Source of the DNA: Halioglobus sp.
GTDB lineage: Bacteria; Pseudomonadota; Gammaproteobacteria; Pseudomonadales; Halieaceae
Assembly: GCA_013214285.1 (NCBI GenBank)
Contig: JABSPW010000001.1
Span: forward strand, 16,945-80,944
Length of the DNA: 64,000 nt
Reading direction: 5' to 3'
Shown here: positions 1 to 64,000 of the stretch, one piece after another
How the letters are laid out: every line of letters starts with the position of its first letter
Numbering within the stretch: the first letter of the stretch is position 1
Translations under genes and position numbers: made by a program
The notes under the pieces: generated by a model
Told to the model about the DNA's origin: nothing
Seen by the model: the letters and a program-made list of their open reading frames with translations, nothing else
The model's database searches: none

Positions 1-1630
1 TCGCACCAGAAACCGCTAGGTGCTGCTGTCCTGCACTACGCCCAAGGAACACTTCTTCAGTCGCCTCGTCATACATCAGCGGACCCATTTTCTCCGATAG
101 GCCCCACTTGGTCACCATATTACGCGCGATCTCCGTCGCCCGCTGGATGTCATTGGAAGCGCCCGTCGTCACACCCTCCTTACCCAGGGTCATCTCTTCC
201 GCGATACGCCCGCCGAACAAACTGCATATCTGGCTGATGATGTGGCGGCGGCTGAGGCTATAACGATCCTCTTCCGGCAGAAACATCGTGACACCCAGTG
301 CCCGACCGCGCGGGATGATACTCACTTTGTAGACCGGGTCGTGCTCCGGCATCAGCCGGCCGACAATCGCGTGACCGGCCTCGTGATAGGCCGTATTGCG
401 CTTCTCGTTCTCAGACATCACCATGGACCGCCGCTCGGCACCCATCATGATCTTATCTTTCGCCAGTTCAAATTGGCTCATGCCCACCGTACGCACATTC
501 CCTCTGGCGGCGAACAGGGCCGCCTCATTGACCAAGTTGGCGAGATCCGCGCCAGAAAAGCCCGGCGTGCCGCGGGCGATTTTCGACGGCTCGACATCCT
601 CTGCAAGAGGTACCTTGCGCATGTGCACTTTAAGAATCTGTTCGCGCCCGCGGATATCGGGCAGCGGCACAACCACCTGCCGGTCGAACCGGCCTGGCCG
701 CAGCAATGCCGGATCCAGCACGTCAGGCCGGTTAGTCGCTGCTATGACGATCACACCATCATTGACCTCGAAGCCATCCATTTCCACCAACAACTGGTTG
801 AGCGTCTGTTCACGCTCATCGTGACCACCGCCCAAACCCGCTCCGCGGTGGCGCCCTACCGCATCAATCTCGTCTATGAAAATAATGCAGGGCGACTGTT
901 TTTTGGCCTGATCAAACATGTCCCGTACGCGAGACGCACCGACACCCACGAACATCTCCACAAAATCTGACCCGGAAATTGAGAAGAAAGGCACCTTTGC
1001 CTCACCGGCTATTGCCTTAGCCAGCAGCGTTTTGCCTGTGCCGGGCTGCCCTACCATCAGCACACCGCGAGGGATACGTCCGCCGAGTTTTTGAAAGCGA
1101 CTGGGATCACGCAGAAATTCCACCAACTCCTGCACATCTTCTTTTGCTTCGTCTACACCCGCCACATCGGCAAAGGTTGTAACGATCTGGTCTTCACCAA
1201 GTAGTTTCGCTTTGCTTTTACCGAAACTCATGGGGCCACCGCGGCCAGCGCCGCCGCCCTGCATCTGACGCATGAAAAACATGAACACGGCAATGATGAT
1301 AAGAATGGGGAAGCTGGCAACCAGCAACTGCGTCCAGACACTCTGCTGTTCCGGCTTGCGTCCCTCTACCTGCACCTTATGTTCCAAGAGGTCATCAATC
1401 AGTTTTGGGTCCTCCACCATCGGCCGAATGGTCTCAAAGCGCGAACCATCGTAACGCTCCCCCGTGATAGTCAGGCCATCCACGACCACCTTTTTGACCT
1501 GATCATTCTGGATTTCTGCAATCAGGTCGGAATAACCCACCTGCTCGGTCGTGCGCTGCATATTGAAATTATTGAACACCGACAGCAGTACCGCTGCGAT
1601 CACCAACCAAAGCAATAAATTCTTAACCAT
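1..1630 (-). CDS. ftsH: ATP-dependent zinc metalloprotease FtsH (C-terminal end runs off the window; about 543 N-terminal codons present)
   Basis: Manual reverse translation from the ATG at 1630 gives [22 protein letters not shown]. Walker A is GQPGTGKT and the zinc motif HEAGH is present. It is absent from the ORF track only because it is open at the window edge. It lies downstream of rlmE, as in E. coli. Confidence 0.95.
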
Positions 1631-1853
1631 GGAGTTCAAATGCCATCACCTCTTCCAGACTACCCGGTACTAATATACGGGCAACCAGCTGTCATTGGGT
1701 TTACCACAGTAGTCCATAACAGACTTAGGGGTATTAAGGGCGCTGCTGCACCCCGCTGAGCAGCCAACCGACACGTATATGCCAAAGTTACTACACTTGG
1801 GGCAATCCCACCATGTTTCAAGGGGCGCCACAGACGCCCCAGGACGTCGGCCA

Positions 1854-2480
1854 TCACCGCCCCTGAAAGTCACGTGCGACCAGGTAAACCTCCCGCGACC
1901 GCGGTCTGGATGCGCCAGGCTTGCGGGTCAATACCTTGCCAAAGCTGTGCCGCACATCGCCCAAGAACGTATCAAGCCCTTCGCCCTGAAATACTTTGGT
2001 CACAAATGCCCCCCCCGGCGCCAGCACCCGCCGCGCCATATCCAGCGCCAACTCCACCAAGTACATGGCCCGCGGTTGATCCACCGCCGTCAGGCCGCTC
2101 ATATTCGGCGCCATGTCAGACAGCAACACGTCCACCGGCTGGCCCTCCAGCGCATCGACAATCTGGTCCAGTACCGTCTGCTCGGTAAAATCGCCCTGAA
2201 TAAAAGTGACGTCGGGCAGGCTGTCCATGGGCAGAATATCGGATGCCACCACACGGCCGCGGTGCTTGAGCAGACCAGCGGCCACTTGCGACCAACCGCC
2301 GGGTGCACTGCCCAAGTCCACTAGCGTCATGCCAGGGCGTATCAGACGATCTTTCACCTGCAATTCCAGCAATTTGTAACAGGCCCGCGATCGGTAGCCC
2401 TCGCGCTGTGCACGCTGCACGTAAGGATCATCACGGTGCGCTTTCAGCCAAGCCTTGCTCGATGTTCGTCTTTTTACCAC
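1854..2480 (-). CDS. rlmE: 23S rRNA (uridine-2'-O)-methyltransferase RlmE/FtsJ
   Basis: The C-terminal 208 aa of the 360-aa ORF 1854..2936 carry [35 protein letters not shown] and the SAM motif [12 protein letters not shown]. No ATG is available, so the GTG at 2480 gives an RlmE-sized protein. The upstream part of the ORF overlaps yhbY on the other strand. Confidence 0.9.
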
Positions 2481-2577
2481 GATCTGCTCGTCATCGGGAT
2501 ACCACCCGCCCGGTCCGTTGTGTAAACTGCGCGCTCCGATAATCAGGCGCCCATTACCATTGTATCTCGAAACGCCC

Positions 2578-2895
2578 ATGAGCAAGAGCGCACAGCCAGA
2601 CGTACGACAGTTACGTGCAATCGGCCACAAGTTGAAGCCGGTTGTCAGCATCGGTGGTAAAGGCCTCAATGAGAGCGTCCTCGCCGAACTGGAGCGTGCC
2701 CTGTCCCAGCACGAACTGATCAAAGTGAAGCTGGCAGGCGGTGATCGCAATGCGAAAACGACGATCAGCGCAGAGGTCTGCGAGCGCACCGGTGCAAGTC
2801 TCGTGCAGCGTATCGGTAACGTTATCCTGCTGCTGCGCCTGGCCGAGCGACCTGACCCAAAGCTCTCAAATCTGCTGCGCCCACTGCAAGCCTGA
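2578..2895 (+). CDS. yhbY: RNA-binding protein YhbY (CRM domain)
   Basis: The internal ATG at 2578 of ORF 2455..2895 gives [52 protein letters not shown]. This aligns by eye with E. coli YhbY. The gene is divergent from rlmE with a 97-nt spacer, the classic arrangement. Confidence 0.85.
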
Positions 2896-3015
2896 TAAGC
2901 CCAACGCGTTATACCAGGCATTCGACCCGGCTCCACGGTGGCCCATGGCTACGAAACGCCCTGCGTCCCGTATGCTCCTATAATTACTTATAAATCAATT
3001 ATTTGCATTATAGAT

Positions 3016-3034
3016 GAGAAGGGTTATCATTTGT
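3016..3034 (+). promoter_or_regulatory. Weak Fur-box-like site upstream of the decayed receptor
   Basis: GAGAAGGGTTATCATTTGT matches the 19-mer consensus GATAATGATAATCATTATC at 12 of 19 positions by my count. It lies in an AT-rich stretch. Confidence 0.3.
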
Positions 3035-4027
3035 GTCCGCCCTTACCCTGCTTAGGTACTTGCATGTAGATCTGGCTCGCGTCAATTGCACTCCTCACCC
3101 TCGCAATCCACCCGCTGGCAAGTGCCCAGAACGCCCACACGATGGAAAAGACCATTGTATTCGGCCAGCTGTCACGCTTCTCAGCGCTGAAGTCCGACAC
3201 ACCAATCATGGAGACTGCGCGCTCCATCAGCATCATAACCGAACGGCAGAGCATCGATCAGGGTGCGCTCACCCTGGATGGCACTGTGTCCTATACCGCC
3301 GGAGTATTCGGCCAGCCCTTCGGTTTTTCAACGCGAGCGGATCCCGTCCGGGTGCGCGGCCTGGATGTGGTGCAATACCAGGTCAGTCTGCAGTACCTCT
3401 TTGGACAGTACAATAATGCACGCCCCGATGTGTGTACCTTTTTGCAGGTAGACATTTTGAAAGACCCGGCATCTGTACTGTATGGCCAGGGTTCCCCCGG
3501 CGGCCTGATCAACCTCATCAGCAAGCGTCCCCGAGACGAGGGGCGCCCCGAGGCGCAACTGGAAGTGGGCAACCACGACCGCGTGCAACTGGGACTGGAC
3601 AGCACCGGGCGATTGAACGACTGCGGCAGTTGGCTATACCGCATGGTCGGTACATATCTGGACACCGATACCCAGGTCAATCGTGTCGACATGGAAACCG
3701 TAGCCCTGGCACCCGAACCGGAACACCGACATGACGGCACTGCTCAATTACACCGACATCAACAGCGACATCGCCCAACAATTCCTGCCGGTAGCAGGTA
3801 CTTTGGTGCCCGCACCGAACGGGCGGAAGATCAACAGCCGTGTTTATCTGGGCGATCCGAATTGCAATAAATACAGCACGAAGAGTATTGCGTTCACTGT
3901 GTTGGCTAACCACCAGTGCAACGAAACCTGGAGTGTGGAATTCACATCGCGCCCTCCGGGTCGCCGCCGAAGAATTGCAGTTACTGTGCGGCGCACTGGC
4001 CATTGCTCTGGCTGTCTGGCAGGCTAA
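3033..4027 (+). pseudogene. TonB-dependent siderophore receptor, frameshifted and 3'-truncated
   Basis: Signal-peptide-like LASIALLTLAIHPLASAQ lies just after an in-frame TAG at 3067. The plug and early barrel are read in ORF 3142..3870 (ETARSISIITERQSIDQG, ILKDPASVLYGQGSPGGLINLISKRP). Homology jumps frame near 3711-3720 into ORF 3731..4027 (TALLNYTDINSD...PNGRKINSRVYLGDPN). About 290 receptor-like residues remain, and the rest of the barrel is missing. Confidence 0.7.
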
Positions 4028-4246
4028 CACCATGCACTCGACGCGTGCAGATGCCGCCTCACTGTGGGTCAATACCGCACTCATTGGAACGGGTATGGTG
4101 CTGATATGGCAAGGATGGCGGACACTGCAGAGACAGACCGGGGCAGCACATCAAGACGCGCAACCGGCTTAAATACTGAGACCCGGTTTACCCGAAGGCA
4201 ACCCCTACTTTAAGATGGCGGAAACACGCAGCCGGGGCACTGCAGC

Positions 4247-4591
4247 ATGGGCGACATACTCGAATTTCCGACATCGAAAGCACAGGGCATGGCGTATCTG
4301 GAAAACCAACTGCGCGATATCCTCAAAGCCAAAGGCGCCGACGAACCCCTCATTCGCTTCGCGGTCGGTCAAATGGTGCGTGTCTATGACCGCATCAACG
4401 CGTCCGAGCACTACAGCTTTTCGGTGCATCTACCCAACGGCCTGTCACAACTCGAGAAAGACACATTGCACGAGGAGATCACCGATGGCCTGGAAACGGT
4501 GAGACGCAATAACCACGCCTTGCTGCTAGAGCTGGTGGCACAGCTGGTGCTCGCGGAAGTCAAACTGTTCCAGCACGAGCGCTCTCCCTAA
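4247..4591 (+). CDS. Hypothetical protein (114 aa)
   Basis: Clean ORF in an intergenic-sized gap. The predicted protein looks helical and has no motif I recognise. Confidence 0.5.
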   Translation: MGDILEFPTSKAQGMAYLENQLRDILKAKGADEPLIRFAVGQMVRVYDRINASEHYSFSVHLPNGLSQLEKDTLHEEITDGLETVRRNNHALLLELVAQLVLAEVKLFQHERSP

Positions 4592-4632
4592 GCTGTTCTG
4601 CTTTGCTGCGACTAGCCCGCAGCGGGAACAGC
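4592..4632 (+). terminator. Imperfect long hairpin immediately after the 114-aa ORF
   Basis: GCTGTTC...GCTGCG-ACTAGCC-CGCAGC..GAACAGC forms outer 7-bp and inner 6-bp stems. There is no U-tract. Confidence 0.35.
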
Positions 4633-4695
4633 AGAAGCGCGAGCAAGGGTCAGCACCGCTGACACACGTCAAATCGGCTCTTTATAACAGAAGCC

Positions 4696-4734
4696 TTGAC
4701 AAGATGTCTCTTATTAATGAGAATGATTCTCATT
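4696..4734 (+). promoter_or_regulatory. Sigma70-type promoter overlapped by a Fur box
   Basis: The -35 TTGACA is at 4696-4701, followed by a 17-nt spacer and the -10 GAGAAT at 4719-4724. A perfect 9-1-9 dyad AATGAGAAT-G-ATTCTCATT lies at 4716-4734. The 19-mer at 4713-4731 matches the Fur consensus at 14 of 19 positions by my count. Confidence 0.7.
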
Positions 4735-4758
4735 CCATAAAATAAGGCGTATGTCACC

Positions 4759-5226
4759 ATGAAATTCCAATTCCTGTGCAGTAACCATCGCGAGTGGCTG
4801 GCTAAGAATCCACAAGCCGCCCTCAATGCCTGGCGACAAAACTACCAGCGCAGCGTTGACCTCAGCGATGACGAGGACTTTGTTGAGGCAGCGCGCCATG
4901 CTGGCGCCGCCTTTGAGGCAGCAGACATTATCCTATGTCAGGGCTGGCAACCGAAACCGACCGCCATCTCACAGTTCACCGATGCGGCGGTTCTCCTGGT
5001 GCAATTGCTCTATCAGTTACGAGAACCGCGCCTTGCAGCCAATGTCCTGGGGTCGACGCTGTCCCGTCTGGAAAAAATGTTGGTCGGGAACCCTGATCAG
5101 CGCAGAGACATCCTGGCAGGCTGCGCCCGATTGCAATGTATCGGCGATGCACGCGCTCCTGGTGAACAGACACACCCCGCTGCCGAATACCTATTACAGG
5201 AGCGCTCGCAGCACGTGCTGCACTGA
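4759..5226 (+). CDS. Hypothetical protein (155 aa), predicted iron/Fur-regulated
   Basis: First ORF downstream of the Fur-box promoter. No recognisable motif. Confidence 0.55.
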   Translation: MKFQFLCSNHREWLAKNPQAALNAWRQNYQRSVDLSDDEDFVEAARHAGAAFEAADIILCQGWQPKPTAISQFTDAAVLLVQLLYQLREPRLAANVLGSTLSRLEKMLVGNPDQRRDILAGCARLQCIGDARAPGEQTHPAAEYLLQERSQHVLH

Positions 5227-5228
5227 TC

Positions 5229-5402
5229 ATGTCCAGGCCGGCACAACACAGCACTGACGCCGTGCAGCTCGAATTGCCGCTGGACGTGCTGTGCCGGTTA
5301 TTGCGAGACCGCAACCTGGTAGCCAGCGAGTTCCGTTGCCTCAACGCCCAATCAAGCCGGGCTGGGTGGACCGCCGTGAAAGAAAGTTTGAAACACCCTT
5401 AG
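5229..5402 (+). CDS. Small hypothetical protein (57 aa), possibly translationally coupled to the 155-aa ORF
   Basis: The ATG at 5229 lies 2 nt after the TGA of the upstream ORF. Manual translation gives MSRPAQHSTDAVQLELPLDVLCRLLRDRNLVASEFRCLNAQSSRAGWTAVKESLKHP. It is below the ORF-track length cutoff. Confidence 0.3.
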   Translation: MSRPAQHSTDAVQLELPLDVLCRLLRDRNLVASEFRCLNAQSSRAGWTAVKESLKHP

Positions 5403-5437
5403 CGCAGATTATCGCATCCGACTTGACGGCGACCCTG

Positions 5438-5914
5438 CTAGATGTGGTGCACCTGATCGATCTCATACTCGATATCACCACCGGGCGCATTGACGACGAC
5501 GACATCTCCCTCTTCCTTGCCGATCAGCGCGCGTGCTATCGGCGAGGTCACAGAAATCATATTATCTTTTACGTCGGCTTCGTCCTCACCGACGATACGG
5601 TAGGTGACCGTGCCCTCCGTCTCGAGATTGGTCAGGTCAATAGTGGTGCCGAAAATCACCTTGCCGCTCTTCGGGATAGTGGTGACATCAATCACCTGCG
5701 CGTTGCCCAGTTTGCCCTCGATCTCCATAATGCGACCTTCATTAAAACTCTGTTGCTCACGGGCCGCGTGATATTCAGCATTCTCTTTCAGGTCCCCGTG
5801 CTCACGCGCCTCCGCAATCGCCTGCACAATGCGCGGTCGCTCGACCTTCTTCAGCCGTTCCAGTTCCTCGCGCAGGGCAACCTCACCGGCCTTTGTCATG
5901 GGAAACTTGTTCAT
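5438..5914 (-). CDS. greA: Transcription elongation factor GreA
   Basis: The 158-aa protein carries [50 protein letters not shown]. Its start overlaps the carB stop in an ATGA. Confidence 0.95.
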
Positions 5915-8900
5915 TGGGCCACTCTCTCGTGTAAATCCTGCAGACGGCGCACAGTTGTTTTTTCACCCTGGAACTTCATGGCCATACACAGGGCTTGCGC
6001 CGCCGTCAGCGTGGTGGTGTAGAACACACCGTGACTCTCCGCACTGGCGCGGATAGACGCGGAGTCCTCGATGGCACGTCGACCCTCTGTGGTATTGACA
6101 ATAAAGTCGGCCTCTTCATTCTTGATCATGTCAACAATATGAGGACGCCCCTCATTGACCTTATTCACCCGCCGCACGTGCAGCCCGGACTTTTCAATAA
6201 TGCGCGCCGTTCCGCCGGTCGCTACGAGTGAGAAGCCAAGCTCAGAAAGATCCCTCGCAACCTCCACGATGGCGGCCTTGTCAGCATCACGCACGCTCAA
6301 CAGCGCTGTCCCACCCCGCGGTGCCGCACTGCCGGCACCGAGCTGCGACTTGGCGAAAGCCTCGGCAAAGGTATCGCCGGTCCCCATAACCTCACCGGTG
6401 GACTTCATCTCAGGGCCCAGTATGGGATCAACGCCGGGGAATTTATTGAAGGGCAACACCGCTTCCTTGACACTGTAATACGGTGGCACTATCTCGCTGG
6501 TGAAGCCCTGCTCTGCAAGTGTCTGACCGGCCATACAACGGGCAGCGACTTTCGCCAAGGATGTGCCTATACATTTGGATACGAAAGGTACAGTGCGCGA
6601 TGCCCTGGGGTTCACCTCGATAACGTAAATCTCACCGTCCTGATAGGCCAGCTGCACGTTCATCAGGCCCTTGACCTCCAGTTCCACTGCCATACGCCGG
6701 ACCTGCTCGCGCATCTCATCTTGCACACTGCTGTCAAGGCTATAAGGCGGCAAGGAGCAGGCTGAATCGCCCGAATGAACACCCGCCTGTTCAATATGTT
6801 GCATGATGGAACCGATCACGACCTGCTGACCATCACTGACCGCATCGATATCTACCTCGGTAGCCGCGCCCAGGAAGCTGTCTAGCAGCACCGGCGCGTC
6901 GTCGGAAGCCTGCACCGCTTGACGCATGTAACGCAGGAGGTCCTCCTCACGATACACAATCTCCATGGCCCGCCCTCCCAAAACATAAGAGGGCCTTACC
7001 ACCAGCGGGTAGCCAATCGAATTGGCCGCGGCCACGGCCGCGTCCGCACTGCGGACGGTTGTGTTAACGGGCTGTTTCAGGTCCAGCTTCTGAATCATCT
7101 GCTGAAAGCGCTCTCTGTCCTCCGCCCGATCAATAGCATCAGGTGTCGTCCCAATAATCGGCACATTCTCCGCTTCCAGCGCACGAGCCAATTTCAGCGG
7201 CGTCTGGCCGCCGAATTGCACAATCACACCGGTCGGCTGCTCAAGCCGGACTATTTCCAGCACATCTTCCAGAGTGACCGGCTCAAAATAGAGGCGATCA
7301 GACGTGTCGTAATCGGTGGAGACGGTTTCAGGGTTACAGTTGACCATGATGGTCTCGTAACCATCGTCTCGCATGGCCAGGACCGCGTGAACACAACAGT
7401 AGTCAAACTCAATACCCTGCCCGATACGGTTTGGTCCACCACCGAGCACGAGGATCTTGTCACGCGCGGAAGGCACCGCCTCGCATTCCTCTTCGTAGGT
7501 GGAGTACATGTAGGCAGTAGCCGAGGCAAACTCAGCAGCACACGTATCCACCCGCTTGTAGACAGGATGAATGCCCAGCTGCTGGCGATGCTCACGCACC
7601 TTATCCTCAACCGTTGCCAAAAGCACTGCCAAACGTGCATCTGCAAAACCCTTGCGTTTCAGTGCAAACATCGTCGCTGCGTCGATCTCCTCCAGCGCAA
7701 CCGATTTCAGGCCATCTTCTGTCGCGATGAGATCCTGGATCTGCACCAGAAACCAGGGGTCGACACCAGAATACTGGTAAACCTCGTCTATACTCATACC
7801 CGCACGAAAGGCATCGCCCAGATACCAGATACGCTCCGGCTTGGGATTGGTCAATTCCGCGACCAGTTCCTGGCGCAATTCTGGGTTGTCGACATCGATC
7901 TTGTGCTCAAAACCTGCGGAGCCTACTTCCAAACCACGCAATGCTTTCTGAACAGACTCCTGAAAAGTACGACCAATCGCCATCACCTCGCCCACAGACT
8001 TCATCTGTGTTGTCAGGTGTGGGTCGGCACCACCGAATTTTTCGAACGCGAAACGGGGAATCTTAGTCACCACGTAGTCGATTGAGGGTTCAAAGGATGC
8101 GGGCGTGGCACCACCGGTGATATCATTCTGCAGTTCGTCAAGTGTATAGCCTACTGCCAGTTTCGCCGCAACTTTCGCGATGGGGAAGCCGGTCGCCTTG
8201 GATGCTAACGCGGAGGAACGCGATACACGTGGGTTCATCTCGATAATTACCCAGCGACCTGTCTTCGGATCCTGCCCGAACTGCACATTCGACCCACCAG
8301 TCTCTACACCGATCTCACGCAACACCGCCAACGAGTGGTCCCGCATGACCTGAAATTCCTTGTCGGTGAGCGTCTGGGCCGGCGCCACGGTAATAGAGTC
8401 ACCGGTGTGGACACCCATGGCATCGACGTTTTCGATGGAACATACGATGATGCAGTTGTCGTTCTTGTCGCGCACCACCTCCATCTCGAATTCTTTCCAA
8501 CCGATCAGGGACTCATCAATCAACAACTCATTGGTGGGAGACAGGTCCAGACCACGTCGGCAGATCTCTTCGAATTCGCTGCGATTATAGGCTATACCGC
8601 CACCCGACCCCCCCATGGTGAAGGACGGGCGGATGATACAGGGGAAACCGATGGAATCCAGTACCTGGAATGCTTCCTCCAGACTGTGTGCCGTTGCGGC
8701 GCGGGGTGTCTCCAACCCAATACGCTTCATCGCCTGATCAAACAGGTGACGGTCCTCCGCCTTGTCGATGGCCTCTTTGGTCGCCCCGATCATTTCCACA
8801 CCGTGCTGCGTTAATACGCCTTCACGAGCCAGATCCAAGGCACAATTTAGTGCAGTCTGCCCCCCCATTGTGGGCAACAAGGCCTCCGGTTTCTCCACCT

Positions 8901-9135
8901 CAATGATACGCGCCACAGTTTCCCACTCGATGGGCTCGATATAGGTCGCATCCGCCATGGCGGGGTCCGTCATGATGGTGGCCGGGTTGGAGTTCACTAG
9001 AATGACCCTGAAACCCTCCTCCCTGAGCGCCTTGCAGGCCTGGGCACCCGAATAATCAAACTCGCAGGCCTGGCCAATGACAATCGGCCCCGCGCCGAGG
9101 ATAAGAATACTATTTATATCGGTACGCTTGGGCAT
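5911..9135 (-). CDS. carB: Carbamoyl-phosphate synthase large subunit
   Basis: The 1074-aa protein begins [41 protein letters not shown]. It has the duplicated ATP-grasp halves and the C-terminal MGS-like domain. Confidence 0.97.
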
Positions 9136-9141
9136 GGTGGA

Positions 9142-10275
9142 TTACGCCTTGCCGGCCATCAGGTCAATAAAATGGTCAAACAAAGGGGCCGCGTCATGGG
9201 GGCCAGGGCTCGCCTCCGGGTGGCCCTGGAAACTGAAAGCGTCCTTGTCGGTGCGCTGGATACCCTGCAGGCTGCCATCGAACAGAGATTTATGGGTGGC
9301 GCGCAGGGTATCCGGCAGGGTGTCTCCGTCGACCGCAAAGCCATGGTTCTGGCTGGTGATCAGCACTGTGCTGTCATCCAGGTTCTGCACCGGATGATTG
9401 GCACCGTGATGACCGAACTTCATTTTCACAGTGGATGCACCACTCGCCAGCGCCAATAGCTGGTGTCCAAGGCAAATACCAAATACCGGGATATCAGTGT
9501 CGAGGATGGCTCGAATAGCCTCGATAGCGTAGATGCAGGGTGCCGGGTCACCGGGGCCATTGGACAGAAAGACACCGTCCGGCTGCATGGCCAACACCTC
9601 GGCTGCTGGCGTTTGGGCAGTGACAACGGTCAAGTGGCAGCCACGGTCGACCAGCATACGCAGGATATTGCGCTTTACCCCAAAGTCGTAAGCGACCACA
9701 TGGTAGGGTAAATCCGACTGCGGTCGCTCATGATATCCCGCACCGCGAACCCAGCTACCCTCGCACCAGCGATAGGTACCAACCGTCGTGACTTCCCTCG
9801 CCAGATCCACACCCTTCAAGCCGGAGAAGGCTCGCGCTTGACCCAAAGCCTGCGCCTCGTCAACCGTCTCACCAGCCATGAGGCAACCGTTCTGAGCACC
9901 GTTGTCCCTGAGAATGCGGGTCAGTCGGCGTGTGTCGATCTGCGCGATCGCAATGATGTCACGACGCTTGAGATACTCTGACAAGCCCTGCTCATTACGG
10001 TAATTGCTCGCTAACAAAGGCAGATCACGGATAACCAGGCCAGCTGACCAGATCGCGCGGGATTCCTCGTCCTCGGCAGTGGTGCCGGTGTTCCCAATGT
10101 GGGGATAAGTCAGTGTAACGATCTGGCGCGCGTAGGAGGGGTCGGTCAGGATTTCCTGATAGCCGGTCATGGCAGTATTGAATACCACCTCTCCTACCGA
10201 GACGCCCGCAGCGCCTATTGCCAACCCTCTGAAAATACTGCCATCTTCAAGGGCAAGTAGGGCCGGTGTGGACAA
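9142..10275 (-). CDS. carA: Carbamoyl-phosphate synthase small (glutaminase) subunit
   Basis: Homology begins at [48 protein letters not shown]. The GATase catalytic motif is [13 protein letters not shown] at 10275 is preceded by GGAGG with a 5-nt spacer, and E. coli carA is known to use UUG. The alternative ATG at 10389 lies inside the leader hairpin. Confidence 0.9.
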
Positions 10276-10360
10276 GCAAACCTCCGTTTTTTTGAGCAGC
10301 GACCGGGCAACGTTCAAAGCTGTCGCACACGGCTGAGTCACGCGCCCCTCAGCCAGGCGC

Positions 10361-10408
10361 TCACAAAAAGGCGAGATGGGAAACCGCATCTCGCCTGGTC
10401 TTGCACAT
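10361..10408 (-). promoter_or_regulatory. carA leader: intrinsic-terminator hairpin embedded in a 15-codon leader ORF (candidate attenuator)
   Basis: The minus strand reads AGGCGAGATG-CGGTTTCC-CATCTCGCCT-TTTTGTGA, a 10-bp perfect stem, an 8-nt loop and a T-run. This sits about 85 nt upstream of the carA TTG. There is no upstream minus-strand gene for it to terminate. The ORF ATG TGC AAG ACC AGG CGA GAT GCG GTT TCC CAT CTC GCC TTT TTG TGA spans the hairpin. Confidence 0.45.
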
Positions 10409-10645
10409 CTTCTGTGGTTGCACAGAGAATTCTCTGGCGTCTCGGCGCACGACCCCGGGCGCAAGCCAGTGGCGACGCATTGTAGGGGAAGGGTCTAAGA
10501 GTGTCCAGACTACCCGTCATGGAACACCGCGGCACGCCCAGCGTCCGCTGTCCAGACCTCGTCAGAAAGCGCAGGCTGGCCTGCTTGTATCCAAGCAACA
10601 AGCGGTGCGCGCCCGGCGCACCCGCTATGTCCAGCTTCGCTTCTC

Positions 10646-10681
10646 TAAAGCAATTGCTTTAAAGGCAAATCTCATTATCAT
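10646..10681 (+). promoter_or_regulatory. Putative promoter with a 16-bp perfect palindrome (candidate TetR operator)
   Basis: TAAAGCAATTGCTTTA at 10646-10661 overlaps a -35 TTGCTT at 10654-10659. A 16-nt spacer leads to the -10 TATCAT at 10676-10681. The site is 32-67 nt upstream of the SDR ATG. Confidence 0.4.
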
Positions 10682-10712
10682 AGCGACCCAAGTGAACTCA
10701 GGATACGCCGCC

Positions 10713-11540
10713 ATGCACTACGTCAATGGCAAAATTGCTGTGCTAACGGGTGCCGGATCCGGTATCGGACGCGCCTTGGCGCTGCAGCTTAACCGCGAGG
10801 GCTGTCGGCTGTACATAGCCGACATCAATTCCGTCACCCTGTCGGAGACCCTCGCCATGCTACCGCGCAAAGATGTCGCCTGTGACAGCCAGGTCATCGA
10901 TGTCGCAGACCGGCATGCTATCTACGCCTGGGCTGCCCGCATCGAGGCAGCGCACAGCTTTGTCGATATCGTCATCAATAACGCCGGCGTAGCCTTAATG
11001 TCCAGTGTCGAAGCGACTACCCTAGAAAATATCGAGTGGTTGATGAACATCAACTTTTGGGGTGTGGTGCACGGCACCCAGGCGTTCCTTCCCTTGCTGC
11101 GGCGCGCCGAGCACGGACACCTGATCAACCTGTCCTCCGTCTTCGGCATGATCGGCGTCCCAACCCAGAGTGCCTACAACGCGGCAAAATTTGCCGTGCG
11201 CGGTTACACCGAATCACTGCGCATGGAAATGGCAGAGTCCAGCGTGCATGTCTGCTGTGTGCACCCAGGTGGTATCAAGACCAATATTGCACGCGCTGCC
11301 CGCGGCGGAGATCCTGCAGTGAGCCCAGAGCAACGGGGCAAGGATTTCGAGCGCCTGGCGGGCACCACACCATATACTGCAGCACGAAAGATTATTCACG
11401 CCATTGAGCAGCGCAAGCCGCGCCTGTTGATCGGGCGGGACGCAGCACTCATCTCACTGATTACTCGCCTGTTCCCCGTCCACTATCCTCGACTCCTGCG
11501 GCTGTTGGTGAGCGACCGCGATATTCCGAAAGTGTCATGA
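10713..11540 (+). CDS. Short-chain dehydrogenase/reductase (SDR)
   Basis: The internal ATG at 10713 of ORF 10401..11540 gives MHYVNGKIAVLTGAGSGIGRALA (TGxxxGxG). The catalytic YNAAK motif is present. Confidence 0.85.
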   Translation: MHYVNGKIAVLTGAGSGIGRALALQLNREGCRLYIADINSVTLSETLAMLPRKDVACDSQVIDVADRHAIYAWAARIEAAHSFVDIVINNAGVALMSSVEATTLENIEWLMNINFWGVVHGTQAFLPLLRRAEHGHLINLSSVFGMIGVPTQSAYNAAKFAVRGYTESLRMEMAESSVHVCCVHPGGIKTNIARAARGGDPAVSPEQRGKDFERLAGTTPYTAARKIIHAIEQRKPRLLIGRDAALISLITRLFPVHYPRLLRLLVSDRDIPKVS

Positions 11541-12190
11541 CAGACGTTGGCGACAGGCTCGATAGGCATGGCGATACCCGGCAGCGATTGCTGCTGACAG
11601 CGCTGCATCTTTATGCCCGGGAGGGACTGCACGCCGTGTCGCTGCGACGCATCAGTACAGAAGCGGGTTCGCGCAATTCCGCCGCTATGCACTACCATTT
11701 CGACAACAAGCTCGGCGTTATTCAGGCACTGCTGGACATGGTGGCGCGCGAGCTCGGCCGCATCGGTCTGGCCTTGCGATCGGAGCGCCGCGCACAGCGC
11801 ACATTGCGTGACAATTGTCGTCTCATTTTGCGACCTCTGGTGGAATTGCCCGCGCGGCAAGCCTGGGGAGGAGACGGCGTCCGCTTTCTGTCGCGCCTGG
11901 TCAGCGAGGGCGATGCCGATATCGCTGCCATGGTCAACCGCCTTACGGCCCCCTTCTGGCGACGCCTGGATCACGCTTTGGCCGAACAGCTACCGGGGCT
12001 GCCGGCGGAGATCAGGCGTCTGCGGCTCATGTTTGTCAGCACCAATGTTGTGCATGGCATCGCTGAGACGGCCTGGTTGCCCTATACGCCGGTTGGCGAT
12101 CTCAGCCATTTCGACCAGGACACGCTGTTAGATCACCTGGTGGACTACCTGATCGGTGGGCTACAGGCCCCCAGCACAATGAACCACTAA
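11537..12190 (+). CDS. TetR-family transcriptional regulator
   Basis: The N-terminal HTH is RQRLLLTALHLYAREGLHAVSLRRISTEAGSRNSAAMHYHF. The gene overlaps the SDR stop by 4 nt. Confidence 0.85.
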   Translation: MTDVGDRLDRHGDTRQRLLLTALHLYAREGLHAVSLRRISTEAGSRNSAAMHYHFDNKLGVIQALLDMVARELGRIGLALRSERRAQRTLRDNCRLILRPLVELPARQAWGGDGVRFLSRLVSEGDADIAAMVNRLTAPFWRRLDHALAEQLPGLPAEIRRLRLMFVSTNVVHGIAETAWLPYTPVGDLSHFDQDTLLDHLVDYLIGGLQAPSTMNH

Positions 12191-12214
12191 TCAACGCAAC
12201 GTAGAGAGCACACT

Positions 12215-13330
12215 ATGAATGAAGCCGCAGACGACCTCCTATTCGATCTAAACCTGACAGACGAACAGCGTATGAATAGAGAAACTATGCAGCGCTTTGC
12301 TGCCGCTGAGATTCGCGACCTGTCCTTGCGCGTGGACGCTGGCGAGACCACAGCGCGGGATTTCTTCCCGGCAACTGCGGAGCTTGGACTGACGTTATTG
12401 CAGATCCCAGAAGCACTTGGCGGGGCCGGCATGACCCGTTCTCCGGTCTCCAATGCACTGATCCTGGAGGATCTCGCGCACGGCGACCTGGCCCTGGCTC
12501 TCGGCGCAACCAGTCCATTGGGCTTTGTCAACACGCTGCTGGATCAGGGCTCCGACGCGCAGCGCGAGAAGTATCTCCCCCGATTTTGTGACGGCGCGTT
12601 CACCGCGGCCACCACGGCGCTACTGGAACCGCGGGCGACTTTTGAACCGTCGGCGCCAAACACTACGGCGACCCCCAACGGCGACGGCTACAGTCTCAAC
12701 GGCTGCAAATCGATGGTGCCCTTGGGCATGGACGCCGAGCTGCTACTGGTCATTGCGCTTTTAGATGACGGCAAGCCTGCAGCCTTTGTTATCGAGGGCA
12801 GTCCCCAAGGCATGACACGCACCGCAGAGGAAAATATGGGCCTCAAGGGCGCGCAGTTGGCAACACTGACACTGGAAAATGTGCAACTGCCAAATGAGGC
12901 ACTGCTCGGCGATAGCGACTTCAATCTGCAACGTTTTATCGACCTATCCCGCCTCGGCGCCTGCGCCCTGGCGGTTGGCACCGGGCAAGCAGTTTTAGAC
13001 TACGTCATACCCTATTGCAACGAACGGGTGGCCTTTGGTGAACCCGTCACTCATCGCCAGTCAGTGGCCTTTTTGATAGCCGACATCGCTATCGAACTGG
13101 AGGGCATGCGCCTCATGACCTGGCGCGCCGCGTCTCGCGCCGAGCGTGGGTTGCCATTTCACGAGGAGGCCTACCTGGCCAAGATTTTTTGCGCAGAACA
13201 CGCCATGAAGATCGGTACCGACGGTGTACAACTACTCGGTGGACACGGCTTCACCCGGGAGCACCCGGTGGAAATGTGGTATCGCAACTTGCGCGCCATC
13301 GACACCCTGGAAGGCGTCGCTTCCATTTGA
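12215..13330 (+). CDS. Acyl-CoA dehydrogenase family protein (short C-terminus)
   Basis: ACAD-like throughout (LLQIPEALGGAGM, GTGQAVLDYVIPYCNERVAFGEP). It ends 5 residues after the TLEG position that aligns with the YEGT catalytic-base motif. Confidence 0.8.
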   Translation: MNEAADDLLFDLNLTDEQRMNRETMQRFAAAEIRDLSLRVDAGETTARDFFPATAELGLTLLQIPEALGGAGMTRSPVSNALILEDLAHGDLALALGATSPLGFVNTLLDQGSDAQREKYLPRFCDGAFTAATTALLEPRATFEPSAPNTTATPNGDGYSLNGCKSMVPLGMDAELLLVIALLDDGKPAAFVIEGSPQGMTRTAEENMGLKGAQLATLTLENVQLPNEALLGDSDFNLQRFIDLSRLGACALAVGTGQAVLDYVIPYCNERVAFGEPVTHRQSVAFLIADIAIELEGMRLMTWRAASRAERGLPFHEEAYLAKIFCAEHAMKIGTDGVQLLGGHGFTREHPVEMWYRNLRAIDTLEGVASI

Positions 13331-13385
13331 ATTTAAAACTGCATTCAGAGTTGTCACTCTGAGCACCGTTTCGAGGACTATTACG

Positions 13386-14588
13386 ATGATCAATCTGGAA
13401 ATATCGCAACGACATGAAGAAACGTTCACCCAAGTCATGATGCTCGCTGAGCACATGATGCGACCCTACTCACGCAAATACGATAAGGCCGAGCACACCT
13501 ATCCGGCAGAAATGGAAGAGGTCAACAAACTGATCTCCGCAGGACGCACATCCGCCACCGGAAAACCCAAGGGCTCTCTGCCGGAGGGTAGTGTGGTAAA
13601 CGGCGGCAATATGGGTTCGGTCATTGGGTTATTCGGCCTGTGCTGGGGAGACGTCGGGCTCTTCCTCGGTATGCCGGGCAGCGGCCTTGGCAACGCGGCC
13701 ATCACAGCGGTGGGCACGCCAGAGCAGATCAAGAAATATGGCGGACGCTATGCCGCCATGTGTATCACCGAGCCCAGCACTGGGTCGGATTCGGCAAATA
13801 TCAGCACGACCGCGGTGCTGGACGGTGACGACTGGGTCCTCAATGGCGAGAAAATCTACGTCACGGACGGCGACCGGTGCGACACACTGGTGGTATGGGC
13901 GACCCTAGATAAGTCCCTCGGAAAAGCGGCGATCAAGTCTTTCATCGTTGAAAAAGGTACCCCCGGCTGTGAGGTGACGCGCCTGGAACACAAGATGGGC
14001 ATACGCGCCTCTGATACGGCGGCCATCAGCTTCAGTGACTGCCGCATCCCCAAAGAGAACATCCTTGGTAGCGCGGACATAGCCACCGATGCTGAGGGTC
14101 GCAAAAAAGCTTTCGGCGGCGTCATGCAAACCTTTGATAACACGCGTCCACCGGTGGCCGCCATGGCAGTCGGTGTCGCGCGCGCGGCCCTGGATATGGC
14201 ACGCGACCTGTTGCGCGAAGAAGGCATTGAGGTGTGCTTTGACAAAAAGCCGACAAACAGCGGCGCCATTGAAGCAGAGCTAGCGCAGCTGGAGGCCGAA
14301 TGGCAAGCGGGACGGCTGTTAGTCCTAAAAGCCGCATGGATGGCAGATAACAAGATGCCTAATTCCAAGGAAGCATCGATGTGCAAAGCCAAGGCAGCCC
14401 GCGTTGGCAATCATATCACCTTGCGCTGTGTAGCCCTGTGCCAGAGCCTCGGTTACAGCGAACAACACCTACTGGAGAAATTCGCGCGAGACTCAAAGAT
14501 CATCGACATATTCGAGGGCACCCAACAGATTCAGCAGCTGATCGTTGCGCGCCGTCTGCTTGAGAAATCATCCTCCGAACTCAAGTGA
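13386..14588 (+). CDS. Acyl-CoA dehydrogenase
   Basis: The internal ATG at 13386 gives MINLEISQRHEETF. Motifs include CITEPSTGSDSANIST and the catalytic-base region IFEGTQQIQQLIVARRLL. Confidence 0.85.
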   Translation: MINLEISQRHEETFTQVMMLAEHMMRPYSRKYDKAEHTYPAEMEEVNKLISAGRTSATGKPKGSLPEGSVVNGGNMGSVIGLFGLCWGDVGLFLGMPGSGLGNAAITAVGTPEQIKKYGGRYAAMCITEPSTGSDSANISTTAVLDGDDWVLNGEKIYVTDGDRCDTLVVWATLDKSLGKAAIKSFIVEKGTPGCEVTRLEHKMGIRASDTAAISFSDCRIPKENILGSADIATDAEGRKKAFGGVMQTFDNTRPPVAAMAVGVARAALDMARDLLREEGIEVCFDKKPTNSGAIEAELAQLEAEWQAGRLLVLKAAWMADNKMPNSKEASMCKAKAARVGNHITLRCVALCQSLGYSEQHLLEKFARDSKIIDIFEGTQQIQQLIVARRLLEKSSSELK

Positions 14589-14670
14589 ATAACCGGTGTA
14601 CGATCACCGCCGATCACCGGCCTGATCTGGTGACAGGCGCCTGACGCCAGCGGGCCAAGGTTTACCGCCT

Positions 14671-14723
14671 CAGCTCTCTTGGTTGCAGTCACCACAACTT
14701 GGTAACTGCAACCAAGAGAGCTG
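14671..14723. repeat. Perfect 19-bp inverted repeat (hairpin, 15-nt loop) at the core/island junction
   Basis: CAGCTCTCTTGGTTGCAGT at 14671-14689 pairs with ACTGCAACCAAGAGAGCTG at 14705-14723. No U-tract follows. It may act as a terminator for the ACAD operon or be a REP-like element. Confidence 0.5.
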
Positions 14724-14825
14724 GAACTGGGTCACATAAGCCGCAGCGAACCTGCCCTTTGAGTGTCCTTTGGGGCAATCTGGGATATACTCGAAGCGGA
14801 TTTTCGTGGCCACAGAGGGACCAGG

Positions 14826-15386
14826 ATGTCGTACTGCAAATCGCAATACCCGCTAATAGCACTCTTCCTCGCTATATTATCTGGTTCTGTTTTTAGCGCG
14901 CCTTACACGGTGAACCCCGGCGATATATTGCGCGTTGATGTCTGGAACGAAGAGGATCTCAGTCGAGAAATCCTGGTGCGCCCAGATGGCGTTATCAGCC
15001 TGCCGATGGCCGGCGAAATAGATACCAGCAACCATTCCCCGTCGGAAGTGGCAAACGAAATTTCCAAGGGCCTCGCCAAATACATGAAAGATGCTCCCCA
15101 GGTCGTCGTGTCGCTGGTTGATGTCCCCGGAAACAAGATCTTTGTCATCGGCAAGGTAATCCAGCCCGGCGAATACAAAATTACCAGCGACACCGACGTC
15201 ATGCAGGCGCTGGCACTTGCTGGAGGGCTAAACCCATTCGCCGCAGAAAATGATATACGTATCCTTCGCCGTAAACCCGATGGCACCCAAATTGCCATAC
15301 CGTTCGAATATGCCCAGGTTAAAGAGGGCAAGGCACTACACACGAACGTTATTCTGCGTAGTCGAGACGTTGTCGTAGTCCCTTGA
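14826..15386 (+). CDS. Polysaccharide export outer-membrane protein (Wza/Poly_export + SLBB type; PEP-CTERM-locus style)
   Basis: The ATG at 14826 gives a signal peptide MSYCKSQYPLIALFLAILSGSVFSA. The export motif is PGDILRVDVWNEEDLSREILVRPDGVISLPMAGEI. Confidence 0.85.
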   Translation: MSYCKSQYPLIALFLAILSGSVFSAPYTVNPGDILRVDVWNEEDLSREILVRPDGVISLPMAGEIDTSNHSPSEVANEISKGLAKYMKDAPQVVVSLVDVPGNKIFVIGKVIQPGEYKITSDTDVMQALALAGGLNPFAAENDIRILRRKPDGTQIAIPFEYAQVKEGKALHTNVILRSRDVVVVP

Positions 15387-16609
15387 TGCGCCTATCCCTA
15401 CCTGTGCGGAAATCTAAAATGATAAATAATAACAGCCGGGTCTTGACCTCAATCGCACTGATGTCGGTCTCCACGATACTGTCGGTCAATAGCACAGCGA
15501 ATGAATACTCTTTTGAATACAGTGTCCAAGGCGGCTACGAGTACAACGATAATATTGGTTTACGCAGCGAGGATGAGATCGATGTCTCAGGCGGGGTTAT
15601 TACCGCTCCCGCTACCCTTACCATCCGCAGTGAACGACTGGAAACTTCACTGATAGGTGAACTAACTTCCGCTAAGTATGACGACAGTGACTTCGACAGT
15701 GACGATCAGAACCTGGAAGGGCGCACCCAATACCTACTAGAGCGTGGGGAACTGACAGGTTATGCCGGCTACAAACGTGACTCTACACGGACCAGTGAAT
15801 TTCTCGATACTGGCATTGTCGGTCTTCGAGCAACCCGCGTCGAGCATGCCACGGCAGGTGGCTCTGTCGATTACATGTTCACAGAGAAAAATGGCCTTGT
15901 CGCCGGCGTCGATTATCTGGACAGGGACTATGACAGTCCACTGCAAACGGATTTCGACAATATTTCCGGCTACGCCGGCTGGCGGCACCAACAAACCGAG
16001 CGCACCTCGCTGCGACTGCAAGTCATCGCTGCCCGCTACGAAAACGATGCCAATTTACAAGTGACATCTGACAGTGTCGGCGCACAAGTCGGCTTTGACT
16101 CTGAGTTGTCTGAAGCACTGAACGTATTCCTGCTGGTCGGGTGGGTTAATGTAGATACGGACTATTCAGCTAACGCTTCTTCCATAGTCACTACACCCGA
16201 CGACGATAGCAATGATGTTTTCCAGATGAATGGATCACTCGTGTATCGCCAGGAACGCAATGAATTGTCGCTGGAGGTCAGCAGCGGCACACGTGCAACC
16301 GGCAGCGGCACGCTGGATGAAAGCCATCGGCTCAATCTTAGCTACAACTTCCGCTGGACTGAAGGCAGCCGGTTGCGTTTGGCGTTGGTAGGGGGCAAAA
16401 ATAGCTCATTGGATAGCGATGTTGACGACGACCGTGACTATGCGCGCGGTCGTATCGGTGTGGACTATCGCATCGCGGAGTCCTGGTACCTGGGAGGCAC
16501 CTACACCTATAGTTATCAGGACCGGCAGAGGGCCGACGGTGATGCCGACTCCAATCAGATCGATCTAAGCCTGATCTTCCGTCCTGACAGGCACGTTTGG
16601 TCGCGTTAA
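15386..16609 (+). CDS. Predicted outer-membrane beta-barrel protein of EPS loci (EpsL-like)
   Basis: The start overlaps the upstream stop (TGATG). It has a signal-like N-terminus and alternating D/Y/G-rich strands. The terminal region DLSLIFRPDRHVWSR is present. Confidence 0.6.
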   Translation: MRLSLPVRKSKMINNNSRVLTSIALMSVSTILSVNSTANEYSFEYSVQGGYEYNDNIGLRSEDEIDVSGGVITAPATLTIRSERLETSLIGELTSAKYDDSDFDSDDQNLEGRTQYLLERGELTGYAGYKRDSTRTSEFLDTGIVGLRATRVEHATAGGSVDYMFTEKNGLVAGVDYLDRDYDSPLQTDFDNISGYAGWRHQQTERTSLRLQVIAARYENDANLQVTSDSVGAQVGFDSELSEALNVFLLVGWVNVDTDYSANASSIVTTPDDDSNDVFQMNGSLVYRQERNELSLEVSSGTRATGSGTLDESHRLNLSYNFRWTEGSRLRLALVGGKNSSLDSDVDDDRDYARGRIGVDYRIAESWYLGGTYTYSYQDRQRADGDADSNQIDLSLIFRPDRHVWSR

Positions 16610-16669
16610 TACTGGCGCTGACACGTTTCAAATAGTCAAGACAAAATCGCATTGCAGGTTACCCTTTAG

Positions 16670-18430
16670 ATGATTGACAAAGAATTTCAGACAACCTCGC
16701 TAGACGACTACGTCCGAATGATTAAACGGCGCAAACTCTCGCTGCTTCTGCCCGCTATCATTATCGTGTCACTCGCGCTTTTACTGGCGTTTGGTATACC
16801 CGCCTTCTACCAGTCCCGGGCCACAATATTGATCGAAGAACAGGAGATTCCTCAGGATTTTGTCCGGGCCACCGTCGGCAGCTACGCAGCACAGCAGATA
16901 CAGGTCATAAGCCAACGCATACTCACGGTAGAGAACATCCGCGGTATCGCCGCAAAGTTCAACCTGCTGCAGTCCGAGGGCTCGAATTCGCCTGCTCCGA
17001 TCACAGAATTGGCTGAAAGGTTTCGAAGCAACGTCGACATCGACCTGGTCAGCGCCGATGTAATCGATCCCCGCAGCGGCCGACCGACGCAGGCCACCAT
17101 TGCTTTCACTCTGGCCTTTACTGACCCCAACCCGGTCGTGGCACAACAAGTTGCCGGCGAGCTGGTCAGTCTTTTCTTGGACGAAAACCTCCGGGACCGG
17201 GTCGGTCAAGTCGCCAGCACAGAGGCGTTTCTGGCGTCTGAAGCTGGCCAATTAAATAGTGAGTTGTTGAATCTGGAACAGCGCCTCGCGGATTTTAAAA
17301 TTGCGCACGAAGGTAATTTGCCCGAATTGTATCAATACAACCTGGCTACTCTGGAGCGCACTCAACAGGAATACGCTAACGTCCAGCGACGCATTCAAGA
17401 GCTGGATAATAGTAGGATCGAGATGTCTTCGAAATTGGCACAACTGAGCCCGTCCGCACCGGTAGTGCTGGCCACCGGTGAAACCGTACTCAGTTCAGCG
17501 GATAGGCTCAAGGCACTGCAATCGGAGTATCGAGGCAAGGCTGCCATCTATCGAAACAACCACCCCGACGTGATACGCCTGGAGAGAGAAATTAGCACTT
17601 TACAAAATGAACTTGGCGTAGGCACCAACGTGGATGAACTGCGCAAGCAGTTACAAGACCAACAGCTAAGGCTGGCCGACCTGCAAACCCGGTACAAAGA
17701 CGATCACCAGGATATCCTGAGTACAAAAAATCTGATCGCGGTGCTTGAGGACAATATTCGCACAACTCGCAGCAGCTCCAGAGCCTCCAAAGCACCGCAG
17801 GCAGACAATCCGGCCTACGTGTTACTGGAAACTCAACTCAGCGCTGTCCGGTCGGAAATGCGGTCTCTGAACAAGCTGAGCAGCGAACTGCAGGCCAAGA
17901 TGCAACATTACGAGGCATTGCGTAGACAGGCTCCGGAGGTGGAACGAAATTATAAAGCGTTACTGCGAGACTACAGTAATGCCGATGATAAGTACCAGGA
18001 CATCAAGATCAAGCAGCGTGAAGCAGCTGTATCTCGAAGCCTGGAACAAGAGCAAAAAGGTGAGCGATTTACTCTCATCGAGCCGCCGGCACTGCCATCC
18101 GACCCCATCAGCCCCAATCGGCCCGCTATTATTTTCCTGGGTTTGATATTGGGCGGCGGCGTCGGACTGCTCTTTGCGCTGCTGCGCGAAGTCATGGATA
18201 GTGCTATTCATGGTGCTCAAGAGCTCACGAACCTGATGGGCGAAGCCCCTCTGGTCGTTATTGAGTACATAGAAAATGACAACGATATTATGCGGCATAA
18301 GCGAGCCTGGGCACTCAGCCTGCTTGCGGCTGCTGCGGCTGGCTTATTCTTCATCTTCTATCTGCATATCTTTTACCAGCCGCTAGACGCTATTTACTTT
18401 TCAGCCATTGATAAGCTGGGGCTCAACTAA
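16670..18430 (+). CDS. Polysaccharide chain-length determinant (Wzz/PCP family, PEP-CTERM-locus type)
   Basis: An N-terminal TM (LLLPAIIIVSLALLLAF) is followed by a long coiled-coil periplasmic region. A C-terminal TM (IIFLGLILGGGVGLLFALL) closes the protein. Confidence 0.85.
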   Translation: MIDKEFQTTSLDDYVRMIKRRKLSLLLPAIIIVSLALLLAFGIPAFYQSRATILIEEQEIPQDFVRATVGSYAAQQIQVISQRILTVENIRGIAAKFNLLQSEGSNSPAPITELAERFRSNVDIDLVSADVIDPRSGRPTQATIAFTLAFTDPNPVVAQQVAGELVSLFLDENLRDRVGQVASTEAFLASEAGQLNSELLNLEQRLADFKIAHEGNLPELYQYNLATLERTQQEYANVQRRIQELDNSRIEMSSKLAQLSPSAPVVLATGETVLSSADRLKALQSEYRGKAAIYRNNHPDVIRLEREISTLQNELGVGTNVDELRKQLQDQQLRLADLQTRYKDDHQDILSTKNLIAVLEDNIRTTRSSSRASKAPQADNPAYVLLETQLSAVRSEMRSLNKLSSELQAKMQHYEALRRQAPEVERNYKALLRDYSNADDKYQDIKIKQREAAVSRSLEQEQKGERFTLIEPPALPSDPISPNRPAIIFLGLILGGGVGLLFALLREVMDSAIHGAQELTNLMGEAPLVVIEYIENDNDIMRHKRAWALSLLAAAAAGLFFIFYLHIFYQPLDAIYFSAIDKLGLN

Positions 18431-19287
18431 TGGAACCCTTACAGGAAGCAATTGAACAGGCCCGCCTGAAACGCGAGGGCGAAATTGGTCGAACGGCACC
18501 ACCCGGAGAGACACATCCCCAGCGCGTCGAAAAGGAGTCAATCGAAGAAAAGGACTCTCCAAGACCTGATAGAAATGCATCCGACGACTCCGGTCATTGC
18601 CTCGCCTCGCAGGTAAACTATTCATCTACACGCCTGGTCGAACCTGCCGACGAGCAACTTGCGGCAAACCGGGTCATCGCCAGTGAAAACAGCGATCCTC
18701 GGGTAGAAGTTTACCGCCAACTACGCAGTCAGATCCTGGCGAAGATGAAGCGCAATAACTGGCGTTCACTGGCCATCACAAGCGCTCAGGAAGGTGCGGG
18801 AAAGACCCTTACTGCGGTGAACTTGGCTATTACAATCTCGCAGCAAGAGAACCAGACAGTATTACTCGTAGACCTTGATCTACGAAAACCGGATGTACAC
18901 ACCACCCTGGGCCTAGAGATATCCAAGGGCATCGTCGATCATCTGATCCATGGGGAGCCCGTAGAAAATATCCTGCTAAACCCAGGCTACCCTCGACTGG
19001 TTGTGTTGCCGGGTCTGCCTCAAGGGCGTTACTCGTCTGAGGTTTTATCTTCTCCACAGATGAACATGTTCATCGACGACATCACAGGTCGCTACCCGGA
19101 GCGGATTATCATTTTCGACCTGCCTCCACTCCTTCGTAATGACGATGCCATGGTATTCGTGCCGAACGCAGATGCGTGCCTCTACGTGGTTGAAGATGGC
19201 GTCACACAACCGGATGAGATCGAGCGCTCAATGCAGTTACTCAAGCACTCGCATTTAATTGGAACTGTGCTCAATAAAGTGCGTTAG
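18430..19287 (+). CDS. Chain-length-determinant-associated tyrosine-kinase-like P-loop ATPase (BY-kinase catalytic domain)
   Basis: Walker A is TSAQEGAGKT and Walker A' is LLVDLDLRKP. The start overlaps the PCP stop (TAATG). No C-terminal Tyr cluster is visible. Confidence 0.75.
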   Translation: MEPLQEAIEQARLKREGEIGRTAPPGETHPQRVEKESIEEKDSPRPDRNASDDSGHCLASQVNYSSTRLVEPADEQLAANRVIASENSDPRVEVYRQLRSQILAKMKRNNWRSLAITSAQEGAGKTLTAVNLAITISQQENQTVLLVDLDLRKPDVHTTLGLEISKGIVDHLIHGEPVENILLNPGYPRLVVLPGLPQGRYSSEVLSSPQMNMFIDDITGRYPERIIIFDLPPLLRNDDAMVFVPNADACLYVVEDGVTQPDEIERSMQLLKHSHLIGTVLNKVR

Positions 19288-19306
19288 TCGCTGGCGGTAT
19301 TAGACT

Positions 19307-20206
19307 ATGTATACTCAGTTCTTTGGCATGAGGGAAAAGCCGTTCAGTCTTATACCCGACGGCGACTCCATCTATTTTTCGCCAGGGCATCTGGCGGCTT
19401 TCAGCATGCTGGAGTTTGGCTTGCTTGAGCAAGTCGGCATCACATTGATAACCGGTGAGGTGGGAGCGGGAAAGACGACTCTCATCAGACACCTGTTGAG
19501 CCGCATTGATTACGACCAACTCACTGTTGGTCTCATTGGCACTGCCCATAGCAGCTATGGCACCTTGCTAAAGTGGATTGTCAACGCCTTCGCTATCGAC
19601 ACGGAGAGTCAGGATGAAGGTGCTATGCTGCAGGCGCTGCAAGCCTTCTTGATCGAACAGTACGGCAACGGCAAACGCACGGTAGTGATCGTTGACGAAG
19701 CCCAAAATATGTCCTCGGAGGATTTGGAATCTCTGCGCTTGCTCACCAATATCAATGCAGACAAGAACCAACTTTTACAGATTATTCTGGTCGGCCAACC
19801 GGAACTCCTGGAAAAATTTCATGAAACCGGTATGTCGCAGCTGGCGCAACGCGTCTCAGCTGAATATAACCTTGTGCCCCTGGATGTTTTTGAAACCATG
19901 AGCTATGTCCGGTATCGGATAGACAGTGTGGGGGGGTCAGAAGATTTGTTTGATACCGCAGCATGCCTGGCTGTGTATTACTTCAGTGGCGGCATTCCGC
20001 GGATTATTAATACCTTGTGTGATGGAGCCCTTGTATTTGCTTACGGGCAGCATAAGGAGGCTGTGACCCTGGACATTGTTCTTGATGTAGTGCGCACCAA
20101 GCGGATAGGCGGAATTCATCGTGCGGGCATCGACCTTCCCGATAGGGAGACCGTGCGCGCCAATATCAAGGAAATTAGTGGAGTGGACCTGCTGGAATTG
20201 GTGTAA
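19307..20206 (+). CDS. ExeA/GspA-like AAA ATPase (PEP-CTERM-locus secretion ATPase type)
   Basis: The N-terminus is MYTQFFGMREKPFSLIPD. Walker A is GEVGAGKTT and Walker B is VVIVDEAQNM. Confidence 0.8.
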   Translation: MYTQFFGMREKPFSLIPDGDSIYFSPGHLAAFSMLEFGLLEQVGITLITGEVGAGKTTLIRHLLSRIDYDQLTVGLIGTAHSSYGTLLKWIVNAFAIDTESQDEGAMLQALQAFLIEQYGNGKRTVVIVDEAQNMSSEDLESLRLLTNINADKNQLLQIILVGQPELLEKFHETGMSQLAQRVSAEYNLVPLDVFETMSYVRYRIDSVGGSEDLFDTAACLAVYYFSGGIPRIINTLCDGALVFAYGQHKEAVTLDIVLDVVRTKRIGGIHRAGIDLPDRETVRANIKEISGVDLLELV

Positions 20207-20496
20207 CAGCGATAGCTGATCGCCGGAGAGCGTCGAGAACATAGTATGAATGAGCGCTTCTTCTCGCTGCTATTTTCAATCCTAGTGGCGGCACTCTGCT
20301 TCTTCCACGAGCGGGTGTAGATGGACGGTATCTGGTCAAATCAGGAAAACGGTAGGCTTCGGTTTATACTCATCTTCCTCGAAATTGATGCGCTCTGGGG
20401 GGCACTTCCCGGCGTGAAAAAAGTTGCCGGGGTAACCGTTAGAGGCCCCTTTAATCCTACCCCATTGCCTGGGATTTTTCGCGGGATCCGGTGGTA

Positions 20497-22152
20497 ATGG
20501 ATATTCAATATCTTTTCACCTTCCCTATTGCGCTGGGGCTTTCGCTTCTTATTATCCCGGTCCTGATCCGTCACTCAGCCAAACTGGGGCTTATGGACAT
20601 CCCTGCAGGGGATTCTCGCAAACTTCATAGAGAGTCAATCCCCCGCAGTGGCGGCATCGGCATTATATGTTCTGCTGGACTTGCTCTACTGATACTGTTT
20701 CCTCCTGACAAGTCGATATTAAGCTTCTTGATAGCAAGCCTCGTTATCATCTGCTTTGGTCTCCTCGACGACGTCATCACCCTTAGCCCTTTGCAGAAGC
20801 TGGGTGGGCAGGCGATCGGAGTCATCATTGCAATGTCGGGCGGCATGGTCATGTCTGAATTTCCCATACTGGCAAACAGCCCTGCCTGGTTCACCTACAC
20901 AATAACTTTCCTTTTTGTGATGGGGGTTATCAATGGTGTCAACTTCTCTGACGGAATGGATGGGCTTGCGGCGGGCATCACGCTGATGTCACTCATATTC
21001 ATCCTGATGTTAGCTCTAGAGTCTGGCAATACATTGATCGCAGCTATTTCCCTTGCCGTGTCTGCGTCCTTGCTGGGCTTCCTGCGATTCAACACGCACC
21101 CTGCTAAGGTTTTCATGGGAGACTCGGGTAGTCAGTTTTTGGGGTTTGTTGTCGCCTGGCTGGTTATCGTTCAAAGCCAAAGTGACACCAGTCCGATTAC
21201 AACATTGATGCCACTACTGGTCCTGGGAATCCCTGTAATGGATATTTTGCAGGTGGTACCGGTGCGAGTGCACAAGAAATTGCCACTGGCTGGACCGGAC
21301 CGCGAACACCTACATCATCAGATTGCAAAGTTGGCGTTTCGTCAGGAAGAAGTCGTCGGCATAATGTATATCCTGCAAACAATCCTTCTTGCGGGCGCCT
21401 ATATACTGCGATTTGCAAATGACAATATCATATTGCTTTTCTACGCAAGCTATGTGGCGATCGTTCTAACCACCATTTACGTTGCAAACGTAAGTGGCTT
21501 ACAAGTAAGAACTCAACGGCCCAATACTAGCAATCAGCGCAACCGCTTCTTTCGCCGACTAAGCAAGGTTCATCCCTACACTGGCAGATTTTTTGGACTG
21601 ATGATTGCCGCTTATCTGGGTATGGCTGCGATCTTATCCACTACGCTAACAACGCCTATATTGTATATGGCGATTTTCTGGGCTGCTATTCTTCTGGTTA
21701 TAAAGGCGCTTTCGAACAACCGGTGGCCTATCGTACTGGGCAGAATCGCCTCCTACACAACTGTGATATTGCTTGTCTTCGGGTTAACCATTTCTGTTCA
21801 CAACGAGGTCATCAACTGGGTAATTGATGGCAGCTTGATTCTATTCTCTATAGCATTGGCAATCGCAATACGGATCACACGACGCTACTACTTCTGGCTG
21901 ACAACTCAAGACCTGTTATTGCTACTTTTCATCGTCATACTGGCACCTCAGTTACCTATCGAGATCGCACCGGAATCTTCAAATGCCAGGCTGATATTCC
22001 GCACTTGCATCCTTCTTTATGCCAGCGAATACGTCTTGGCGCGAGGAGGAAGGGCACCAGAGAACCTAGCCACTGTGGCAGTTATTGCTTTATTTTTGCT
22101 AGGATTACACTTCAATATTTTGAGTACTTTTGCATCAAGTCTAACCGGTTAA
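20497..22152 (+). CDS. Initiating polyprenyl-phosphate HexNAc-1-phosphate transferase (WecA/MraY family, GT4 fold class) with extra C-terminal polytopic domain
   Basis: Motifs are NFSDGMDGLAAG and VFMGDSGSQFLGF. The protein is about 550 aa, and the last 200 or so residues form additional TM helices. The ATG at 20497 is used; an alternative GTG lies at 20491. Confidence 0.85.
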   Translation: MDIQYLFTFPIALGLSLLIIPVLIRHSAKLGLMDIPAGDSRKLHRESIPRSGGIGIICSAGLALLILFPPDKSILSFLIASLVIICFGLLDDVITLSPLQKLGGQAIGVIIAMSGGMVMSEFPILANSPAWFTYTITFLFVMGVINGVNFSDGMDGLAAGITLMSLIFILMLALESGNTLIAAISLAVSASLLGFLRFNTHPAKVFMGDSGSQFLGFVVAWLVIVQSQSDTSPITTLMPLLVLGIPVMDILQVVPVRVHKKLPLAGPDREHLHHQIAKLAFRQEEVVGIMYILQTILLAGAYILRFANDNIILLFYASYVAIVLTTIYVANVSGLQVRTQRPNTSNQRNRFFRRLSKVHPYTGRFFGLMIAAYLGMAAILSTTLTTPILYMAIFWAAILLVIKALSNNRWPIVLGRIASYTTVILLVFGLTISVHNEVINWVIDGSLILFSIALAIAIRITRRYYFWLTTQDLLLLLFIVILAPQLPIEIAPESSNARLIFRTCILLYASEYVLARGGRAPENLATVAVIALFLLGLHFNILSTFASSLTG

Positions 22153-22156
22153 TTGC

Positions 22157-24337
22157 GTGAAACGACCTATGATATTGGCAAGATTTGTCGTGCTTTTTTT
22201 GACATTTTTTTGCCTTCTCGCTTGCTCTTCCAGTGAGGAGCGTCAGGACAGATATCTGCAGCGCGCTCAGTCTTATTATGAAAATGGCGAGTATAAGAAG
22301 GCGCGACTGGAAGTTAACAATGTTCTTCAGATCAATCCTAGCAGCCCCAGCGCTCATTACATATTGGCATTGGTTCAGGAAAAAGAGCGCAATTGGTCTG
22401 AGATGCGAAGGAATCTACTTCGAACGGTTGAACTGCAACCTGATTTCTCAGCTGCACGCATTAAACTTGCTCAACTGTATTACCACGGCGGAGCAAATCA
22501 GCAAGCACTTGATCAAGCCGATGCTGTCCTGGCGGTGACCGCCAATCATGCAGATGCGCACACTGTGCGCGGAAGTATTTTCTTACGCCAGGGCAACACT
22601 GACGTCGCATTGAAAGAAGCGCAATTGGCTCTTGCATCGACCCCAGAACACGTAGGGGCAATTTCGCTGCTCACTGAGATCTATCGTGGCGACGATCTGG
22701 AAGAAGCACTTCGGGTTGTTCGAGACGGAGCTGCAAACCAGCCGCGGAATGCGCAACTCAGGCTTCTTGAAGCCAGTGTCATGGAACAACAGGGCGATTT
22801 AGACGGGGCCAGACGTATTTATGTCGATCTGACGAAAAATAATCCGGACAACTCACTTTATACTTATCTGCTCGTAGACTTTTACGAACAACAGGGCATG
22901 ACAGACGAGGGCGAGGAACTTCTCAGAGAAATAGTACGAAGTAAACCTGGTGAGCACCAACTTAAGCTTTGGCTAGTGGAATTCCTTGCAAATGAGCGCA
23001 CCTCCTCTTTGGCCGAGCAAGCCCTGCTCGATTTCATTGACCAGGAGCCGGGAAATGCCGAATTACAATTTGGCTTAGCGAAATTGTATATGTCTATGGG
23101 ACAGACTAGTGACGCCGAAACGGTTCTCAGGAAGGTTATATCGAGAAACAAGAATGCGGAGGTCTCCCTGCTAGCCCGTAATAAACTGGTGGAATTGATG
23201 CTCGCCACTGGAAATAACCAATACGCCGACGCCATGATCGGAGAAATACTTGCAATGGAGCCAAATAATCAACGGGCGCTGCTGACAAGGGCGCGCCTTG
23301 AGATTCAAGAAAGGCGACCCTCCGCTGCAATATCTCTGCTGCGCAACATCTTGGAGAGTGATCCCTTTTCAACAGAGTCGCTAGTGCTTCTCGCACGTGC
23401 CTATGAAGAGGCGGCTAGGCCTGGACTAGCCCTTATCGCCTACCAGAATGCATTGGATATCGATCCTGCGCACGATACAACCGTGAATGACGTTGTCCGG
23501 ATCATGATCAAGCAGAAGGAATTTGGCGCTGCTAAACAGGTGCTCGACGAGTACCTGAACGCCTCCCCCACGAGCTTGCCATTAAATCGGCTACGTATTC
23601 TGTTATACGTTGAGCAGGGCCTTTGGAACGATGCGCTGAGGGCCGCTACTAACCTTGCTGAATTGACTCAATCTCCCGCAATCGGCAAGTACGTTACTGG
23701 AAGCATTCTGCGCGCTCGAGGAGAAACAGAAGCCGCCATAGATAGCTACAAGGCAGCACTGCAAATCGATCCAGATATGATTGAGGTGTATGTTGCGCTG
23801 GCCGAGGCCTATCTCACACTGGAGGATCGTGCAGCGGCGCTAGCGGTGTGCAATACAGCTATACTTCGAAGTCCGGGAAATACCGCGCTACTAACACTGA
23901 AGGCGGGAATTCTTCAGGGGCTTGGCGATTTCAAAAGGGCGGCCGCTGTTTACGAAATTGCGCTCTCCATCGATAGCAAACAAGACATCGCAGCCAATAA
24001 TCTGGCTGCACTTCTAGTCGATCACCTGCTTAACGAGACGAATCTTCGCCGGGCCCATCAGTTGACAATAGATTTTGAAGACACTGAAGTGCCGGCATTT
24101 TGGGATACACGTGGATGGGTCCTCTATCACCAAGGTAAGTTCACTAGTGCCCTGCAGCTCTTTGAACGTGCCGTCGCGTCAGATGAAAGTCAGGATATTT
24201 ATCGCTTTCACAGGGGAATGGCGCACTACAAGCTCAACGACCTTGCTTCTGCAAGAAAAGACCTGGAACTAGCGTTGCAGAGCAAGGAAGATTTTTCGGG
24301 CAGAGAAGAAGCTATACACATTATTTCCAGCCGGTAA
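22157..24337 (+). CDS. TPR-repeat lipoprotein (PEP-CTERM-system PrsT-like)
   Basis: The GTG start gives MKRPMILARFVVLFLTFFCLLAC with an LLAC lipobox. The rest is tandem TPR repeats. Confidence 0.8.
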   Translation: MKRPMILARFVVLFLTFFCLLACSSSEERQDRYLQRAQSYYENGEYKKARLEVNNVLQINPSSPSAHYILALVQEKERNWSEMRRNLLRTVELQPDFSAARIKLAQLYYHGGANQQALDQADAVLAVTANHADAHTVRGSIFLRQGNTDVALKEAQLALASTPEHVGAISLLTEIYRGDDLEEALRVVRDGAANQPRNAQLRLLEASVMEQQGDLDGARRIYVDLTKNNPDNSLYTYLLVDFYEQQGMTDEGEELLREIVRSKPGEHQLKLWLVEFLANERTSSLAEQALLDFIDQEPGNAELQFGLAKLYMSMGQTSDAETVLRKVISRNKNAEVSLLARNKLVELMLATGNNQYADAMIGEILAMEPNNQRALLTRARLEIQERRPSAAISLLRNILESDPFSTESLVLLARAYEEAARPGLALIAYQNALDIDPAHDTTVNDVVRIMIKQKEFGAAKQVLDEYLNASPTSLPLNRLRILLYVEQGLWNDALRAATNLAELTQSPAIGKYVTGSILRARGETEAAIDSYKAALQIDPDMIEVYVALAEAYLTLEDRAAALAVCNTAILRSPGNTALLTLKAGILQGLGDFKRAAAVYEIALSIDSKQDIAANNLAALLVDHLLNETNLRRAHQLTIDFEDTEVPAFWDTRGWVLYHQGKFTSALQLFERAVASDESQDIYRFHRGMAHYKLNDLASARKDLELALQSKEDFSGREEAIHIISSR

Positions 24338-24362
24338 TCAGCAGCCAACTGGTATTTTTTTT
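24327..24362 (+). terminator. Possible intrinsic terminator after the TPR lipoprotein gene
   Basis: CCAGCCGG-loop-CCAACTGG forms a stem with a 2x2 internal mismatch. It is followed by TATTTTTTTT. Confidence 0.4.
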
Positions 24363-24734
24363 ACACCTGGTCATGGAAAAGCACGGACAGGGAAAGGAAG
24401 CTGAAACGCTGGGTTATTGTTTAGCTAAATTGCGGGTAAAGAGCATACCCATCCTGTGGGACAGGAGGAATGTCTGGATTCTTCAAGCGAGAAAGCACTG
24501 ACCATTACTGAAGTGACTCAGCCGCTACATCACGAAAGGAAGGATTTACTACCTTCGCTATTTTTTTTACCGCGATGAGCGGAACATCAGGAAGGAAAAC
24601 GCGCGCAGAGGATCCTCTCATTTTTCGTACTCTTTTTTCTGTAGAAATCGTTCTACGCGTGCTATCTTCTTTAGAGGGTCAGGAGACTTTCTCCAGATTA
24701 TTCAGGTAGGAATTTCTTTGTCTATGCGTCACAA

Positions 24735-26147
24735 ATGCGATTTCGACTGTTAATTTTCGTACTTATTTTCTTTAGCAATCTAGCGCTTGCACAGAAACCC
24801 AATATCATTGTCATCTTGACCGACGACCAGCGCTATGATGTTTTATCTCTCTACGATACTTTCCCCTGGCTCAACACCCCACATTTAGATCGACTAGCGC
24901 AAGAGGGGGCACATTTTAAAAATGCATTTGTGACCACTGCGGTATGCAGTCCATCTCGAGCTAGTTTCCTGACGGGTACGTATGCGAATCGGCACGGAGT
25001 CATCGTAAATGCGTATAAAGATCCAGACCCGGCGGTACCGCTATTCCCCGAACTACTGCAGCAGTTAGGATACGTAACTGCATTTATAGGAAAATGGCAC
25101 ATGGATAGTGATATTGAGCCAAGAAAGGGCTTTGATCACTGGGTGAATTTCCCAGGTCAAGGTAATTATTTTGACAACGTGCTCAACGTCGACGGTTCAA
25201 TCGAAACGGTTTCGCAGTACATCACTGATGAACTAACAGATCGCGCCTTACGTTTTATCGATAAGTTTTGTGATGTACCTTTCGCACTTTATTTGAGCCA
25301 CAAAGCCATTCACGCGCCTTTCACACCTGCACCGCGCCACACTGGTCTGTATTCACAGGTGGACTTTGCTGGATTCGATGACCCGGCTGAAGATTTGTCA
25401 AGGAAGCCAAACTGGCTAATAGCCCGATCGAAAGTCCTAAGAAACGGGGCAGGCCCAGATCCCGACAAGAGGCTTGAGATGATTAAAACCGTGTCGGCCG
25501 TTGATGACAGTGTCGGTCGAATTGTTGGAGAACTCGAACGCCTCGGGCTGCTGGACTCCACTGCAATTGTCTTTGCTGCAGATAATGGCTATTTATATGG
25601 CGAACATGGGAGCCTGGGAGACAAGAGAAACGCCTACGAGGAATCCATAAGAATACCGCTCATCATGCGTTATCCGCCTCTGATCAAGTCGGGGACGGAA
25701 ATTGATGAGTTAGTCCTGAATATCGACGTCGCACCTACCCTGCTAGCGCTGGCGGGACTGGGTGCCCCCCCCCATGTACAAGGCGAGAGTTGGCTCAGAT
25801 TGTTTCGGGGCGAGGAGGAATGGCGCGACAGTTTTCTGTATGAGTATTACCGTGAAGACGATTACAGGCCCCGTGGCGGATCAAAGACCACACCAACCAT
25901 CCTTGCCATCCGCACAGCGGGTTGGAAGTATATTAGTTATCCCGAGCTAGAGGGAGAAATCGATGAGCTTTATAGGCTAGATGTTGATCCTAAGGAGCTC
26001 AACAATCTGGCAGGACGTCCCGAATTTGCGACCAAGCTCGAGGAAATGCGATTACGGCTCGCCCAGCACCTTACACCAGAGCGATACACCAAACCAAAGC
26101 CCCCTTCCAAAGGGCCCCTGTGTGTTTGGTTGGATATCAACTGCTGA
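24735..26147 (+). CDS. Secreted formylglycine-dependent sulfatase
   Basis: The signal peptide is MRFRLLIFVLIFFSNLALA. The metal site is IIVILTDDQRYD and the CxPxR motif is CSPSRASFLTG. Confidence 0.9.
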   Translation: MRFRLLIFVLIFFSNLALAQKPNIIVILTDDQRYDVLSLYDTFPWLNTPHLDRLAQEGAHFKNAFVTTAVCSPSRASFLTGTYANRHGVIVNAYKDPDPAVPLFPELLQQLGYVTAFIGKWHMDSDIEPRKGFDHWVNFPGQGNYFDNVLNVDGSIETVSQYITDELTDRALRFIDKFCDVPFALYLSHKAIHAPFTPAPRHTGLYSQVDFAGFDDPAEDLSRKPNWLIARSKVLRNGAGPDPDKRLEMIKTVSAVDDSVGRIVGELERLGLLDSTAIVFAADNGYLYGEHGSLGDKRNAYEESIRIPLIMRYPPLIKSGTEIDELVLNIDVAPTLLALAGLGAPPHVQGESWLRLFRGEEEWRDSFLYEYYREDDYRPRGGSKTTPTILAIRTAGWKYISYPELEGEIDELYRLDVDPKELNNLAGRPEFATKLEEMRLRLAQHLTPERYTKPKPPSKGPLCVWLDINC

Positions 26148-26428
26148 CAATGGCTCGCATACGGGCCATTTTCTGATGTCAAATAACTCGCAACATCGTG
26201 CCAATCGTCACCACCGCCTTGACCACCCCACCTGTCTCTGAATGCCCCTCGGCTTTTTAATGTTGCTTAAAGGAGACTCACCATCTCTCTGTTTTTATTG
26301 CTTTTTTTGAACTGACGCCATATTGCGTCGCATTATCGCGACACTGGCCCTATGTACTACCGACAATTTCACCCCTATACGCCCCCTACTATGCCCTATC
26401 TCTATGTTTTTCCGGCGTAAAGTAGAGT

Positions 26429-26445
26429 TGGCACGGTTTAAGCAT
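26429..26445 (+). promoter_or_regulatory. Candidate sigma54 (-24/-12) promoter for beta-helix gene copy 1
   Basis: TGGCACGGTTTAAGCAT has GG and GC at consensus spacing relative to TGGCACG-N4-TTGCW. It sits inside a 45-nt block conserved with the copy-2 upstream region. Confidence 0.4.
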
Positions 26446-26673
26446 ATTACTTTAGCCGTTTTGCCTGGATAGAGAATAACATTGCATACGGGGCTCTTTT
26501 GGCACTTACCACAGACGGGAATAGTTTACTTTTCTCCAGAAATAACTTGATAGAATTTTGTGAGCGCCATAGCATTCTTTGAAAGTATATCTTGCCCGGC
26601 GCGTCTTGAGAGGAAATGTCGCTTCAAAAGGGTCAGGGGTTACGTGTTAAGGACTAACAAGGGGGAAACGGTC

Positions 26674-28623
26674 ATGAAAAAGATCGTATTGCAATACATC
26701 ACCGAACGCTTTCAGAAAAATAAGAATGCTCAAGGTGACAAAAGACACCCAAAAATGCGCACACTGCTACCCGGATTGGCGCTGCTGCTGTCGTGTCATC
26801 TTGTTTTACCGTCGGCGGCATCCGCAGCCAACTACTACGTCCACGCGAGCAAGGGCTCAAATTCCAGCAGCGGTAAAGCACCTGACGCCGCCTTCCGCGA
26901 TCTTAGCTATGCGATTAGGAGGCTGCGCGCCGGCGACACACTCTTTGTGCGTGCCGGTACCTACCGAGAAAAGATGTCCAGCTTGTCTGCCAGCGGCACA
27001 CGAAGCGCCCCCATCGTGGTGAAGGCTTATGGCAACGAGAAACCGATTATTCGGACTAGCAACATTACGGTGCTTGCCAATGCGAACTGGTGGGTTTTCG
27101 AGGGACTCACGTTTCAGACGTCCGAGCAAATACGGCTGGGGGAACGGACTAGGCTCTCGTGCCACAGCTGGGCAAACAATATCACGTTTAGGAGAAATAC
27201 CTTTCAAAATAGCAGTGCTAACGCACTTGTCCTGAACTGCGCGCGCCAGATCAATATAGACAGCAACGTGTTCTTTAACATTCGCAGTCGTCAAATCTCT
27301 AAGGACGCATACGGCGTCAAGTCAACTGTTGCGGCACACAATATAGTAATCAGCAACAACCGATTCACCGATATTGGTGGTGATGGCATTCAGCTGGTAG
27401 GCGATGTAAGGAATGTTCAAATTATCGATAATGAGTTTGAAGTGGTGCATCCCTACCGCTATCGAACTGAAAACGGAAACGTGGATTCGTCGAATCCTAA
27501 ACGCTTTGGCAGCGTGGGCGAGAATGCCATCGACCTTAAGGGCGGGCCTGGGCCTTTCACTATCGCAGGCAATGTCATCCATGGTTTTCGCCCCACTATC
27601 AAGGGGACGCAGGATGCATCAGGCGCGATGGGCGTGGGTATCACAATGAGCCACGCAAATGATCGATCGGTCTATATCTACAAGAACCATTTCTACGATA
27701 ACGTCTATGACATTAAAATTAACGGGCATGAGACCAGAAGTGAAATTGCCTACAATATTTTCGAGAATTCGGTGGTCGCTGACCCCACGGTTTATGGGAA
27801 AAAGACGCAGACGCCCAGGGCATTACACCTGGAGAACACTGGCAACTCCCGGGTCTATAACAACATATTTCACAATGATGTAGCGGGTGACAAGATACTA
27901 CTGTTCATCGACGGCGTGCGGAACGTGTTGTTGCAAAACAACGTATTTAGCAACGGTAGAATGGGAGGAAAAGGGGGGCAGTTCTCCAGTGACCACAATG
28001 CCTTCTCTGGCATCACCGATAAGATGGATGACAACTTCAACGGCGTGCGCGATGTCACAGGTAATCTGCGCATGAATTGGTCAACCTGGAAGCCGAGGAG
28101 TAATAGTCCGCTGATCGACGCTGGAATGCGCGTACAAAACAGCCTACAAACTGATTACTATGCGGTATCCGACTTTTTCGGGGCACCCATCAGGGGCTTA
28201 GGTCCAGATATTGGCGCCACAGAGTTTGGCGGCACCACCACAACAGCAGCTGAGCCGGAGCCCCCTCAAGCGGCGCTCGTCACCGGCCCAACCTTATCTG
28301 AACCGCCACCGCCTTCTGTTAACTCAGGCTCTAATCAGTCATTCGTATCGATTCTTGGGCTGTCTAAAGGTGATACGGTGTACGGCCAGGTCACGTTTTC
28401 AGTAGACGCACAGGACCCCAGTGGGATTGAGAGGGTAGGCATAAAAGTACAGGATCTGGAGGAAAAGGGCAGAAATAAACGGTTCTATATTGACGACAAC
28501 TGGCCCTATGAATTCACCATAGATTTTTCCCCATACGAGGGTAAGGATGTAAAGTTGGTGGCATACGGTTTCAGTAAAGATGGGTCTAAAAGGAAGACAC
28601 CCATAGTACTCAGTGTGAAGTAA
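26674..28623 (+). CDS. Secreted right-handed parallel beta-helix protein with PT-rich linker and C-terminal Ig-like domain (polysaccharide lyase, hydrolase or epimerase candidate)
   Basis: The signal peptide is MRTLLPGLALLLSCHLVLPSAASA. The alternative start at 26755 matches copy 2 better, while the ATG at 26674 has a GGGGG RBS-like run. The N-terminus is DUF1565-like (NYYVHASKGSNSSSGKAPDAAFRDLSYAIRRLRAGDTLFVRAGTY). Beta-helix rungs repeat (ITFRRNTFQNS, IDSNVFFNI, VISNNRFTDI, IYKNHFYDN, RVYNNIFHND, LLQNNVFSNG). Confidence 0.8.
   Translation: MKKIVLQYITERFQKNKNAQGDKRHPKMRTLLPGLALLLSCHLVLPSAASAANYYVHASKGSNSSSGKAPDAAFRDLSYAIRRLRAGDTLFVRAGTYREKMSSLSASGTRSAPIVVKAYGNEKPIIRTSNITVLANANWWVFEGLTFQTSEQIRLGERTRLSCHSWANNITFRRNTFQNSSANALVLNCARQINIDSNVFFNIRSRQISKDAYGVKSTVAAHNIVISNNRFTDIGGDGIQLVGDVRNVQIIDNEFEVVHPYRYRTENGNVDSSNPKRFGSVGENAIDLKGGPGPFTIAGNVIHGFRPTIKGTQDASGAMGVGITMSHANDRSVYIYKNHFYDNVYDIKINGHETRSEIAYNIFENSVVADPTVYGKKTQTPRALHLENTGNSRVYNNIFHNDVAGDKILLFIDGVRNVLLQNNVFSNGRMGGKGGQFSSDHNAFSGITDKMDDNFNGVRDVTGNLRMNWSTWKPRSNSPLIDAGMRVQNSLQTDYYAVSDFFGAPIRGLGPDIGATEFGGTTTTAAEPEPPQAALVTGPTLSEPPPPSVNSGSNQSFVSILGLSKGDTVYGQVTFSVDAQDPSGIERVGIKVQDLEEKGRNKRFYIDDNWPYEFTIDFSPYEGKDVKLVAYGFSKDGSKRKTPIVLSVK
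26765..28234 (+). repeat. Direct repeat copy 1 (1,470 bp), identical to 41578..43047 wherever compared
   Basis: The offset is 14,813 bp. All nested six-frame ORF translations are identical between copies, and spot-checked lines match base for base. Boundaries were read from the first and last mismatching bases. Confidence 0.95.
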
Positions 28624-28677
28624 AATGACCGCTATCGGCTTTCGAGGATCGTTGATAAAAAAAGATTGACTACCGGA

Positions 28678-28711
28678 TCGACTAGGGGGCCTTGCCATCC
28701 TAGTCGACTTT
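28678..28711 (+). terminator. Possible terminator hairpin after beta-helix gene copy 1
   Basis: TCGACTAGG-GGGCCTTGCCAT-CCTAGTCGA is a 9-bp stem followed by CTTTG, a weak U-tract. Confidence 0.3.
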
Positions 28712-29040
28712 GCTGGGCCGAGGCTCTCGTCACTGGTGAAGGGTCTATGGCCGGTCTAGGAGAGACAATACACCGACCAAACGCAATTGCTACTGCTTTA
28801 CATGGCGTGTTTAGTGCGCGCCTGCGCTATCACTTTTATTTAGAATAATGCATCGGAAAGACCTCGATACCACAGCGCACCTATCAATTCACCGGAATTT
28901 CTGCAGCAATGTGCTGAGCGCAACTATTTTCCCTGTGCCCCAGCATGTATACTTCATATTACTAATGTTGGCCGTGATACATCATTCTGGCAACGCAAAA
29001 AACCCTCGTCAATTGAGTAAATAATCGGGATTACGGAACC

Positions 29041-29925
29041 GTGCCAATTCATAGCCGAGCAGGGGAACCCGCTGATTCAGGTGACGTGTGGCCCACATTT
29101 ATCGTCATCGGCGCACCAAAGGCAGGCACTACCTCGGTCTACCACTATCTTGATCAGCACCCGGACATTTATATGAGCCCGGTAAAGGAACCACATTATT
29201 TCTCCCTTACCGAGGAGATGTTACGCAATAACACAAAATCGCACATGCACGGAGTCACGTACACTAAAGAAGAATACCAAAATCTCTTTAGCGAAGCTGC
29301 TGGACAACGCGCCCTGGGCGAGGCGTCAACTGGTTATCTGTTGAGTTCCACTGCAGCCGAAAGTATCAGTTTATCCATACCCGATGTGAAGATAATCGTT
29401 ATGCTTCGAAATCCGGCTGACCGCGCTTTTTCGGGCTACCTCATGAAACTGCGCAACTCCAAGGAAACGTCATCATTAAAGGACGCCTTCGTACGAGGTA
29501 AGTCCTATGTGGAAGCCAGTTTCTACTATGAAAATCTACTCCGCTACTTTGACCGTTTCCCAATTGAACAAATAGGTATTTTCTTATTCGAGGAATTTAG
29601 CAAAGACCCCGTCGCAGTGATGCGCCGTATTTATGAATTTGTTGGTGTAGACGCGTTATTTCGTCCCGAGACAACTCAATATAACAGTGCTTGGATACCC
29701 AAGAATATGTTTTTAAATAGCCTAAGGACGTTCGTACTCCGGTCTAAACGAGTCCGATATCTGTTGAATAACACACCGGTCAAGCGCGCATTTCGAAAAT
29801 TGACACGAGAAGACCCGCCAGATTTTTCAGCGTCGGCTCGAATTCAGTTGTTAGATATTTATCGTCGGGATATTGCCAATGTCGAAGGATTGACTGGATT
29901 AAATCTGTCACATTGGCTAGATTAG
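29041..29925 (+). CDS. PAPS-dependent sulfotransferase (ST1)
   Basis: The 5'-PSB loop is VIGAPKAGTTSVYHYL and the 3'-PB motif is VMLRNPADRAFSGY. The start is GTG. Confidence 0.85.
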   Translation: MPIHSRAGEPADSGDVWPTFIVIGAPKAGTTSVYHYLDQHPDIYMSPVKEPHYFSLTEEMLRNNTKSHMHGVTYTKEEYQNLFSEAAGQRALGEASTGYLLSSTAAESISLSIPDVKIIVMLRNPADRAFSGYLMKLRNSKETSSLKDAFVRGKSYVEASFYYENLLRYFDRFPIEQIGIFLFEEFSKDPVAVMRRIYEFVGVDALFRPETTQYNSAWIPKNMFLNSLRTFVLRSKRVRYLLNNTPVKRAFRKLTREDPPDFSASARIQLLDIYRRDIANVEGLTGLNLSHWLD

Positions 29926-30050
29926 GTCGCTTCTCTTACACACTTCTTTTCCTTCAGCAAGCGCTGCATTCTGCCCAGTAGCCGAGACTGTACACTATGC
30001 GTCTATTGTGTAGACCGTCCTGACGACAAGATGCAAGAATTATTTCTGGC

Positions 30051-30965
30051 TCAAGGCTTGTAATCAAACTCGGCAAGTCGTGAGCCCGCGACAAAATTGA
30101 CCCATCGATGCATCCAGGGGGCCAAATGGTCACGCCAACGATCTACACCCTGCCGATCAAAACCCTGTCCTTTCTCTGTTGAGAAACTAGATCCGTACTT
30201 CGCTGGCTGTAGCATTGCAGGATCAAAGTCGAATTCAAGAAATTTACACAAGTCACGGACTGTACTTTCTGAATCATCCAATAGTTTTTCATAACATACC
30301 AACTTGTATCTTCCCGAATATTTGCGTGAGTAACGCTTGTGCAGACGGACTGCATACAGCCAGGTAACCGTAATATACATCACAACTGCGAGACTTTTGA
30401 TCGGACGAATTATGCGATCGAGAACGCCTCTCCCTGCTTGTACGTTTTTTCGCCACTCTGAAGCCAAAATCGCTCGGGGATCTCTAAAAGTATGGATCAC
30501 ATACGCATCAGGATACCAGGTCTTTATTTTTGGCACGTAATACAAGTTCCCTGGCATCTTTTCACCCATAGCAGCGTCCTGCGCTGCCTCTAGGCCATGA
30601 CTCGCAATCAAAGGCGCACGAATAATTGCGTCATATATCTCTCTTTCAGTTCGTGCCGAGTTCTTTACTAGATCACTCATGATATTGCGAGGTATATCTA
30701 AAAACTCGCCGCCCAGCATGCTCCAGTAGGAACCACGAGGTGACTTAGAATACATATAGTCGATCAGCCGCTCGACATTTTGTTCTTGCATCAAATTTCC
30801 AAACTTTGATAGCTTGTTCCGAAGACCAGGACGAAACATATCACCGAAGAACCAAGACTCCGGCGCTAGCTGACATATCCTGCCCGGATGGGCGCACACA
30901 ATACTCTTCATCATCTTGCTGCCTGTGCGAGGCAGTCCGACGATGAAAATGTACTTATTGCTCAT
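30051..30965 (-). CDS. PAPS-dependent sulfotransferase (ST2)
   Basis: The 5'-PSB loop is IVGLPRTGSKMM and the 3'-PB motif is IHTFRDPRAILASEW. Confidence 0.8.
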   Translation of the reverse strand: MSNKYIFIVGLPRTGSKMMKSIVCAHPGRICQLAPESWFFGDMFRPGLRNKLSKFGNLMQEQNVERLIDYMYSKSPRGSYWSMLGGEFLDIPRNIMSDLVKNSARTEREIYDAIIRAPLIASHGLEAAQDAAMGEKMPGNLYYVPKIKTWYPDAYVIHTFRDPRAILASEWRKNVQAGRGVLDRIIRPIKSLAVVMYITVTWLYAVRLHKRYSRKYSGRYKLVCYEKLLDDSESTVRDLCKFLEFDFDPAMLQPAKYGSSFSTEKGQGFDRQGVDRWRDHLAPWMHRWVNFVAGSRLAEFDYKP

Positions 30966-31224
30966 TCTAATAGCACTTCCGCCGCGATGACAATCTTAGG
31001 ACTCCTGTTATCTGCCGCTGAATTCCTTTAGTCATATTCACTTGAATCTGCGAATCCACACAAATTCTGACTGGCCTTTATGAATACTGGCCACAACATG
31101 ATAATTGATAGCTCACCATGCTCCCTGATGTGATAACACCGCCGTGGAAGACATCCCATATACAACCGTAAGACAGTAGCTGTAGAATCTAAAGAAACTC
31201 AATATGAAAAATCCTTAGACATTT

Positions 31225-32217
31225 CTAAGTAAACGTCGACCTTAGGTTTCTTAGCATCGTACTAAATCCGCTCAATTCTGCGTAAATGAGGATTTTGTCA
31301 TCAGTCGCTGGCATATTAATTCTAGCTATATCAAAGTCGCCGCGTCCCCTCTGCTTTATATTCATGAACGCTTTGTCGAAAATAGAAGCTTCACACCTGG
31401 AAATCACTCTATGGTCTACCTCGACAGGCCTACCAAATGGATAGCCATACCAATCAGAGTTATATAAATCTACATATCTTTCACAACGACGAAAGTCTTC
31501 ATCCAACTCTTGATCAGACAGCCTCGATAGAATCTCATGCGTGTAAGAGTGGCAAGCAACTCGGCATCCCGCTTCTACCAGCAACGCGATTTCCTCCGGA
31601 CACAAAGGTTCAAATCTCTGCAACCGATATCTATCTGTTATGTCCAAGGACTCGAAGCTATACTGCATCTCTAGCTCAGCCAAAAGCCGATCTTTTTCTG
31701 CATAGTTCTCAAGAAGCGATGCCCACACATCTTCAAATGCTTCCACTCTGTCCGTATCAGTAGCAATCTTTGTGATTTTTCCCTGAATATTGTAAGTCCC
31801 ACTGGGAACACATGTGAACCACATCAACATCCTGTCAACCCAGAGCATGCCTTGATTTTCAAAGTAGCTAGCAGGAATAAAAAATGTAGCCGACACCTCC
31901 TGCGCCTGCAGAATCGGTAACGCAACATACAAATTATTCTTATGACCATCGTCGAAGGTAATTAAAGCTTCTCCCGCTTCTAGATCTGAACCAATGGGCA
32001 ACTTAGCTTTGATAATAGAAAGCTGCCTCTCGAATACAGAAGCTTTTTGGGTTACAGATAAATGTGGATGGCTATCATACAACTCATCTTCTACTATATT
32101 GTGGTAGGTGATAACGATAGGTCGCTTCTTTATAACAAACAGTACATTAATGAAACCTAAATAGTAGGCCAATAAATACACTGTCTTCACAAGATATTTC
32201 TTCACTCTACAGTCCAA
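31225..32217 (-). CDS. Polysaccharide deacetylase (NodB homology domain)
   Basis: Motifs are ALITFDDGHKNN and CHSYTHE. The start is TTG per the ORF track, with an alternative GTG four codons in. Confidence 0.8.
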   Translation of the reverse strand: MDCRVKKYLVKTVYLLAYYLGFINVLFVIKKRPIVITYHNIVEDELYDSHPHLSVTQKASVFERQLSIIKAKLPIGSDLEAGEALITFDDGHKNNLYVALPILQAQEVSATFFIPASYFENQGMLWVDRMLMWFTCVPSGTYNIQGKITKIATDTDRVEAFEDVWASLLENYAEKDRLLAELEMQYSFESLDITDRYRLQRFEPLCPEEIALLVEAGCRVACHSYTHEILSRLSDQELDEDFRRCERYVDLYNSDWYGYPFGRPVEVDHRVISRCEASIFDKAFMNIKQRGRGDFDIARINMPATDDKILIYAELSGFSTMLRNLRSTFT

Positions 32218-32714
32218 CGCTCATCCTGAATATACTAATAGCCAATCGGATAAACAGCGTACGCACCATGGAAAAGGTTCTCGACGCTACCATGCCGGCT
32301 TAAATTACCGTATGAAAAATTGCATCCACACCATATAATGAGCACGATGATGACCACGAGATAGGTATAATACTGTCCTTTCTGGATACGCTGGAGGGGT
32401 GTCCTCAGTTACGTCTAAGGGGAGGCTCATCCAATTTCAAGCAGGGGTTACAGATAGGTTTCTCTATGCCCACGGCTCTCTACTCTGCTCCTTTCCCCGC
32501 ACATCTGAATGACTCTAATAATACTACTCCCTGATCGGAGACCTTGGAAGGCCAAGATAGTATCAAACTGTGACCTGGGTCCAGAGCAGAAGCTCCGGTG
32601 ACTGAATAATTGATCTATTTTAGGCTACAAACTGGCGAAACAAGTTACTTTCAATAGCGCATGCCTTTCATACAACTCTAGCTGACCGAATTTCACTGCA
32701 ATAGCTGATACAGG

Positions 32715-34106
32715 TTATCGTTCTGCCAAACCATACTTTTCTATCAAGCCGCCTTGTTTTTCACCAGAAGACGGATGTACCGTCATGGGTCTATCCGACG
32801 CTTTGAAAAGCTGATCTATCAACCCACACGCAATTGCCGCGTAAATATACAGCCTCTTTTCGGTGCCATTCCCCTCGACCAGCATTCTTATTAGCTGGCC
32901 TGATATTATTAAAACAAAAAACTGCGCGTTGCGCGAAAAATCAGCCGATGGATATTTCAATCTGCCCATTGCATACGGCAGTAAAGTGATGATTGGATAA
33001 AGCCAGATTAAAACAAAAGGCAGGTAGCCGACAATTCCCAAGTTCTTGAGAATGTTCAGATGGGTGGTATGACTTCCAATTCGCAGATGCCCTGCTAGCG
33101 TCTCCCCTGACACAAATCTTGAACCATCGCGAATCAAGCCGAATTCATAGGTTTTTCCATAGCCGGTACCTATCACCGGGTTCTCGATGATCTCTTCGAA
33201 CATCGGAAGAAAGTACTTATAGCGAGCGGGAGATGTTTGCTCGAGAGAGCCCAGCTTTGTTAGGCGCTTAAGATTGCCCGGCGGCGCCATTTCATGAATA
33301 ACCTGAACAAATACAACCATCAATATCATCGTCGAAACCATGAACCCAGTAAGTAAAAATCTTCTGTTCAAGAACATCCAAATCGCTATACACACTAGTG
33401 TTGAAAGAAGACCTACACGACCACCCCCAAGAACAATGCATAATCCAAAGTAGCCAACTAGAGTTTTTCTAAACCTATAACCACGTCCAGAGTTGCTGAG
33501 TGTTAAAATAAATCCAAGCTGAGCGAACACCTCGAGAAAAGGCATTCTCGTGCTGCCGGCACTAACACCACTGCCCCCAAGCTTATTTACCGACCACGCA
33601 TGCGTATCCAAGCCTGGCAAGCTCAAGCCTGTGAATAACATAAAGAGTCCAAGTAATGTCACGCCGAGGGCTATATAGAAAAGAATATCAAGGGCCTGAG
33701 CGATCGGTATTTTGCTTTTATGTAGCCAATACAACGCTGTCAAAAAAGTAAAAAGGCTGCAGAGAAATCGCCAATAGTGTTTTAGTCCACCGTCAGACCC
33801 TCCAACTAGACTACTCGCCATAACGGGATTACGAACATATGAAATCAAAACTACGAACATGAAAAGCGCGATAAACAAAAAATGCAGGTTGCCTTTCGTT
33901 GGCAGAAAGTTGCTGAGGTTTTTGGTAAGAACCGCATTTACAACGCTATAACCAAATATTAAAGGAATTAGGATATCCGCCAGCTGTAATTTAGCTACAC
34001 CCAAAGCTTTACCTGAAAAAGGGATGAAAGCCAAAATCATCACGATTACGAGAGGCGCTATAGACCGCAATCCTCTAAATCTAACCCGCTCTTGCTCTTT
34101 AATCAC
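32715..34106 (-). CDS. O-antigen ligase/polymerase-like polytopic membrane protein (Wzy_C type)
   Basis: The 463-aa protein has about 10-12 TM helices and a large loop region. This is typical of Wzy-type or exosortase-associated O-glycosylation-ligase-type proteins. No sequence-specific motif was verified. Confidence 0.65.
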   Translation of the reverse strand: MIKEQERVRFRGLRSIAPLVIVMILAFIPFSGKALGVAKLQLADILIPLIFGYSVVNAVLTKNLSNFLPTKGNLHFLFIALFMFVVLISYVRNPVMASSLVGGSDGGLKHYWRFLCSLFTFLTALYWLHKSKIPIAQALDILFYIALGVTLLGLFMLFTGLSLPGLDTHAWSVNKLGGSGVSAGSTRMPFLEVFAQLGFILTLSNSGRGYRFRKTLVGYFGLCIVLGGGRVGLLSTLVCIAIWMFLNRRFLLTGFMVSTMILMVVFVQVIHEMAPPGNLKRLTKLGSLEQTSPARYKYFLPMFEEIIENPVIGTGYGKTYEFGLIRDGSRFVSGETLAGHLRIGSHTTHLNILKNLGIVGYLPFVLIWLYPIITLLPYAMGRLKYPSADFSRNAQFFVLIISGQLIRMLVEGNGTEKRLYIYAAIACGLIDQLFKASDRPMTVHPSSGEKQGGLIEKYGLAER

Positions 34107-34185
34107 AATTCAATTCTCACATATTTAGTCTATGCCAAAACATTTTAGGAGACGCTGCAGTGGGATTTCTGATCGCTGTCAAACA

Positions 34186-36138
34186 CTAGTCCCCAAAATC
34201 CACCGACCACCGATACTCAAACGAGTCTCTCTTTGCACTTGGAATTTCAAGCACCAACTGAGACGCTTGTTCAAGAACACCATAACGAGGAGAATACGGG
34301 ACCTGTCTTAGTTCAGCACTCTCCCAGCCCTGTAGGCGCAGACGGCGCTTCGAACCATATCTCCGAAAAGTCCAACGTCCTTCAAATTGCACTGCAGGGT
34401 GAAGATTAAGAAACCAGACAACATTCTCTCCTGACAGACCGCTTATTACGTCATGTACTAACAAACGTCCTATTTCTTTGCTGATTTCCAATTTCCGCAT
34501 GATACAAATGATACGGTTATCTTTTTTTACTTTTATGCGACCTGCCACAGCGAGTGGTGAGGACTCAAACATTTCTCCTCGCGCGTGGTTGTCACTGTGA
34601 AAAGACCCTAATATGCGCATCTGCTCCGCATCTCCGACGAGAATCACATTGTGTGCAGCTCCGAGACGCATGGCGTCAGAAATTGATTTCTCATGGTAAC
34701 TGTATGTACCACGATCCACGAACCAGGAAAGCCCATCAACACACACGTTAATGCTGAGTAGATCGCAATGTGCGTGCGGCGCATACCCTGGTATTCTCGG
34801 AAAATCCATCGGACCAGACCGGAAATAGACTGAATAACGGCCATTATCGTCATGAACTCTGGACATCCAGTGCCCGCTCTTGGTGAGACTAGAGCACGTT
34901 TGAGCCATATCATCCCACTCACTAGCGTCTACCCCATACTCTGTGGAAAAATCAGAGGTAGAACACAAAGCCTTAAACATACTGAGACAGACCTCTATTG
35001 AATCCGGGCTCGCCTCATAAGTTGGCACGAGGACATGGCCATTATCCTCATCACCCACAATCACTATTCTGTCTTTATCGTACCTGAACACAGTAAGCGA
35101 TTTCAGATAGCAACTGATATAGACATCAAGACCTTCCGAGCCATCAACAATCAAACGAACTAATATGAGCGCCTCTAAAACGAAGCGGAGATAACTCGAC
35201 GCCTGTTCAACGTGCATACCATCGGAATGAGTTTGTCTATTGAGCTCGTCTAGCAACGACTTAATTAGTCCGTGTTTGCGATAGCGTACACCAGCGGCTT
35301 TCAAAAAATCAGGAAACAGCTCGAAAAATACAATTAAGGCACTCAGCTCTACTATAGTATGGTTATTCTTAAGTTCCGTATCACTGCCCTGATCGTCAAT
35401 ATCCACAGAAAGATTTTCGCAAAGAAACCGCATTTGCTGATACATACTGACTAATATTTTATCCTCATCATCAGCTTCAATGCTTCCCTCCTCAAGAAAC
35501 GCTAAGCTCAAACTCCACGATACCAATCGCAAACCAATTTCCATCGAGCTTATCCAATTTAAAGAGCAAAACACCGGATTCTTTTCGATCCAAGAAAGAA
35601 TATGTTTAACAATACAGCGGGCATATTCCTTGTTGGATGTGATGCGACTTGCAATTGATAGCCCTAGTAGGTGCTGCTGACGATTTAGCTCCCAGGTAAA
35701 TCGGAAATCACCATGCTTACCAGACGTATTCCTAAGCAGTCGACGATATCGAGTGTAGAAAATATTTGGCCATGTACCTTCACCAGTTATATCAACGTTC
35801 CAATCAAGACCTTCACCAAGCTCTATGGCTCTGTCATAGACGACTACCGATCCGCAAATAAGTGAATCAGAATATTTCATAAACTGGTTCCGGCGTTCAC
35901 TATCGTTAGCTATTAGAGTCGAAACATCTTTAAGATATTCCGAAAATGTTGATGTATTCAGCCGCTTACGCGCTTTTAAAACTAAACCATGGGACAAATC
36001 CTTCGGCCCGAGATCAAGCGGAGTAACCTTCCTGTAATCAGCACTTTTGCAACGCAAATATGTTTGTAGCTGCTGGGTCATCCTAGTCGTCCGGCGCATT
36101 ACTCCACGATATAGCCCCAAAGGTGTTAGCAAAGCCAT
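34186..36138 (-). CDS. Heparinase II/III-family protein, no signal peptide
   Basis: Motifs are NNHTIVELSAL and GYAPHAHCDLLSINV, paralogous to the NNHLIGELTGL and AAHGHADALS motifs of 51478..53454. The N-terminus MALLTPLGLYRGVMRRTTRM is not signal-like. Confidence 0.7.
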   Translation of the reverse strand: MALLTPLGLYRGVMRRTTRMTQQLQTYLRCKSADYRKVTPLDLGPKDLSHGLVLKARKRLNTSTFSEYLKDVSTLIANDSERRNQFMKYSDSLICGSVVVYDRAIELGEGLDWNVDITGEGTWPNIFYTRYRRLLRNTSGKHGDFRFTWELNRQQHLLGLSIASRITSNKEYARCIVKHILSWIEKNPVFCSLNWISSMEIGLRLVSWSLSLAFLEEGSIEADDEDKILVSMYQQMRFLCENLSVDIDDQGSDTELKNNHTIVELSALIVFFELFPDFLKAAGVRYRKHGLIKSLLDELNRQTHSDGMHVEQASSYLRFVLEALILVRLIVDGSEGLDVYISCYLKSLTVFRYDKDRIVIVGDEDNGHVLVPTYEASPDSIEVCLSMFKALCSTSDFSTEYGVDASEWDDMAQTCSSLTKSGHWMSRVHDDNGRYSVYFRSGPMDFPRIPGYAPHAHCDLLSINVCVDGLSWFVDRGTYSYHEKSISDAMRLGAAHNVILVGDAEQMRILGSFHSDNHARGEMFESSPLAVAGRIKVKKDNRIICIMRKLEISKEIGRLLVHDVISGLSGENVVWFLNLHPAVQFEGRWTFRRYGSKRRLRLQGWESAELRQVPYSPRYGVLEQASQLVLEIPSAKRDSFEYRWSVDFGD

Positions 36139-36143
36139 CTCAA

Positions 36144-37439
36144 TTACACCACGCTGCGAAAAACCGACTCGAGCTTCCTCGTAAGATACTTACGGTCAAA
36201 CTCTTTAAGACCACTAATATCATTCAGCGACATTGAACCAGCCTGCCAATGCTTGAAGCACTTCAATATACATTGATAAATCGCCTCTTCATTGTCAGGC
36301 TCTACTACTTGCCCTAGTCCGTATTTCTGTACAAGATGGGCCGCAGCACTATGCTTGCTATCAAGCAACAGCATGCTATTCCGACTGCCCCAATATTCAT
36401 AAAGTTTTCCCGGCACGAGCGATGGCATGTCATAATTGATTACCACGGGCAGGTGAGCCTTAACGAGAGTCTCTACGAAACGCTCACGTTGCATGTAATC
36501 GACTCGCCTGACGACACCACCTAGCTCAAGCCTTTCCACAAGCTGCGCTTGCGCAGATGGCATCCTGCCTAAAATTAGAAACTCTATCTGCGTTGCGGCA
36601 TTCGGTATATCTGAAATTATTCGCCTTAAAGCCCGGAAGAGGTGTGACAAATCCCTACGATCAGAAAATATGCCCGCGTGAATCAACGTGAACTTATCAA
36701 ATTTTTCCGGTGGATTTTCCCAGTATTCTTCATACTCGCTGACATCGCATCCATTCGGGATCATTTCAAATTTCTCTGCAAATTCAGGATACTTTTTCTT
36801 ATACCGATCTAGACTATAGGGTGTCACAGTAATTATCTTTTCAGCATTTTTTATACATTTATACTCCATGCGAGATTCAATCAGGTCTCTATACCGCTGT
36901 AATCCTCGGTTCCTTAATGGGTGTATCCAATCGTCTTTAATGTCGATCACGAGAGGAAGACCCGTTTCTTTTTTTATAGCCACTGCGGATAGCAATACGG
37001 AATAGGGAGGTGCTGTGGCATAAATAATCGAGTACTTGTGCTGTGAGTGCTCCCTTCGTGCTGCCTGACGTAAATTACGCCTCCAAAGAACTTTGTCATC
37101 TGGAATCATTAAGTACTTCCTCAATGGCAAAAGTACAGCAAGCTTCATTTTTCGAAGCAACTTGGACGCTTTCCCATATTCACTGGCGATACCTTTAGGT
37201 TCTCCCGTATCTGTCCTTACTAGCTTAATGTCTTGAGGCACTTGGGCCACGCTGTCCTGTGATTCCTTCGTTACCCACAGCAAGTCAATATCTGATTTGA
37301 CTGTTAGGACCGTCGGCTCCCAACCATTGCTTTCTCTATTTAGAAACGTAAGGAACTTAAGCAATCGAATTGACCCACCTACAGAGCCAAACGGAGGAAA
37401 CGTATGCACCAGCACGAGAACCCTATTACCTATTTCCAC
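36144..37439 (-). CDS. Glycosyltransferase (GT-B, group 1-like)
   Basis: The N-terminus is RVLVLVHTFPPFGSVGGS. The C-terminal region LVPGKLYEYWGS is E-x7-E-like. Confidence 0.7.
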   Translation of the reverse strand: MEIGNRVLVLVHTFPPFGSVGGSIRLLKFLTFLNRESNGWEPTVLTVKSDIDLLWVTKESQDSVAQVPQDIKLVRTDTGEPKGIASEYGKASKLLRKMKLAVLLPLRKYLMIPDDKVLWRRNLRQAARREHSQHKYSIIYATAPPYSVLLSAVAIKKETGLPLVIDIKDDWIHPLRNRGLQRYRDLIESRMEYKCIKNAEKIITVTPYSLDRYKKKYPEFAEKFEMIPNGCDVSEYEEYWENPPEKFDKFTLIHAGIFSDRRDLSHLFRALRRIISDIPNAATQIEFLILGRMPSAQAQLVERLELGGVVRRVDYMQRERFVETLVKAHLPVVINYDMPSLVPGKLYEYWGSRNSMLLLDSKHSAAAHLVQKYGLGQVVEPDNEEAIYQCILKCFKHWQAGSMSLNDISGLKEFDRKYLTRKLESVFRSVV

Positions 37440-37554
37440 TTAACAATCTCCTTTTGAGCAAACATCTACTAGCTTTTTTCTAGAACGAACCATTTTCTGA
37501 AACCTTACCTACATGATTTGCAGAAGCAACGCCTTAACCCCCCAAGTATTGATT

Positions 37555-38475
37555 TCAGAAAGGTTTTGCATTAAGCGGAATACCATCTGTTTGGTCATAG
37601 TAGTGGTGTAGATTAAACGTCTGCAAAACTAATTCTATTTCTTCTTGCTGTTGATTACTCAAAGACGTCTTCCATCGATTGACATAGTCCTCTTTTGGCT
37701 TATCAATGTTCTCTAATGCCAGCTCTCTCGATATTCTTCCGGCATGTTCAGATTTGCCAATACTCATTAGTATTTTTTTAATTTCAGTATATGGCTGGGT
37801 AATAAGATTCTCGTAATGAACAAATATGAAATTTTCTCTATCGGAATTTTTTAGCAACATAAGATTATCCAAGCTCCAGCTGACAGCTAGACGAAATGCC
37901 TTACTCCCTCCGATCCGGTAAAACTTCGCCTGCTCAGCCGTCAGTAGCGGCTCAATATCTGAATAGCTATGGCTATGGTCCGGCACAGGCCAATCTGACT
38001 TGATGCGAGATGCAATACACGCATTGGGGTTACGCATAAGGACAATGAATGGGCATTGATGCAACATGTCAGACAAATAGTCTAGGTAGTGGTTGCCGCG
38101 GACAATTTTTACGATTCGGCCATCATAAAATAGCCTGGAGCCTGTGTTTGTATATTTCGAACCTATGAACCCTTCAGAAAAGCTAGCCAGGATTGCCTGC
38201 TGGTAGATGGTGTTTTTCTCGATGGTAGTGCGGGATTCTCTCGGATTGAAGAAGCTCATTTCTCGAGACGAAGATGGATTTAGCGGTTCATGTATTGGCC
38301 GGGCTCTAAGAACATTTGAAAGTAATCTCCCTAAGAAGGTTGTACCGCTTCGCGTGTAGCCCGCCAAAACCGCCCATGGCAGAGGATGACTCCCGGTTTC
38401 TATGAAATACCCCCCCCAATTGAGCCGTCTAACTACTTTACGGTAGGTATTTATTGCTACTAAATGAGCGTTCAT
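37555..38475 (-). CDS. PAPS-dependent sulfotransferase (ST3)
   Basis: The 5'-PSB loop is LAGYTRSGTTFLGRLL and the 3'-PB motif is IVLMRNPNACIASRI. The start overlaps the ST4 stop (ATGA). Confidence 0.75.
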   Translation of the reverse strand: MNAHLVAINTYRKVVRRLNWGGYFIETGSHPLPWAVLAGYTRSGTTFLGRLLSNVLRARPIHEPLNPSSSREMSFFNPRESRTTIEKNTIYQQAILASFSEGFIGSKYTNTGSRLFYDGRIVKIVRGNHYLDYLSDMLHQCPFIVLMRNPNACIASRIKSDWPVPDHSHSYSDIEPLLTAEQAKFYRIGGSKAFRLAVSWSLDNLMLLKNSDRENFIFVHYENLITQPYTEIKKILMSIGKSEHAGRISRELALENIDKPKEDYVNRWKTSLSNQQQEEIELVLQTFNLHHYYDQTDGIPLNAKPF

Positions 38476-39248
38476 CTATCGTCATCCGACAATAAGTACT
38501 CAAATTCCGAACCACGGAGTTCGCGCTCTACTTCTTCATAGTTGCTAATCAAACTAGCAATAGTTTTGTTCGTAAGTTTGCTAAATGGCGAAGTGAGCTC
38601 GCCATTGCATTTTACATCTATGAAATCTAGAACACGCTTTTGCTCACGAATAGGGTCTTCAAGCAGTGATTCATAAGCCACACGAAGATACGGTTGGTTT
38701 TCGAATTTCGTCGCCCAAATTGCGTCTAGGTTTTTGAGCCTAGCCAATTTGTGTTGTAGCGATTTAACGGGGACTACCACTGGCTGCCTATCAAGGGCTT
38801 TAACGGAGCGATAAATGCCAGTGGACTCCGACGCCATTCTGGATATGATAACTCTCAGATAGTTATTTCGTGTGTTGTGTATTATCGACAATTTATGACT
38901 CCGCATATAGCTCAACGCAGAAGGGTATAGCCACGGAATATATCGGGCTTGACTATACATGTATTTGAAACCGATAGCCTGACCCTCATTGTGTGAATAG
39001 AAATTGTCCAAGAACTCTCTAACGAGGCCGCCGCGCGCGATACCATGCCTGATTTTTCTATTTGTAGTCTCCGAAGCATATTTACGAATGGCATGTTCAC
39101 TACCAGATCTCGGGAAGAAGATTTCACCAGCACAGAGAATATCACTGTGACTATTCAGCGACGTTATCAACATTGTAGATCCCGTCCTCTGCGTCGAGAC
39201 AACCACAAACCTAGACATAGCGAACGCTCCGATAAATCCCGCGGCCAA
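38472..39248 (-). CDS. PAPS-dependent sulfotransferase, NodH/Stf0-like (ST4)
   Basis: The 5'-PSB loop is VVVSTQRTGSTMLITSL and the 3'-PB-like motif is IIHNTRNNYLRVIISRM. Confidence 0.75.
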   Translation of the reverse strand: MAAGFIGAFAMSRFVVVSTQRTGSTMLITSLNSHSDILCAGEIFFPRSGSEHAIRKYASETTNRKIRHGIARGGLVREFLDNFYSHNEGQAIGFKYMYSQARYIPWLYPSALSYMRSHKLSIIHNTRNNYLRVIISRMASESTGIYRSVKALDRQPVVVPVKSLQHKLARLKNLDAIWATKFENQPYLRVAYESLLEDPIREQKRVLDFIDVKCNGELTSPFSKLTNKTIASLISNYEEVERELRGSEFEYLLSDDDR

Positions 39249-39276
39249 ATGTAATCACCTGACTTATAAGCCGCCT

Positions 39277-40584
39277 TTAGGCAGCATCTCCTCTTGCTTT
39301 TAAAAACGGCTTGATCTCAGCAATAAAATCAAAGTAGGAACGTAGTGGTATCTCATTGTTCCAAACAACAACTACTAACACGATAGAAGAAGAGACAATG
39401 TATGCTACGCTTGCGCCGATTCCTGCGCCCAAGATACCGTACGCTGGTATCAGGAATACATCTAAAATAATCATGACTACTACTGCGCAGAAAATAGATA
39501 GGCTGTAGGTCCATGCTCGTCCCTGCATTATCAAATTGGGTGTGAGGGTCTTGGATATACTGATAGCTAATACTCCTGGAAGAAGAACGATAACCACTGG
39601 CCATGCATCCAAAAACTCTTCGCCAAATAAAACGAGAATGATCCACTTTGTGAGGAAAAAAATCGGCATCATGCACGCAGCCGTAAATGCAAATATTAGG
39701 CTGTTTAGTCTAGCTGTTAGGGTCGCTGATCGTCTGTCACCCTCCTTCGCAAGACGTGATAGCAAGACTTTATTCGCAACATTTGGAATTCTCCACAGGA
39801 CTTCACCTAATGTGAGTGCAATGCTGTATATGCCTACCTCTCTCGGCGTCAGAAAGTAAGCCACCAAGAAAATATCAAAGCGATACTCGAGGTAAGTTAA
39901 GAGCTGGCCTAAATGCGTTTTTAAGCCAAACAGCGTCATTGGCTTAAGTAATGCTTTATCAACTTTAAAAAGTCGAAAGCCACTTCGATATACCATTACA
40001 ATCGAAACGATTAACATCCCGGCGATACCAAGGAACGCGCACTTGACGGCATTTTCCAGAGTGACCGTTCCTAACAATACGACCGTCGAGAGTGAGATAC
40101 ACAATATGGCTGGTCTTGATAGCCGAACGAGGACTGATCGTGGGATGTCATAATCAGCATTTAGCATTGATCGCATATTGAGCGCAAATAGGTACATCGG
40201 GATCATGGACAGCGTAATGAAGATAAGCTTCCATGGTATTTCTTGATACATTCGATCATAAAACAGCGCAACGCCAATAGTAGCAATCAGCGCGGCAATT
40301 GGACCACTCACAATCGCAATAAGAATTGCGTTGCTCGTTAACTCATCGAAAGATGTTTTTTTCCTAAAATACGCCCCACTGAACTCTACTTTTAAAGCGA
40401 ACATAGATATCGCCATCATTATAGTAGAATTTAGTAAGGTGAAATTTCCTTTGTTATCCGGTCCCAGCGCTCTGGCTAAAATGACGCTCGTGACCATCGT
40501 CAACCCGAGTACAACAAAGTTGCCGCCCAGGCTGATTCCGAAGAACTTTACGAATTTTCTCTGTGTTAATTTCCTTATCATCAT
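39277..40584 (-). CDS. wzx: Wzx-type polysaccharide flippase (MOP superfamily)
   Basis: The 435-aa protein is polytopic with about 12-14 TM helices. The N-terminus is MMIRKLTQRKFVKFFGISLGGNFVVLGLTMV, typical of polysaccharide biosynthesis/export flippases. Confidence 0.8.
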   Translation of the reverse strand: MMIRKLTQRKFVKFFGISLGGNFVVLGLTMVTSVILARALGPDNKGNFTLLNSTIMMAISMFALKVEFSGAYFRKKTSFDELTSNAILIAIVSGPIAALIATIGVALFYDRMYQEIPWKLIFITLSMIPMYLFALNMRSMLNADYDIPRSVLVRLSRPAILCISLSTVVLLGTVTLENAVKCAFLGIAGMLIVSIVMVYRSGFRLFKVDKALLKPMTLFGLKTHLGQLLTYLEYRFDIFLVAYFLTPREVGIYSIALTLGEVLWRIPNVANKVLLSRLAKEGDRRSATLTARLNSLIFAFTAACMMPIFFLTKWIILVLFGEEFLDAWPVVIVLLPGVLAISISKTLTPNLIMQGRAWTYSLSIFCAVVVMIILDVFLIPAYGILGAGIGASVAYIVSSSIVLVVVVWNNEIPLRSYFDFIAEIKPFLKARGDAA

Positions 40585-41333
40585 TCATCCTGCTAACGGG
40601 CTATTGGCATATATCCATAAGGTAATACTCTGACACCGCAGCACACTTTTGCGACTCGTCACTGGATCTAGAGCGCACTGTTGGCGTATGTGGGCCTATC
40701 GCACTGCGCAGGTCGCCTGGTTTACGCTCCCGTCACTTGCACTGGCACGTGTTCTCAACTATGGATAGATAGAGGCAGCTTACTCCGATGAAAAACTGGT
40801 CTGTGATGCTAATTGATCAACCCATGATGCGATCGCAGTAACGTGGCAGGGGTGCACGATTAGCATGATACAGTGCAATAACCGCGCCTGAACTTCACCC
40901 GGCCAAGTCTGTGACCTAATACTCAGGAATTCTGTCACATTTCACCGTGCTGGCCGTCCCGCCTAGGTAGGGCCCAAAACAGCAGGCGCCTACCATGATA
41001 AATCCGGGCAACAGCAAACCACTGCGGATACCTCAGACAACTGCCCGAAACATTTCAGGCAAGCCTCCAACGGGGCGTAAAGCGTTAGACTTGGGTCTCA
41101 CAACAACAGCGGGGCAACACAGCACCACCGGGCAACTGCTCGGTTACCGCGGCCTATCGTGCTGGACGTCGCTTTATAGAGACACGCTAAGGCTTTGTTT
41201 TTAAGTGCATATTTTAGACTGGGGCACTTGTTGTCGCTTTTTAGCGACCAATGGAATGCACGATCTGGCAGCATGTGCCAATTCGCGGGTCGAAATACCC
41301 ATATCTCTTTGTTTTTCAACAGTTAAATATAGT

Positions 41334-41349
41334 TGGCACAGTTTGAGCT
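41334..41349 (+). promoter_or_regulatory. Candidate sigma54 (-24/-12) promoter for beta-helix gene copy 2
   Basis: TGGCACAGTTTGAGCT has GG and GC at consensus spacing. It lies in a 45-nt block (41306-41350) matching 26401-26445 at 33 of 45 positions ungapped. Confidence 0.4.
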
Positions 41350-41561
41350 TGCGTTAAACATCACAAGGGCAGCAACCCGTAAGACTCTAGTCAGTATGCG
41401 GGATGAACTGCGGCCAAAGACCGTTTACTGAAAAACTAGATATATATTTAAAATATCATTAATGTGTAAAATCATTCGATAATTATATATCTGGACAGCA
41501 CACCCAGGAAGCATTCACCTCAGGTGCGAGTTGATGACCGAGACTGACAAGGCAAAAATCG

Positions 41562-43085
41562 ATGACGATAAGTAAATTGCTACCCGGATTGGCGCTGCTG
41601 CTGTCGTGTCATCTTGTTTTACCGTCGGCGGCATCCGCAGCCAACTACTACGTCCACGCGAGCAAGGGCTCAAATTCCAGCAGCGGTAAAGCACCTGACG
41701 CCGCCTTCCGCGATCTTAGCTATGCGATTAGGAGGCTGCGCGCCGGCGACACACTCTTTGTGCGTGCCGGTACCTACCGAGAAAAGATGTCCAGCTTGTC
41801 TGCCAGCGGCACACGAAGCGCCCCCATCGTGGTGAAGGCTTATGGCAACGAGAAACCGATTATTCGGACTAGCAACATTACGGTGCTTGCCAATGCGAAC
41901 TGGTGGGTTTTCGAGGGACTCACGTTTCAGACGTCCGAGCAAATACGGCTGGGGGAACGGACTAGGCTCTCGTGCCACAGCTGGGCAAACAATATCACGT
42001 TTAGGAGAAATACCTTTCAAAATAGCAGTGCTAACGCACTTGTCCTGAACTGCGCGCGCCAGATCAATATAGACAGCAACGTGTTCTTTAACATTCGCAG
42101 TCGTCAAATCTCTAAGGACGCATACGGCGTCAAGTCAACTGTTGCGGCACACAATATAGTAATCAGCAACAACCGATTCACCGATATTGGTGGTGATGGC
42201 ATTCAGCTGGTAGGCGATGTAAGGAATGTTCAAATTATCGATAATGAGTTTGAAGTGGTGCATCCCTACCGCTATCGAACTGAAAACGGAAACGTGGATT
42301 CGTCGAATCCTAAACGCTTTGGCAGCGTGGGCGAGAATGCCATCGACCTTAAGGGCGGGCCTGGGCCTTTCACTATCGCAGGCAATGTCATCCATGGTTT
42401 TCGCCCCACTATCAAGGGGACGCAGGATGCATCAGGCGCGATGGGCGTGGGTATCACAATGAGCCACGCAAATGATCGATCGGTCTATATCTACAAGAAC
42501 CATTTCTACGATAACGTCTATGACATTAAAATTAACGGGCATGAGACCAGAAGTGAAATTGCCTACAATATTTTCGAGAATTCGGTGGTCGCTGACCCCA
42601 CGGTTTATGGGAAAAAGACGCAGACGCCCAGGGCATTACACCTGGAGAACACTGGCAACTCCCGGGTCTATAACAACATATTTCACAATGATGTAGCGGG
42701 TGACAAGATACTACTGTTCATCGACGGCGTGCGGAACGTGTTGTTGCAAAACAACGTATTTAGCAACGGTAGAATGGGAGGAAAAGGGGGGCAGTTCTCC
42801 AGTGACCACAATGCCTTCTCTGGCATCACCGATAAGATGGATGACAACTTCAACGGCGTGCGCGATGTCACAGGTAATCTGCGCATGAATTGGTCAACCT
42901 GGAAGCCGAGGAGTAATAGTCCGCTGATCGACGCTGGAATGCGCGTACAAAACAGCCTACAAACTGATTACTATGCGGTATCCGACTTTTTCGGGGCACC
43001 CATCAGGGGCTTAGGTCCAGATATTGGCGCCACAGAGTTTGGCGGCAAACCGCTGCAGGGAGCGCCGCCTCCTGGCTGTCTCTAA
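41562..43085 (+). CDS. Secreted right-handed parallel beta-helix protein, copy 2 (lacks linker and Ig-like domain)
   Basis: The protein is identical to copy 1 from LLPGLALLLSC to GATEFGG. It has its own start MTISK and then diverges to KPLQGAPPPGCL-stop. Confidence 0.75.
   Translation: MTISKLLPGLALLLSCHLVLPSAASAANYYVHASKGSNSSSGKAPDAAFRDLSYAIRRLRAGDTLFVRAGTYREKMSSLSASGTRSAPIVVKAYGNEKPIIRTSNITVLANANWWVFEGLTFQTSEQIRLGERTRLSCHSWANNITFRRNTFQNSSANALVLNCARQINIDSNVFFNIRSRQISKDAYGVKSTVAAHNIVISNNRFTDIGGDGIQLVGDVRNVQIIDNEFEVVHPYRYRTENGNVDSSNPKRFGSVGENAIDLKGGPGPFTIAGNVIHGFRPTIKGTQDASGAMGVGITMSHANDRSVYIYKNHFYDNVYDIKINGHETRSEIAYNIFENSVVADPTVYGKKTQTPRALHLENTGNSRVYNNIFHNDVAGDKILLFIDGVRNVLLQNNVFSNGRMGGKGGQFSSDHNAFSGITDKMDDNFNGVRDVTGNLRMNWSTWKPRSNSPLIDAGMRVQNSLQTDYYAVSDFFGAPIRGLGPDIGATEFGGKPLQGAPPPGCL
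41578..43047 (+). repeat. Direct repeat copy 2 (1,470 bp), identical to 26765..28234 wherever compared
   Basis: Same evidence as copy 1. Confidence 0.95.
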
Positions 43086-43766
43086 TGCCCACACTCTGAA
43101 CCAACGCCGAATGGCCTCGACCCCCACACCGGGATGGAGCGCAACACGCAGCATCGCGCGCAGCGGCAAGATCACTGTTACTGACATACTGCGTAACCTC
43201 GACGCTTCAGCTCTTCGGGTATGGTTAATTGACCAAACAATACGCACCCAGCCTAGATCAAGCTTCACAGTAAGCATATAATGCTAGCGCGTACTCAATT
43301 TTGTAGCCAAAGCGGCCGGCCTGCCGTGGGCTCCGACACTGGGTTGCACTGTCCGCTTATCAAAACCGGGAGCCTACTACCCGCTGTCACCAGGCGTTTG
43401 CCCGCGCGCGGTAAGCATTTTCTAAAAAGCAGGTAGATCAAGGCGCCCAAAACCCAGGGAAGACAAGCACCCACACTACCGTATTCATCATTATTTACTC
43501 TCAGTATGTGATGCGGGCCACTCATTCTGCCATTCATCACTGATCTCGGCCTGCATCATCATGCTATTATCTGTTCCTGCACGGACCACCGTTTGCGTCG
43601 AGCCTATGCACGTGATCCAGCAGAGGATGCGCATGCAGGGTCGCGATTGACATCATGGCTGTCATTGTGTTCTGACTTGCCAAGGCCGCAGCCTGGGCCT
43701 GTCCAATGTGGTTCCAATACTCCTTGTTAGCAGACAGGAATACCTGGACTCAGGAGCTGAACTGAC

Positions 43767-45080
43767 GTGAATATCAGTATATTTGGTATGGGATACGTAG
43801 GCGTTGTATCCGCTACCTGTCTCGCCAGTGATGGCCACCGTGTCATCGGCGTAGATCCGAATAGGGCAAAGATCACCCTGATCAATGCTGGTGAAGCACC
43901 TATCGTTGAGCAGGGTCTTGGACCCCTGCTGTCCGCAGGTGTGGACTCTGGCCTAATTTCAGCTCGCTCTGATGCAGCATCTGCAGTCCTGGAGACTGAC
44001 ATCTCTTTCATTTGTGTAGGTACCCCCAGCCAGAGTAACGGCAGCCTAGATCTTCGATATGTTAAGAATGTCTGCCAGGAAATCGGCGACGCAGTTGGTC
44101 AAAAAGATAGCTTTCACGTCGTCGTCGTCCGCAGCACTATGCTCCCTGGCAGTATGCTAGATACCGTGATTCCCACGTTGGAAAAAAGTTCGGGTAAGAT
44201 GGCGGGGGAAGGTTTCGGAATTTGCATCAATCCGGAATTCCTCCGGGAAGGAACCGCGATTAATGACTACAAGAACCCGCCCAAGACCGTTATTGGCGAA
44301 GTAGACGCTCGCAGTGGCGACATTTTGGAGGAATTGTACGGCACCCTCGCTGCCCCCCTAGTTCGTACCGATATATCTACCGCGGAGATGGTGAAATACA
44401 CCGATAATGTCTGGCATGCTCTAAAGGTTAGTTTTGCCAATGATATCGGCAACCTTTGCAAGCTAATCGACATTGACGGGCATGAGGTTATGGATATTTT
44501 TTGTCAGGACCACAAGCTCAACTTGTCTACGGCTTACCTAAAACCCGGCTTCGCGTTTGGTGGTTCCTGTTTGCCGAAGGACGTCAGGGCGCTAAGTCAC
44601 AAAGCAAAATCTCTCGATCTCGACATGCCGATCATAGACAACATTCTCGAAGCCAACGAGAGACAGGTTGAACGCGGCCTCTCCATGATCTTAGCAAAAG
44701 CCAACAAGAGGGTGTCCGTGCTTGGATTTAGTTTCAAGGCAGGCACTGACGATCTTCGCGAGAGTCCGCTAGTCGAAGTAATCGAGCGCTTAATAGGCAA
44801 AGGTTATGATCTGCGCCTCTATGACAAAAATGTTTCGATGGCAAGCCTAGTTGGCGCCAACAAGGACTATATTCTCAATGTCATTCCACACATCTCCCAA
44901 CTTATGGTAGAGACCTTGGACGAGGCACTCGCTCATGGCGAAACTATTGTTATCGGTAACGGTGCCGAAGAGTTTGAGACCATACCTTCCAGGACGAAAG
45001 ATAATCAGGTCATCGTAGACCTTGTAAGGATCGGCGATTATCGCAGTATCGAGGGACGATACGATGGAATCTGCTGGTAG
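43767..45080 (+). CDS. algD: GDP-mannose 6-dehydrogenase (AlgD-like)
   Basis: The 437-aa protein aligns by eye along its full length with P. aeruginosa AlgD as I recall it. Shared features are MNISIFGMGYVGVVSATCLA, FICVGTPS, GFAFGGSCLPKDVRAL, SFKAGTDDLRESPLVE and the terminal GICW. The start is GTG. Confidence 0.85.
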   Translation: MNISIFGMGYVGVVSATCLASDGHRVIGVDPNRAKITLINAGEAPIVEQGLGPLLSAGVDSGLISARSDAASAVLETDISFICVGTPSQSNGSLDLRYVKNVCQEIGDAVGQKDSFHVVVVRSTMLPGSMLDTVIPTLEKSSGKMAGEGFGICINPEFLREGTAINDYKNPPKTVIGEVDARSGDILEELYGTLAAPLVRTDISTAEMVKYTDNVWHALKVSFANDIGNLCKLIDIDGHEVMDIFCQDHKLNLSTAYLKPGFAFGGSCLPKDVRALSHKAKSLDLDMPIIDNILEANERQVERGLSMILAKANKRVSVLGFSFKAGTDDLRESPLVEVIERLIGKGYDLRLYDKNVSMASLVGANKDYILNVIPHISQLMVETLDEALAHGETIVIGNGAEEFETIPSRTKDNQVIVDLVRIGDYRSIEGRYDGICW

Positions 45081-46263
45081 ACCCAAGCGAATTCTCTTCA
45101 TTGTAGAAAATCTGCCTTCACCCTTTGACCGCAGAGTGTGGCAAGAAGCTACCACGCTGCAAAAAAACGGGTATGAAGTATCCATCATTTGCCCCACAGG
45201 AAAAGGGTATTCTAAGAAGTACGAAGTCATAGATGGCATACATATCTATCGACACAATCTAATGGTTGAGGCCGAGGGCCCTTTGGGCTATCTCCTCGAA
45301 TATAGCTCTGCACTGTTTTGGGAGGTCTACCTCTCCTTAAAAGTTCTGTTTACCAGAGGTTTTGACGCCATTCATGCGTGTAATCCACCAGACCTGATTT
45401 TCTTAGTTGCGGCGATATACAGACCTTTCGGAAAAAAATTTCTATTTGATCACCATGATATCAATCCGGAGCTGTACGAGGCAAAATTTGGTCGAAGAGA
45501 CATTTTTTGGAAACTTATGCTCTGGTGCGAAAGGCTGACGTTCAAAGCCGCGCATGTCTCTATTGCCACTAACGAATCCTATAAACGCATCGCTATCGAT
45601 CGTGGGGGCATGTATCCCGAGAACGTATATGTGGTGCGTAGTGGACCGACATTAGATCGTCTCAAAATAGTTGCACCGAAACCTGAGCTTAAATGCAAAC
45701 GCAAGTATCTTGTGGGCTATGTCGGTGTGATGGGTAAACAAGAGGGCATCGACTACCTTTTGCGGTCCGTTAGACATATCGTCTTCGAGATGAAGAGACA
45801 AGATATCCATTTCACTCTCGTAGGTGGAGGCACTGAGCTGAAGCAGCTAAAGGCTTATGCCTATGACCTGTGCGTGTCGGACTATGTCACATTCACAGGC
45901 CGAATTCCTGACCAAGACCTGTTGAACGTCCTCTGTACAGCCGATGTCTGTGTCAACCCAGATGTCGGTAACGAGATGAATGATAAATCTACAATGAACA
46001 AAATTATGGAATATATGGCGTTGGCGAAACCCATCGTGCAGTTTGACTTGTCTGAGGGACGATTTTCGGCTGGGAAAGCGTCTCTATACGCAAAATGGAA
46101 CGATGAAATCGATATGGCAGACAAGATAGTCTCACTGCTTGAAGATCCTGAAAAGAGAGAGAGAATGGGAATATACGGTAGAAAGAGGGTTACAGAGGAG
46201 CTCGAGTGGAAATATGAGGAGCCCAAACTCCTGGCTGCCTATGATGCGCTGTTTTCTAATTAG
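45064..46263 (+). CDS. Glycosyltransferase family 4 (GT-B)
   Basis: The N-terminus carries RILFIVENLPSPFDRRVWQEATTLQKNGYEVSII. The C-terminal region is NEMNDKSTMNKIMEYMALAKPIV. The gene overlaps algD-like by 17 nt. Confidence 0.85.
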   Translation: MESAGRPKRILFIVENLPSPFDRRVWQEATTLQKNGYEVSIICPTGKGYSKKYEVIDGIHIYRHNLMVEAEGPLGYLLEYSSALFWEVYLSLKVLFTRGFDAIHACNPPDLIFLVAAIYRPFGKKFLFDHHDINPELYEAKFGRRDIFWKLMLWCERLTFKAAHVSIATNESYKRIAIDRGGMYPENVYVVRSGPTLDRLKIVAPKPELKCKRKYLVGYVGVMGKQEGIDYLLRSVRHIVFEMKRQDIHFTLVGGGTELKQLKAYAYDLCVSDYVTFTGRIPDQDLLNVLCTADVCVNPDVGNEMNDKSTMNKIMEYMALAKPIVQFDLSEGRFSAGKASLYAKWNDEIDMADKIVSLLEDPEKRERMGIYGRKRVTEELEWKYEEPKLLAAYDALFSN

Positions 46264-46282
46264 TTGACTTTCAGTGGTGGGA

Positions 46283-47389
46283 ATGAACATTTTGCACGTA
46301 TGCTGGGATCTAGGTCAAGGGGGCTGTCAACGCTATCTTGTGGACTTACTAAAGGCGCAAAGTCAGCAAGGTATTCAGTGTGAAGTGCTTATACTAACCA
46401 GTGAAGGCTCACTCTCACTGGACGCGGCGTCACTTGTGAAAAAAATACACTATCTGCATATGCGGGGAGGCTTTGACGTGATGTCACTCGGGCCATTGAA
46501 ACGATTTCTGAGTGCCTGCACTGCCGAATTGATACACTCGCACACTGATAATGTCCTGTTTAATTTAGCGCTGGTGAGCGACGCGAGGCCCGTAGTTTAT
46601 ACTGAACATGGAGGTAGGCTTTTAAAGGGAAGATTGGGTAGTAAATTATTTTACCGAATATTTTACCGACGCGTGTCGCGACTGTTTGCAATCTCCTTTT
46701 TTATAGCGAACGTTATGCGAAAATATAACGCCCGTGTGACTAATCGGATTAAGGTAATCCATAATGGCGTTGACCTCGATGAACTTGCGGATTACAAAAA
46801 TTCTACAGCCTCTGGTCCAGACATTGATTTACCCCCTAAGCCCAGGGTAGGATTTGTCGGTCGACTAGTACCAGAGAAGGGCATAGATATCTTCATCGAT
46901 ACGGCGCGCCTTGTCCTTAAAGTCATGCCGGAGGTTAATTTTGTAATCATAGGAGACGGACCGGAACTCGCCCCGATGCAAGAGTTGGTCTCTCGCGAAA
47001 ATATTGGCCACCGCATACATTTCCTCGGCTATCGCAAAGATGCTAGAACCATCATAAGGACTTTCGACATACTGTACTCCACATCCCGCATCGACGCTTT
47101 TGGCTTAGTTCCGGCGGAGGCAATGGCGTGTGGCGTGCCCTGCGTGGCTTTGGAGAATGACTCAGCGGTCTCCGAGATTATTCGGGACGGCACTGATGGG
47201 ATAGTACTAAAAGGCACCAATATGGCTGCCGCGACCAAGGCAATAACTGATCTGCTTGGCAACAGACCTCTGCGAAACAAATTTTCAACGAATGCAATAG
47301 CTCGCATCGAGACTGATTTTTCGATGGAAAAAAACGCACAATTGGTGCTTGGTCAATATCAAGCGCTGACTGAGACTGCAGGCAAGTAA
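46283..47389 (+). CDS. Glycosyltransferase group 1 (GT-B)
   Basis: The N-terminus is MNILHVCWDLGQGG and the E-x7-E region is AFGLVPAEAMACGVPCVA. An alternative GTG start lies at 46274. Confidence 0.8.
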   Translation: MNILHVCWDLGQGGCQRYLVDLLKAQSQQGIQCEVLILTSEGSLSLDAASLVKKIHYLHMRGGFDVMSLGPLKRFLSACTAELIHSHTDNVLFNLALVSDARPVVYTEHGGRLLKGRLGSKLFYRIFYRRVSRLFAISFFIANVMRKYNARVTNRIKVIHNGVDLDELADYKNSTASGPDIDLPPKPRVGFVGRLVPEKGIDIFIDTARLVLKVMPEVNFVIIGDGPELAPMQELVSRENIGHRIHFLGYRKDARTIIRTFDILYSTSRIDAFGLVPAEAMACGVPCVALENDSAVSEIIRDGTDGIVLKGTNMAAATKAITDLLGNRPLRNKFSTNAIARIETDFSMEKNAQLVLGQYQALTETAGK

Positions 47390-47408
47390 AGATGCTTATG
47401 AAGTCAAG

Positions 47409-48410
47409 TTGACAGCTATGTTAACCGAGCAGGGATTTGAGAATGAAAACTGCCTACTTTTCATTATTGGAATGCCCCGATCTGGAACAAAATTACTAAG
47501 GCAGCTATTAAACCAGCACTCAAGAATCCGTATTCCGAATATTGAAACGGAATTTTACCCGTTCCTGGTGCGCTATATTGACAAGCATGGTCCCTGCGAT
47601 GGACTGTCTGATTTCCTTCAGATGGCAAAAGCCCTACAAACTATGCCTTTCTTTATCTATATGCGAGAAGAATGTAATGCTATCGATACTGTAAGTTGGT
47701 ATAAAGCGTGCCGAGACTACAGCGCTGCAGGAATTTTCTACGGCCTGCTACTGTCAGCCACTAAATCGTATGGAAGTAATGGGCTTTTTATCGGTGATAA
47801 ATCGCCTTCATACATCAACCAACTGGCACAACTTAATCAATCGTTTCCAAAAGCCAGATTCATTCATATCGTTAGAGATGCCCGTGATTACAGTCTATCT
47901 ATCAATCACGCTTGGGGAAAAAATAAAATCCGTGCTGCGTCACGATGGTCTGACTCGATTGGGTCACTTATTCGATACCGAAAACACATAAGGCTCCACG
48001 AATTACGCTACGAGGACCTTATCGAAAATCCACAATGCGAACTCAAAGCGATATGTACATTTTTGGGTCTACCGTTCGAAAATGGGATGACTAACCCTGA
48101 TCGTATCGTAGAAAACCTGGGTGACACACGAGATTCCATCAATGTGATACCTGCGAATTCACATAAGTACAAGCGTCTAATGACAAAACGATGTCAGCAT
48201 AAAATTGAAAAAATTACTTGTGAAGAAATGCGTACTTATGACTATGAAATCGAATGGTCAGGTGAAGCAAAAAAGCCCAATCCGCTTACTAATATGTTTT
48301 TGCAGCTAATAGATGGCTTTAATTTGGTGAGGCATGAAAAGAACCAGCGAGGTATCTTTGGCAGTATCGCCTTCTATTGGAACTATTTCCGCGCCACCCG
48401 TGCGCTTTAG
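47409..48410 (+). CDS. PAPS-dependent sulfotransferase (ST5)
   Basis: The 5'-PSB loop is IIGMPRSGTKLLRQLL and the 3'-PB motif is IHIVRDARDYSLSIN. The start is TTG at 47409, with an alternative ATG at 47418. Confidence 0.8.
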   Translation: MTAMLTEQGFENENCLLFIIGMPRSGTKLLRQLLNQHSRIRIPNIETEFYPFLVRYIDKHGPCDGLSDFLQMAKALQTMPFFIYMREECNAIDTVSWYKACRDYSAAGIFYGLLLSATKSYGSNGLFIGDKSPSYINQLAQLNQSFPKARFIHIVRDARDYSLSINHAWGKNKIRAASRWSDSIGSLIRYRKHIRLHELRYEDLIENPQCELKAICTFLGLPFENGMTNPDRIVENLGDTRDSINVIPANSHKYKRLMTKRCQHKIEKITCEEMRTYDYEIEWSGEAKKPNPLTNMFLQLIDGFNLVRHEKNQRGIFGSIAFYWNYFRATRAL

Positions 48411-48434
48411 CACTTTGGCTTGGATAGAGCAGAT

Positions 48435-49505
48435 ATGTACGTTCTAATGATCGGACCAGGATTAACAGTCAGAGGCGGCATATCTTCTGTAGAGCGACTG
48501 ATCGTCGAGTGCAGTTCACAAGCCGATTTTTCTATTGCTCATTTGAGCAGCTATGAAGATGGCGGCTTTCTAAAAAAATTATTTGCCTTCGGCAAATCCA
48601 TTATTGCTGTTCCAGGCATCTTCATTACCACTGATATAGCGTTAGTGCACATACACTTTTCGCATTATGGAAGTACTTTACGGAAAATACTGCTACTTCA
48701 TTATCTGCGCCTTTTCCGTCGACCTATCGTTATGCATTCCCACGGTTCTGATTTTCATATTTTTTTCAAAGGCTTGCCTGGTATCGCTCGGCGGTTTCTT
48801 CAGTATTCGTTATCGCGTACAACGCGCATCATTGTTTTATCACAGAGTTGGAAGGATTTTTATGTAAATGACCTTCAACTCGACCCATCGAATATTTTTG
48901 TACTTCAGAATCCTGTGGAGACTTCTGACCCATCTTCAGAAATAGATAAAGGCTACACTCAATATTTATTTCTTGGTCGCCTGGAGAGGCGCAAAGGCAT
49001 TTACGACATCGTAGAAGCATTTGCCAAGCTAGATGAAACCGCCGACCTGAAAGACATGCGATTCATCGCGGCAGGTGACGGCGATTTGGGAAAGGTGAAA
49101 GCTCTAATTGCAGACAAAGGACTGGAGCCCGTCATAGCAGTGGAAGGATGGGTTGATAGAGAAAGGGTTGCTGATTTACTGCAGGCGTCAGACGTTTTAC
49201 TGCTCCCTTCTTACAATGAGGGATTACCTATGGCTTTGCTTGAAGCGATGGGATCAGGCTTAACGGTAATCACATCCCCTGTGGGAGGCATTCCAGAGGT
49301 TATTAAAGACGGTGTAAACGGCATACTTGTGCCGCCCGGTGACATTAACGCATTAATCCAAGCCATATGGAGTAGTCGGGACGCTAATCTTCGAAGCGAG
49401 CTCGGCAACAACGCGAAAGACACAGTGCAGTCGAATTCATTGGAAGTGTATTGTAAAAAGCTTTTTAAGCTCTATGAATCCATCTGTCACTATTCGCTAA
49501 AGTAA
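48435..49505 (+). CDS. Glycosyltransferase group 1 (GT-B)
   Basis: The ATG at 48435 gives MYVLMIGPG. The E-x7-E region is EGLPMALLEAMGSGLTVITSPVGGIPEVI. Confidence 0.8.
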   Translation: MYVLMIGPGLTVRGGISSVERLIVECSSQADFSIAHLSSYEDGGFLKKLFAFGKSIIAVPGIFITTDIALVHIHFSHYGSTLRKILLLHYLRLFRRPIVMHSHGSDFHIFFKGLPGIARRFLQYSLSRTTRIIVLSQSWKDFYVNDLQLDPSNIFVLQNPVETSDPSSEIDKGYTQYLFLGRLERRKGIYDIVEAFAKLDETADLKDMRFIAAGDGDLGKVKALIADKGLEPVIAVEGWVDRERVADLLQASDVLLLPSYNEGLPMALLEAMGSGLTVITSPVGGIPEVIKDGVNGILVPPGDINALIQAIWSSRDANLRSELGNNAKDTVQSNSLEVYCKKLFKLYESICHYSLK

Positions 49506-49602
49506 GACGTTTCTAGTTGGAATAACGCATTTTGTTATTTATTCAGGAATACATGCTAATGCCTCTCTTTGAAATATCGCTAGTCTAAAGGTCACTATTT
49601 AA

Positions 49603-51477
49603 ATGTGTGGTATTTTTGGCGTACTGAACGGATCGAATGACACCTTTATCTCGCAAGCAGATGTAGAGGAAGCTATCGGTTTGCTGTCCCACCGAGGACC
49701 AGACGATGGAGGCATAGAAGAACTATTTAGTGGAAAAGGCCACAAAGGTTTCCTGGGGCACCGGCGGCTATCCATCATTGACCTGGAAGGGGGAAAACAG
49801 CCCATGGTCGATGCGCATGCCGGACACGTTTTGACTTACAACGGCGAAATTTACAATTACAAGAGCTTACGGAAGCAGCTTCAGAGTGAAGGATACATAT
49901 TCAAGGAACGCTCTGATACTGAGGTAATCCTGAAAGCTTACCAACGATGGGGAAGGCAGTGTGTTGAGCACCTACGCGGTATGTTTGCTTTTGCAATATG
50001 GGATAGCGCCAAGGGTGAATTGTTTCTCGCCCGAGATCATTTTGGGAAAAAGCCGCTTTTCTATGTGCAACAGGGTCATTCTCTCTATTTTTCCTCCGAG
50101 ATAAAGGCTCTTCTTTCGCTACCGACGCTGTCGTTTTCAATGGATTACGACAATATTAAAAATTACCTCATTTACCGCTACATACCCGGACCCGATACAC
50201 TTATTCGAGAAATAAAGAAACTACCTCCCGGCGCAACACTTGTGTGGAAAGACGGTCGGTTTGACCTCACACCCTACTTCGTTCCGGCAGAAGCAACTGC
50301 AATACAGTCTAATATAAGTGAGCGTGATGCAGTCAACGACTTCTGGCTAAAACTTGATGAGGCTGTTGAACTTAGGATGCAGGCAGATGTTCCCTTCGGC
50401 GCTTTTCTGTCAGGTGGTATAGATTCATCGGCTATAGTGGCGCTAATGAGTCGACACAATCACCAGCGGGTAAGAACATTTTCTGTAGGTTTCAAAGAGG
50501 CGGAATATAGTGAACTGTCTTATGCGAAAGTAATAGCTGATTTTTTTTCCACTGAACACAATGAACTTTTGGTGTCACATAAAGACCTGATCGAACTACT
50601 ACCCAAGCTTATCCGCTACCGCGATGCTCCTGTGTCAGAGCCTTCGGATATCGCTATTTATATGCTGTCGATGGAAGCGAGCCGTACAGTAAAAATGGTA
50701 CTGACCGGAGAAGGTAGCGATGAAATACTAGCCGGATATCCTAAGCATGCGTATGAGCGTTACGGGCAGCTTTACCGAAAACTACCTGGCCTTCTGCGTC
50801 GAGACGTCATTGAACCGCTTGTCTACAAACTGCCCTACAGGTTCCGTCGAGCGAAGACGGCAATTCGAAATTTCGGCATAGACCGCTACGATGAGAGAAT
50901 GCCTGGCTGGTTCGGTGCAGTGGACAAATCTCAGGCGTCAAAACTGTTACGACTGAATGGTCAGAATGATTTGCCTCATATTGCGCCGTCCAGAGCTGGC
51001 GGCTCGTTGCGAGATATTCTCCTCTTTGATCAGAAAAGCTGGTTACCCGACAATCTGCTGGAAAGGGGTGATCGAGTAACAATGGCTGCATCTATAGAAG
51101 CTCGCATGCCCTTCATGGACATTCAACTTGCCGCTTTTGCAGCTACCTTACCCGATAAATATCGTGTCCGTAACCTCAGTACCAAGTGGGTACTAAGACA
51201 GGCGATGCAAGGCATCCTACCTCAAAATATATTAGACAGACCAAAGGTCGGATTTAGAATACCAGTCAACGAGTGGTTTAGAACAAGCATGAAAGCACAA
51301 CTTATGGACAACCTTCTTAGCGCAGATTCCCTATCAAACCAGTTTTATGATTCCAATATCCTCAATAAACTGGTTAATGAACACGTGCGAGGACGACAGA
51401 ATCACGAAAAGTTACTATGGACGTTGCTTAATCTCGAAATTTGGATGCGAGAATATCGCAGTAGGATAGCTTTTTGA
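49603..51477 (+). CDS. Asparagine synthase (glutamine-hydrolysing)-family amidotransferase, EPS-locus type
   Basis: The N-terminal nucleophile is MCGIFG. The PP-loop is FLSGGIDSSAIVALM. Confidence 0.9.
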   Translation: MCGIFGVLNGSNDTFISQADVEEAIGLLSHRGPDDGGIEELFSGKGHKGFLGHRRLSIIDLEGGKQPMVDAHAGHVLTYNGEIYNYKSLRKQLQSEGYIFKERSDTEVILKAYQRWGRQCVEHLRGMFAFAIWDSAKGELFLARDHFGKKPLFYVQQGHSLYFSSEIKALLSLPTLSFSMDYDNIKNYLIYRYIPGPDTLIREIKKLPPGATLVWKDGRFDLTPYFVPAEATAIQSNISERDAVNDFWLKLDEAVELRMQADVPFGAFLSGGIDSSAIVALMSRHNHQRVRTFSVGFKEAEYSELSYAKVIADFFSTEHNELLVSHKDLIELLPKLIRYRDAPVSEPSDIAIYMLSMEASRTVKMVLTGEGSDEILAGYPKHAYERYGQLYRKLPGLLRRDVIEPLVYKLPYRFRRAKTAIRNFGIDRYDERMPGWFGAVDKSQASKLLRLNGQNDLPHIAPSRAGGSLRDILLFDQKSWLPDNLLERGDRVTMAASIEARMPFMDIQLAAFAATLPDKYRVRNLSTKWVLRQAMQGILPQNILDRPKVGFRIPVNEWFRTSMKAQLMDNLLSADSLSNQFYDSNILNKLVNEHVRGRQNHEKLLWTLLNLEIWMREYRSRIAF

Positions 51478-53454
51478 ATGAATGCAAGATGGATCATCAA
51501 TCGATTAAAAGCGATGACTATCGCGGAGGTCTTGCATCGTGGTTCCCGTCTATTTACTTTGTACGCGGAAAAGTGGGCTGTCATGATGGGCTGGGAACCA
51601 AACGCACGGCATAGCGAGCCCGGACATTCAGACGCTTTATTCCCCTGTTCCATCGACGAGACTATGATAAGCTCAGATTTGGAATCTTTGTCTGAGTCAT
51701 TACGATCTGGACACGTTGACCTATTCGACTATCAGCATTTGCAGACGGGCAACCCTGTCCAGTGGCATGTTGACCCCCTCACATTGACGCAGATCGATAG
51801 TAAGGCTTTCGGTAAAACGCTGAACTATCGTGATTCTAGGCAAGTTGGCGATGTAAAGGTGATCTGGGAGCTGGGCAGACACCAGTTCCTGGTGCCTATA
51901 GCAATTGAGTTCCTAGTGGAAAAGGATGATGAACACCTTGACGTGATTGCAAATGTGCTGTCATCTTGGCTTGATCAAAATCCATATGGAAAGGGAATAC
52001 ACTGGTGCAGCTCACTTGAGGTGGCCCTTAGAGGCATAAGTTGGGCTGTGACCCACCAGATTTTGCGGGCTGCTGGCTTAGAGCATGGACTCTTTTCGCT
52101 CAAGCTGGACAACATAACCCTGAAAAAAAGCCTGTATCAACACGCGTGGTTTACACGGCATTACCTTTCCCAGTTTAGTTCAGCAAACAATCATTTGATT
52201 GGCGAACTGACGGGACTTCTGGTACTTACCACGGTATTCCCTTTCGGGAATGAAACTAACAAATGGCGTGTGTTTGCTTGGCAGAAAATACAGCGCCAAG
52301 CACTGGACCAGGTTTGGCCCGATGGGGTGAACAAAGAGCAAGCTATTTATTATCACAGCTGGGTGCTAGAGTATTTTATTATCGCATATACTACCGCCAC
52401 CCGTTCGGGCATCAGCGTTCCCAGAAGCTTTGTTGATGTAATCTACGCCATGGCAGATTTTCTTGCCACGTTGTGCCCTTCCTTCGATGGGCGCGACTTG
52501 CCTCAGGTAGGTGACGCAGACGACGGTGTTGCATTGCGCTTCAGTGAAGCAAAAAAAACTAACTACTATACAGACCTGATTGCATCGGCCGCGCACATTG
52601 CAGGTCTAACTGCCTGCCCTAGCCAGTCTACTAAAGCATTGTGGTACGCCAGTTTGGGCGCAGTACGATCAGAGCACAAGGCCGCCTCACTATTCGCTCG
52701 CCAGTATCCAAAGATTTTCACAGAGGGCGGCTACGCCGTTCTGGGATCGGAAAACCTTCATTTACTATTCGACGCGGGGCCTATTGGATATCCCTCGATA
52801 GCAGCACATGGGCATGCAGATGCATTGAGTTTTTGTCTAGCGATTGACAAGGAATGGTGGTTAGTGGACCCGGGGACGTACGCCTATCATGCGGAAGAAC
52901 AGTGGAGAAACTACTTTCGCGGCACTGCGGCTCACAATACCGTATTAATCAATAATGAGAACCAGTCACAAATCGGCGGGGCATTTCTATGGCTTGACAG
53001 GGCAGAGGTTGATTTCGAAGGGCTGGTGGAGACAGCGGATCCGTGTGAACAAAGTTGTAGTGGGTCTGTCAGAAAATATTTTCGTTCACCGGATGTAGCT
53101 GTGACCCGGACCGTTCGTATTAATCCAAAAGCGTCGACGATCTTTCTGGCGGATCAGATTACCTGTTCCTGTCCCACGGACGTGTCGCTCTGTTTCCACT
53201 TCGCGCCCCACATCAATGTAGAAGTCTACGACGAGAACCGCTGCAAGGCGAGTATAGCAGGGGGCTCCAAAGCCATGCACCTGACGTTCTCCAGCACGTG
53301 CTCTCTGGCTACATACTGCGGCAGTGAGAATCCCATCTGGGGATGGTACTCGGGCTCACTTGGCAAGAAAGAGCCCTGTATCACGTTGGTTGCCAGTACT
53401 CGGCTATACGACAGCACTAAACTGAACACAAAGATTGATATTCTGGCAATATGA
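51478..53454 (+). CDS. Heparinase II/III-family protein, no signal peptide
   Basis: The ATG immediately follows the amidotransferase TGA. Motifs are NNHLIGELTGL and SIAAHGHADALSFCL. The N-terminus MNARWIINRLKAMTIAEVLHRG is not signal-like. Confidence 0.7.
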   Translation: MNARWIINRLKAMTIAEVLHRGSRLFTLYAEKWAVMMGWEPNARHSEPGHSDALFPCSIDETMISSDLESLSESLRSGHVDLFDYQHLQTGNPVQWHVDPLTLTQIDSKAFGKTLNYRDSRQVGDVKVIWELGRHQFLVPIAIEFLVEKDDEHLDVIANVLSSWLDQNPYGKGIHWCSSLEVALRGISWAVTHQILRAAGLEHGLFSLKLDNITLKKSLYQHAWFTRHYLSQFSSANNHLIGELTGLLVLTTVFPFGNETNKWRVFAWQKIQRQALDQVWPDGVNKEQAIYYHSWVLEYFIIAYTTATRSGISVPRSFVDVIYAMADFLATLCPSFDGRDLPQVGDADDGVALRFSEAKKTNYYTDLIASAAHIAGLTACPSQSTKALWYASLGAVRSEHKAASLFARQYPKIFTEGGYAVLGSENLHLLFDAGPIGYPSIAAHGHADALSFCLAIDKEWWLVDPGTYAYHAEEQWRNYFRGTAAHNTVLINNENQSQIGGAFLWLDRAEVDFEGLVETADPCEQSCSGSVRKYFRSPDVAVTRTVRINPKASTIFLADQITCSCPTDVSLCFHFAPHINVEVYDENRCKASIAGGSKAMHLTFSSTCSLATYCGSENPIWGWYSGSLGKKEPCITLVASTRLYDSTKLNTKIDILAI

Positions 53455-53571
53455 AACAGGCGGATCGCGAGACGCTCAAACAGTTTGTTCTTAACGCGCG
53501 ATGCAGTAAGTCACGCTCACCGGCCCGGCGCTATCCAAGGCGGGCCTTAGCGAAAAGGGAGCATAGAGCGC

Positions 53572-54057
53572 TCAGGCTGTGGCGTTTTCGGCTACCTGCT
53601 GCTTGCGGTCTCTGCGTCGAGAGACTATTGTCAAACCCATCAATGCCGAACCAAAGAGCCAGGCAGCCGCTGGGATAGGCACCGCAAACTTGTCGGAAAA
53701 GGCATTGTCCACGCCATCTCTAATGTCATGGTCGCTGCGCATTGTGAGTCTGCGTACATCCGGGAGCCCACTCGCGGTCCTCGTCAAACCCAGCACAATG
53801 CTGAGGTCACCCTCAGTAGCGGCTAGTCTCTCTTTTACATTGTCAGGGGCAACTTGGAACGTCCGGTGTTCGGTGCCCTCGGGTCGCCCGCCGACATCCA
53901 ACAACGATGCCACCGGCCCCGGTTCCCTGTCGAAGCCAGGGACCGTCATGCTATACCAGGCCCCATTGTTTGCCACGCTAACCTGTGCGGCCGAGGCGTG
54001 AGTACCGATCAACATAAACAGCACAATGGGTAACAGCTTTTCGTATCGTCCTTTCAT
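53572..54057 (-). CDS. Secreted protein with C-terminal VPLPA/PEP-CTERM-type sorting signal
   Basis: The ATG at 54057 is preceded by AAGGAG with a 6-nt spacer. The signal peptide is MKGRYEKLLPIVLFMLIGTHASA. The C-terminus is VPIPAAAWLFGSALMGLTIVSRRRDRK, that is a motif, a TM helix and an Arg cluster. Confidence 0.7.
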   Translation of the reverse strand: MKGRYEKLLPIVLFMLIGTHASAAQVSVANNGAWYSMTVPGFDREPGPVASLLDVGGRPEGTEHRTFQVAPDNVKERLAATEGDLSIVLGLTRTASGLPDVRRLTMRSDHDIRDGVDNAFSDKFAVPIPAAAWLFGSALMGLTIVSRRRDRKQQVAENATA

Positions 54058-54648
54058 TTCCCGCTCCTTGTGGTACCACCGCTGCACCTCTACCCTACAG
54101 TAGCTCTGTGAAAACCCTGTGAAAGTAGTTGTATTCCTTACACATTAATGTGGTGACGGCCTTTGTAAAATAGTTAACACTGCGCCAGTTGTTATACTTA
54201 TATAGAATAATATCATTTTTTTATATCACTATTAGAGATAAGTGGGTGTTTTTTGTGACACGGTTGGCAACTTCTAAAAAGAAAGTTGGGGTATTGACGG
54301 CTGCGTCACAATTGCGCTGATCGATGCTCTAAGGCCAGCCGCGGCGGGCTTATCAGCCTTTTCACGTGTTAGGCTCAGTCAGGGGTCTCCCCTGACGCGA
54401 GCGTGCCTTCAAGCTGTTGCAGGCAAGCAGCGCAGGGCGCACCCCTATATGGGTCACAAGGTCCATCGACCGCAGGTTTCCTCGGTCGAGCAACCAACGC
54501 CTACAGTAGCAGGCACAGAACCGGTGTCCGCGCATCAGAGCGACGCACAGAATCAGAGCCATTAGATGGCAGCGCATGCTGGGTATTTGTCGGGCGGGAG
54601 GGTCGTCCCATCCGAACCAAGATCGAGAGCGGGCCTGAAGGCAAGCCG

Positions 54649-55083
54649 CTAGGGTTGCAACTTTTTCAGCGCCGCGCGCAGAGACCTGGGAATCGCAACG
54701 GACGCATGCCCATCCCGCTCCACAAACACGTGCACAAAGTGACCGTGCGCCGCGGCCCGCACTTGCCCTTTGAGAAATATAGCGACGCCATATTGCACAG
54801 AACTGTTGCCAAGCCTGTCGACACGTAGGCCAGCCTCGATGGGCTCCGGGTAAGTGACCGACGCGTGATAATCACAGTGGGAGCTTACCACGAAGCCGAC
54901 CACGCAGCCGTTTTTAATATCCAGGCCACCTTGCTCGATAAGATACTGATTGACCGCGGTGTCGAAGTAGGAGTAGTAGGCGACATTGTTCACGTGACCG
55001 TACACATCGTTGTCGGACCAACGCGTAGTAATCGGGTAGAAGGCCTTGTAATCCGTCCTTGCGGGCGGCGACATCTTACTCAT
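54649..55083 (-). CDS. Acyl-CoA thioesterase (4HBT/YbgC-like hotdog fold)
   Basis: The motif is RWSDNDVYGHVNNVAYYSYFDTAV. The start overlaps the upstream stop (ATGA). Confidence 0.8.
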   Translation of the reverse strand: MSKMSPPARTDYKAFYPITTRWSDNDVYGHVNNVAYYSYFDTAVNQYLIEQGGLDIKNGCVVGFVVSSHCDYHASVTYPEPIEAGLRVDRLGNSSVQYGVAIFLKGQVRAAAHGHFVHVFVERDGHASVAIPRSLRAALKKLQP

Positions 55084-56246
55084 GACAGCGCCTGGTAGGA
55101 CGCGCGATAAATGCCCAGCGCATCCTCATAACTGACTTCGCGCGGGTTGTTTACCAGTAGACGCTGTTGCAGCAGCGCATCCTCCGCCAACATTTCTAGA
55201 TCGCTCTCCCTAACGCCTGCTTGCGCTAAAGTCGCCGGCAACGCCACATCATCGATCAATTGTCGTAAAGCAGCAACCAAAGCGGCGGTCTTGGCCTCCG
55301 CAGAGCCCGCCACCGGGGCGCCCACCACCAGCTCAGCGAGCTCGGCATACAAGCCGCTTGCCGCAGTAGCATTAAACTCGAGGACAGACGGCAGCACCAA
55401 AGAATTACTCAGACCGTGAGGAATATGGTAATGCCCTCCAAGTGGATAGGCCAACGCATGCACCGCCGCCACCGGGGCATTTGCAAACGCCTGTCCCGCC
55501 AGGCAAGCACCCAGCAGCATATTCTCACGCGCATTTTCGTCCCCGCCTGTCCGCACTGCACGGCGCAAGCTGCCCGCCAGCAGGGTCAGGGCATGAATCG
55601 CCAGCTGGTCTGACAGCGGGTTCTTCTTGTGCCTCGAGGTATAGGCCTCAATCGCATGCACCATAGCATCGACACCGGTCATGGCTGTCACGGGCGCAGG
55701 CAGCCCAAGGGTTAGAGCAGGATCCAGTACCGCCACATCGGGCAACAGGACCGGCGATGACACGCCGGCCTTGGTCGTCTTCCCGGTCGTGATCACGGCG
55801 ACGGGAGTCATCTCCGATCCAGTCCCCGCTGTCGTGGGCACCAACACTAACGGTAAGCGGCCTCCGGTCACCTGTCCGACGCCGTATAACTCAGAGAGTA
55901 CCTGATCACCCGCCAACAGGACTGCCACCACCTTGGCAACATCCATAGAACTACCGCCACCCACTGCGACAACACCATCGACGTCGTGTTCGGTTGCGCT
56001 GCGGACGGCGGCTAGCACGGTCTCTTCCGGTGGGTCCTCGCGCACCTGGTCGTAGAGTACGGGCGATACTCCCGCAGCACTGAGCGCGGCCATCACCGGT
56101 TGCACCAAGCCTATAGAGACCAGCCCCGGGTCAGTAACAAACAGTGGGCGGGTGACCTCAAGGCTATACAATTCGTCCGCCAGTCGATCGCTGGCGCGGT
56201 GAGCATTAACAATGCGCCTCACCGTGTTGAACTCGAAAGCAGCCAT
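55080..56246 (-). CDS. Iron-containing (group III) alcohol dehydrogenase
   Basis: Motifs are AVGGGSSMDVAKVVA plus the His-rich metal site (HAIEAY, HALAYPLGGHYHIPHG). Confidence 0.85.
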   Translation of the reverse strand: MAAFEFNTVRRIVNAHRASDRLADELYSLEVTRPLFVTDPGLVSIGLVQPVMAALSAAGVSPVLYDQVREDPPEETVLAAVRSATEHDVDGVVAVGGGSSMDVAKVVAVLLAGDQVLSELYGVGQVTGGRLPLVLVPTTAGTGSEMTPVAVITTGKTTKAGVSSPVLLPDVAVLDPALTLGLPAPVTAMTGVDAMVHAIEAYTSRHKKNPLSDQLAIHALTLLAGSLRRAVRTGGDENARENMLLGACLAGQAFANAPVAAVHALAYPLGGHYHIPHGLSNSLVLPSVLEFNATAASGLYAELAELVVGAPVAGSAEAKTAALVAALRQLIDDVALPATLAQAGVRESDLEMLAEDALLQQRLLVNNPREVSYEDALGIYRASYQALS

Positions 56247-56256
56247 GGGGCGGCAC

Positions 56257-57234
56257 CTACATTGTGATAATTACCTTGCCTCGAGCACGACGCTCGATCA
56301 TGCAGTTAAACGCATCTTCATACTGTTGAATAGGAAAACAGTCAGTAACTACTGGGCTGATCTTGCCGCCCTCGAACCACACGCTCAATTCTGCGATGTT
56401 CTGCATGTTGACCTCCGGTTCTTCTCCGGAAAAGCGGCCCCAGAAAACACCAACGAGAGCCGCGCCCTTGAGCAGCGCCAGGTTGAGAGGAATGCTGGGA
56501 ATCGGGCCACTGGCAAAACCGATCACCAGATAGCGGCCATTCCAGGCCAGGTTGCGTATCGCAGGCTCTGCGTAATCACCTCCCACAGGATCATAAATCA
56601 CATCAAAGCCTTTGCCGCCAGAAACTTCTTTCAACTTTGCCTTGAGGTCGATATTGCTGTAGTTGATCACGTCGTCCGCGCCGATTTGTTTACATATATC
56701 CAGCTTTTCATCCGTGCTTGCACAGGCCGTAACATGCGCCCCCATGACCTTACCAAGCTCCACCGCGGAAGTCCCAACGCCACCAGCCGCGCCGAGCACA
56801 AGCAACCGCTCACCCTCGCGTAAATGCGCTCGCTGCTTAAAGGCATGGTAGGTGGTGAAGTAAGTGATACTGATGCCTGCTGCCTGCTCGAAGCTAAGAG
56901 CTTTCGGTTTGGGAAACGCAGCAAACTCATTGACGCTGACCTTTTCGCAGAACGCACCAGACGCACCCATGGAAATAGCTTCGTCGCCCACGTTGAATCG
57001 GCTCACCTTCTCGCCTACCGCAGTCACAACACCGGCGCACTCACCACCGGGCACAAAGGGAAGTTCGGGCTGGTACTGGTACTTCCCCTGAATCGTCAGC
57101 ACATCGGGGAAGTTAAGCCCGGCCGCCTTAACCTCAATCAGTACATCGTGGTCACCGATCTCGGGCTCTGGCCAATCTGTAACCAATGCCAGTTTATCCG
57201 CCATGCCGAGCTCTCTACACACCACCGCTTTCAT
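56257..57234 (-). CDS. NADPH:quinone oxidoreductase / zinc-type MDR dehydrogenase
   Basis: MKAVVCRELG is followed by GLNFPDVLTIQGKY. The cofactor motif is VLGAAGGVGTSAVELGK. Confidence 0.85.
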   Translation of the reverse strand: MKAVVCRELGMADKLALVTDWPEPEIGDHDVLIEVKAAGLNFPDVLTIQGKYQYQPELPFVPGGECAGVVTAVGEKVSRFNVGDEAISMGASGAFCEKVSVNEFAAFPKPKALSFEQAAGISITYFTTYHAFKQRAHLREGERLLVLGAAGGVGTSAVELGKVMGAHVTACASTDEKLDICKQIGADDVINYSNIDLKAKLKEVSGGKGFDVIYDPVGGDYAEPAIRNLAWNGRYLVIGFASGPIPSIPLNLALLKGAALVGVFWGRFSGEEPEVNMQNIAELSVWFEGGKISPVVTDCFPIQQYEDAFNCMIERRARGKVIITM

Positions 57235-57304
57235 TGCTGATCCTCAGGATTCAAATACCAAGACAAGAACGGCGCCAAAAGGCGCCGTTCTCAGGAGCAC
57301 GTTA

Positions 57305-58483
57305 TCAGGCGACCTCAAAAAGTCCGGCGGCCCCCATGCCACCACCCACACACATGGTAATAACGACGTATTTGACCCCACGTCGTTTACCCTCGATAAG
57401 CGCGTGACCCACCATACGCGAACCGCTCATACCATAGGGATGACCAATGGAGATAGCACCGCCATTAACATTGAGCTTGTCATTGTCTATGCCTAGCTGG
57501 TCACGGCAGTAGATTACCTGTACCGCAAACGCTTCATTCAGCTCCCACAAGCCGATGTCGTCCATGGTAAGTCCGTGTTGCTTCAGCAGTTTGGGCACCG
57601 CAAATACCGGCCCGATGCCCATTTCATCAGGTGCACAGCCGGCCACGGCAATACCACGATAGATGCCCAGCGGTTCCAGTCCCTCTTTCTCTGCGAGCTT
57701 GGCGTCCATCAACACCTGTGCGGAGGAGCCATCAGACAACTGTGACGCATTACCCGCGGTTATGGTGCCACCTTCCTGCACCGTTTTAAGCCCGGCGAGC
57801 CCCTCCGCCGTGGTGGCTCGAATACCTTCATCGGCAGAGACGGTCGCTTCCGCTTCGGACGCTTCACCGGTCTCTTTGTCCCATACCGTGCGCAGACAGG
57901 TTACCGGCACCAGCTCGTCGGCGTAGTGGCCCGCCTCATAGGCCGCCGCGGTGCGCTGTTGTGACTGCAGGCCGTATGAGTCCATCTGTTCACGGGTGAT
58001 GCCATAGCGTTCGGCAACCACTTCCGCGGTCTGCAGCATCGGCATGAAAATATTCGGCTCGATGGCAATCAATTCCTCATCAACCATGCGATGAATGTTC
58101 ATGTGCTCATTCTGGACCAGCGAGATAGACTCCAGTCCACCCCCGACAACGACGCTCATGCCGTCTTCGATGATCTGTTTTGCCGCCGTAGCGACCGCCA
58201 TGAGGCCTGAGGAACACTGTCGATCCAGGGTCATCCCTGAGACGGTGTTCGGCAGACCCGCGCGCAGGGCAATCTGGCGTGCAATATTCGAACCGGTGGC
58301 GCCCTGCTGCAAAGCGGCACCCATGATAACGTCGTCGACCCGATCCGGGTCAATCCCGGCACGCTGCACCGCAGCAGAGACCGATGCGGCACCGAGGGTC
58401 GCGCCCGCCAGGTTGTTGAATCCACCACGATACGCTTTGCCGATCGGCGTGCGCGCGGTACTTACAATCACTGCTTCGCTCAT
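57305..58483 (-). CDS. Acetyl-CoA C-acyltransferase (thiolase)
   Basis: [20 protein letters not shown] is at the N-terminus. The catalytic Cys region is LDRQCSSGL, and [14 protein letters not shown] and MCVGGGMG are present. Confidence 0.92.
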
Positions 58484-58518
58484 ATCCTTTTCTCCACGAT
58501 TTCGGAAATTTCCGAGTT

Positions 58519-59433
58519 TTAACTGTTGCCCTCTCCGGCCAAGGCGAGGCTAACCATTTTTACGGTCTGCTCAGCACCAGCGCCCGGCTGAGTCTCACCC
58601 TCGGTGGCGGTAATTTCCGCCCAGTGCTCGGCTATGCCCTCTGGTGTCTGCTCGTCAGGCGGCAACCACTTGCCGGCGGATTCAACAATGCGGGCCACAG
58701 CGAAACTGCCAGCCCCGGCGGCCAAGATAGTGCGGCTCGGTGCATCCTCGCTGACCAAATACAGCACGGCCGGCGTGACCGTCTCCGGTGTAAGCTTTTC
58801 GAAGGCCTCGTCCGGCAAGAGCCCCTCGGTCATTCGCGTGCCCGCAGTAGGCGCCAGCGCGTTCACCCTAATATTGTACTTAGCGCCTTCATGGGTCAGC
58901 GTGTTCATCATGCCGATGACCCCCATTTTAGCGCTGCCGTAATTGGCCTGACCAAAGTTGCCGTAGAGCCCCGATGAGGAGGTCGTTACTACCACCCGGC
59001 CATAGGCCTGCTCACGCATGACCCCCCAGCAGGCCTTAGTGCAGTTGACAGTCCCCATCAGGTGCACGTCCAGCACCAACTGAAAATCTTCCAGTGATCC
59101 CTTATGGAAACTTTTATCGCGTAAAATACCGGCGTTATTGACTAAAATATCGATCCGGCCCCAGGTATCCATCGCCTGCTTGACCATCGCCTCGACCTCG
59201 CCAAATTTCGCAACATTGGCACCATTGGCAATAGCTTCGCCCCCAGCTGCTTCAATCTCGGCAACAACGGCCTGGGCGGCCTCTGAACCCGCACCGGTGC
59301 CATCGACACTGCCGCCCAGGTCGTTAACCACTACCTTGGCCCCGCGCTTGGCGAGTTCGATCGCATGGCTGCGACCGAGCCCGCCACCGGAACCTGTCAC
59401 AATGGCGACCTTGCCGTCATAACGAATAGACAT
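58519..59433 (-). CDS. SDR, MFE-2-type 3-hydroxyacyl-CoA dehydrogenase-like
   Basis: Motifs are [23 protein letters not shown] and the catalytic NYGSAK. Confidence 0.85.
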
Positions 59434-59473
59434 TCCTGTAATCCTCTACTGGTGAATAAATGAAAAGGCCACT

Positions 59474-59938
59474 TCAGCCAGCCACGACCATCGTTAACCA
59501 CTCTGCAACCAGGGCGGGCGTTTCCTCCCCTTCAATCTCTACTGAGATAGTCTGCTTGACCAGGAACCGGTCTCCCTCCTTGCGCGTTATGTCGGATATT
59601 TCGGAATGGGCACGGACCCGCTTGCCCGACTTAACCGGCGCCAGAAACCGCACCTTGTCAAAGCCGTAATTCAAGCCCATAACAACCACCTCGGGAATGA
59701 CGCCAAAACCCTGGCACATGCGCGACAGCAGTGACAGTGTCAAAAAACCGTGGGCAATCGTGGTACCAAACGGCGTTTCCTTTGCCGCTGCCTCATCAAC
59801 ATGAATGAACTGATGGTCCTCGGTGCAATCTGCAAATGTATCAATACGACTCTGATCGATCTCTATCCAATCGCCTGGCTCAAACTTGGTGCCGATGGCG
59901 TCCAGCATTTCTTCCTTCGGGACGACTTTTACTGCCAT
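59474..59938 (-). CDS. MaoC-like (R)-specific enoyl-CoA hydratase
   Basis: The internal ATG at 59938 gives MAVKVVPKEEMLD. The hydratase motif is FIHVDEAAAKETPFGTTIAHG. The longer ORF would overlap the receptor gene. Confidence 0.85.
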   Translation of the reverse strand: MAVKVVPKEEMLDAIGTKFEPGDWIEIDQSRIDTFADCTEDHQFIHVDEAAAKETPFGTTIAHGFLTLSLLSRMCQGFGVIPEVVVMGLNYGFDKVRFLAPVKSGKRVRAHSEISDITRKEGDRFLVKQTISVEIEGEETPALVAEWLTMVVAG

Positions 59939-60158
59939 GATGTGTTCCTCGTAGATTATGGGTCTCTGCAGAGAGCCTAAAGTGTAGTCGGGCTGGGGCA
60001 ACTCACCACACTCGGCAAAGCCACTCCGGGCCTGTTGCCAACCGTTCAGGGGAGATACAAGGGCTTGAATGACCACCAAAAAAGGGAGTTGAACATACAG
60101 TATGTATTTAGGCCGTTCAAGTATTTTCTGGTCGAGCCCGGCACGGCCTCGACCCCGA

Positions 60159-62594
60159 TCAGAAACTGTAACTGAGTCGCACGCCGTAGGTGCGTGGCTC
60201 CTGCAAGCTGGCGACAGCATTCTGCGTAACAGTACTCGGTCGGCCGATGCCAACCACCTCTCGATCGTCTTCGATATTTTTGACCCAAGCCGTAATCTCC
60301 CAGACCTCGTCGGGGCTTGTAGCAGACAGACGGGCGTCCCAGCTGTCATAGCTGTCGACCTTGTCATATAGCGGGTTATTAAACGCTGTTGCCCAGTGAT
60401 CGCCGGTGTACAGGTAACTCAACGTGGCAGACCAATCGAAATTGAATAGTTCAAAGAAATAGATCACATTGGCAGACAGCTTGTACTCGGGCATCAGAGG
60501 AAACTGGTTGCCTTTCAAGTCCTGATCTTGCGTACACAAAGACGCCTCTGACATGCCTTGTGACAACGGTCCCAGCTGGCAGGCGTTGGCATCTTTAGTA
60601 AGGAACTTATCGTACTCAGAGTCATTCCAGGAGAAAGTGCCACTCAGTATCAGCTGCTGTGTCACCAGAGCCTGAGATTCCAACTCAACACCCCAGGCGT
60701 TTGCCTGGTCTGCATTGACAAAGGTATTTAGTCCGATGCCTTCTACCACATCCTGTTTCAATACCTGGAGATCATCGTAGTCATAATAGTAAATCGAGGA
60801 ACTCAGGTTGATCCGGTTATCCCACATCACACCTTTGTAACCGATCTCATAGGAAATGATTTGCTCGGGTTTCACCACGTCCACTAGGGGGCTGCTAGTA
60901 GGCTTCTGAAAGTTAAAACCACCAGAGCGGTAACCAGAGGCGATTACGCCGTAGAGGAAGTGTGTATCTGCGAGGATGTGGTCCACACCCAAGCGCCAGG
61001 TGAATTTGTCCCAGTCATCATCAGCACTGCGGAATACAACCGGATCGTCAGGATCACCCACGTATTGCACGAATGTATTGTCATTGCCCTTTTTCTCATC
61101 ATAGGAGTAGCGCAATCCTGCGGTTAGCACCGTGCGGTCGGTCCAGTCCCAGCTCAACTGACTGTATGCAGCATACGAGCGGGTATCCACGTTGGCTTCA
61201 CCGCGATACAAATAGTTATTATCACTGGTAGCACCCCCTGCGAACTGGGCAAAGTAGGCATAGACGGCCATCAGCTCGTCAGTCAACTCACGAAAATCAG
61301 CGACCTGTTCCTCGTCGCTATGGTAGTAATAAAATCCCGCCAGAAGACCGTAATCATTATCCCAGTTAGAGGTGTACTGGAGTTCGTGAGACATAAACCG
61401 CGCTTCCTGGTTTACGTTCCAGGTCATAAACGCCGGCGTAATAGGGTTGTCCTGCAAGAAACTAAGCTGCGGAATTGCAGACACCGGTATGCCTTGCAAA
61501 AGAAGCTTTGACCAGTCTATTCCAGAATCGGTAGTGACACTCGCGTCCGCATCGTTAATCAGGTCGAACCAGTAGCGAGAGTAACCACCGGTATACTTCA
61601 GTGAAAAACTATCTGCCGAGTACTCACTGTTAAGAAACGCGGACCAACCCTTGGTGTCCGTGTTGGGGTCCGTATCCTGTTTCACTTTATCTTCATTGCG
61701 TAGCGCGGGGTTGGTAATCTTCAGCCCCTGACGCATATTGACAAAATTCTGCTTCGCAAACATGCCAGGCAAGTTGAGTATTTCGCCCGTATCCACGTCG
61801 TTAAACTGCTGTATCAACCCACGGTTAAAGGGTTCCAAGATGTAGCCGTTACCCTGACGCTGATTGCGATCGTTGCCCACCACCTTCAGATTGGAATTCC
61901 AACGGTCGTTTGGTTGATACTCAAAGCCGAAGGTGCCATAGAGAATATCATTCTGTTCATAGTCCTTGCCGTTGTAAATGTTATCCTGGTAACCATCGCG
62001 CTTCATTTTCGAAATGCCTGCGAGAAAGCCCACTTCGTCAGTCAGCGGCCCGCTGGTATACCCTTGCCCTATGTAGCCATTAAAATTAGACACCTCTCCC
62101 ATGACCTTGGTGCTCCAATCCTCCGATGGACGTTTGCTAATAAAGTTAATGGCACCACCAATAGAATTACGGCCATAAAGCGTGCCCTGAGGCCCGCGCA
62201 GCACCTCAATACGTTCAATATCCATGAACTCGGAAAGGTTGAAGACAGCATTCTCGGTGTTATAAACCCCGTCCCAGTAAATACCGATACCTGGCTCCGA
62301 GCCCACCGCCAGGTTGGGACGGCCTACGCCGCGAATGGCTACCCTGAAGGTCGTAATTGTTAAGGAGGGCGTTCTAGCAGTCAGGTCGGCACTACCATCG
62401 ATACCGAGAAGATTCATGCTTTCCTGATCGAAGGCACTAATCGAGGCAGGCGTTTGCATGATAGAGGCTTCCCGCTTGTTGGCAGTGACAATAATCTCCT
62501 CCAGCCCGGCAGGCGCCTGAGACCACGCCGCTGCAACCCACAGCCAGGAGCCGAGCGAAAACCACCTTGTGCAATGCCTGGATGTTCTTATCAT
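60159..62594 (-). CDS. TonB-dependent receptor
   Basis: The protein has a signal peptide and a TonB-box-like LEEIIVTA. The plug carries ISAFDQESMN...RGPQGTLYGRNSIGGAINFISKRP. The barrel ends in the terminal RLSYSF. Confidence 0.9.
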   Translation of the reverse strand: MIRTSRHCTRWFSLGSWLWVAAAWSQAPAGLEEIIVTANKREASIMQTPASISAFDQESMNLLGIDGSADLTARTPSLTITTFRVAIRGVGRPNLAVGSEPGIGIYWDGVYNTENAVFNLSEFMDIERIEVLRGPQGTLYGRNSIGGAINFISKRPSEDWSTKVMGEVSNFNGYIGQGYTSGPLTDEVGFLAGISKMKRDGYQDNIYNGKDYEQNDILYGTFGFEYQPNDRWNSNLKVVGNDRNQRQGNGYILEPFNRGLIQQFNDVDTGEILNLPGMFAKQNFVNMRQGLKITNPALRNEDKVKQDTDPNTDTKGWSAFLNSEYSADSFSLKYTGGYSRYWFDLINDADASVTTDSGIDWSKLLLQGIPVSAIPQLSFLQDNPITPAFMTWNVNQEARFMSHELQYTSNWDNDYGLLAGFYYYHSDEEQVADFRELTDELMAVYAYFAQFAGGATSDNNYLYRGEANVDTRSYAAYSQLSWDWTDRTVLTAGLRYSYDEKKGNDNTFVQYVGDPDDPVVFRSADDDWDKFTWRLGVDHILADTHFLYGVIASGYRSGGFNFQKPTSSPLVDVVKPEQIISYEIGYKGVMWDNRINLSSSIYYYDYDDLQVLKQDVVEGIGLNTFVNADQANAWGVELESQALVTQQLILSGTFSWNDSEYDKFLTKDANACQLGPLSQGMSEASLCTQDQDLKGNQFPLMPEYKLSANVIYFFELFNFDWSATLSYLYTGDHWATAFNNPLYDKVDSYDSWDARLSATSPDEVWEITAWVKNIEDDREVVGIGRPSTVTQNAVASLQEPRTYGVRLSYSF

Positions 62595-62685
62595 CTAACC
62601 TCTCCGCTAGTTATAGTTCTGGGGTAGAAGCCTGGGTTAACTCATAACGACATCATCCATCTTGGAAGCTCTTAGCATCTGTTAG

Positions 62686-63900
62686 CTATGCTAGATACTG
62701 CTTCAATTCATTGCGGCCCACCACCATACGGTGCACCGCATCAGGACCGTCCGCCAGACGCAGAGTGCGCTGACCCATATACATCCCAGCTAGAGGTGTA
62801 TCCTGCGAAATACCCAGAGCGCCAAACATCTGAATTGCTTCATCGACGATGCGAATCGACACATTGGGCACAGCCGTCTTAATCATGGAGATCCAAATGC
62901 GTGCCTCTTTCGGGTCGACATTGTCCATCATCCAAGCCGTTTTCAACGTAAGCAGGCGCGCTTGCTCAATGTCCATGCGCGCATTGGCAATGATATCGAT
63001 GTTGCCGCCGAGGCGCGCCAGCGGCTTGCCGAAGGCAGTCCGGGACAGGGAGCGCTCGCACATCAGCTGCAGAGCCTTCTCTGCAGCGCCAATGGAGCGC
63101 ATGCAATGATGTATACGACCAGGTCCTAACCTACCCTGCGAGATTTCAAAACCGCGCCCCGGTCCGAGGATCATGTTGTCTTTTGGCACACGTACATCGG
63201 TATACCGTTGATGCATATGACCGTGAGGCGCATCGTCTAAAGAAAAAACATTCATGGGCCGGATGTTTTCAAAGCCTGGTGCATCCGTTGGCACCAAAAT
63301 CTGAGACTGCTGTACATGTTTGGGGGCCTCAGCATCGGTCTTTACCATTACAATCATAATCCTGCAACGGGGATCGCCAGCACCAGATACATAGTGCTTT
63401 TCTCCGTTGATCACCCACTCATCACCATCCAACACCGCCTCCGTGCTAATATTCGTTGCATCTGATGAGGCGACTCCAGGCTCTGTCATCGCAAACGCGG
63501 ATCGAATCTCACCGTTAAGCAAAGGTTCTAGCCATTGCTTCTTCTGTGCATCGCTGCCGTACTTGTGCAAGACCTCCATATTGCCGGTGTCCGGTGCAGA
63601 ACAATTGAACACCTCCGCGGCCATATGAGACTTGCCCATTTCCTCTGCAAGGTAAGCATACTCAACGGTGTTCAGTCCGAAGCCGGCATCGTCCGTTAGA
63701 AAAAAGTTCCAAAGACCCCTTTCCCGCGCCTGACTCTTAAGGCCCTCCATAATGTCAGTCTGCTTCTGCGTGAACTGCCAGCGGTCACCTACTGCGATAT
63801 CGGCATAATAATCGCCCTCCACAGGCAGCACCTGGTCGTTAATAAAAAGGCGCACCTCCTCCAGCAGAGGCGACACATTAGCGCTGATTCCAAGATCCAT
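62686..63900 (-). CDS. Acyl-CoA dehydrogenase
   Basis: The 404-aa protein carries AFAMTEPGVASSDATNIST and GRLGPGRIHHCMRSIG. The RBS AGGAG lies upstream of the ATG. Confidence 0.9.
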   Translation of the reverse strand: MDLGISANVSPLLEEVRLFINDQVLPVEGDYYADIAVGDRWQFTQKQTDIMEGLKSQARERGLWNFFLTDDAGFGLNTVEYAYLAEEMGKSHMAAEVFNCSAPDTGNMEVLHKYGSDAQKKQWLEPLLNGEIRSAFAMTEPGVASSDATNISTEAVLDGDEWVINGEKHYVSGAGDPRCRIMIVMVKTDAEAPKHVQQSQILVPTDAPGFENIRPMNVFSLDDAPHGHMHQRYTDVRVPKDNMILGPGRGFEISQGRLGPGRIHHCMRSIGAAEKALQLMCERSLSRTAFGKPLARLGGNIDIIANARMDIEQARLLTLKTAWMMDNVDPKEARIWISMIKTAVPNVSIRIVDEAIQMFGALGISQDTPLAGMYMGQRTLRLADGPDAVHRMVVGRNELKQYLA

Positions 63901-63937
63901 TACTGTGCTCCTTTCAAACCAATAATTTGAACAGCGC

Positions 63938-64000
63938 TCAACCGTTTACCACTTTGGCGCCAGACAACTCAGTCGCGTAATCCACCTTCAGCTGGCGCTT
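63938..64000 (-). CDS. 3' end of an unidentified upstream gene (20 codons visible)
   Basis: The open frame reads KRQLKVDYATELSGAKVVNG-stop into the window edge. It is too short to name. Confidence 0.3.
   Translation of the reverse strand, partial: KRQLKVDYATELSGAKVVNG

Follow-up and report, generated by a model that had tools for sequence, protein, structure and literature searches.

Organization of the locus

The window analyzed here, a 64-kb stretch from a metagenome-assembled genome (MAG) of an uncultured marine Halioglobus, contains a low-GC island of about 40 kb (44–51% GC versus 55–57% in the flanks). Family assignments by Pfam and NCBIfam were obtained for 27 of 27 genes, and signal peptides were called heuristically, from hydrophobicity and inspection. 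The lowest-GC segment of the island is a 13-kb cassette (44.8%, about 45%), which is bracketed by two copies of an exact 1,470-bp direct repeat (26765–28234 and 41578–43047) that are 100% identical to each other. The low GC of the cassette, against about 57% in the flanks, is consistent with horizontal exchange of a variable region. Neither the low GC of the island nor the repeat-bracketed cassette had been noted in the initial annotation, which described a candidate pathway for a sulfated, uronate-containing exopolysaccharide (EPS) with glycosaminoglycan-like logic. The seven elements that it had placed in one locus (export and chain-length control; Wzx, Wzy-like, initiating and glycosyltransferase proteins; GDP-mannose 6-dehydrogenase; two heparinase-fold proteins; a deacetylase; five sulfotransferases; a secreted sulfatase) were all recovered in place from the open reading frames and the Pfam and NCBIfam matches.

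Export and assembly genes

The export and chain-length block encodes an OPX-type polysaccharide export protein with Poly_export and SLBB domains (14763–15386, +; Pfam E 1.3e-20), an outer-membrane β-barrel protein of the PEP-CTERM-locus type with an N-terminal leader (15383–16609, +; OMP_b-brl E 4.6e-8; weak TIGR03016/EpsL matches), a polysaccharide co-polymerase or chain-length determinant (16670–18430, +) whose GNVR and Wzz matches each lie slightly under the respective Pfam gathering score, its tyrosine autokinase partner (18430–19287, +; TIGR03018 164 bits, cutoff 230.65; eps_fam 87 bits), a PEP-CTERM-system-type AAA ATPase (19307–20206, +; TIGR03015 262 bits, cutoff 324.5), and a PrsT-like TPR lipoprotein (22157–24337, +; TIGR02917 266 bits, cutoff 312) with a lipoprotein-like leader ending in LLAC before S. 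The OPX protein scores 119 bits against TIGR03027 pepcterm_export (cutoff 180) and the co-polymerase 232.9 bits against TIGR03007 (cutoff 278.85); orthologues of the OPX protein and the ATPase in the related locus L001 are 67% and 76% identical, respectively. The island edge is marked by a gene for a small secreted protein (53572–54087, −; VPLPA-CTERM 24.1 bits, cutoff 25.35; PepA E 6e-7) with the PEP-CTERM-like sorting tail VPIPAAAWLFGSALMGLTIVSRRR, a gene that had been overlooked. The PEP-CTERM machinery claimed initially holds with respect to the type of the export genes, but every PEP-CTERM-system model scores below its curated cutoff in the window, and no exosortase was found within the 64 kb by Pfam and NCBIfam profile searches.

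Chain initiation is represented by a WecA/MraY-family polyprenyl-phosphate HexNAc-1-P transferase (20491–22152, +; Glycos_transf_4 E 4e-37) of 553 aa with an extended C-terminus and about 15 hydrophobic segments, which scores 132.7 bits, under the cutoff, against TIGR02380 wecA. A Wzx flippase (39277–40584, −; Polysacc_synt_3 and Polysacc_synt) has at least nine TM-like segments, and a Wzy-type polymerase of the Wzy_C family (32715–34106, −; 31.8 bits, cutoff 31.7) at least seven; orthologues of the latter, 40–46% identical, adjoin the gene for the heparinase-fold protein Hepar1 in L001–L004. Four glycosyltransferases belong to GT4. GT_a (36144–37439, −; Glyco_transf_4 E 2e-10) is linked to Hepar1, and its orthologues (54–57% identical) lie directly upstream of Hepar1 in L002, L003 and L006. 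GT_b (45064–46263, +) was assigned by Pfam, and GT_c (46274–47389, +) and GT_d (48420–49505, +) match Glycos_transf_1 with E 5e-35 and 2e-36, respectively.

The supply of GDP-mannuronate is represented by an AlgD-type GDP-mannose 6-dehydrogenase (GMD; 43767–45080, +), which matches the Pseudomonas aeruginosa enzyme over its full length (PDB 1mfz, E 4e-162, 543 bits) and the best UDP-glucose dehydrogenase with 236 bits, confirming the earlier assignment. Its orthologue in L086 is 70% identical and is adjoined by a GT_b orthologue (77%). An AsnB-like glutamine amidotransferase of the PEP-CTERM-locus type (49603–51477, +; Asn_synthase E 3e-100; TIGR03108 503.6 bits, cutoff 816.9) possibly catalyzes a uronate amidation step; this gene had also escaped the first reading.

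Sulfotransferases

Five sulfotransferases were predicted, and each scores above the Pfam gathering threshold for Sulfotransfer_1 or Sulfotransfer_3. ST1 (29041–29925, +; Sulfotransfer_3 E 6.5e-19) belongs to a clade resembling the heparan-sulfate 3-OST and NDST enzymes, with PDB matches to 3rnl (E 2e-43), HS 3-OST-3A1 (E 3e-11) and NDST1 (E 2e-9) and the motifs GAPKAGTTS and RNPADRAFS; this homology with 3-OST and with the sulfotransferase domain of NDST favors the initial reading. ST2 (30051–30965, −; Sulfotransfer_3 E 2.8e-26) carries GLPRTGSK and RDPRAILAS. ST3 (37555–38475, −; Sulfotransfer_1 E 9e-14; NoeE E 6e-13) belongs to a rare NoeE-like subfamily, for which a search of 1.84 billion cluster representatives gave only 11 matches at E<=1e-30, and is 50–53% identical to its orthologues in L001–L004. 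The stop of the Stf0-like ST4 (38472–39248, −; Sulfotransfer_3 E 1.5e-11; Stf0 family E 1.7e-6) overlaps the ST3 start by 4 nt, and an identical 4-nt overlap is present in L001 and L002. ST5 (47409–48410, +; Sulfotransfer_3 E 1e-32), which resembles CurM-ST and TPST, matches 4gox and 4gbm (E about 1e-9) and has the motifs GMPRSGTK and RDARDYSLS.

The assignment of five PAPS sulfotransferases with readable cofactor motifs thus withstood the profile search: the 5'-PSB motif P/T-K/R-x-G-S/T and the 3'-PB motif R-N/D-P...S occur in all five proteins, the latter as the variants R-N-N in ST4 and R-D-A in ST5. Because their pairwise identity is just 16–25% while the PAPS motifs are intact, the five proteins are not redundant copies. 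By the hydrophobicity heuristic, the sulfotransferases, the glycosyltransferases and the heparinase-fold proteins have no leader or TM segment. Genes for PAPS synthesis (cysDN/cysC), cysQ and a sulfatase maturase were not found within the 64-kb window by Pfam and NCBIfam profile searches; PAPS supply, sulfatase maturase and exosortase would have to be located outside the window.

Heparinase-fold proteins and secreted enzymes

Two leaderless heparinase-III-fold proteins carry Hepar_II_III_N and Hepar_II_III_C domains. Hepar1 (34186–36138, −) is PL12-like and represents a rare clade, for which just 17 homologues were found; its AF2 model (pLDDT 84) retrieves 5jmd (E 3e-20) and DS-epi1 6hzn (E 1.6e-10) in Foldseek, and NNH, Y297 and H436/H438/D440 are invariant in the family. 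Hepar2 (51478–53454, +) belongs to a very large, widespread clade with at least 5,992 homologues; it matches 5jmd in the PDB (E 3e-10) with aligned N-H, Y and H catalytic positions, and its AF2 model (pLDDT 89) retrieves 4mmh (E 2e-25). In both families the residues at the catalytic positions are invariant, and the structural ranking is led by PL12 heparinase III, followed by PL15/PL17 alginate lyases, with human dermatan-sulfate epimerase 1 also matched. Hepar1 is a candidate for a cytoplasmic uronate C5-epimerase or lyase. Of the "possible epimerase" proposed earlier, the leaderless heparinase II/III fold is borne out for both proteins, but sequence and fold suit epimerase and lyase alike.

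Among 79 distant loci with Hepar homologues, an AlgD-type GMD lies within 10 kb in 25 and an AsnB-like gene in 44, which ties the heparinase fold to mannuronate-containing biosynthesis. Many loci without sulfation genes, in unrelated phyla, also contain Hepar2, AsnB, GMD and the CE4 deacetylase type, which are therefore not specific to sulfation. Only the sulfation cassette is rare, and Hepar2, AsnB and GMD are part of a widespread unsulfated module.

Clear leaders were recognized, by hydrophobicity, in the sulfatase and both β-helix proteins. The formylglycine-type S1 sulfatase (24735–26147, +; Pfam Sulfatase E 1e-55, SGSH_C), with the leader MRFRLLIFVLIFFSNLALA before Q and CSPSR at residue 71, resembles GlcNAc-6-O-sulfatases, which are also its nearest solved structures (best match 5g2v, E 5.5e-74), in agreement with the initial reading. 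The CE4 (NodB-fold) polysaccharide deacetylase (31225–32217, −; Polysacc_deac_1 E 4.8e-15; motifs TFDDG and HSYTH) has an N-terminal membrane anchor (hydrophobic segment at residues 9–30); a periplasmic position of its domain would preclude the supply of substrate to an N-sulfotransferase in the cytoplasm.

The two β-helix proteins, identical across 490 residues, and the repeat that they share are absent from the initial annotation. The first (26755–28623, +; start inferred from the paralogue) has a PL6/chondroitinase-B-like N-terminus and a C-terminal Big_7 Ig domain, with matches to Beta_helix (E 2e-10), Big_7 and, slightly under the gathering score, Chondroitinas_B; its leader is LLPGLALLLSCHLVLPSAASA before A. 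The second (41562–43085, +) is secreted without the Big_7 tail and weakly matches the PL6 alginate lyases 7o84 and 7o7a. A PDB search gave no AlgG match for these proteins. The first is a candidate cognate lyase or periplasmic C5-epimerase, two activities that would look the same in sequence and fold for both proteins.

Related loci

A second full locus (L086) was found on the JGI metagenome contig Ga0675945_000187, with gene-for-gene identities of 45–77% (about 55% overall). It comprises the export block, the WecA-like gene, ST4–ST3, Hepar1, Wzy, Wzx, two further sulfotransferases, GMD, a Hepar2-like gene and GT4s, together with a secreted CSPSR sulfatase (58% identical) and three secreted lyases whose fold is unlike that of the β-helix proteins, embedded between glycosyltransferases and sulfotransferases. 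The embedded orthologous sulfatase again favors the initial reading; no sulfatase was seen within the limited flanks covered in L002 and L003. A core of Wzx, ST4, ST3, GT_a, Hepar1 and Wzy recurs in three shorter loci (L002, L003/L004), and the GT_a–Hepar1 pair in L006. In L001 and L002, the core cassette directly adjoins an export block and a WecA-like gene like those of the island.

Proposed biosynthetic pathway

The genes support the earlier claim that one coherent locus directs the synthesis of an extracellular polysaccharide with sulfate and uronate, using Wzx/Wzy and export genes of the PEP-CTERM type, and the island is likely to be a horizontally mobile, Wzx/Wzy-dependent EPS locus of the PEP-CTERM-associated type with an acquired sulfation cassette. 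In the proposed pathway, the WecA-family enzyme would load a sugar, presumably HexNAc-1-P, onto undecaprenyl phosphate, and the four cytoplasmic GT4 enzymes would lengthen it into a repeat unit of some five sugars, a size suggested by the gene count. At least one of these would be mannuronate, provided as GDP-ManA by the AlgD-type dehydrogenase. ST1–ST5, with their PAPS motifs and absent leaders, could then sulfate putative acceptors on the lipid-linked unit, each enzyme probably having its own position; sulfation is placed at the cytoplasmic face because PAPS and the sulfotransferases are cytoplasmic. Hepar1 and Hepar2 retain the residues (Asn/His, Tyr and His) by which the C5 proton of a uronate is abstracted, and their most plausible role would be C5-epimerization (ManA to GulA) of the lipid-linked unit; the AsnB-like enzyme may amidate the uronate carboxylate. 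The unit would be flipped by Wzx and polymerized by Wzy, and the polymer would leave through the block of PCP/kinase, OPX and outer-membrane proteins, families that were all assigned above. Outside, the anchored CE4 deacetylase, the GlcNAc-6-sulfatase-like enzyme and the β-helix proteins could trim, edit or release the polymer, if it is their substrate. Dedicated lyases and hydrolases exist in other EPS operons, to which this trimming may be likened.

Alternative explanations

The island could instead be a mosaic, in which a conventional, unsulfated PEP-CTERM-type EPS locus lies beside catabolic genes (the sulfatase, the β-helix proteins and the heparinase-fold proteins as lyases) that serve to break down sulfated glycans of algae or animals from outside and stand apart from the biosynthetic system. 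The sulfatase is a member of a very large, mostly catabolic GlcNAc-6-sulfatase-like family (at least 7,226 matches), and two of its four closest homologues lie in unrelated, non-EPS contexts, one beside a TonB-dependent receptor; there is a weak resemblance between the β-helix proteins and alginate and chondroitin lyases of PL6, and lyases of PL12/15/17 have the Hepar fold. Such a mosaic is nevertheless improbable: profile searches of the island revealed no SusC/D, TonB receptor, transporter or sugar-catabolism genes, and the Hepar proteins have no export signals and co-occur with GMD and AsnB biosynthetic genes across phyla. The independent JGI locus again embeds the orthologous sulfatase and secreted lyases between glycosyltransferases and sulfotransferases, and the different fold of those lyases points to selection for function rather than chance adjacency.

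It is quite unlikely that the product is a sulfated O-antigen/LPS or a glycan on PEP-CTERM proteins, with the Wzy_C-family protein (Wzy_C being the O-antigen ligase family of Pfam) acting as a ligase and not as a polymerase. The Wzy_C match is marginal, initiation is of the WecA type typical for O-antigens, and the edge of the island carries a gene for a PEP-CTERM-type protein; however, the OPX protein, the outer-membrane barrel and the PCP-2-type chain-length protein, whose tyrosine kinase is a protein of its own, are hallmarks of capsule/EPS export and not of O-antigen ligation. Sulfated LPS has rhizobial and Vibrio precedents (PMC11641403 predicts O-antigen sulfation), but waaL-adjacent core genes are absent here. 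Very little probability is given to the view that the apparent density stems in part from an assembly or binning artefact, the low-GC 13-kb cassette having been wrongly joined from a different population or strain, so that the five sulfotransferases would not be co-resident in one operon set. The source is a MAG, the 100% identical repeat flanks the lowest-GC segment, and the contig index has no record of those window proteins that were looked up by exact sequence. Against this, the repeats do not enclose ST5 or the sulfatase, so that sulfation genes stand on both sides, and in the independent contigs L001 and L002 the core cassette is again joined to an export block and WecA-like gene of the kind seen here. 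Polysaccharide loci, moreover, normally have low-GC variable centers.

Comparison with known systems

The island shares gene order and families with the XrtA/PEP-CTERM EPS loci (TIGR03007, 03015, 03018, 03027, 03108, 02917), namely export, outer-membrane and chain-length proteins, tyrosine kinase, ATPase, PrsT and AsnB-like amidotransferase, and it also has a PEP-CTERM-tailed protein and a partner of the heparinase II/III family; in contrast to those loci, no exosortase or PrsK/PrsR is in the window. A literature search found no paper naming sulfotransferases together with PEP-CTERM and exopolysaccharide. The synechan xss cluster of Synechocystis sp. PCC 6803 likewise directs a Wzx/Wzy-dependent EPS, with PAPS-type sulfotransferases among glycosyltransferases and sulfation proposed, as here, at the repeat-unit stage, but it lies on a cyanobacterial megaplasmid under XssQRS regulation instead of carrying PEP-CTERM-type export genes, and has no uronate dehydrogenase, sulfatase, lyase-fold proteins or deacetylase (PMC8205485). 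Its sulfate-to-sugar stoichiometry is tracked by the gene counts of two sulfotransferases and eight glycosyltransferases (PMC8205485), as against five sulfotransferases for one initiating transferase and four glycosyltransferases in the window.

The initial list of bacterial sulfation cases was incomplete, given the published Vibrio, Cobetia, Pontiella and Actinoplanes clusters. Vibrio sp. KMM 8419 and Cobetia marina KMM 1449 are also marine gammaproteobacteria with sulfotransferases in polysaccharide loci; their polymers are structurally verified as sulfated, and their loci are ABC-transporter (kps) dependent, with one to three sulfotransferases among 70–80 genes (three across 80 genes in Vibrio), no sulfatase, and cysNDC/cysQ in the locus, whereas the window is Wzx/Wzy-dependent and far denser, with no PAPS genes in view (PMC11641403, PMC11766843). 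The Actinoplanes wps-1 cluster has two sulfotransferases (PMC13390465). The sulfatase-rich Pontiella sulfatireligans, of another phylum, resembles the window in having a cluster predicted for a sulfated glycosaminoglycan-like exopolymer, but this cluster has one sulfotransferase and no uronate dehydrogenase or embedded sulfatase/lyase (PMC7356697). The density claimed initially is thus exceptional, as the described clusters compared here carry one to three sulfotransferases, and by gene content the predicted sulfation toolkit of the island is denser than that of any bacterial polysaccharide locus found described.

Alginate biosynthesis shares an AlgD orthologue for GDP-mannuronate and β-helix and lyase-fold proteins encoded with the pathway, which makes C5-epimerization to guluronate plausible here; alginate is, however, a synthase-dependent homopolymer, in contrast to a sulfated Wzx/Wzy heteropolymer, and Alg8, Alg44, AlgK and AlgE are absent from the window. 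Animal heparan/dermatan sulfate biosynthesis offers parallel classes, with a deacetylase, several position-specific PAPS sulfotransferases, an extracellular 6-sulfatase-like enzyme and, in DS-epi1, the fold of the lyase-fold proteins. The "step by step" parallel proposed initially does not hold: the uronate donor is GDP-ManA (alginate chemistry) rather than UDP-GlcA, the deacetylase is CE4 rather than NDST-like, and neither a GAG-type synthase (EXT/KfiA-C/PmHS-type) nor a Glce (PF06662) epimerase is found in the window. Animal polymers are modified in the Golgi lumen, whereas the bacterial substrates must be lipid-linked units in the cytoplasm. The glycosaminoglycan parallel of the island is one of analogy, not membership.

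Organization of the Polysaccharide Island

The product of the polysaccharide island (~14.7–54.1 kb) is likely, from its gene content, a sulfated, uronate-containing exopolysaccharide (EPS). All functional assignments are sequence predictions on a MAG of an uncultured marine gammaproteobacterium of the Halieaceae. ORF calls together with Pfam and NCBIfam profile searches recovered every element that the initial annotation had placed in one contiguous locus, from export proteins to five sulfotransferases and a secreted sulfatase, and its coordinates match the ORFs. The GC content is 44–51% in the island and ~55–57% in the flanks, which carry housekeeping genes: carAB, an FtsJ-type methyltransferase, an SDR, and two acyl-CoA dehydrogenases on the left, and a thioesterase, alcohol dehydrogenases, a thiolase, and a TonB receptor on the right. 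Rfam and tRNA scans detected no tRNA, integrase, or Rfam element marking the island edges, and Rfam, tRNA, and promoter/terminator scans gave no signal above chance. In the left flank, a 242-aa ORF (3142–3870) contains the Plug domain of a TonB receptor alone, without the barrel, and could be a receptor gene that has been truncated or frameshifted.

The island consists of three blocks. Block A (+ strand, 14.8–29.9 kb) encodes an export protein (OPX), an outer-membrane barrel, a chain-length co-polymerase (PCP), a tyrosine kinase, a PEP-CTERM-type ATPase, a 553-aa initiating transferase of the WecA/MraY family, and a PrsT-like TPR lipoprotein, followed by the sulfatase, a β-helix protein, and the sulfotransferase ST1. 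Block B (− strand, 40.6–30.1 kb) encodes Wzx, ST4, ST3, the glycosyltransferase GT_a, the heparinase-fold protein Hepar1, Wzy, a CE4 deacetylase, and ST2. Block C (+ strand, 41.6–53.5 kb) encodes a second β-helix protein, the GDP-mannose 6-dehydrogenase GMD, GT_b, GT_c, ST5, GT_d, an AsnB-like amidotransferase (49603–51477), and a second heparinase-fold protein, Hepar2, and the island ends with a small protein bearing a VPIP-TM-RRR sorting tail. The amidotransferase, of a type typical of PEP-CTERM loci, and the two secreted right-handed β-helix proteins, whose N-terminus is chondroitinase-B/PL6-like, had been overlooked in the initial annotation, as had the repeat-bounded cassette and the ST4/ST3 overlap described below.

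An exact direct repeat of 1,470 bp (100% identity; 26765–28234 and 41578–43047) spans nearly the entire coding sequence of both β-helix genes; copy 1 runs on into a Big_7 Ig domain, and copy 2 ends 12 codons past the repeat. The repeats enclose a 13.3-kb segment of 44.8% GC containing ST1, ST2, the deacetylase, Wzy, Hepar1, GT_a, ST3, ST4, and Wzx, which is effectively a "sulfation plus polymerization" cassette. The repeat could be a recombination substrate for loss or gain of the cassette, a recombination scar, a recent duplication, a product of gene conversion, or an assembly artefact. Unusually long non-coding gaps at 40585–41561 (~1.0 kb) and 43086–43766 (~0.7 kb) flank the second β-helix gene; neither has an Rfam match, and their promoter/terminator signals are not above chance.

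Assembly, Export, and Uronate Supply

The Wzx/Wzy set is complete, with the initiating polyprenyl-phosphate sugar-phosphate transferase, Wzx, Wzy, PCP, and OPX all found. The Wzy_C match is marginal (31.8 bits against a cutoff of 31.7), and the protein has at least seven TM-like segments and orthologues conserved beside Hepar1. The WecA-like transferase (20491–22152; 553 aa, ~15 hydrophobic segments) exceeds a typical WecA by ~200 residues and several membrane spans, and its C-terminal extension is kept in the related loci L001 and L002.

The dehydrogenase GMD (43767–45080, + strand), which carries all three Pfam domains of the dehydrogenase architecture, was borne out as the AlgD type named at first reading: a PDB search aligned its residues 1–437 to residues 1–436 of 1mfz (543 bits, E = 4e-162). 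The NCBIfam ranking had suggested a UDP-glucose dehydrogenase, an identity overturned by the same search, in which Pseudomonas aeruginosa AlgD scored 543 bits and the best UDP-glucose dehydrogenase 236 bits.

Several proteins match NCBIfam PEP-CTERM models below the cutoff, namely export (119 bits against 180), chain length (233 against 279), kinase (164 against 231), ATPase (262 against 325), PrsT (266 against 312), and amidotransferase (504 against 817). The sorting-tail protein likewise scores 24.1 bits against a cutoff of 25.35, and no exosortase was found among window ORFs of at least 150 aa. By these scores, the island proteins are relatives of XrtA/PEP-CTERM components and not equivalogs of them.

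Candidate Carbohydrate Sulfotransferases

All five sulfotransferases, ST1 (29041–29925, +), ST2 (30051–30965, −), ST3 (37555–38475, −), ST4 (38472–39248, −), and ST5 (47409–48410, +), score above the gathering cutoffs of Sulfotransfer_1/Sulfotransfer_3 (22–27 bits), with 69.5, 93.6, 51.9, 45.5, and 114.5 bits, respectively. Both PAPS-binding motifs, defined as a 5'-PSB loop P/x-K/R-x-G-S/T-T/x and a 3'-PB motif R-x-x-x...S, are readable as GAPKAGTT and RNPADRAFS in ST1, GLPRTGSK and RDPRAILAS in ST2, GYTRSGTT and RNPNACIAS in ST3, STQRTGST and RNNYLRVII-S in ST4, and GMPRSGTK and RDARDYSLS in ST5. Their pairwise identity is only 16–25%, which indicates five distinct enzymes and no recent duplicates. 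They are candidate carbohydrate sulfotransferases on the basis of their homology to HS 3-OST/NDST, NoeE, and Stf0 and the position of their genes amid those for glycosyltransferases, Wzx, and Wzy. Among characterized proteins, ST1 is closest to heparan-sulfate 3-O-sulfotransferases and the NDST sulfotransferase domain; ST3 resembles NoeE, ST4 resembles Stf0, and ST5 resembles CurM-type and tyrosylprotein sulfotransferases.

ST3 has no solved-structure relative at E ≤ 0.01 and belongs to a tiny subfamily (11 cluster representatives at E ≤ 1e-30 among 1.84 billion); a scan of metagenomes with an ST3 profile returned only four short contigs, whose contexts bring nothing new. The ST4 stop overlaps the ST3 start by 4 nt (38472–38475 in the window), and because this overlap is kept in L001 (8914–8917) and L002 (7739–7742), it suggests that ST4 and ST3 are a translationally coupled pair, possibly forming a complex.

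Sulfatase, Deacetylase, and Sulfate Supply

The secreted S1 sulfatase (24735–26147, +) carries the signature CSPSRASFLTG at residue 71, matches Pfam Sulfatase with E = 1e-55, and has a leader ending in ALA|Q; leader calls were heuristic, based on inspection and a hydrophobicity scan. Since its nearest solved relatives are a Bacteroides GlcNAc-6-O-sulfatase (5g2v, E = 5.5e-74) and a mucin-desulfating sulfatase, it hints at HexNAc-6-sulfate in the predicted polymer. Two of its four closest homologues sit in unrelated contexts. No FGE/anSME maturase gene was found in the window, and profile searches detected no PAPS synthesis genes or cysQ in the 64 kb.

The CE4 deacetylase (31225–32217, −) adjoins ST2, lies near the NDST/3-OST-like ST1, and is unrelated to the NDST deacetylase. 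It retains the metal and catalytic motifs and has an N-terminal membrane anchor, and similar CE4 genes are also present in unsulfated loci.

Leaderless Heparinase-Fold Proteins

The AlphaFold models of Hepar1 (34186–36138, −) and Hepar2 (51478–53454, +) are confident (pLDDT 84 and 89, pTM 0.89 and 0.93). In Foldseek searches, PL12 heparinase III was nearest to both Hepar1 (E = 3e-20) and Hepar2 (E = 2e-25), followed by PL15/PL17 alginate lyases and PL33, with human dermatan-sulfate epimerase 1 as a further match (E = 1.6e-10 and 6.4e-14). Both proteins align at their Asn-His, Tyr, and His positions with residues of heparinase III that we take to be the catalytic residues of PL12. The invariant residues are N240/H241, Y297, and H436/H438/D440 in the Hepar1 family and NNH, Y292, and H444/H446/D448 in the Hepar2 family. 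Neither protein matched the DSE-like_N/DUF4962 model.

Epimerases and lyases of this type are not separable by sequence or fold because both share the step of C5-proton abstraction. By inspection and hydrophobicity scan, Hepar1, Hepar2, and their JGI orthologues lack a leader, unlike degradative lyases, which are secreted or periplasmic. Being cytoplasmic and strongly linked to GDP-mannuronate supply, they more probably have an anabolic role, of which epimerization of ManA to GulA on lipid-linked units is the likeliest.

The two families differ in size. A collection of 5.8 billion proteins yielded no more than 17 homologues of Hepar1, and the Hepar2 family has at least 5,992 members. A profile scan of 185,579 species-representative genomes with Hepar1 returned one close locus (4.4 kb) and 79 distant ones; the single-sequence scan of the genomes gave no match.

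Related Loci

Among the loci with Hepar1 homologues, L002 and L003/L004 share orthologues of Wzx, ST4, ST3, GT_a, Hepar1, and Wzy at 40–57% identity in a slightly different order, and the short locus L006 has the GT_a-Hepar1 pair only. These loci carry additional non-orthologous sulfotransferases, bringing the number to four per ~17–22 kb. A Sulfotransfer_2 (PF03567) gene at 14861–15550 of L002 belongs to a family missing from the window, so the sulfotransferase complement differs between loci. L003 (15320–19526 and 3581–5575) contains three interrupting transposase genes and a leader-bearing DUF4962 (DSE-like_N) plus Hepar_II_III_C protein, which is probably a secreted lyase and whose gene adjoins sulfotransferase and nucleotide-sugar dehydrogenase genes; such loci thus appear mobile and mosaic.

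A complete second locus of ~34 kb was found on the JGI contig Ga0675945_000187 (~139.5–173 kb; L001 and L086). It comprises the export block (53–76% identity), the WecA-like gene (57%), ST4, ST3, Hepar1, an acyltransferase, Wzy, Wzx, another sulfotransferase, GT_c (45%), a secreted CSPSR sulfatase (58%), a further sulfotransferase, a glycosyltransferase, a Hepar2-like protein, GMD (70%), and GT_b (77%). The β-helix proteins are replaced by three secreted PF14099 lyases, of which two carry Big_7, and the flank encodes a sigma-54 response regulator and a histidine kinase (PrsR/PrsK-like), both missing from the window. With its four sulfotransferases, embedded secreted sulfatase, GMD, two leaderless heparinase-fold proteins, and secreted lyases, this locus demonstrates that the combination recurs in a diverged genome. 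Furthermore, the different fold of its lyases represents a non-orthologous replacement, which argues for a required function and against accidental neighbours.

The 79 distant loci are distributed over phyla including Acidobacteriota, Planctomycetota, Chloroflexota, and Gemmatimonadota. Within 10 kb of their leaderless heparinase II/III-family genes, an AsnB-like gene occurs in 44 of the 79 and an AlgD-type GMD (~56% identity) in 25; a similar CE4 gene is found in seven, a weak sulfotransferase match in at most one, and an orthologous sulfatase in none of the 79. These counts identify Hepar2, AsnB, GMD, and CE4 as a widespread module of unsulfated polysaccharide loci, and only the sulfation cassette and the sulfatase set the island apart. 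In the literature searched, we found no description of the Hepar-AsnB-GMD association across phyla and no paper on heparinase-fold proteins in biosynthetic loci.

Proposed Pathway and Implications

In the proposed pathway, the WecA-like transferase would prime assembly with HexNAc-P, followed by four GT4 additions including that of ManA from GDP-ManA. Up to five sulfations may then occur in the cytoplasm, where they are placed because PAPS and the leaderless sulfotransferases are on the cytoplasmic side; C5-epimerization and amidation are possible at the same stage. Wzx would flip the unit, Wzy would polymerize it, and PCP/OPX would export the product, after which the deacetylase, the sulfatase, and the β-helix enzymes could act outside the cytoplasm. 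Up to approximately one sulfate per residue would be a reasonable upper bound for the island polymer by analogy with synechan, in which the sulfotransferase and glycosyltransferase gene counts fit the 2:8 sulfate-to-sugar ratio (PMC8205485).

A wider reading, which we consider rather unlikely to hold in all its parts together, would be a highly sulfated ManA/GulA-HexN(Ac) polymer with cytoplasmic sulfation and epimerization, editing by a secreted sulfatase, and a mobile cassette. Its makers would form a small, uncultured, Halieaceae-like clade of marine Gammaproteobacteria, and the polymer, with about one sulfate per sugar, would combine mannuronate/guluronate and (N-acetyl)hexosamine by a route topologically unlike the animal one. 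Five position-specific sulfotransferases, including the coupled ST4-ST3, would act on lipid-linked repeat units in the cytoplasm, and the leaderless lyase-fold enzymes would be bacterial counterparts of dermatan-sulfate epimerase. A dedicated secreted 6-O-sulfatase would edit the pattern after export, comparable to animal Sulf1/2, and the sulfation cassette would be a mobile 13-kb unit between the 1.47-kb repeats.

With five different predicted carbohydrate sulfotransferases in one compact and self-contained locus, the island would offer a toolbox of candidate position-specific enzymes for microbial heparin-like or alginate-sulfate materials, and would suggest heterotrophic marine bacteria as a source, not just a sink, of sulfated glycans in ocean carbon and sulfur cycles. 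It would also be a tractable system for asking whether C5-epimerization is the role of the cytoplasmic heparinase-fold proteins that thousands of polysaccharide loci encode. In addition, the embedded, conserved secreted sulfatase would be a first hint, to our knowledge, of bacteria remodelling the sulfation of the matrix they produce.

Comparison with Known Systems

The initial annotation had read the island as encoding a sulfated, uronate-containing EPS built with glycosaminoglycan-like logic; the polymer remains likely, and the glycosaminoglycan logic holds as an analogy only. UDP-glucose 6-dehydrogenase was not found, the sole nucleotide-sugar dehydrogenase in the window being of the AlgD type. 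In Pfam searches, all glycosyltransferases were GT4 and none matched GT2, GT45, or GT64; no glycosaminoglycan synthase (KfiA/KfiC, PmHS, HAS, or EXT-type) and no Glce-type C5-epimerase domain were found in the window. Given the GDP-ManA donor, the all-GT4 set, and the absence of a Glce domain and an NDST-type deacetylase, the island does not belong to glycosaminoglycan biosynthesis. The GDP-ManA donor is shared with alginate; the Alg8/Alg44 and AlgK/AlgE families are absent from the window and AlgG was not among the matches when the β-helix proteins were searched against the PDB, and without an Alg8/44 synthase the pathway is not alginate biosynthesis either. The island is similar to XrtA/PEP-CTERM loci in gene set and order, but every model is below its cutoff and the window contains no exosortase. 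No paper that brings sulfotransferases, PEP-CTERM, and exopolysaccharide together was found in the literature searched.

Bacterial sulfated polysaccharides are still regarded as rare and were called essentially cyanobacterial in papers of 2021 and 2026 (PMC8205485, PMC13390465). The marine capsule loci of Vibrio and Cobetia include their own cysNDC (PMC11641403, PMC11766843). The clusters of synechan, Actinoplanes wps-1, Pontiella, Vibrio, and Cobetia possess one to three sulfotransferases and no sulfatase (PMC8205485, PMC13390465, PMC7356697, PMC11641403, PMC11766843), whereas the island combines five predicted sulfotransferases with a secreted sulfatase.

Follow-up and report, generated by a model that had tools for sequence, protein, structure and literature searches.

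The beta-helix genes and the block between them

The window, i.e. the whole 64-kb stretch of DNA analyzed here, carries what its gene content marks as a Wzx/Wzy-dependent, XrtA/PEP-CTERM-like sulfated-exopolysaccharide locus. Two genes on its + strand are predicted to encode secreted beta-helix proteins: bhA (26674..28623, 649 aa, NQX87061.1, identical to P0056; right-handed beta-helix) and bhB (41562..43085, 507 aa, NQX87071.1). The core of the bhA protein is preceded by an N-terminal extension and followed by a Pro/Thr linker and, at the C-terminus, an Ig-like Big_7 domain. Pfam matches were obtained to Beta_helix (1.9e-10) and Big_7 (2.9e-4), and in an AF2 model (mean pLDDT 77), residues 50-470 form a beta-helix and residues 557-648 a beta-sandwich. 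A GGGGGA Shine-Dalgarno sequence lies 5' of the bhA ATG. The bhB protein consists of the residues MTISK, a core identical to that of bhA, and the 12-residue tail KPLQGAPPPGCL (...PPPGCL).

Direct string comparison of 26765..28234 (copy 1) with 41578..43047 (copy 2), both on the + strand at an offset of 14,813, matched 1470 of 1470 bases with zero substitutions; the 1,470-bp identical direct repeats described in an initial annotation were thus confirmed over their full length. Pfam Beta_helix matches and ORF layout also agree with its description of the repeats as the cores of two secreted beta-helix genes; both copies lie within + strand ORFs (26560/26674-28623 and 41562-43085). The tract of 490 codons opens in bhA with the signal-peptide h-region and closes with the last beta-helix residue, and it covers the corresponding region of bhB, so that the repeat edges are module edges. 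Identity ended sharply: the tract could not be extended by a single base to the left or right, and the flanks at the same offset showed ~20-35% identity, i.e. random level. A repeat search of the 64-kb window returned this pair as the sole direct or inverted repeat of ≥40 nt.

The 3' ends of the two genes are, as had been claimed, wholly different. The bhA-specific end (28235..28623, +) encodes the linker and the Big_7 domain (Pfam match), the bhB-specific end (43048..43085, +) encodes the PPGC-type tail followed by the stop codon, and no similarity was found between the former and the sequence after copy 2. Downstream of the bhB stop, no TM or Arg-rich segment was detected in any frame.

The spacer between the repeats (28235..41577; 13,343 bp) contains, by Pfam, the sulfotransferase gene ST1 on the + strand (29041-29925) and, on the - strand, genes for the sulfotransferase ST2 (30051-30965), a polysaccharide deacetylase (31225-32217), a Wzy_C polymerase/ligase-like protein (32715-34106), a heparinase II/III-like protein (34186-36138), a GT4 glycosyltransferase (36144-37439), the sulfotransferases ST3 (37555-38475) and ST4 (38472-39248), and a Wzx-type flippase (39277-40584). 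It holds the sole wzx and the sole wzy found within the window. The spacer had been called an AT-rich cassette; its GC content of 44.8% is indeed the minimum of the locus, but it is not distinct, as the right-hand part has 46.7% and the locus is AT-rich overall. Directly right of bhB lies a nucleotide-sugar dehydrogenase gene (43767..45080, +). Its product scored highest against UDP-glucose 6-dehydrogenases, which does not support the GDP-mannuronate supply assumed earlier.

Six locus proteins (an export protein, a chain-length determinant, a tyrosine autokinase, an AAA ATPase, a PrsT-like TPR protein, and an Asn-synthase-like amidotransferase) had XrtA-type families as best matches (TIGR03007, 03015, 03018, 03027, 02917, and 03108), with all NCBIfam scores for this locus under the curated cut-off. 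The window yielded neither an exosortase nor a PEP-CTERM protein or PrsK/PrsR. In contrast to XrtA/PEP-CTERM exopolysaccharide loci, this locus is Wzx/Wzy-dependent and has unusually many sulfotransferases.

Promoters, C-terminal modules, and relatives

A sigma54-type promoter-like module precedes each gene, at 26397..26444 (+; TATCTCTATGTTTTTC-N13-AGTTGGCACGGTTTAAGC), 245 nt upstream of the bhA ATG, and at 41302..41349 (+; TATCTCTTTGTTTTTC-N13-AGTTGGCACAGTTTGAGC), 228 nt upstream of the bhB ATG. The bhB-type element recurs at -238 to -253 before P0003, P0004, and P0006 in other organisms; furthermore, the module occupies -195 to -253 in seven of eight genes of two sister clades from several organisms. 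The leaders between promoter and gene (about 230-245 nt) are mutually unrelated. The earlier description of the 5' regions as homologous but diverged is not supported: their common part is only the ~50-nt module, which occurs subfamily-wide in other organisms. A conserved promoter within otherwise unrelated flanks indicates that bhA and bhB are old independent transcription units rather than a fresh whole-gene duplicate.

With 54 cluster representatives among 1.84 billion at E≤1e-30, the family is small; it is best read as uncharacterized secreted beta-helix carbohydrate-active enzymes that are typically multi-copy in sulfated-exopolysaccharide loci. Related loci carry multiple bh genes, with long (Big_7) and short forms both present; three are present in locus L003, and Pseudohalioglobus lutimaris carries at least two as well as one fragment. 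In L003, a long-form bh gene is followed by sulfotransferase, deacetylase, Wzy, and glycosyltransferase genes on the opposite strand.

The predicted right-handed parallel beta-helix is shared with PL6/PL9 lyases (chondroitinase B, AlyPL6, BT4170) and GH136 lacto-N-biosidase. These were matched by Foldseek at E-values of 1e-10 to 1e-5, with Pfam Beta_helix and Pel9A-like matches and an N-terminal cap motif similar to that of PL6; however, sequence identity was only 11-14%, TM-scores were 0.3-0.55, and the Pfam Chondroitinase_B match was below the cut-off. The fold search returned no close solved relative. An AlgG-like epimerase, suggested earlier, is not favored: the DPH(D/E) motif is absent and AlgE4 ranked 30 in the fold search, after GH136, PL9, and PL6 enzymes.

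The C-terminal modules vary within the family. The PPGC-type tail of bhB is kept in P0002, which has a long basic N-terminus, and in P0003, which has a short bhB-like one; all three proteins end at a Cys or directly past it. The Big_7 tail of bhA is alignable with the tails of P0004, P0005, and P0007, and such tails are present in several clades. P0010, P0014, and a protein of L008 carry JDVT-CTERM above cut-off, the signal of the myxosortase (MrtJ) system (Haft 2023, doi 10.1101/2023.06.07.544157), with a Cys and, nine residues further on, D-P; bhA and bhB themselves are without a tripartite sorting signal. The family swaps C-terminal modules in the manner of 'choice-of-anchor' families, and the core has a weak choice_anch_Q match.

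An NJ tree built on the core placed it beside P0002 and P0003, the short forms with a PPGC tail (98% bootstrap), and separate from the clade with the nearest Big_7 forms (100%). Co-resident paralogues in relatives showed 49-62% DNA identity, a longest identical run of 14 nt, and no mosaic tracts. Conversion is thus not customary in this family, and partners so diverged would recombine poorly.

Origin of the identical cores

Both proteins come from an 84,169-bp contig of an uncultured marine bacterium, labelled 'MAG: Halioglobus sp.'; hence, the repeat identity is a property of a metagenome assembly rather than of a finished genome and is partly technical. The MAG was probably built from 150-bp Illumina paired reads. 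Such reads, with metaSPAdes, SPAdes --trusted-contigs, and FinishM, were used for the DT-Halioglobus-1 MAG, which shares its project with the matching ENA contigs and to whose study the present MAG appears to be linked. As 150-bp reads are unable to phase a 1.47-kb repeat, the complete identity may reflect a collapsed consensus. Similar cores could have been merged into one de Bruijn-graph path that was walked twice, or the second copy or join could be false, strain variants having been chained; we regard such an artefact as unlikely, though as a serious possibility. The repeat exceeds read and insert length, and exact identity with knife-edge ends is what one graph edge used twice is expected to give.

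Three of the four junctions were crossed by independent contigs, which stem from other samples of the same project. The ENA contig L018 covers the left junction and first 682 nt of copy 1 (99.93%), and the ENA contigs L001 (99.84%) and L002 (98.96%) cross both junctions and the right junction of copy 2, respectively. The core-to-Big_7 junction was crossed by none, the nearest, L020, beginning 42 nt right of the repeat end and carrying the Big_7 tail together with ST1. This gap would suit an artefact, as would the population variants inside the core (among them a nonsense change at repeat position 146 on the contig with the bhA flank) and the course of L001, which continues unbroken past either repeat end into the bhB flanks, as if its sample had no competing branch. 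Against an artefact, independent assemblies, each from a single sample, contain at 99-99.9% identity both left contexts (in L018 and L001), the right context of bhB (in L001 and L002), and ST1 next to the Big_7 tail (in L020). L002 and L020 share a sample and a divergence of ~1%, which suggests that both genes occur in one strain. The independent Logan contig L019 is contiguous over 28989-36780 (99.91%). Furthermore, a linear genome with the spacer needs a core at each spacer end, and the spacer, with the only wzx and wzy and the synteny with L003, belongs in the locus. Since a collapse needs near-identical copies anyway, the conclusion of recent homogenization would survive it.

With slightly better than even confidence, we propose that bhA and bhB are old paralogues and that a recent intrachromosomal recombination homogenized their core. 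A recent copying event, which the initial annotation had offered as gene conversion or recent duplication, is still the best biological explanation for full identity with sharp ends. Each paralogue would have kept its own promoter, leader, N-terminus, and C-terminal module (the Big_7 domain in bhA, a Cys-terminated PPGC stub in bhB), and gene conversion or duplicative replacement would have written the whole homologous part of one gene over that of the other, most likely in the direction from bhB to bhA. The direct repeats around the central wzx/wzy/sulfotransferase block would then be a by-product of paralogy and no dedicated device. Because the core clusters with P0002 and P0003 and bhB shares their PPGC tail, the core may be native to bhB, with bhA as a chimera; with Big_7 tails in several clades, this argument for the direction is only suggestive.

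Classical conversion tracts end inside homology and leave diverged but recognizable homology outside. Here, the tract takes up all of the homologous region and abuts unrelated bases, which counts against conversion. Alternatively, bhA, with no core of its own before, could have arisen de novo by recent partial duplication and domain shuffling, illegitimate recombination having placed a copy of the bhB core between a sigma54 promoter/leader already in place and a Big_7-encoding sequence. The match of repeat and module boundaries, the lack of residual homology outside the tract, the absence of any older core remnant from the window, and paralogues in relatives too diverged for homologous exchange all accord with this route. 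We nevertheless consider it improbable: the bhA promoter is complete, family-typical, and at a family-typical distance (-245), its tail aligns with those of other Big_7 forms, and, compared with L003, the gene holds the syntenic long-form position beside the sulfotransferase/deacetylase/Wzy block. The simplest reading is a pre-existing long-form gene.

The initial annotation had also named Campbell-type integration, for which we found no support. A circle with a bhB-type 5' end, core, and Big_7 tail plus the 13-kb cassette would have entered a resident gene with a bhA-type 5' end, core, and PPGC tail by single crossover. The direct core-cassette-core topology is that of a single-crossover product, the cassette has the lowest GC content of the locus, and P0002 does have both a PPGC tail and a long basic N-terminus. 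However, integrase, transposase, tRNA, and att-like sequences are all absent, the incoming core would need prior identity, P0003 makes bhB look like an intact native unit, the cassette holds the only wzx/wzy and is syntenic with L003, and the right-hand part of the locus is nearly as AT-rich; such an event is very improbable.

Deletion potential and comparison with known systems

By general RecA biology, the repeats would make the central block liable to deletion and tandem amplification. The predicted loss of 14,813 bp by recombination between the copies is arithmetically correct, and Pfam bears out the list of lost genes: of the five sulfotransferases all but one would go, together with wzx, the Wzy_C gene, the deacetylase, and one gene each of the GT4 and heparinase II/III-like types. 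The product, if formed, would be a chimeric bhA-5'/bhB-3' gene in an irreversible polymer-null state. A switch between polymer types does not follow from this, because the deletion would take both wzx and wzy, each the only one found in the window, and would lead to polymer loss; moreover, no deletion or reciprocal junction was present among the independent contigs. For the same reasons, it is highly doubtful that the identical cores are kept as a selected phase- or antigenic-variation device that toggles or swaps the exopolysaccharide cassette. Direct repeats around essential polysaccharide genes, as in deletion-based capsule variation, and the structural and nonsense variants of the core in natural samples would suit such a device, but relatives hold diverged paralogues without repeats, and the arrangement is thus not a conserved feature of the system.

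In Haemophilus influenzae, cap b is flanked by IS1016. Deletion-type capsule variation via flanking direct repeats is described for Vibrio vulnificus wzb (PMC7247339). In both, as here, direct repeats bracket essential surface-polysaccharide genes, and by this parallel recombination would yield locked acapsular or exopolysaccharide-null variants, or amplification. Those repeats are short oligomers or IS elements and variants were observed, whereas in the present locus coding cores of functional genes form the repeats, with no variant allele detected.

Concerted evolution by gene conversion is known between bacterial paralogues, e.g. tuf or rrn copies. The bh pair differs from these in having no diverged homologous margins, in partners of different domain architecture, in its short-read MAG source, and in relatives whose paralogues are without conversion. 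Common to both is an identical region shared within one replicon between unique flanks, a tract on which RecA-dependent deletion or duplication can also act.

The repeat pair and its locus

Direct comparison of positions 26765-28234 with 41578-43047, at an offset of 14,813 bp, revealed 1,470 of 1,470 positions to be identical; the initial annotation had called the copies identical, and not a single substitution was found. The identity could not be extended by 1 base on either side, and neighbouring 100-nt blocks compared at the same offset were 20-35% identical, which is the random level. The spacer between the copies comprises 13,343 bp. Besides these two copies, no direct or inverted repeat of at least 40 nt was present in the 64-kb window. 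The repeat is confirmed as real in the assembly, far beyond chance.

Copy 1 lies in bhA (26674-28623, + strand, 649 aa, ATG preceded by an SD sequence) and copy 2 in bhB (41562-43085, + strand, 507 aa). Both gene products matched Pfam Beta_helix and are identical to NCBI entries NQX87061.1 (bhA) and NQX87071.1 (bhB), labelled 'MAG: ... [Halioglobus sp.]' and located on a contig of 84,169 bp. The repeat begins inside the hydrophobic stretch of the signal peptide (LLPGLALLLSCHLVLPSAASA/ANYY) and runs to the final residue of the beta-helix domain (DIGATEFGG). Downstream of the repeat, bhA encodes a Pro/Thr linker followed by a Big_7 Ig-like domain, and bhB only 12 residues (KPLQGAPPPGCL; tail at 43048-43085). 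As read from the two genes, the mature proteins would differ solely in their C-terminus once the signal peptide is cleaved. An AlphaFold model (AF2, pLDDT 77) showed a right-handed beta-helix formed by residues 50-470 and a C-terminal beta-sandwich. The 3' flanks of the two copies share no homology, and neither a remnant of an older core nor a second Big_7 tail was found elsewhere in the window. A pseudogenised TM/Arg sorting signal was searched for 3' of the bhB stop codon; neither this nor further coding sequence was found there. Exact-protein look-ups of bhB, P0001, the sulfatase and the sulfotransferase ST2 returned nothing on record, a JGI metagenome scan with bhA returned no relative, and searching proteins with just the bhA tail returned nothing, the tail being hidden behind a 507-aa cluster representative.

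Pfam and NCBIfam annotation placed both genes in a Wzx/Wzy-dependent exopolysaccharide locus (14763-53454, about 14.7-53.5 kb) flanked by housekeeping genes. Left of bhA are genes for a Wza-like exporter, an OM barrel, a chain-length determinant, a tyrosine autokinase, an AAA ATPase, a WecA-like initiating transferase, a PrsT-like TPR protein and a sulfatase. The spacer carries ST1, ST2, a deacetylase, Wzy_C, a heparinase II/III-like gene, a GT4, ST3, ST4 and Wzx; right of bhB follow a nucleotide-sugar dehydrogenase, three GTs, ST5, an Asn-synthase-like amidotransferase and a second heparinase II/III-like gene. Judging by its five sulfotransferases, its sulfatase, the two heparinase II/III-like proteins and the UDP-glucose-dehydrogenase-like enzyme, the locus of this uncultured, deep-sea, particle-associated Halioglobus probably makes an exopolysaccharide that is heavily sulfated and resembles a glycosaminoglycan. 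The GC content is 55-57% in the housekeeping flanks, 50.2% in the left part of the locus, 44.8% in the spacer and 46.7% in the right part; the spacer therefore only marks the lower extreme of a locus that is AT-rich overall. The best NCBIfam matches of the locus proteins were families of the XrtA/PEP-CTERM system, but all scored below curated cut-offs and no exosortase is encoded in the window; the export and regulatory components are thus XrtA/PEP-CTERM-like. Neither the Rfam nor the tRNA scan of the window returned a hit, and scans for sigma70 promoters and terminators gave results at or below shuffle expectation. Outside the locus, a 242-aa ORF (3142-3870) consists of a TonB-dependent-receptor Plug domain alone, without the barrel, which may reflect truncation of, or a frameshift in, a receptor gene.

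Source assembly and independent contigs

Near-identical ENA contigs bear sample labels of the form 'BOEU19-1_SAMN097...'. From these labels and the dates, we infer that they belong to the Station ALOHA 4,000-m sediment-trap project PRJNA482655 (Boeuf et al. 2019), which produced 150-bp paired-end Illumina reads (PMC6575173). The MAG DT-Halioglobus-1 was derived from PRJNA482655 using metaSPAdes, re-assembly with SPAdes --careful --trusted-contigs and scaffolding with FinishM (Leu et al. 2022, PMC9426571), and the contig studied here is presumably a product of that pipeline. If so, 1,470 bp is more than any read or read pair could bridge, and the sequence inside the repeat would necessarily be a consensus drawn from the two copies. 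Repeat collapse would then mean that one graph path was traversed twice and small real differences were popped as bubbles; perfect identity with knife-edge boundaries is what such a double traversal yields by construction. Since the source is a short-read MAG, the biological exactness of the 1,470-bp identity is not established, and for the copies in the cell 'identical' should be read as 'at least nearly identical'. The practical lesson is that long perfect repeats in MAGs built from short reads should not be taken as evidence of very recent events.

The arrangement of the repeats is largely corroborated by five independent contigs. L001 (ENA SAMN09765676) matches 41285-43137 at 99.84% and crosses both junctions of copy 2; L002 (ENA SAMN09710607) matches 41844-43663 at 98.96% and crosses its right junction. 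L018 (ENA SAMN09765686; 25998-27446, 99.93%) crosses the left junction of copy 1 and runs 682 nt into the core. L020 (ENA SAMN09710607; 28276-30035, 99.2%) starts 42 nt right of copy 1 and contains the Big_7 tail and ST1, and L019 (Logan SRR28397307; 28989-36780, 99.91%) covers the spacer interior contiguously. Three of the four repeat junctions were thus seen in independent contigs; the junction of core and Big_7 tail (28234/28235) is crossed by none of the five. L002 and L020 originate from the same sample and show similar divergence, so both gene contexts co-occur in one sample. By graph logic, a linear genome containing the spacer must have a core on each side of it. The alternative, a chromosome with one copy accompanied by a 14.8-kb circle, is implausible, as the spacer carries the only wzx and wzy of the locus and lacks replication or integration genes. 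Two copies in one chromosome are therefore very probably real.

Two of these contigs differ from the window within the core. At position 913 of L018, corresponding to window position 26910 (repeat position 146; equivalent to 41723), a T-to-A exchange turns TAT into TAA and Tyr into a stop codon. This premature stop lies early in the core, on a contig with the left flank of bhA from an independent sample; it could mean that one of the copies has become a pseudogene in some members of the population, or that the MAG assembly collapsed a variant specific to one copy. Nucleotides 1-57 of L002 match nothing in the window and contain an in-frame stop codon; core sequence follows from repeat position 267 (window 41844 / 27031). 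They may stem from a core allele of that sample that is rearranged or has lost its 5' part, or from an artefact at the contig end.

Origin of the identical cores

The beta-helix family is small, with 54 cluster representatives at E<=1e-30 among 1.84 billion, and it is typically multi-copy inside such loci. Three copies are present in L003, a relative with a syntenic locus (613 aa with Big_7, 508 aa short, 647 aa with Big_7), two copies and a fragment in Pseudohalioglobus lutimaris, and three tandem copies in a Chloroflexi MAG. Co-resident copies of these relatives share only 49-62% DNA identity with longest identical runs of at most 14 nt, and a search for mosaic conversion tracts between them found none. 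The identity in Halioglobus is therefore exceptional and must be recent. The P. lutimaris fragment (L009; HF004 contig72, 563 bp, isolate draft) covers residues 170-349 of a third paralogue. That it might be the other two paralogues collapsed into one repeat was considered and not borne out, its DNA identity to them being only 72%; this tiny stand-alone contig may mark another assembly-breaking repeat among the paralogues.

In a neighbour-joining tree of the core region, the Halioglobus core grouped with the short forms P0002 and P0003 (98% bootstrap), although bhA carries a Big_7 tail; the nearest Big_7 forms constitute a separate clade with 100% support. The tails of P0002 and P0003 end in ...PPGC and that of bhB in ...PPPGCL. 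Big_7 tails are spread over several clades and, at about 30% identity, are uninformative for placement. From tree and tails, bhB looks like an intact orthologue of the short forms, and bhA like a long-form gene now bearing a short-form core. L003 also possesses a long-form gene beside ST, deacetylase, Wzy and GT genes on the opposite strand.

The initial annotation had described the 5' regions of bhA and bhB as homologous but diverged. BLAST of the upstream regions contradicted this: only a promoter-like module of about 50 nt is shared, TATCTCTWTGTTTTTC-N13-AGTTGGCACRGTTTRAGC, and the leaders of about 230 nt each are mutually unrelated in sequence. The TTGGCAC-N5-xxGC part of the module fits sigma54 -24/-12 spacing and is located at 26428-26443 and 41333-41348, i.e., at -245 and -228 relative to the start codons of bhA and bhB. 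The element also precedes the homologues P0003 (-242), P0004 (-238), P0006 (-253) and, in L003, P0005 (-195) and P0009 (-198); the sites about 242, 238 and 253 nt before the beta-helix gene start lie on contigs L014, L017 and L004. Altogether, it was found 195-253 nt 5' of the start in 7/8 beta-helix genes from two sister clades and several unrelated samples; no match was found before the more distant homologues of P. lutimaris, L005 and L008. Its recurrence at similar distances marks the element as a family feature and not as a trace of recent duplication. This pattern suggests an RpoN/enhancer-binding-protein regulon with a leader kept in length, not in sequence. Against an expectation of 0.06, the window contains three occurrences of ATCTCTNTGTTTTT (26283-26296, 26398-26411, 41303-41316), all of them upstream of the two sigma54-like sites and each some 17 nt (or 132 nt) ahead of TTGGCAC; the motif may bind a regulator or IHF.

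Flanks, family, divergence, tree placement and synteny, taken together, favour an old paralogue pair, the core of one member of which would recently have been overwritten in the direction bhB to bhA; recent homogenisation of an old pair is the most likely origin. Gene conversion or recent copying had already been proposed in the initial annotation. The identical tract in two paralogues of one genome and the presence of both contexts in independent contigs agree with it, but the tract is not embedded in homologous, more diverged sequence: apart from the distant promoter motif, the flanks are unrelated directly outside it. The lack of such margins and the low similarity expected between the partners speak against a textbook conversion. 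We therefore keep as a rival a de novo partial duplication, by which the core would have been fused to an existing promoter and tail. Campbell-type integration through the shared core, likewise proposed initially, is disfavoured. It would account for direct repeats around the cassette, but the annotated ORFs of the window include no integrase or recombinase, neither an att site nor a tRNA target was found, the incoming core would need to have been identical beforehand, and the chimeric gene would have to be bhB, which is not the chimera.

Function of the beta-helix proteins and consequences of the repeat

The right-handed parallel beta-helix fold is supported by the AF2 model, Foldseek matches and Pfam PF13229/PF22842. 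Chondroitinas_B matched both bhA and bhB weakly (20.8-23 bits, cut-off 24), and in a profile search of PDB sequences only the N-terminal cap, weakly similar to PL6 lyases and GH136, and the Ig domain found matches. Foldseek ranked GH136 lacto-N-biosidases first, followed by a PL9 rhamnogalacturonan lyase and then PL6 alginate lyases and chondroitinase B; the AlgE4 epimerase appeared at rank 30 (E 9e-5) and the RbmB lyase at rank 44-46, with TM-scores of 0.3-0.55 at 11-14% identity. Residues E283, N284, D287, K289, R204, R206 and R264 are invariant in the family, and the likewise invariant motifs VGENAIDxK, RSR and PYRYR may suit a uronate-directed lyase. The AlgG-like C5-epimerase proposed in the initial annotation fits poorly, as the epimerase motif DPH(D/E) is absent from the core and AlgE4 ranks only 30th in the fold search. 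Nor does the locus appear to supply GDP-mannuronate: the dehydrogenase adjoining bhB scored best against UDP-glucose 6-dehydrogenases, with no GDP-mannose dehydrogenase family among the matches listed. With low confidence, we regard bhA and bhB as putative secreted enzymes cleaving or modifying the locus's own glucuronate-containing sulfated polymer, and, again tentatively, a lyase as more likely than an epimerase.

RecA-dependent recombination is possible between 1.5-kb direct repeats 13 kb apart. One outcome would be loss of the spacer, after which the bhA promoter and 5' end would be joined through a single core to the PPGCL tail; the other would be tandem amplification of the spacer. Annotation of the window agreed with the initial inventory of genes lost in a 14,813-bp deletion. 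As looked for in phase-variable loci, the direct repeats flank genes essential for the polymer, among them wzx and the Wzy_C gene together with a GT and four sulfotransferases. However, no other Wzx- or Wzy-type protein is encoded in the window; deletion would therefore abolish polymer assembly irreversibly, which does not agree with the 'ready-made switch between polymer types' suggested earlier. All five independent contigs, which are small, were parental, none showing a recombinant junction; a sample of this size would miss rare variants. If the two-copy state with identical cores is real, the flippase/polymerase/four-sulfotransferase block of a sulfated exopolysaccharide locus is structurally unstable. 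Such instability could yield EPS-null or amplified variants in nature, and it bears on particle attachment and carbon export.

The C-terminal modules of the family are swapped among its members, being Big_7, a JDVT-CTERM signal or a short ...PPGC tail. JDVT-CTERM, which belongs to a described sorting system (Haft 2023), was found in P0010, P0014 and the L008 protein (NF033191, 36-41 bits, cut-off 27). These homologues have an invariant Cys, which opens the motif, followed nine residues later by D-P (D-L in the L008 protein). In bhB, P0002 and P0003 the protein ends at the corresponding Cys or directly behind it, as if 'pre-processed'. In a far-reaching and improbable joint reading, one core would be retained on purpose in two sigma54-driven versions, told apart solely by their C-terminal 'address', a Big_7 module versus a Cys-terminated PPGC stub mimicking the processed JDVT-CTERM end; recurrent conversion would maintain the cores, which would act as recombination handles for the wzx/wzy/sulfotransferase cassette to be excised, amplified or exchanged between particle-associated marine strains. 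For marine glycobiology, the uncharacterised family with its sigma54-type promoters, its interchangeable tails and its link to JDVT-CTERM probably offers more useful leads than the repeat itself, which is a fresh case of an already known type of genome feature.

Follow-up and report, generated by a model that had tools for sequence, protein, structure and literature searches.

Five putative sulfotransferases (ST1 to ST5) lie within 19.4 kb of the window (the whole 64,000-nucleotide stretch of DNA analysed here), a density far above chance.

The five sulfotransferases

The open reading frames listed in the first-pass annotation were recovered exactly, at 29041-29925 (+; ST1), 30051-30965 (−; ST2), 37555-38475 (−; ST3), 38472-39248 (−; ST4) and 47409-48410 (+; ST5). 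All ten PAPS-binding motifs quoted for them were found in the translations: PKAGTTS (residue 26) and RNPADRAFS (residue 123) in ST1, PRTGSKM (12) and RDPRAILAS (161) in ST2, TRSGTTF (41) and RNPNACIAS (148) in ST3, QRTGSTM (20) and RNNYLRVIIS (127) in ST4, and PRSGTKL (23) and RDARDYSLS (156) in ST5. In the profile search that had been proposed as able to refute their identity as PAPS-type sulfotransferases, all five exceeded the Pfam gathering thresholds; the bit scores for Sulfotransfer_3 (PF13469) and Sulfotransfer_1 (PF00685) were, respectively, 69.5 and 60.5 (ST1), 93.6 and 46.0 (ST2), 44.6 and 51.9 (ST3), 45.5 and 24.3 (ST4) and 114.5 and 60.1 (ST5). Motif conservation was judged in three family alignments: G39, T41-T46, R148 and S156 (ST3) and P20-K25, R153 and S161 (ST5) are invariant or nearly so, while in ST4 R127 and S136 are invariant and R21, G23, S24 and T25 nearly invariant. 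No sixth sulfotransferase was found in the window, either with family HMMs (which are blind to Sulfotransfer_2-type enzymes) or by Pfam scans of the large open reading frames. As all five proteins lack a signal peptide and a transmembrane segment, they are most likely cytoplasmic enzymes.

ST1 resembles heparan-sulfate 3-O/N-sulfotransferases (E values of 1.8e-43 to PDB entry 3rnl, 3e-11 to human 3-OST-3 and 2e-9 to NDST1), and EPHFF of 3-OST-3 aligns with EPHYF of ST1, within its putative catalytic-Glu motif KEPHYF. ST2 is of the Sulfotransfer_3 type; of 1.84 billion representatives, 5,892 match it at E≤1e-3 and just 51 at 1e-30, with 45% identity to the nearest. ST5, also of this type, has 727 homologs and resembles the PDB entries of TPST and the CurM-type sulfotransferase (E ~1e-9). 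The nearest structures of ST5 and ST2 are TPST and polyketide sulfotransferases rather than carbohydrate sulfotransferases, which runs against the reading favoured below, as does the fact that acceptor specificity is not readable from sequence.

For ST3 and ST4, the weakest of the five, AlphaFold models match only sulfotransferase folds at the top of the Foldseek results. ST3 represents a rare subfamily (no more than 33 homologs among 5.8 billion proteins), and the top 50 PDB matches of its AF2 model (pLDDT 93.2) are all sulfotransferases. The ST4 model (pLDDT 90.9) matches TPST, Stf0 and the CurM sulfotransferase, with the highest TM-scores among sulfotransferase matches to Stf0 (0.52-0.56). 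Together with a score above threshold for Stf0 (PF09037; 28.2 bits, cut-off 22) and 45 homologs, many labelled 'LPS sulfotransferase NodH', this bears out the earlier description of ST4 as NodH/Stf0-like at the family level. Assignment of ST4 as an Stf0 ortholog was rejected, as it scores 24.5 bits where the cut-off is 400.

The enzymes had been described as mutually divergent and not recent duplicates, and both statements hold: the closest pair, ST2 and ST5, shares 20% identity over 261 aa (BLASTP, E 2.5e-7), and every other pair gives E of 5e-4 or weaker. ST1, ST3, ST4 and ST5 each have ~50%-identical counterparts in syntenic positions on metagenome contigs, while the nearest relatives of ST2 (41-45% identical) are on contigs too short for synteny. 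This deep divergence, with syntenic orthologs elsewhere, indicates old, separate lineages.

Start sites were compared with database gene calls, which for ST2 (286 aa) and ST4 (233 aa) lose the 5′-PSB loop; homolog alignments support the longer frames that had been drawn earlier, on sequence grounds. For ST2 the alignments begin at residues 2-6, thus supporting the ATG at 30965. The true start of ST4 is most likely the ATG at codon 11 (39218), since the resulting length of 248 aa agrees with that of its closest homologs. For ST5, the protein database entry has 330 aa and begins at the ATG at 47418.

A polysaccharide locus with conserved modules

The host locus of the five genes extends from 14.7 to 53.5 kb (~39 kb) and is of low GC. 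CarB is 82% identical to that of a Halieaceae MAG. The locus begins with an export and chain-length module (14763-20206, +) that encodes an OPX export protein, an outer-membrane beta-barrel, a chain-length determinant, a tyrosine autokinase and an AAA_22 ATPase (Pfam). Its best NCBIfam matches are XrtA/PEP-CTERM families (TIGR03027, 03016, 03007, 03018 and 03015), all under their cut-offs, so that the machinery appears to resemble the XrtA/PEP-CTERM type; it is kept at 45-76% in two related loci, L085 and L086. There follow, on the same strand, a 553-aa WecA/MraY-family initiating sugar-phosphate transferase (20491-22152; PF00953, 128 bits; TIGR02380, 132.7 bits, under cut-off), a PrsT-like TPR lipoprotein (22157-24337; TIGR02917, 266 bits, under the cut-off of 312), a secreted formylglycine-type sulfatase (24735-26147; PF00884, 189.5 bits; signal peptide; CSPSR motif at residue 71) and a secreted right-handed beta-helix protein of the chondroitinase B/pectate-lyase-like kind with a C-terminal Ig domain (26560-28623; Pfam).

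ST1 comes next and is convergent with ST2, as had been noted (stops 125 bp apart), ST2 being the final gene of a minus-strand operon. Also on the minus strand are a membrane-anchored polysaccharide deacetylase (31225-32217; PF01522, 56.1 bits; N-terminal transmembrane segment), a multi-spanning Wzy-type polymerase (32715-34106; PF04932, 31.8 bits, barely over the cut-off of 31.7), a heparinase II/III-fold protein without signal peptide (Hep1; 34186-36138; PF07940, PF16889), a GT4-type glycosyltransferase (GT_a; 36144-37439; PF13439), ST3, ST4 and a Wzx flippase (39277-40584; PF01943, PF13440). Back on the plus strand are a truncated paralog of the beta-helix protein without the Ig domain (41562-43085; 99% identity over 498 aa), a nucleotide-sugar 6-dehydrogenase (UGD) that would supply a uronic-acid precursor (43767-45080; TIGR03026, 403.7 bits, over cut-off; best equivalog models, UDP-glucose dehydrogenases) and two GT4 glycosyltransferases, GT_b and GT_c (45064-47389; Pfam). 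ST5, correctly described as embedded between glycosyltransferases, has GT4 enzymes on both sides, being followed by GT_d (48420-49505; Pfam), an AsnB-type glutamine amidotransferase (49603-51477; PF00733, 336.9 bits; TIGR03108, 503.6 bits, under the cut-off of 816.9) and a second heparinase II/III-fold protein without signal peptide (Hep2; 51478-53454; PF07940, 146.9 bits; E 3e-10 to heparinase III PDB entries). The locus thus holds exactly one each of Wzx, Wzy, initiating transferase, PCP/kinase/OPX set and sugar dehydrogenase, plus four GT4 enzymes. Pfam scans of the 64-kb window found no PAPS synthesis or recycling genes (cysD, cysN, cysC or cysQ), an observation that counts against the reading proposed below.

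Two modules with sulfotransferases are conserved. In module A (Wzx-ST4-ST3-GT-Hep1-Wzy), ST4-ST3 follow Wzx and precede GT, Hep1 and Wzy in L083, L084 and L086, an order of which L085 has part. Orthologs of ST3 (50-53% identical), of Hep1 adjoining it (41-45%) and of Wzy (40-46%) occur in all four loci, and those of GT_a (54-55%) and of Wzx directly upstream of ST4 (48-51%) in L083, L084 and L086; even the 4-bp overlap (ATGA) between the ST4 stop and the ST3 start is identical in L085 and L086. In module B (UGD-ST5-GT-AsnB-Hep2), L081 and L082 have UGD on one side of ST5 and GT/AsnB/Hep2 on the other, and the order ST5-GT_d-AsnB-Hep2 is kept there at 50-69% identity (GT_d, 54-58%), and in L082 a 50%-identical ST1 ortholog comes after the Hep2 homolog. 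GT_b is 63-82% identical in five further loci (L103, L117, L139, L141 and L168). Conservation among related loci does not extend to the deacetylase, the sulfatase or the beta-helix genes, a further point against the reading proposed below. Overall, the locus has the look of a mosaic, built of modules that are found separately elsewhere.

One polymer or several

The locus most probably directs Wzx/Wzy-dependent synthesis of an exopolysaccharide or capsule in a Halieaceae-like marine gammaproteobacterium, the product being a multiply sulfated, uronic-acid-containing heteropolysaccharide; with five very different sulfotransferases in an export cluster, the slime or capsule is probably heavily sulfated. 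The WecA-like transferase would prime undecaprenyl phosphate, on which the four GT4 enzymes would assemble a repeat unit of about five sugars. At the cytoplasmic face each sulfotransferase would then transfer sulfate from PAPS to a separate position of the lipid-linked unit, which would be flipped by Wzx, polymerised by Wzy and exported through the chain-length/tyrosine-kinase/OPX/outer-membrane machinery. That the enzymes use PAPS, act on a glycan, take one position each and work before flipping is what we infer; that they target different positions or residues, as proposed earlier, is a reasonable inference with precedent.

It is possible, though unlikely, that the five do not all serve one polymer, some acting on LPS/O-antigen, a glycolipid or a second exopolysaccharide, or being redundant passengers brought in with their modules by recombination. 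The modules with sulfotransferases do occur apart in other contigs, module A runs opposite to the export module in the window but in the same direction in L085 and L086, ST1 and ST2 sit at operon ends, and the homologs of ST4 are named for LPS. A further sign of recent rearrangement is a direct repeat of 1,470 bp, 100% identical between copy 1 (26765-28234, inside the beta-helix/Ig gene) and copy 2 (41578-43047, inside the truncated paralog). However, Wzx, Wzy and the initiating transferase each occur only once in the locus, ST3, ST4 and ST5 are lodged between these genes and glycosyltransferases, and all sulfotransferase motifs are intact.

This repeat could stem from a recent recombination or from misassembly. 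Between its copies lie ST1-ST4, four of the five sulfotransferases, along with Wzx and Wzy, leaving ST5 outside. The claim of one locus for all five enzymes therefore stands on the contig as assembled and is contingent on that assembly being correct. The 13.3-kb inter-repeat segment might be misthreaded, or be a separate circular or duplicated element, so that a five-enzyme locus would be overstated; the flanks of the two identical copies are unrelated on both sides, and a repeat-segment-repeat path is what a cycle in the assembly graph would give. This is improbable: without the segment the locus would have neither Wzx nor Wzy; both junctions carry intact reading frames (the full-length beta-helix/Ig gene and the truncated paralog, complete with a start and a signal peptide), exactly those that real Campbell-type recombination would yield; the GC of the segment (43-45%) matches that of the neighbouring module B; and L085 and L086 likewise join the export module to module A. 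Sulfation of secreted-protein tyrosines, a small molecule or a lipid, chiefly by the TPST/CurM-like ST2 and ST5, is highly improbable despite their closest solved structures by sequence, as the similarity to TPST is just E ~1e-9 across a shared cofactor core, ST5 lies directly beside a GT4 enzyme and a sugar dehydrogenase in many loci, and Pfam scans found no peptide-precursor or PKS genes in the window.

Comparison with known systems

The multi-sulfotransferase arrangement is not unique: at least two sulfotransferases occur in 19 of the 36 public loci that were anchored by an ST5 relative, and L117 (uncultured gammaproteobacterium MAG MFD02809.bin.1.112) has six that pass Pfam within 11 kb, which makes the five-enzyme arrangement less exceptional than first implied. 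L117 and L139 (Candidatus Litorirhabdus singularis IMCC14734, Halieaceae; three or four sulfotransferases in 10 kb) share with the window the UGD-GT_b pair, ST5-, ST1- and ST4-type enzymes, GT_d and a heparinase-fold protein, and their sulfotransferases are likewise mutually divergent; unlike the window they lack an ST3-type enzyme, and their sulfotransferases are only 25-38% identical to those described here. No experimental study of either was found in the searched literature; similar clusters are thus already in public genomes, barely characterised.

Among marine gammaproteobacteria, Vibrio sp. KMM 8419 and Cobetia marina KMM 1449 have surface-polysaccharide loci with one to three sulfotransferases, but these are of the ABC-transporter (kps) type, comprise 70-80 genes and include cysD/N/C(/Q), PAPS genes being regarded by their authors as a hallmark of sulfated-capsule clusters (PMC11641403, PMC11766843); the window is of the Wzx/Wzy type, with no PAPS genes within 64 kb and five sulfotransferases in 19 kb. 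Likeness to rhizobial NodH and mycobacterial Stf0 is seen in ST4, which passes the Stf0 Pfam model and has NodH-named homologs, and ST3 and ST5 match rhizobial NoeE weakly; every NCBIfam score falls far short of its equivalog cut-off (500 bits for NoeE, with scores of 18-48; 400 for Stf0, with 24.5), and the context is an exopolysaccharide locus rather than nod or trehalose glycolipid genes.

Animal heparan-sulfate sulfotransferases (NDST, 3-OST and others) also provide several position-specific enzymes for one uronic-acid/hexosamine polymer. Only ST1 resembles this set, being detectably homologous to 3-OST and NDST with the E-P-H-aromatic-F motif kept; the locus also encodes a deacetylase and a sulfatase, and its product need not be a glycosaminoglycan. 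The animal enzymes work in the Golgi lumen, on polymer that is already complete. A model for the mechanism is offered by Agl30 and Agl31 of Halobacterium salinarum, separate enzymes that each sulfate one defined sugar while the tetrasaccharide is lipid-linked, cytoplasmic and still to be flipped, although for an archaeal dolichol-linked protein N-glycan rather than a polymerised exopolysaccharide (PMC12624080).

[quoted passage not shown] It has regulators (XssQ/R/S), and its OPX gene lies elsewhere than in the cluster, whereas the window has an internal XrtA-like export set, a sulfatase, a deacetylase, an amidotransferase and two heparinase-fold proteins. Its two sulfotransferases, compared with five in the gammaproteobacterial window, correspond to two sulfates per repeat, the number of enzymes thus equalling that of sulfates (PMC8205485).

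Sulfotransferase identity of the five ORFs

The first-pass annotation had placed five PAPS-type sulfotransferases in one polysaccharide locus, namely ST1 (29041-29925, plus strand), ST2 (30051-30965, minus), ST3 (37555-38475, minus), ST4 (38472-39248, minus) and ST5 (47409-48410, plus). The placement of these open reading frames (ORFs) was exact to the nucleotide, and all PAPS-binding motifs quoted for ST1-ST5 were found in the expected position of their proteins. In profile searches, the test set in advance for this assignment, all five scored above the Pfam gathering scores of PF13469 and/or PF00685, with ST3 and ST4 scoring weakest. The 5′-phosphosulfate-binding loop (x-K/R-x-G-S/T-T/K) is located at residues 26, 12, 41, 20 and 23 of ST1, ST2, ST3, ST4 and ST5, respectively; homolog alignments show no variation in it for the families of ST3 and ST5 and almost none for that of ST4. 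The 3′-phosphate-binding motif (R ... S) is present in all five, its Arg and Ser being invariant across the ST3, ST4 and ST5 families. Such conservation in these three families is as would be expected of functional cofactor sites.

Since a sequence search of PDB with ST3 or ST4 returned no match (nor did one with Hep1, a heparinase II/III-fold protein of the locus), the two were modelled using AlphaFold2. Both models are confident (pLDDT 93.2 for ST3 and 90.9 for ST4) and place the 5′-phosphosulfate-binding loop after the first beta-strand, and their best Foldseek matches are all sulfotransferases (TPST, Stf0, CurM ST, 3-OST and cytosolic SULTs). The sulfotransferase alpha/beta fold is therefore indicated for ST3 and ST4 by model and for ST1 by its sequence match to 3rnl (E 1.8e-43), while ST2 and ST5 match the PDB structures of CurM-type ST and TPST by sequence. 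Profile, motifs and fold all assign ST1-ST5 to the PAPS-dependent sulfotransferase superfamily, with sulfuryl transfer as the predicted reaction. No sixth sulfotransferase was found in the window, either by the HMMs of the five families or by Pfam scans of all large ORFs, the latter covering the Sulfotransfer_2-type enzymes to which the family HMMs are blind.

Two of the five are N-terminally shortened in the protein database: the calls of ST2 (286 aa) and ST4 (233 aa) start past the loop, so that part of the PAPS-binding site is missing from the proteins as called. Homolog alignments back the longer ORFs against these calls; for ST4, alignment places the start probably at the ATG of codon 11 (39218), yielding 248 aa, the length of its closest homologs. 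ST5 is called in the database from 47418.

The mutual divergence that had been judged by eye was borne out, as ST2 and ST5, the closest pair in BLASTP, are 20% identical over 261 residues and all other pairs are marginal. ST1 appears from its sequence to be homologous to the animal heparan-sulfate 3-O- and N-sulfotransferases (E 3e-11 against 3-OST-3), with the E-P-H-aromatic-F motif, which carries the catalytic glutamate of 3-OSTs, kept ('aEPHFFd' aligned with 'kEPHYFs' in ST1). ST2 and ST5 resemble the TPST/CurM-ST group in sequence, and ST4 resembles Stf0/NodH. The 'NodH/Stf0-like' label given to ST4 holds at family level (PF09037, 28.2 bits versus a cut-off of 22), where it is accompanied by a TM of 0.52-0.56 between the ST4 model and the Stf0 structure 1tex and by the JGI name 'LPS sulfotransferase NodH' of ST4 homologs; it fails at the level of the Stf0 (trehalose 2-sulfotransferase) equivalog, which was rejected (NF047724, 24.5 bits versus 400). 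The NoeE equivalog was rejected too (NF052394, at 18.5, 48.2 and 32.5 bits for ST1, ST3 and ST5, respectively, versus a cut-off of 500). The families differ in size: the ST5 family is populous (727 homolog matches), the ST2 subfamily moderate (51 representatives at E<=1e-30, with at most 45% identity to ST2), and ST3 and ST4 are rare (33 and 45 matches, respectively, among 5.8 billion proteins). Relatives of ST3 occur in three of 185,579 species genomes, all three being Bacteroidales MAGs. ST3 and ST4 thus represent rare lineages for which no characterised or solved relative is detectable at the sequence level.

Make-up and modular conservation of the polysaccharide locus

The polysaccharide locus spans ~39 kb (about 14.7-53.5 kb) at a GC content of 44-49% versus ~57% in its flanks, which harbour carbamoyl-phosphate synthase, acyl-CoA metabolism and TonB receptor genes. 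CarB is 82% identical to that of a Halieaceae MAG and 80% to that of Luminiphilus, which puts the organism with the marine Cellvibrionales/Halieaceae-like gammaproteobacteria, at some distance from any species representative. A run of short plus-strand ORFs at 3142-5260, the first of which (3142-3870) carries the TonB-receptor Plug domain only, resembles a TonB-dependent receptor gene that has been fragmented and possibly pseudogenised. A classical genomic island is not supportable for the low-GC locus, as a search of the window for tRNA genes found none and the scanned ORFs yielded no integrase.

The first plus-strand block of the locus encodes export functions (OPX export protein, outer-membrane barrel, chain-length determinant, tyrosine autokinase and AAA_22 ATPase), followed by a WecA-like initiating transferase, a PrsT-like TPR lipoprotein, a secreted formylglycine sulfatase, a secreted beta-helix protein and ST1. 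The minus-strand genes are Wzx, ST4, ST3, a GT4 glycosyltransferase, Hep1, Wzy, a membrane-anchored polysaccharide deacetylase and ST2. The second plus-strand block consists of a truncated beta-helix copy, a nucleotide-sugar dehydrogenase (UGD, 43767-45080), two GT4s, ST5, a GT4, an AsnB-type amidotransferase (49603-51477) and Hep2, a second heparinase-fold protein; ST5 is indeed embedded between glycosyltransferases, with two GT4s before it and another after. A complete Wzx/Wzy-pathway set (initiating transferase, Wzx, Wzy, PCP/tyrosine kinase and OPX exporter) is therefore present in one locus, with the borderline profile match of Wzy (31.8 versus 31.7 bits) backed by multi-TM topology and syntenic orthologs. 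Promoter and terminator scans of 28.5-44 kb yielded sites no more frequently than shuffled sequence did, and operon boundaries were thus not drawn from them.

For the export genes, NCBIfam models of the XrtA/PEP-CTERM exopolysaccharide type (TIGR03027, 03007, 03018, 03015, 02917 and 03108) were the best matches, all of them under cut-off (for example, 262.3 versus 324.5, 232.9 versus 278.85 and 503.6 versus 816.9). As no exosortase (XrtA/EpsH) domain was found in any large ORF of the window (one could sit elsewhere in the genome), membership was rejected, and the locus is XrtA-like rather than a demonstrable member. PAPS-supply genes (cysD/cysN/cysC/cysQ; ATP-sulfurylase, APS-kinase and CysQ domains) were also absent among the ORFs scanned in the window, so the PAPS supply must come from the rest of the genome.

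Comparison with public contigs revealed two conserved modules. Module A (Wzx-ST4-ST3-GT_a-Hep1-Wzy, where GT_a is a GT4) is found in L083, L084 and L086 at 40-55% amino-acid identity and partly in L085; in L085 and L086 the same export module directly adjoins it. Module B (UGD-ST5-GT_d-AsnB-Hep2, where GT_d is again a GT4) is found in L081 and L082 at 50-69% identity, with an ST1 ortholog (50%) immediately after it in L082. Contigs harbouring the closest relatives of ST2 (41-45%) are too short to show gene context. The locus thus combines modules that also occur separately, and four of the five sulfotransferases, each with syntenic orthologs elsewhere, represent old lineages that have been maintained independently, in agreement with the earlier view that they are not recent duplicates. 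The ST4 stop and ST3 start share a 4-bp ATGA overlap in the window (38472-38475) as well as in L085 and L086 (10001-10004 in each); its retention in two distantly related loci suggests translational coupling of the conserved ST4-ST3 pair, which perhaps acts jointly. In L083, the module A contig ends in three transposase genes (15512-18855; DDE_Tnp_1, DDE_3 and others), consistent with mobility of sulfotransferase-bearing modules.

Two adjacent genes (window 43767-46263) are far better conserved than the remaining locus: the dehydrogenase, with 61-66% identity in L103, L117 and L168, and the GT4 glycosyltransferase GT_b, with 63-82% in L103, L117, L139, L141 and L168. Among the taxa represented are Woeseiaceae, Paraglaciecola, Halieaceae and other gammaproteobacterial MAGs, and the conservation suggests a common core step that adds uronic acid. 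Conservation across related loci is lacking for the deacetylase, sulfatase and beta-helix genes. The formylglycine-type sulfatase (24735-26147), located between the PrsT-like and beta-helix genes, has an evident signal peptide and contains the motif CSPSR; its single match among the related loci fetched is weak (L107, 25% identity). Editing or recycling of the sulfated polymer is a possible role.

Hep1 (34186-36138, minus) and Hep2 (51478-53454, plus) carry no signal peptide, and each is kept in its own module, Hep1 with ST3, GT_a and Wzy and Hep2 with AsnB. Given this predicted cytoplasmic location, a biosynthetic role, for example that of a uronyl C5-epimerase such as dermatan-sulfate epimerase, would fit the two heparinase-fold proteins better than that of a degradative lyase. 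A literature search on heparinase II/III proteins in biosynthetic clusters returned nothing directly relevant. A third heparinase-fold type, with a DSE-like_N domain, is encoded in L083 (3773-5767).

Direct repeat and recurrence of multi-sulfotransferase loci

The locus harbours a direct repeat of 1,470 bp (26765-28234 and 41578-43047; 100% identical, ungapped; spacing 14,813 bp). Copy 1 lies inside the full-length secreted beta-helix/Ig-domain gene and copy 2 inside the C-terminally truncated paralog, which begins at a start codon of its own and shares the signal peptide of the full-length gene. Between the copies lie 13.3 kb that encode ST1-ST4, the deacetylase, Wzy, Hep1, GT_a and Wzx; this arrangement could be an artefact of a cycle in the assembly graph. 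Both repeat junctions yield intact ORFs, as such a cycle could also do; however, without the segment the locus would have neither flippase nor polymerase, and the GC content of the segment is the same as that of the remaining locus. On these two grounds, a real and recent rearrangement is favoured, via Campbell-type recombination or duplication; recent Campbell-type recombination leaves a full-length gene plus a truncated paralog.

The frequency of such loci was determined in 80 loci from species-representative genomes, anchored on the ST5-family gene, by counting sulfotransferase-like ORFs within ±10 kb with the HMMs of the five families. Among the 36 loci tabulated (those with >=20 kb of sequence), 17 harbour one such ORF, ten harbour two, six harbour three, two harbour four and one harbours six. 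For example, L117 (an uncultured gammaproteobacterial MAG) carries six sulfotransferases passing Pfam thresholds within 11 kb, and L139 (the Halieaceae isolate Candidatus Litorirhabdus singularis IMCC14734) three plus a marginal one within 10 kb. Those of L117 and L139 are mutually divergent and include ST1-, ST4- and ST5-type members, and both loci also carry the UGD-GT_b pair (61-82% identity), GT_d and heparinase-fold genes. The window, with its five sulfotransferases inside 21 kb, is not unique and sits at the high end of a pattern that recurs across genomes; several divergent sulfotransferases in one EPS locus are already found many times in public data.

Proposed route of sulfation and comparison with known systems

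PAPS is a cytoplasmic metabolite, none of the five sulfotransferases has a signal peptide or membrane segment, and the locus encodes a single Wzx, a single Wzy and a single initiating transferase. In the best-supported model, each enzyme sulfates a particular position on a lipid-linked repeat unit. The WecA-like transferase and four GT4s would build a unit of about five sugars on undecaprenyl diphosphate, including a uronic acid whose precursor would be supplied by the sugar dehydrogenase; ST1-ST5 would each sulfate their own position of it at the cytoplasmic face; Wzx would flip the sulfated unit and Wzy then polymerise it; and export would proceed via the PCP/kinase/OPX/OMP machinery. We infer both the acceptor positions and the N- versus O-sulfation of the five enzymes, and likewise the roles of the deacetylase, the amidotransferase, Hep1 and Hep2 (lyase or C5-epimerase) and the secreted sulfatase.

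Some of the sulfotransferases may instead serve another glycan or a non-glycan acceptor, against which the synteny with glycosyltransferases speaks for ST3, ST4 and ST5. Improbable as a whole is a bacterial glycosaminoglycan mimic of heparin-like charge density, made by prokaryotic enzymes that mirror the heparan/dermatan machinery of animals, where the roughly five-sugar repeat would bear nearly one sulfate per sugar, ST1 would be a 3-OST/NDST-like O- or N-sulfotransferase, the deacetylase and the adjoining ST2 would form a split N-deacetylase/N-sulfotransferase, cytoplasmic Hep1 and Hep2 would act as uronyl C5-epimerases in the manner of dermatan-sulfate epimerase and not as lyases, the secreted sulfatase would edit the finished polymer, and ST4 and ST3, coupled in translation, would belong to a rare lineage not described before and would function only as a pair. 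As the adjacency of deacetylase and ST2 is kept in no related locus, their NDST-like pairing is speculative.

Both the genetics and the enzymology of bacterial polysaccharide sulfation are thin. To our knowledge, the two-sulfotransferase synechan cluster is the sole bacterial polysaccharide-sulfation cluster dissected genetically. The literature on such sulfotransferases is sparse (PMC8205485, PMC7356697, PMC11625862): synechan involves two, from different subfamilies, and its eight-sugar repeat bears two sulfates (PMC8205485), prokaryotic GAG-type sulfotransferases were unknown in 2020 (PMC7356697), and six bacterial genera are known as makers of sulfated polysaccharides in a 2024 review (PMC11625862). 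Synechan is one precedent for the route proposed above; the other is Halobacterium, where Agl30 and Agl31 act on a tetrasaccharide still bound to its lipid, prior to flipping, and sulfate one sugar each (PMC12624080). ST1-ST5 are uncharacterised enzymes, above all the rare ST3/ST4 pair, and the locus and its relatives offer a compact set of five deeply divergent, probably position-specific carbohydrate sulfotransferases. There is demand for such enzymes in the enzymatic synthesis of sulfated glycans of defined structure (heparin-like drugs, biomaterials), and sulfated bacterial EPS may bear on marine carbon and sulfur cycling and on metal binding. The value of the locus is thus that of a resource for sulfotransferase discovery and a testable model rather than of a new principle.

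Among known systems, the locus is no member of the kps-type clusters that bear PAPS genes, and, unlike the sulfated-capsule clusters of Vibrio and Cobetia, where PAPS genes lie in the cluster (PMC11641403, PMC11766843), it has none in the window. It is of the same Wzx/Wzy sulfated-EPS kind as xss/synechan, yet with five sulfotransferases and an XrtA-like export set.
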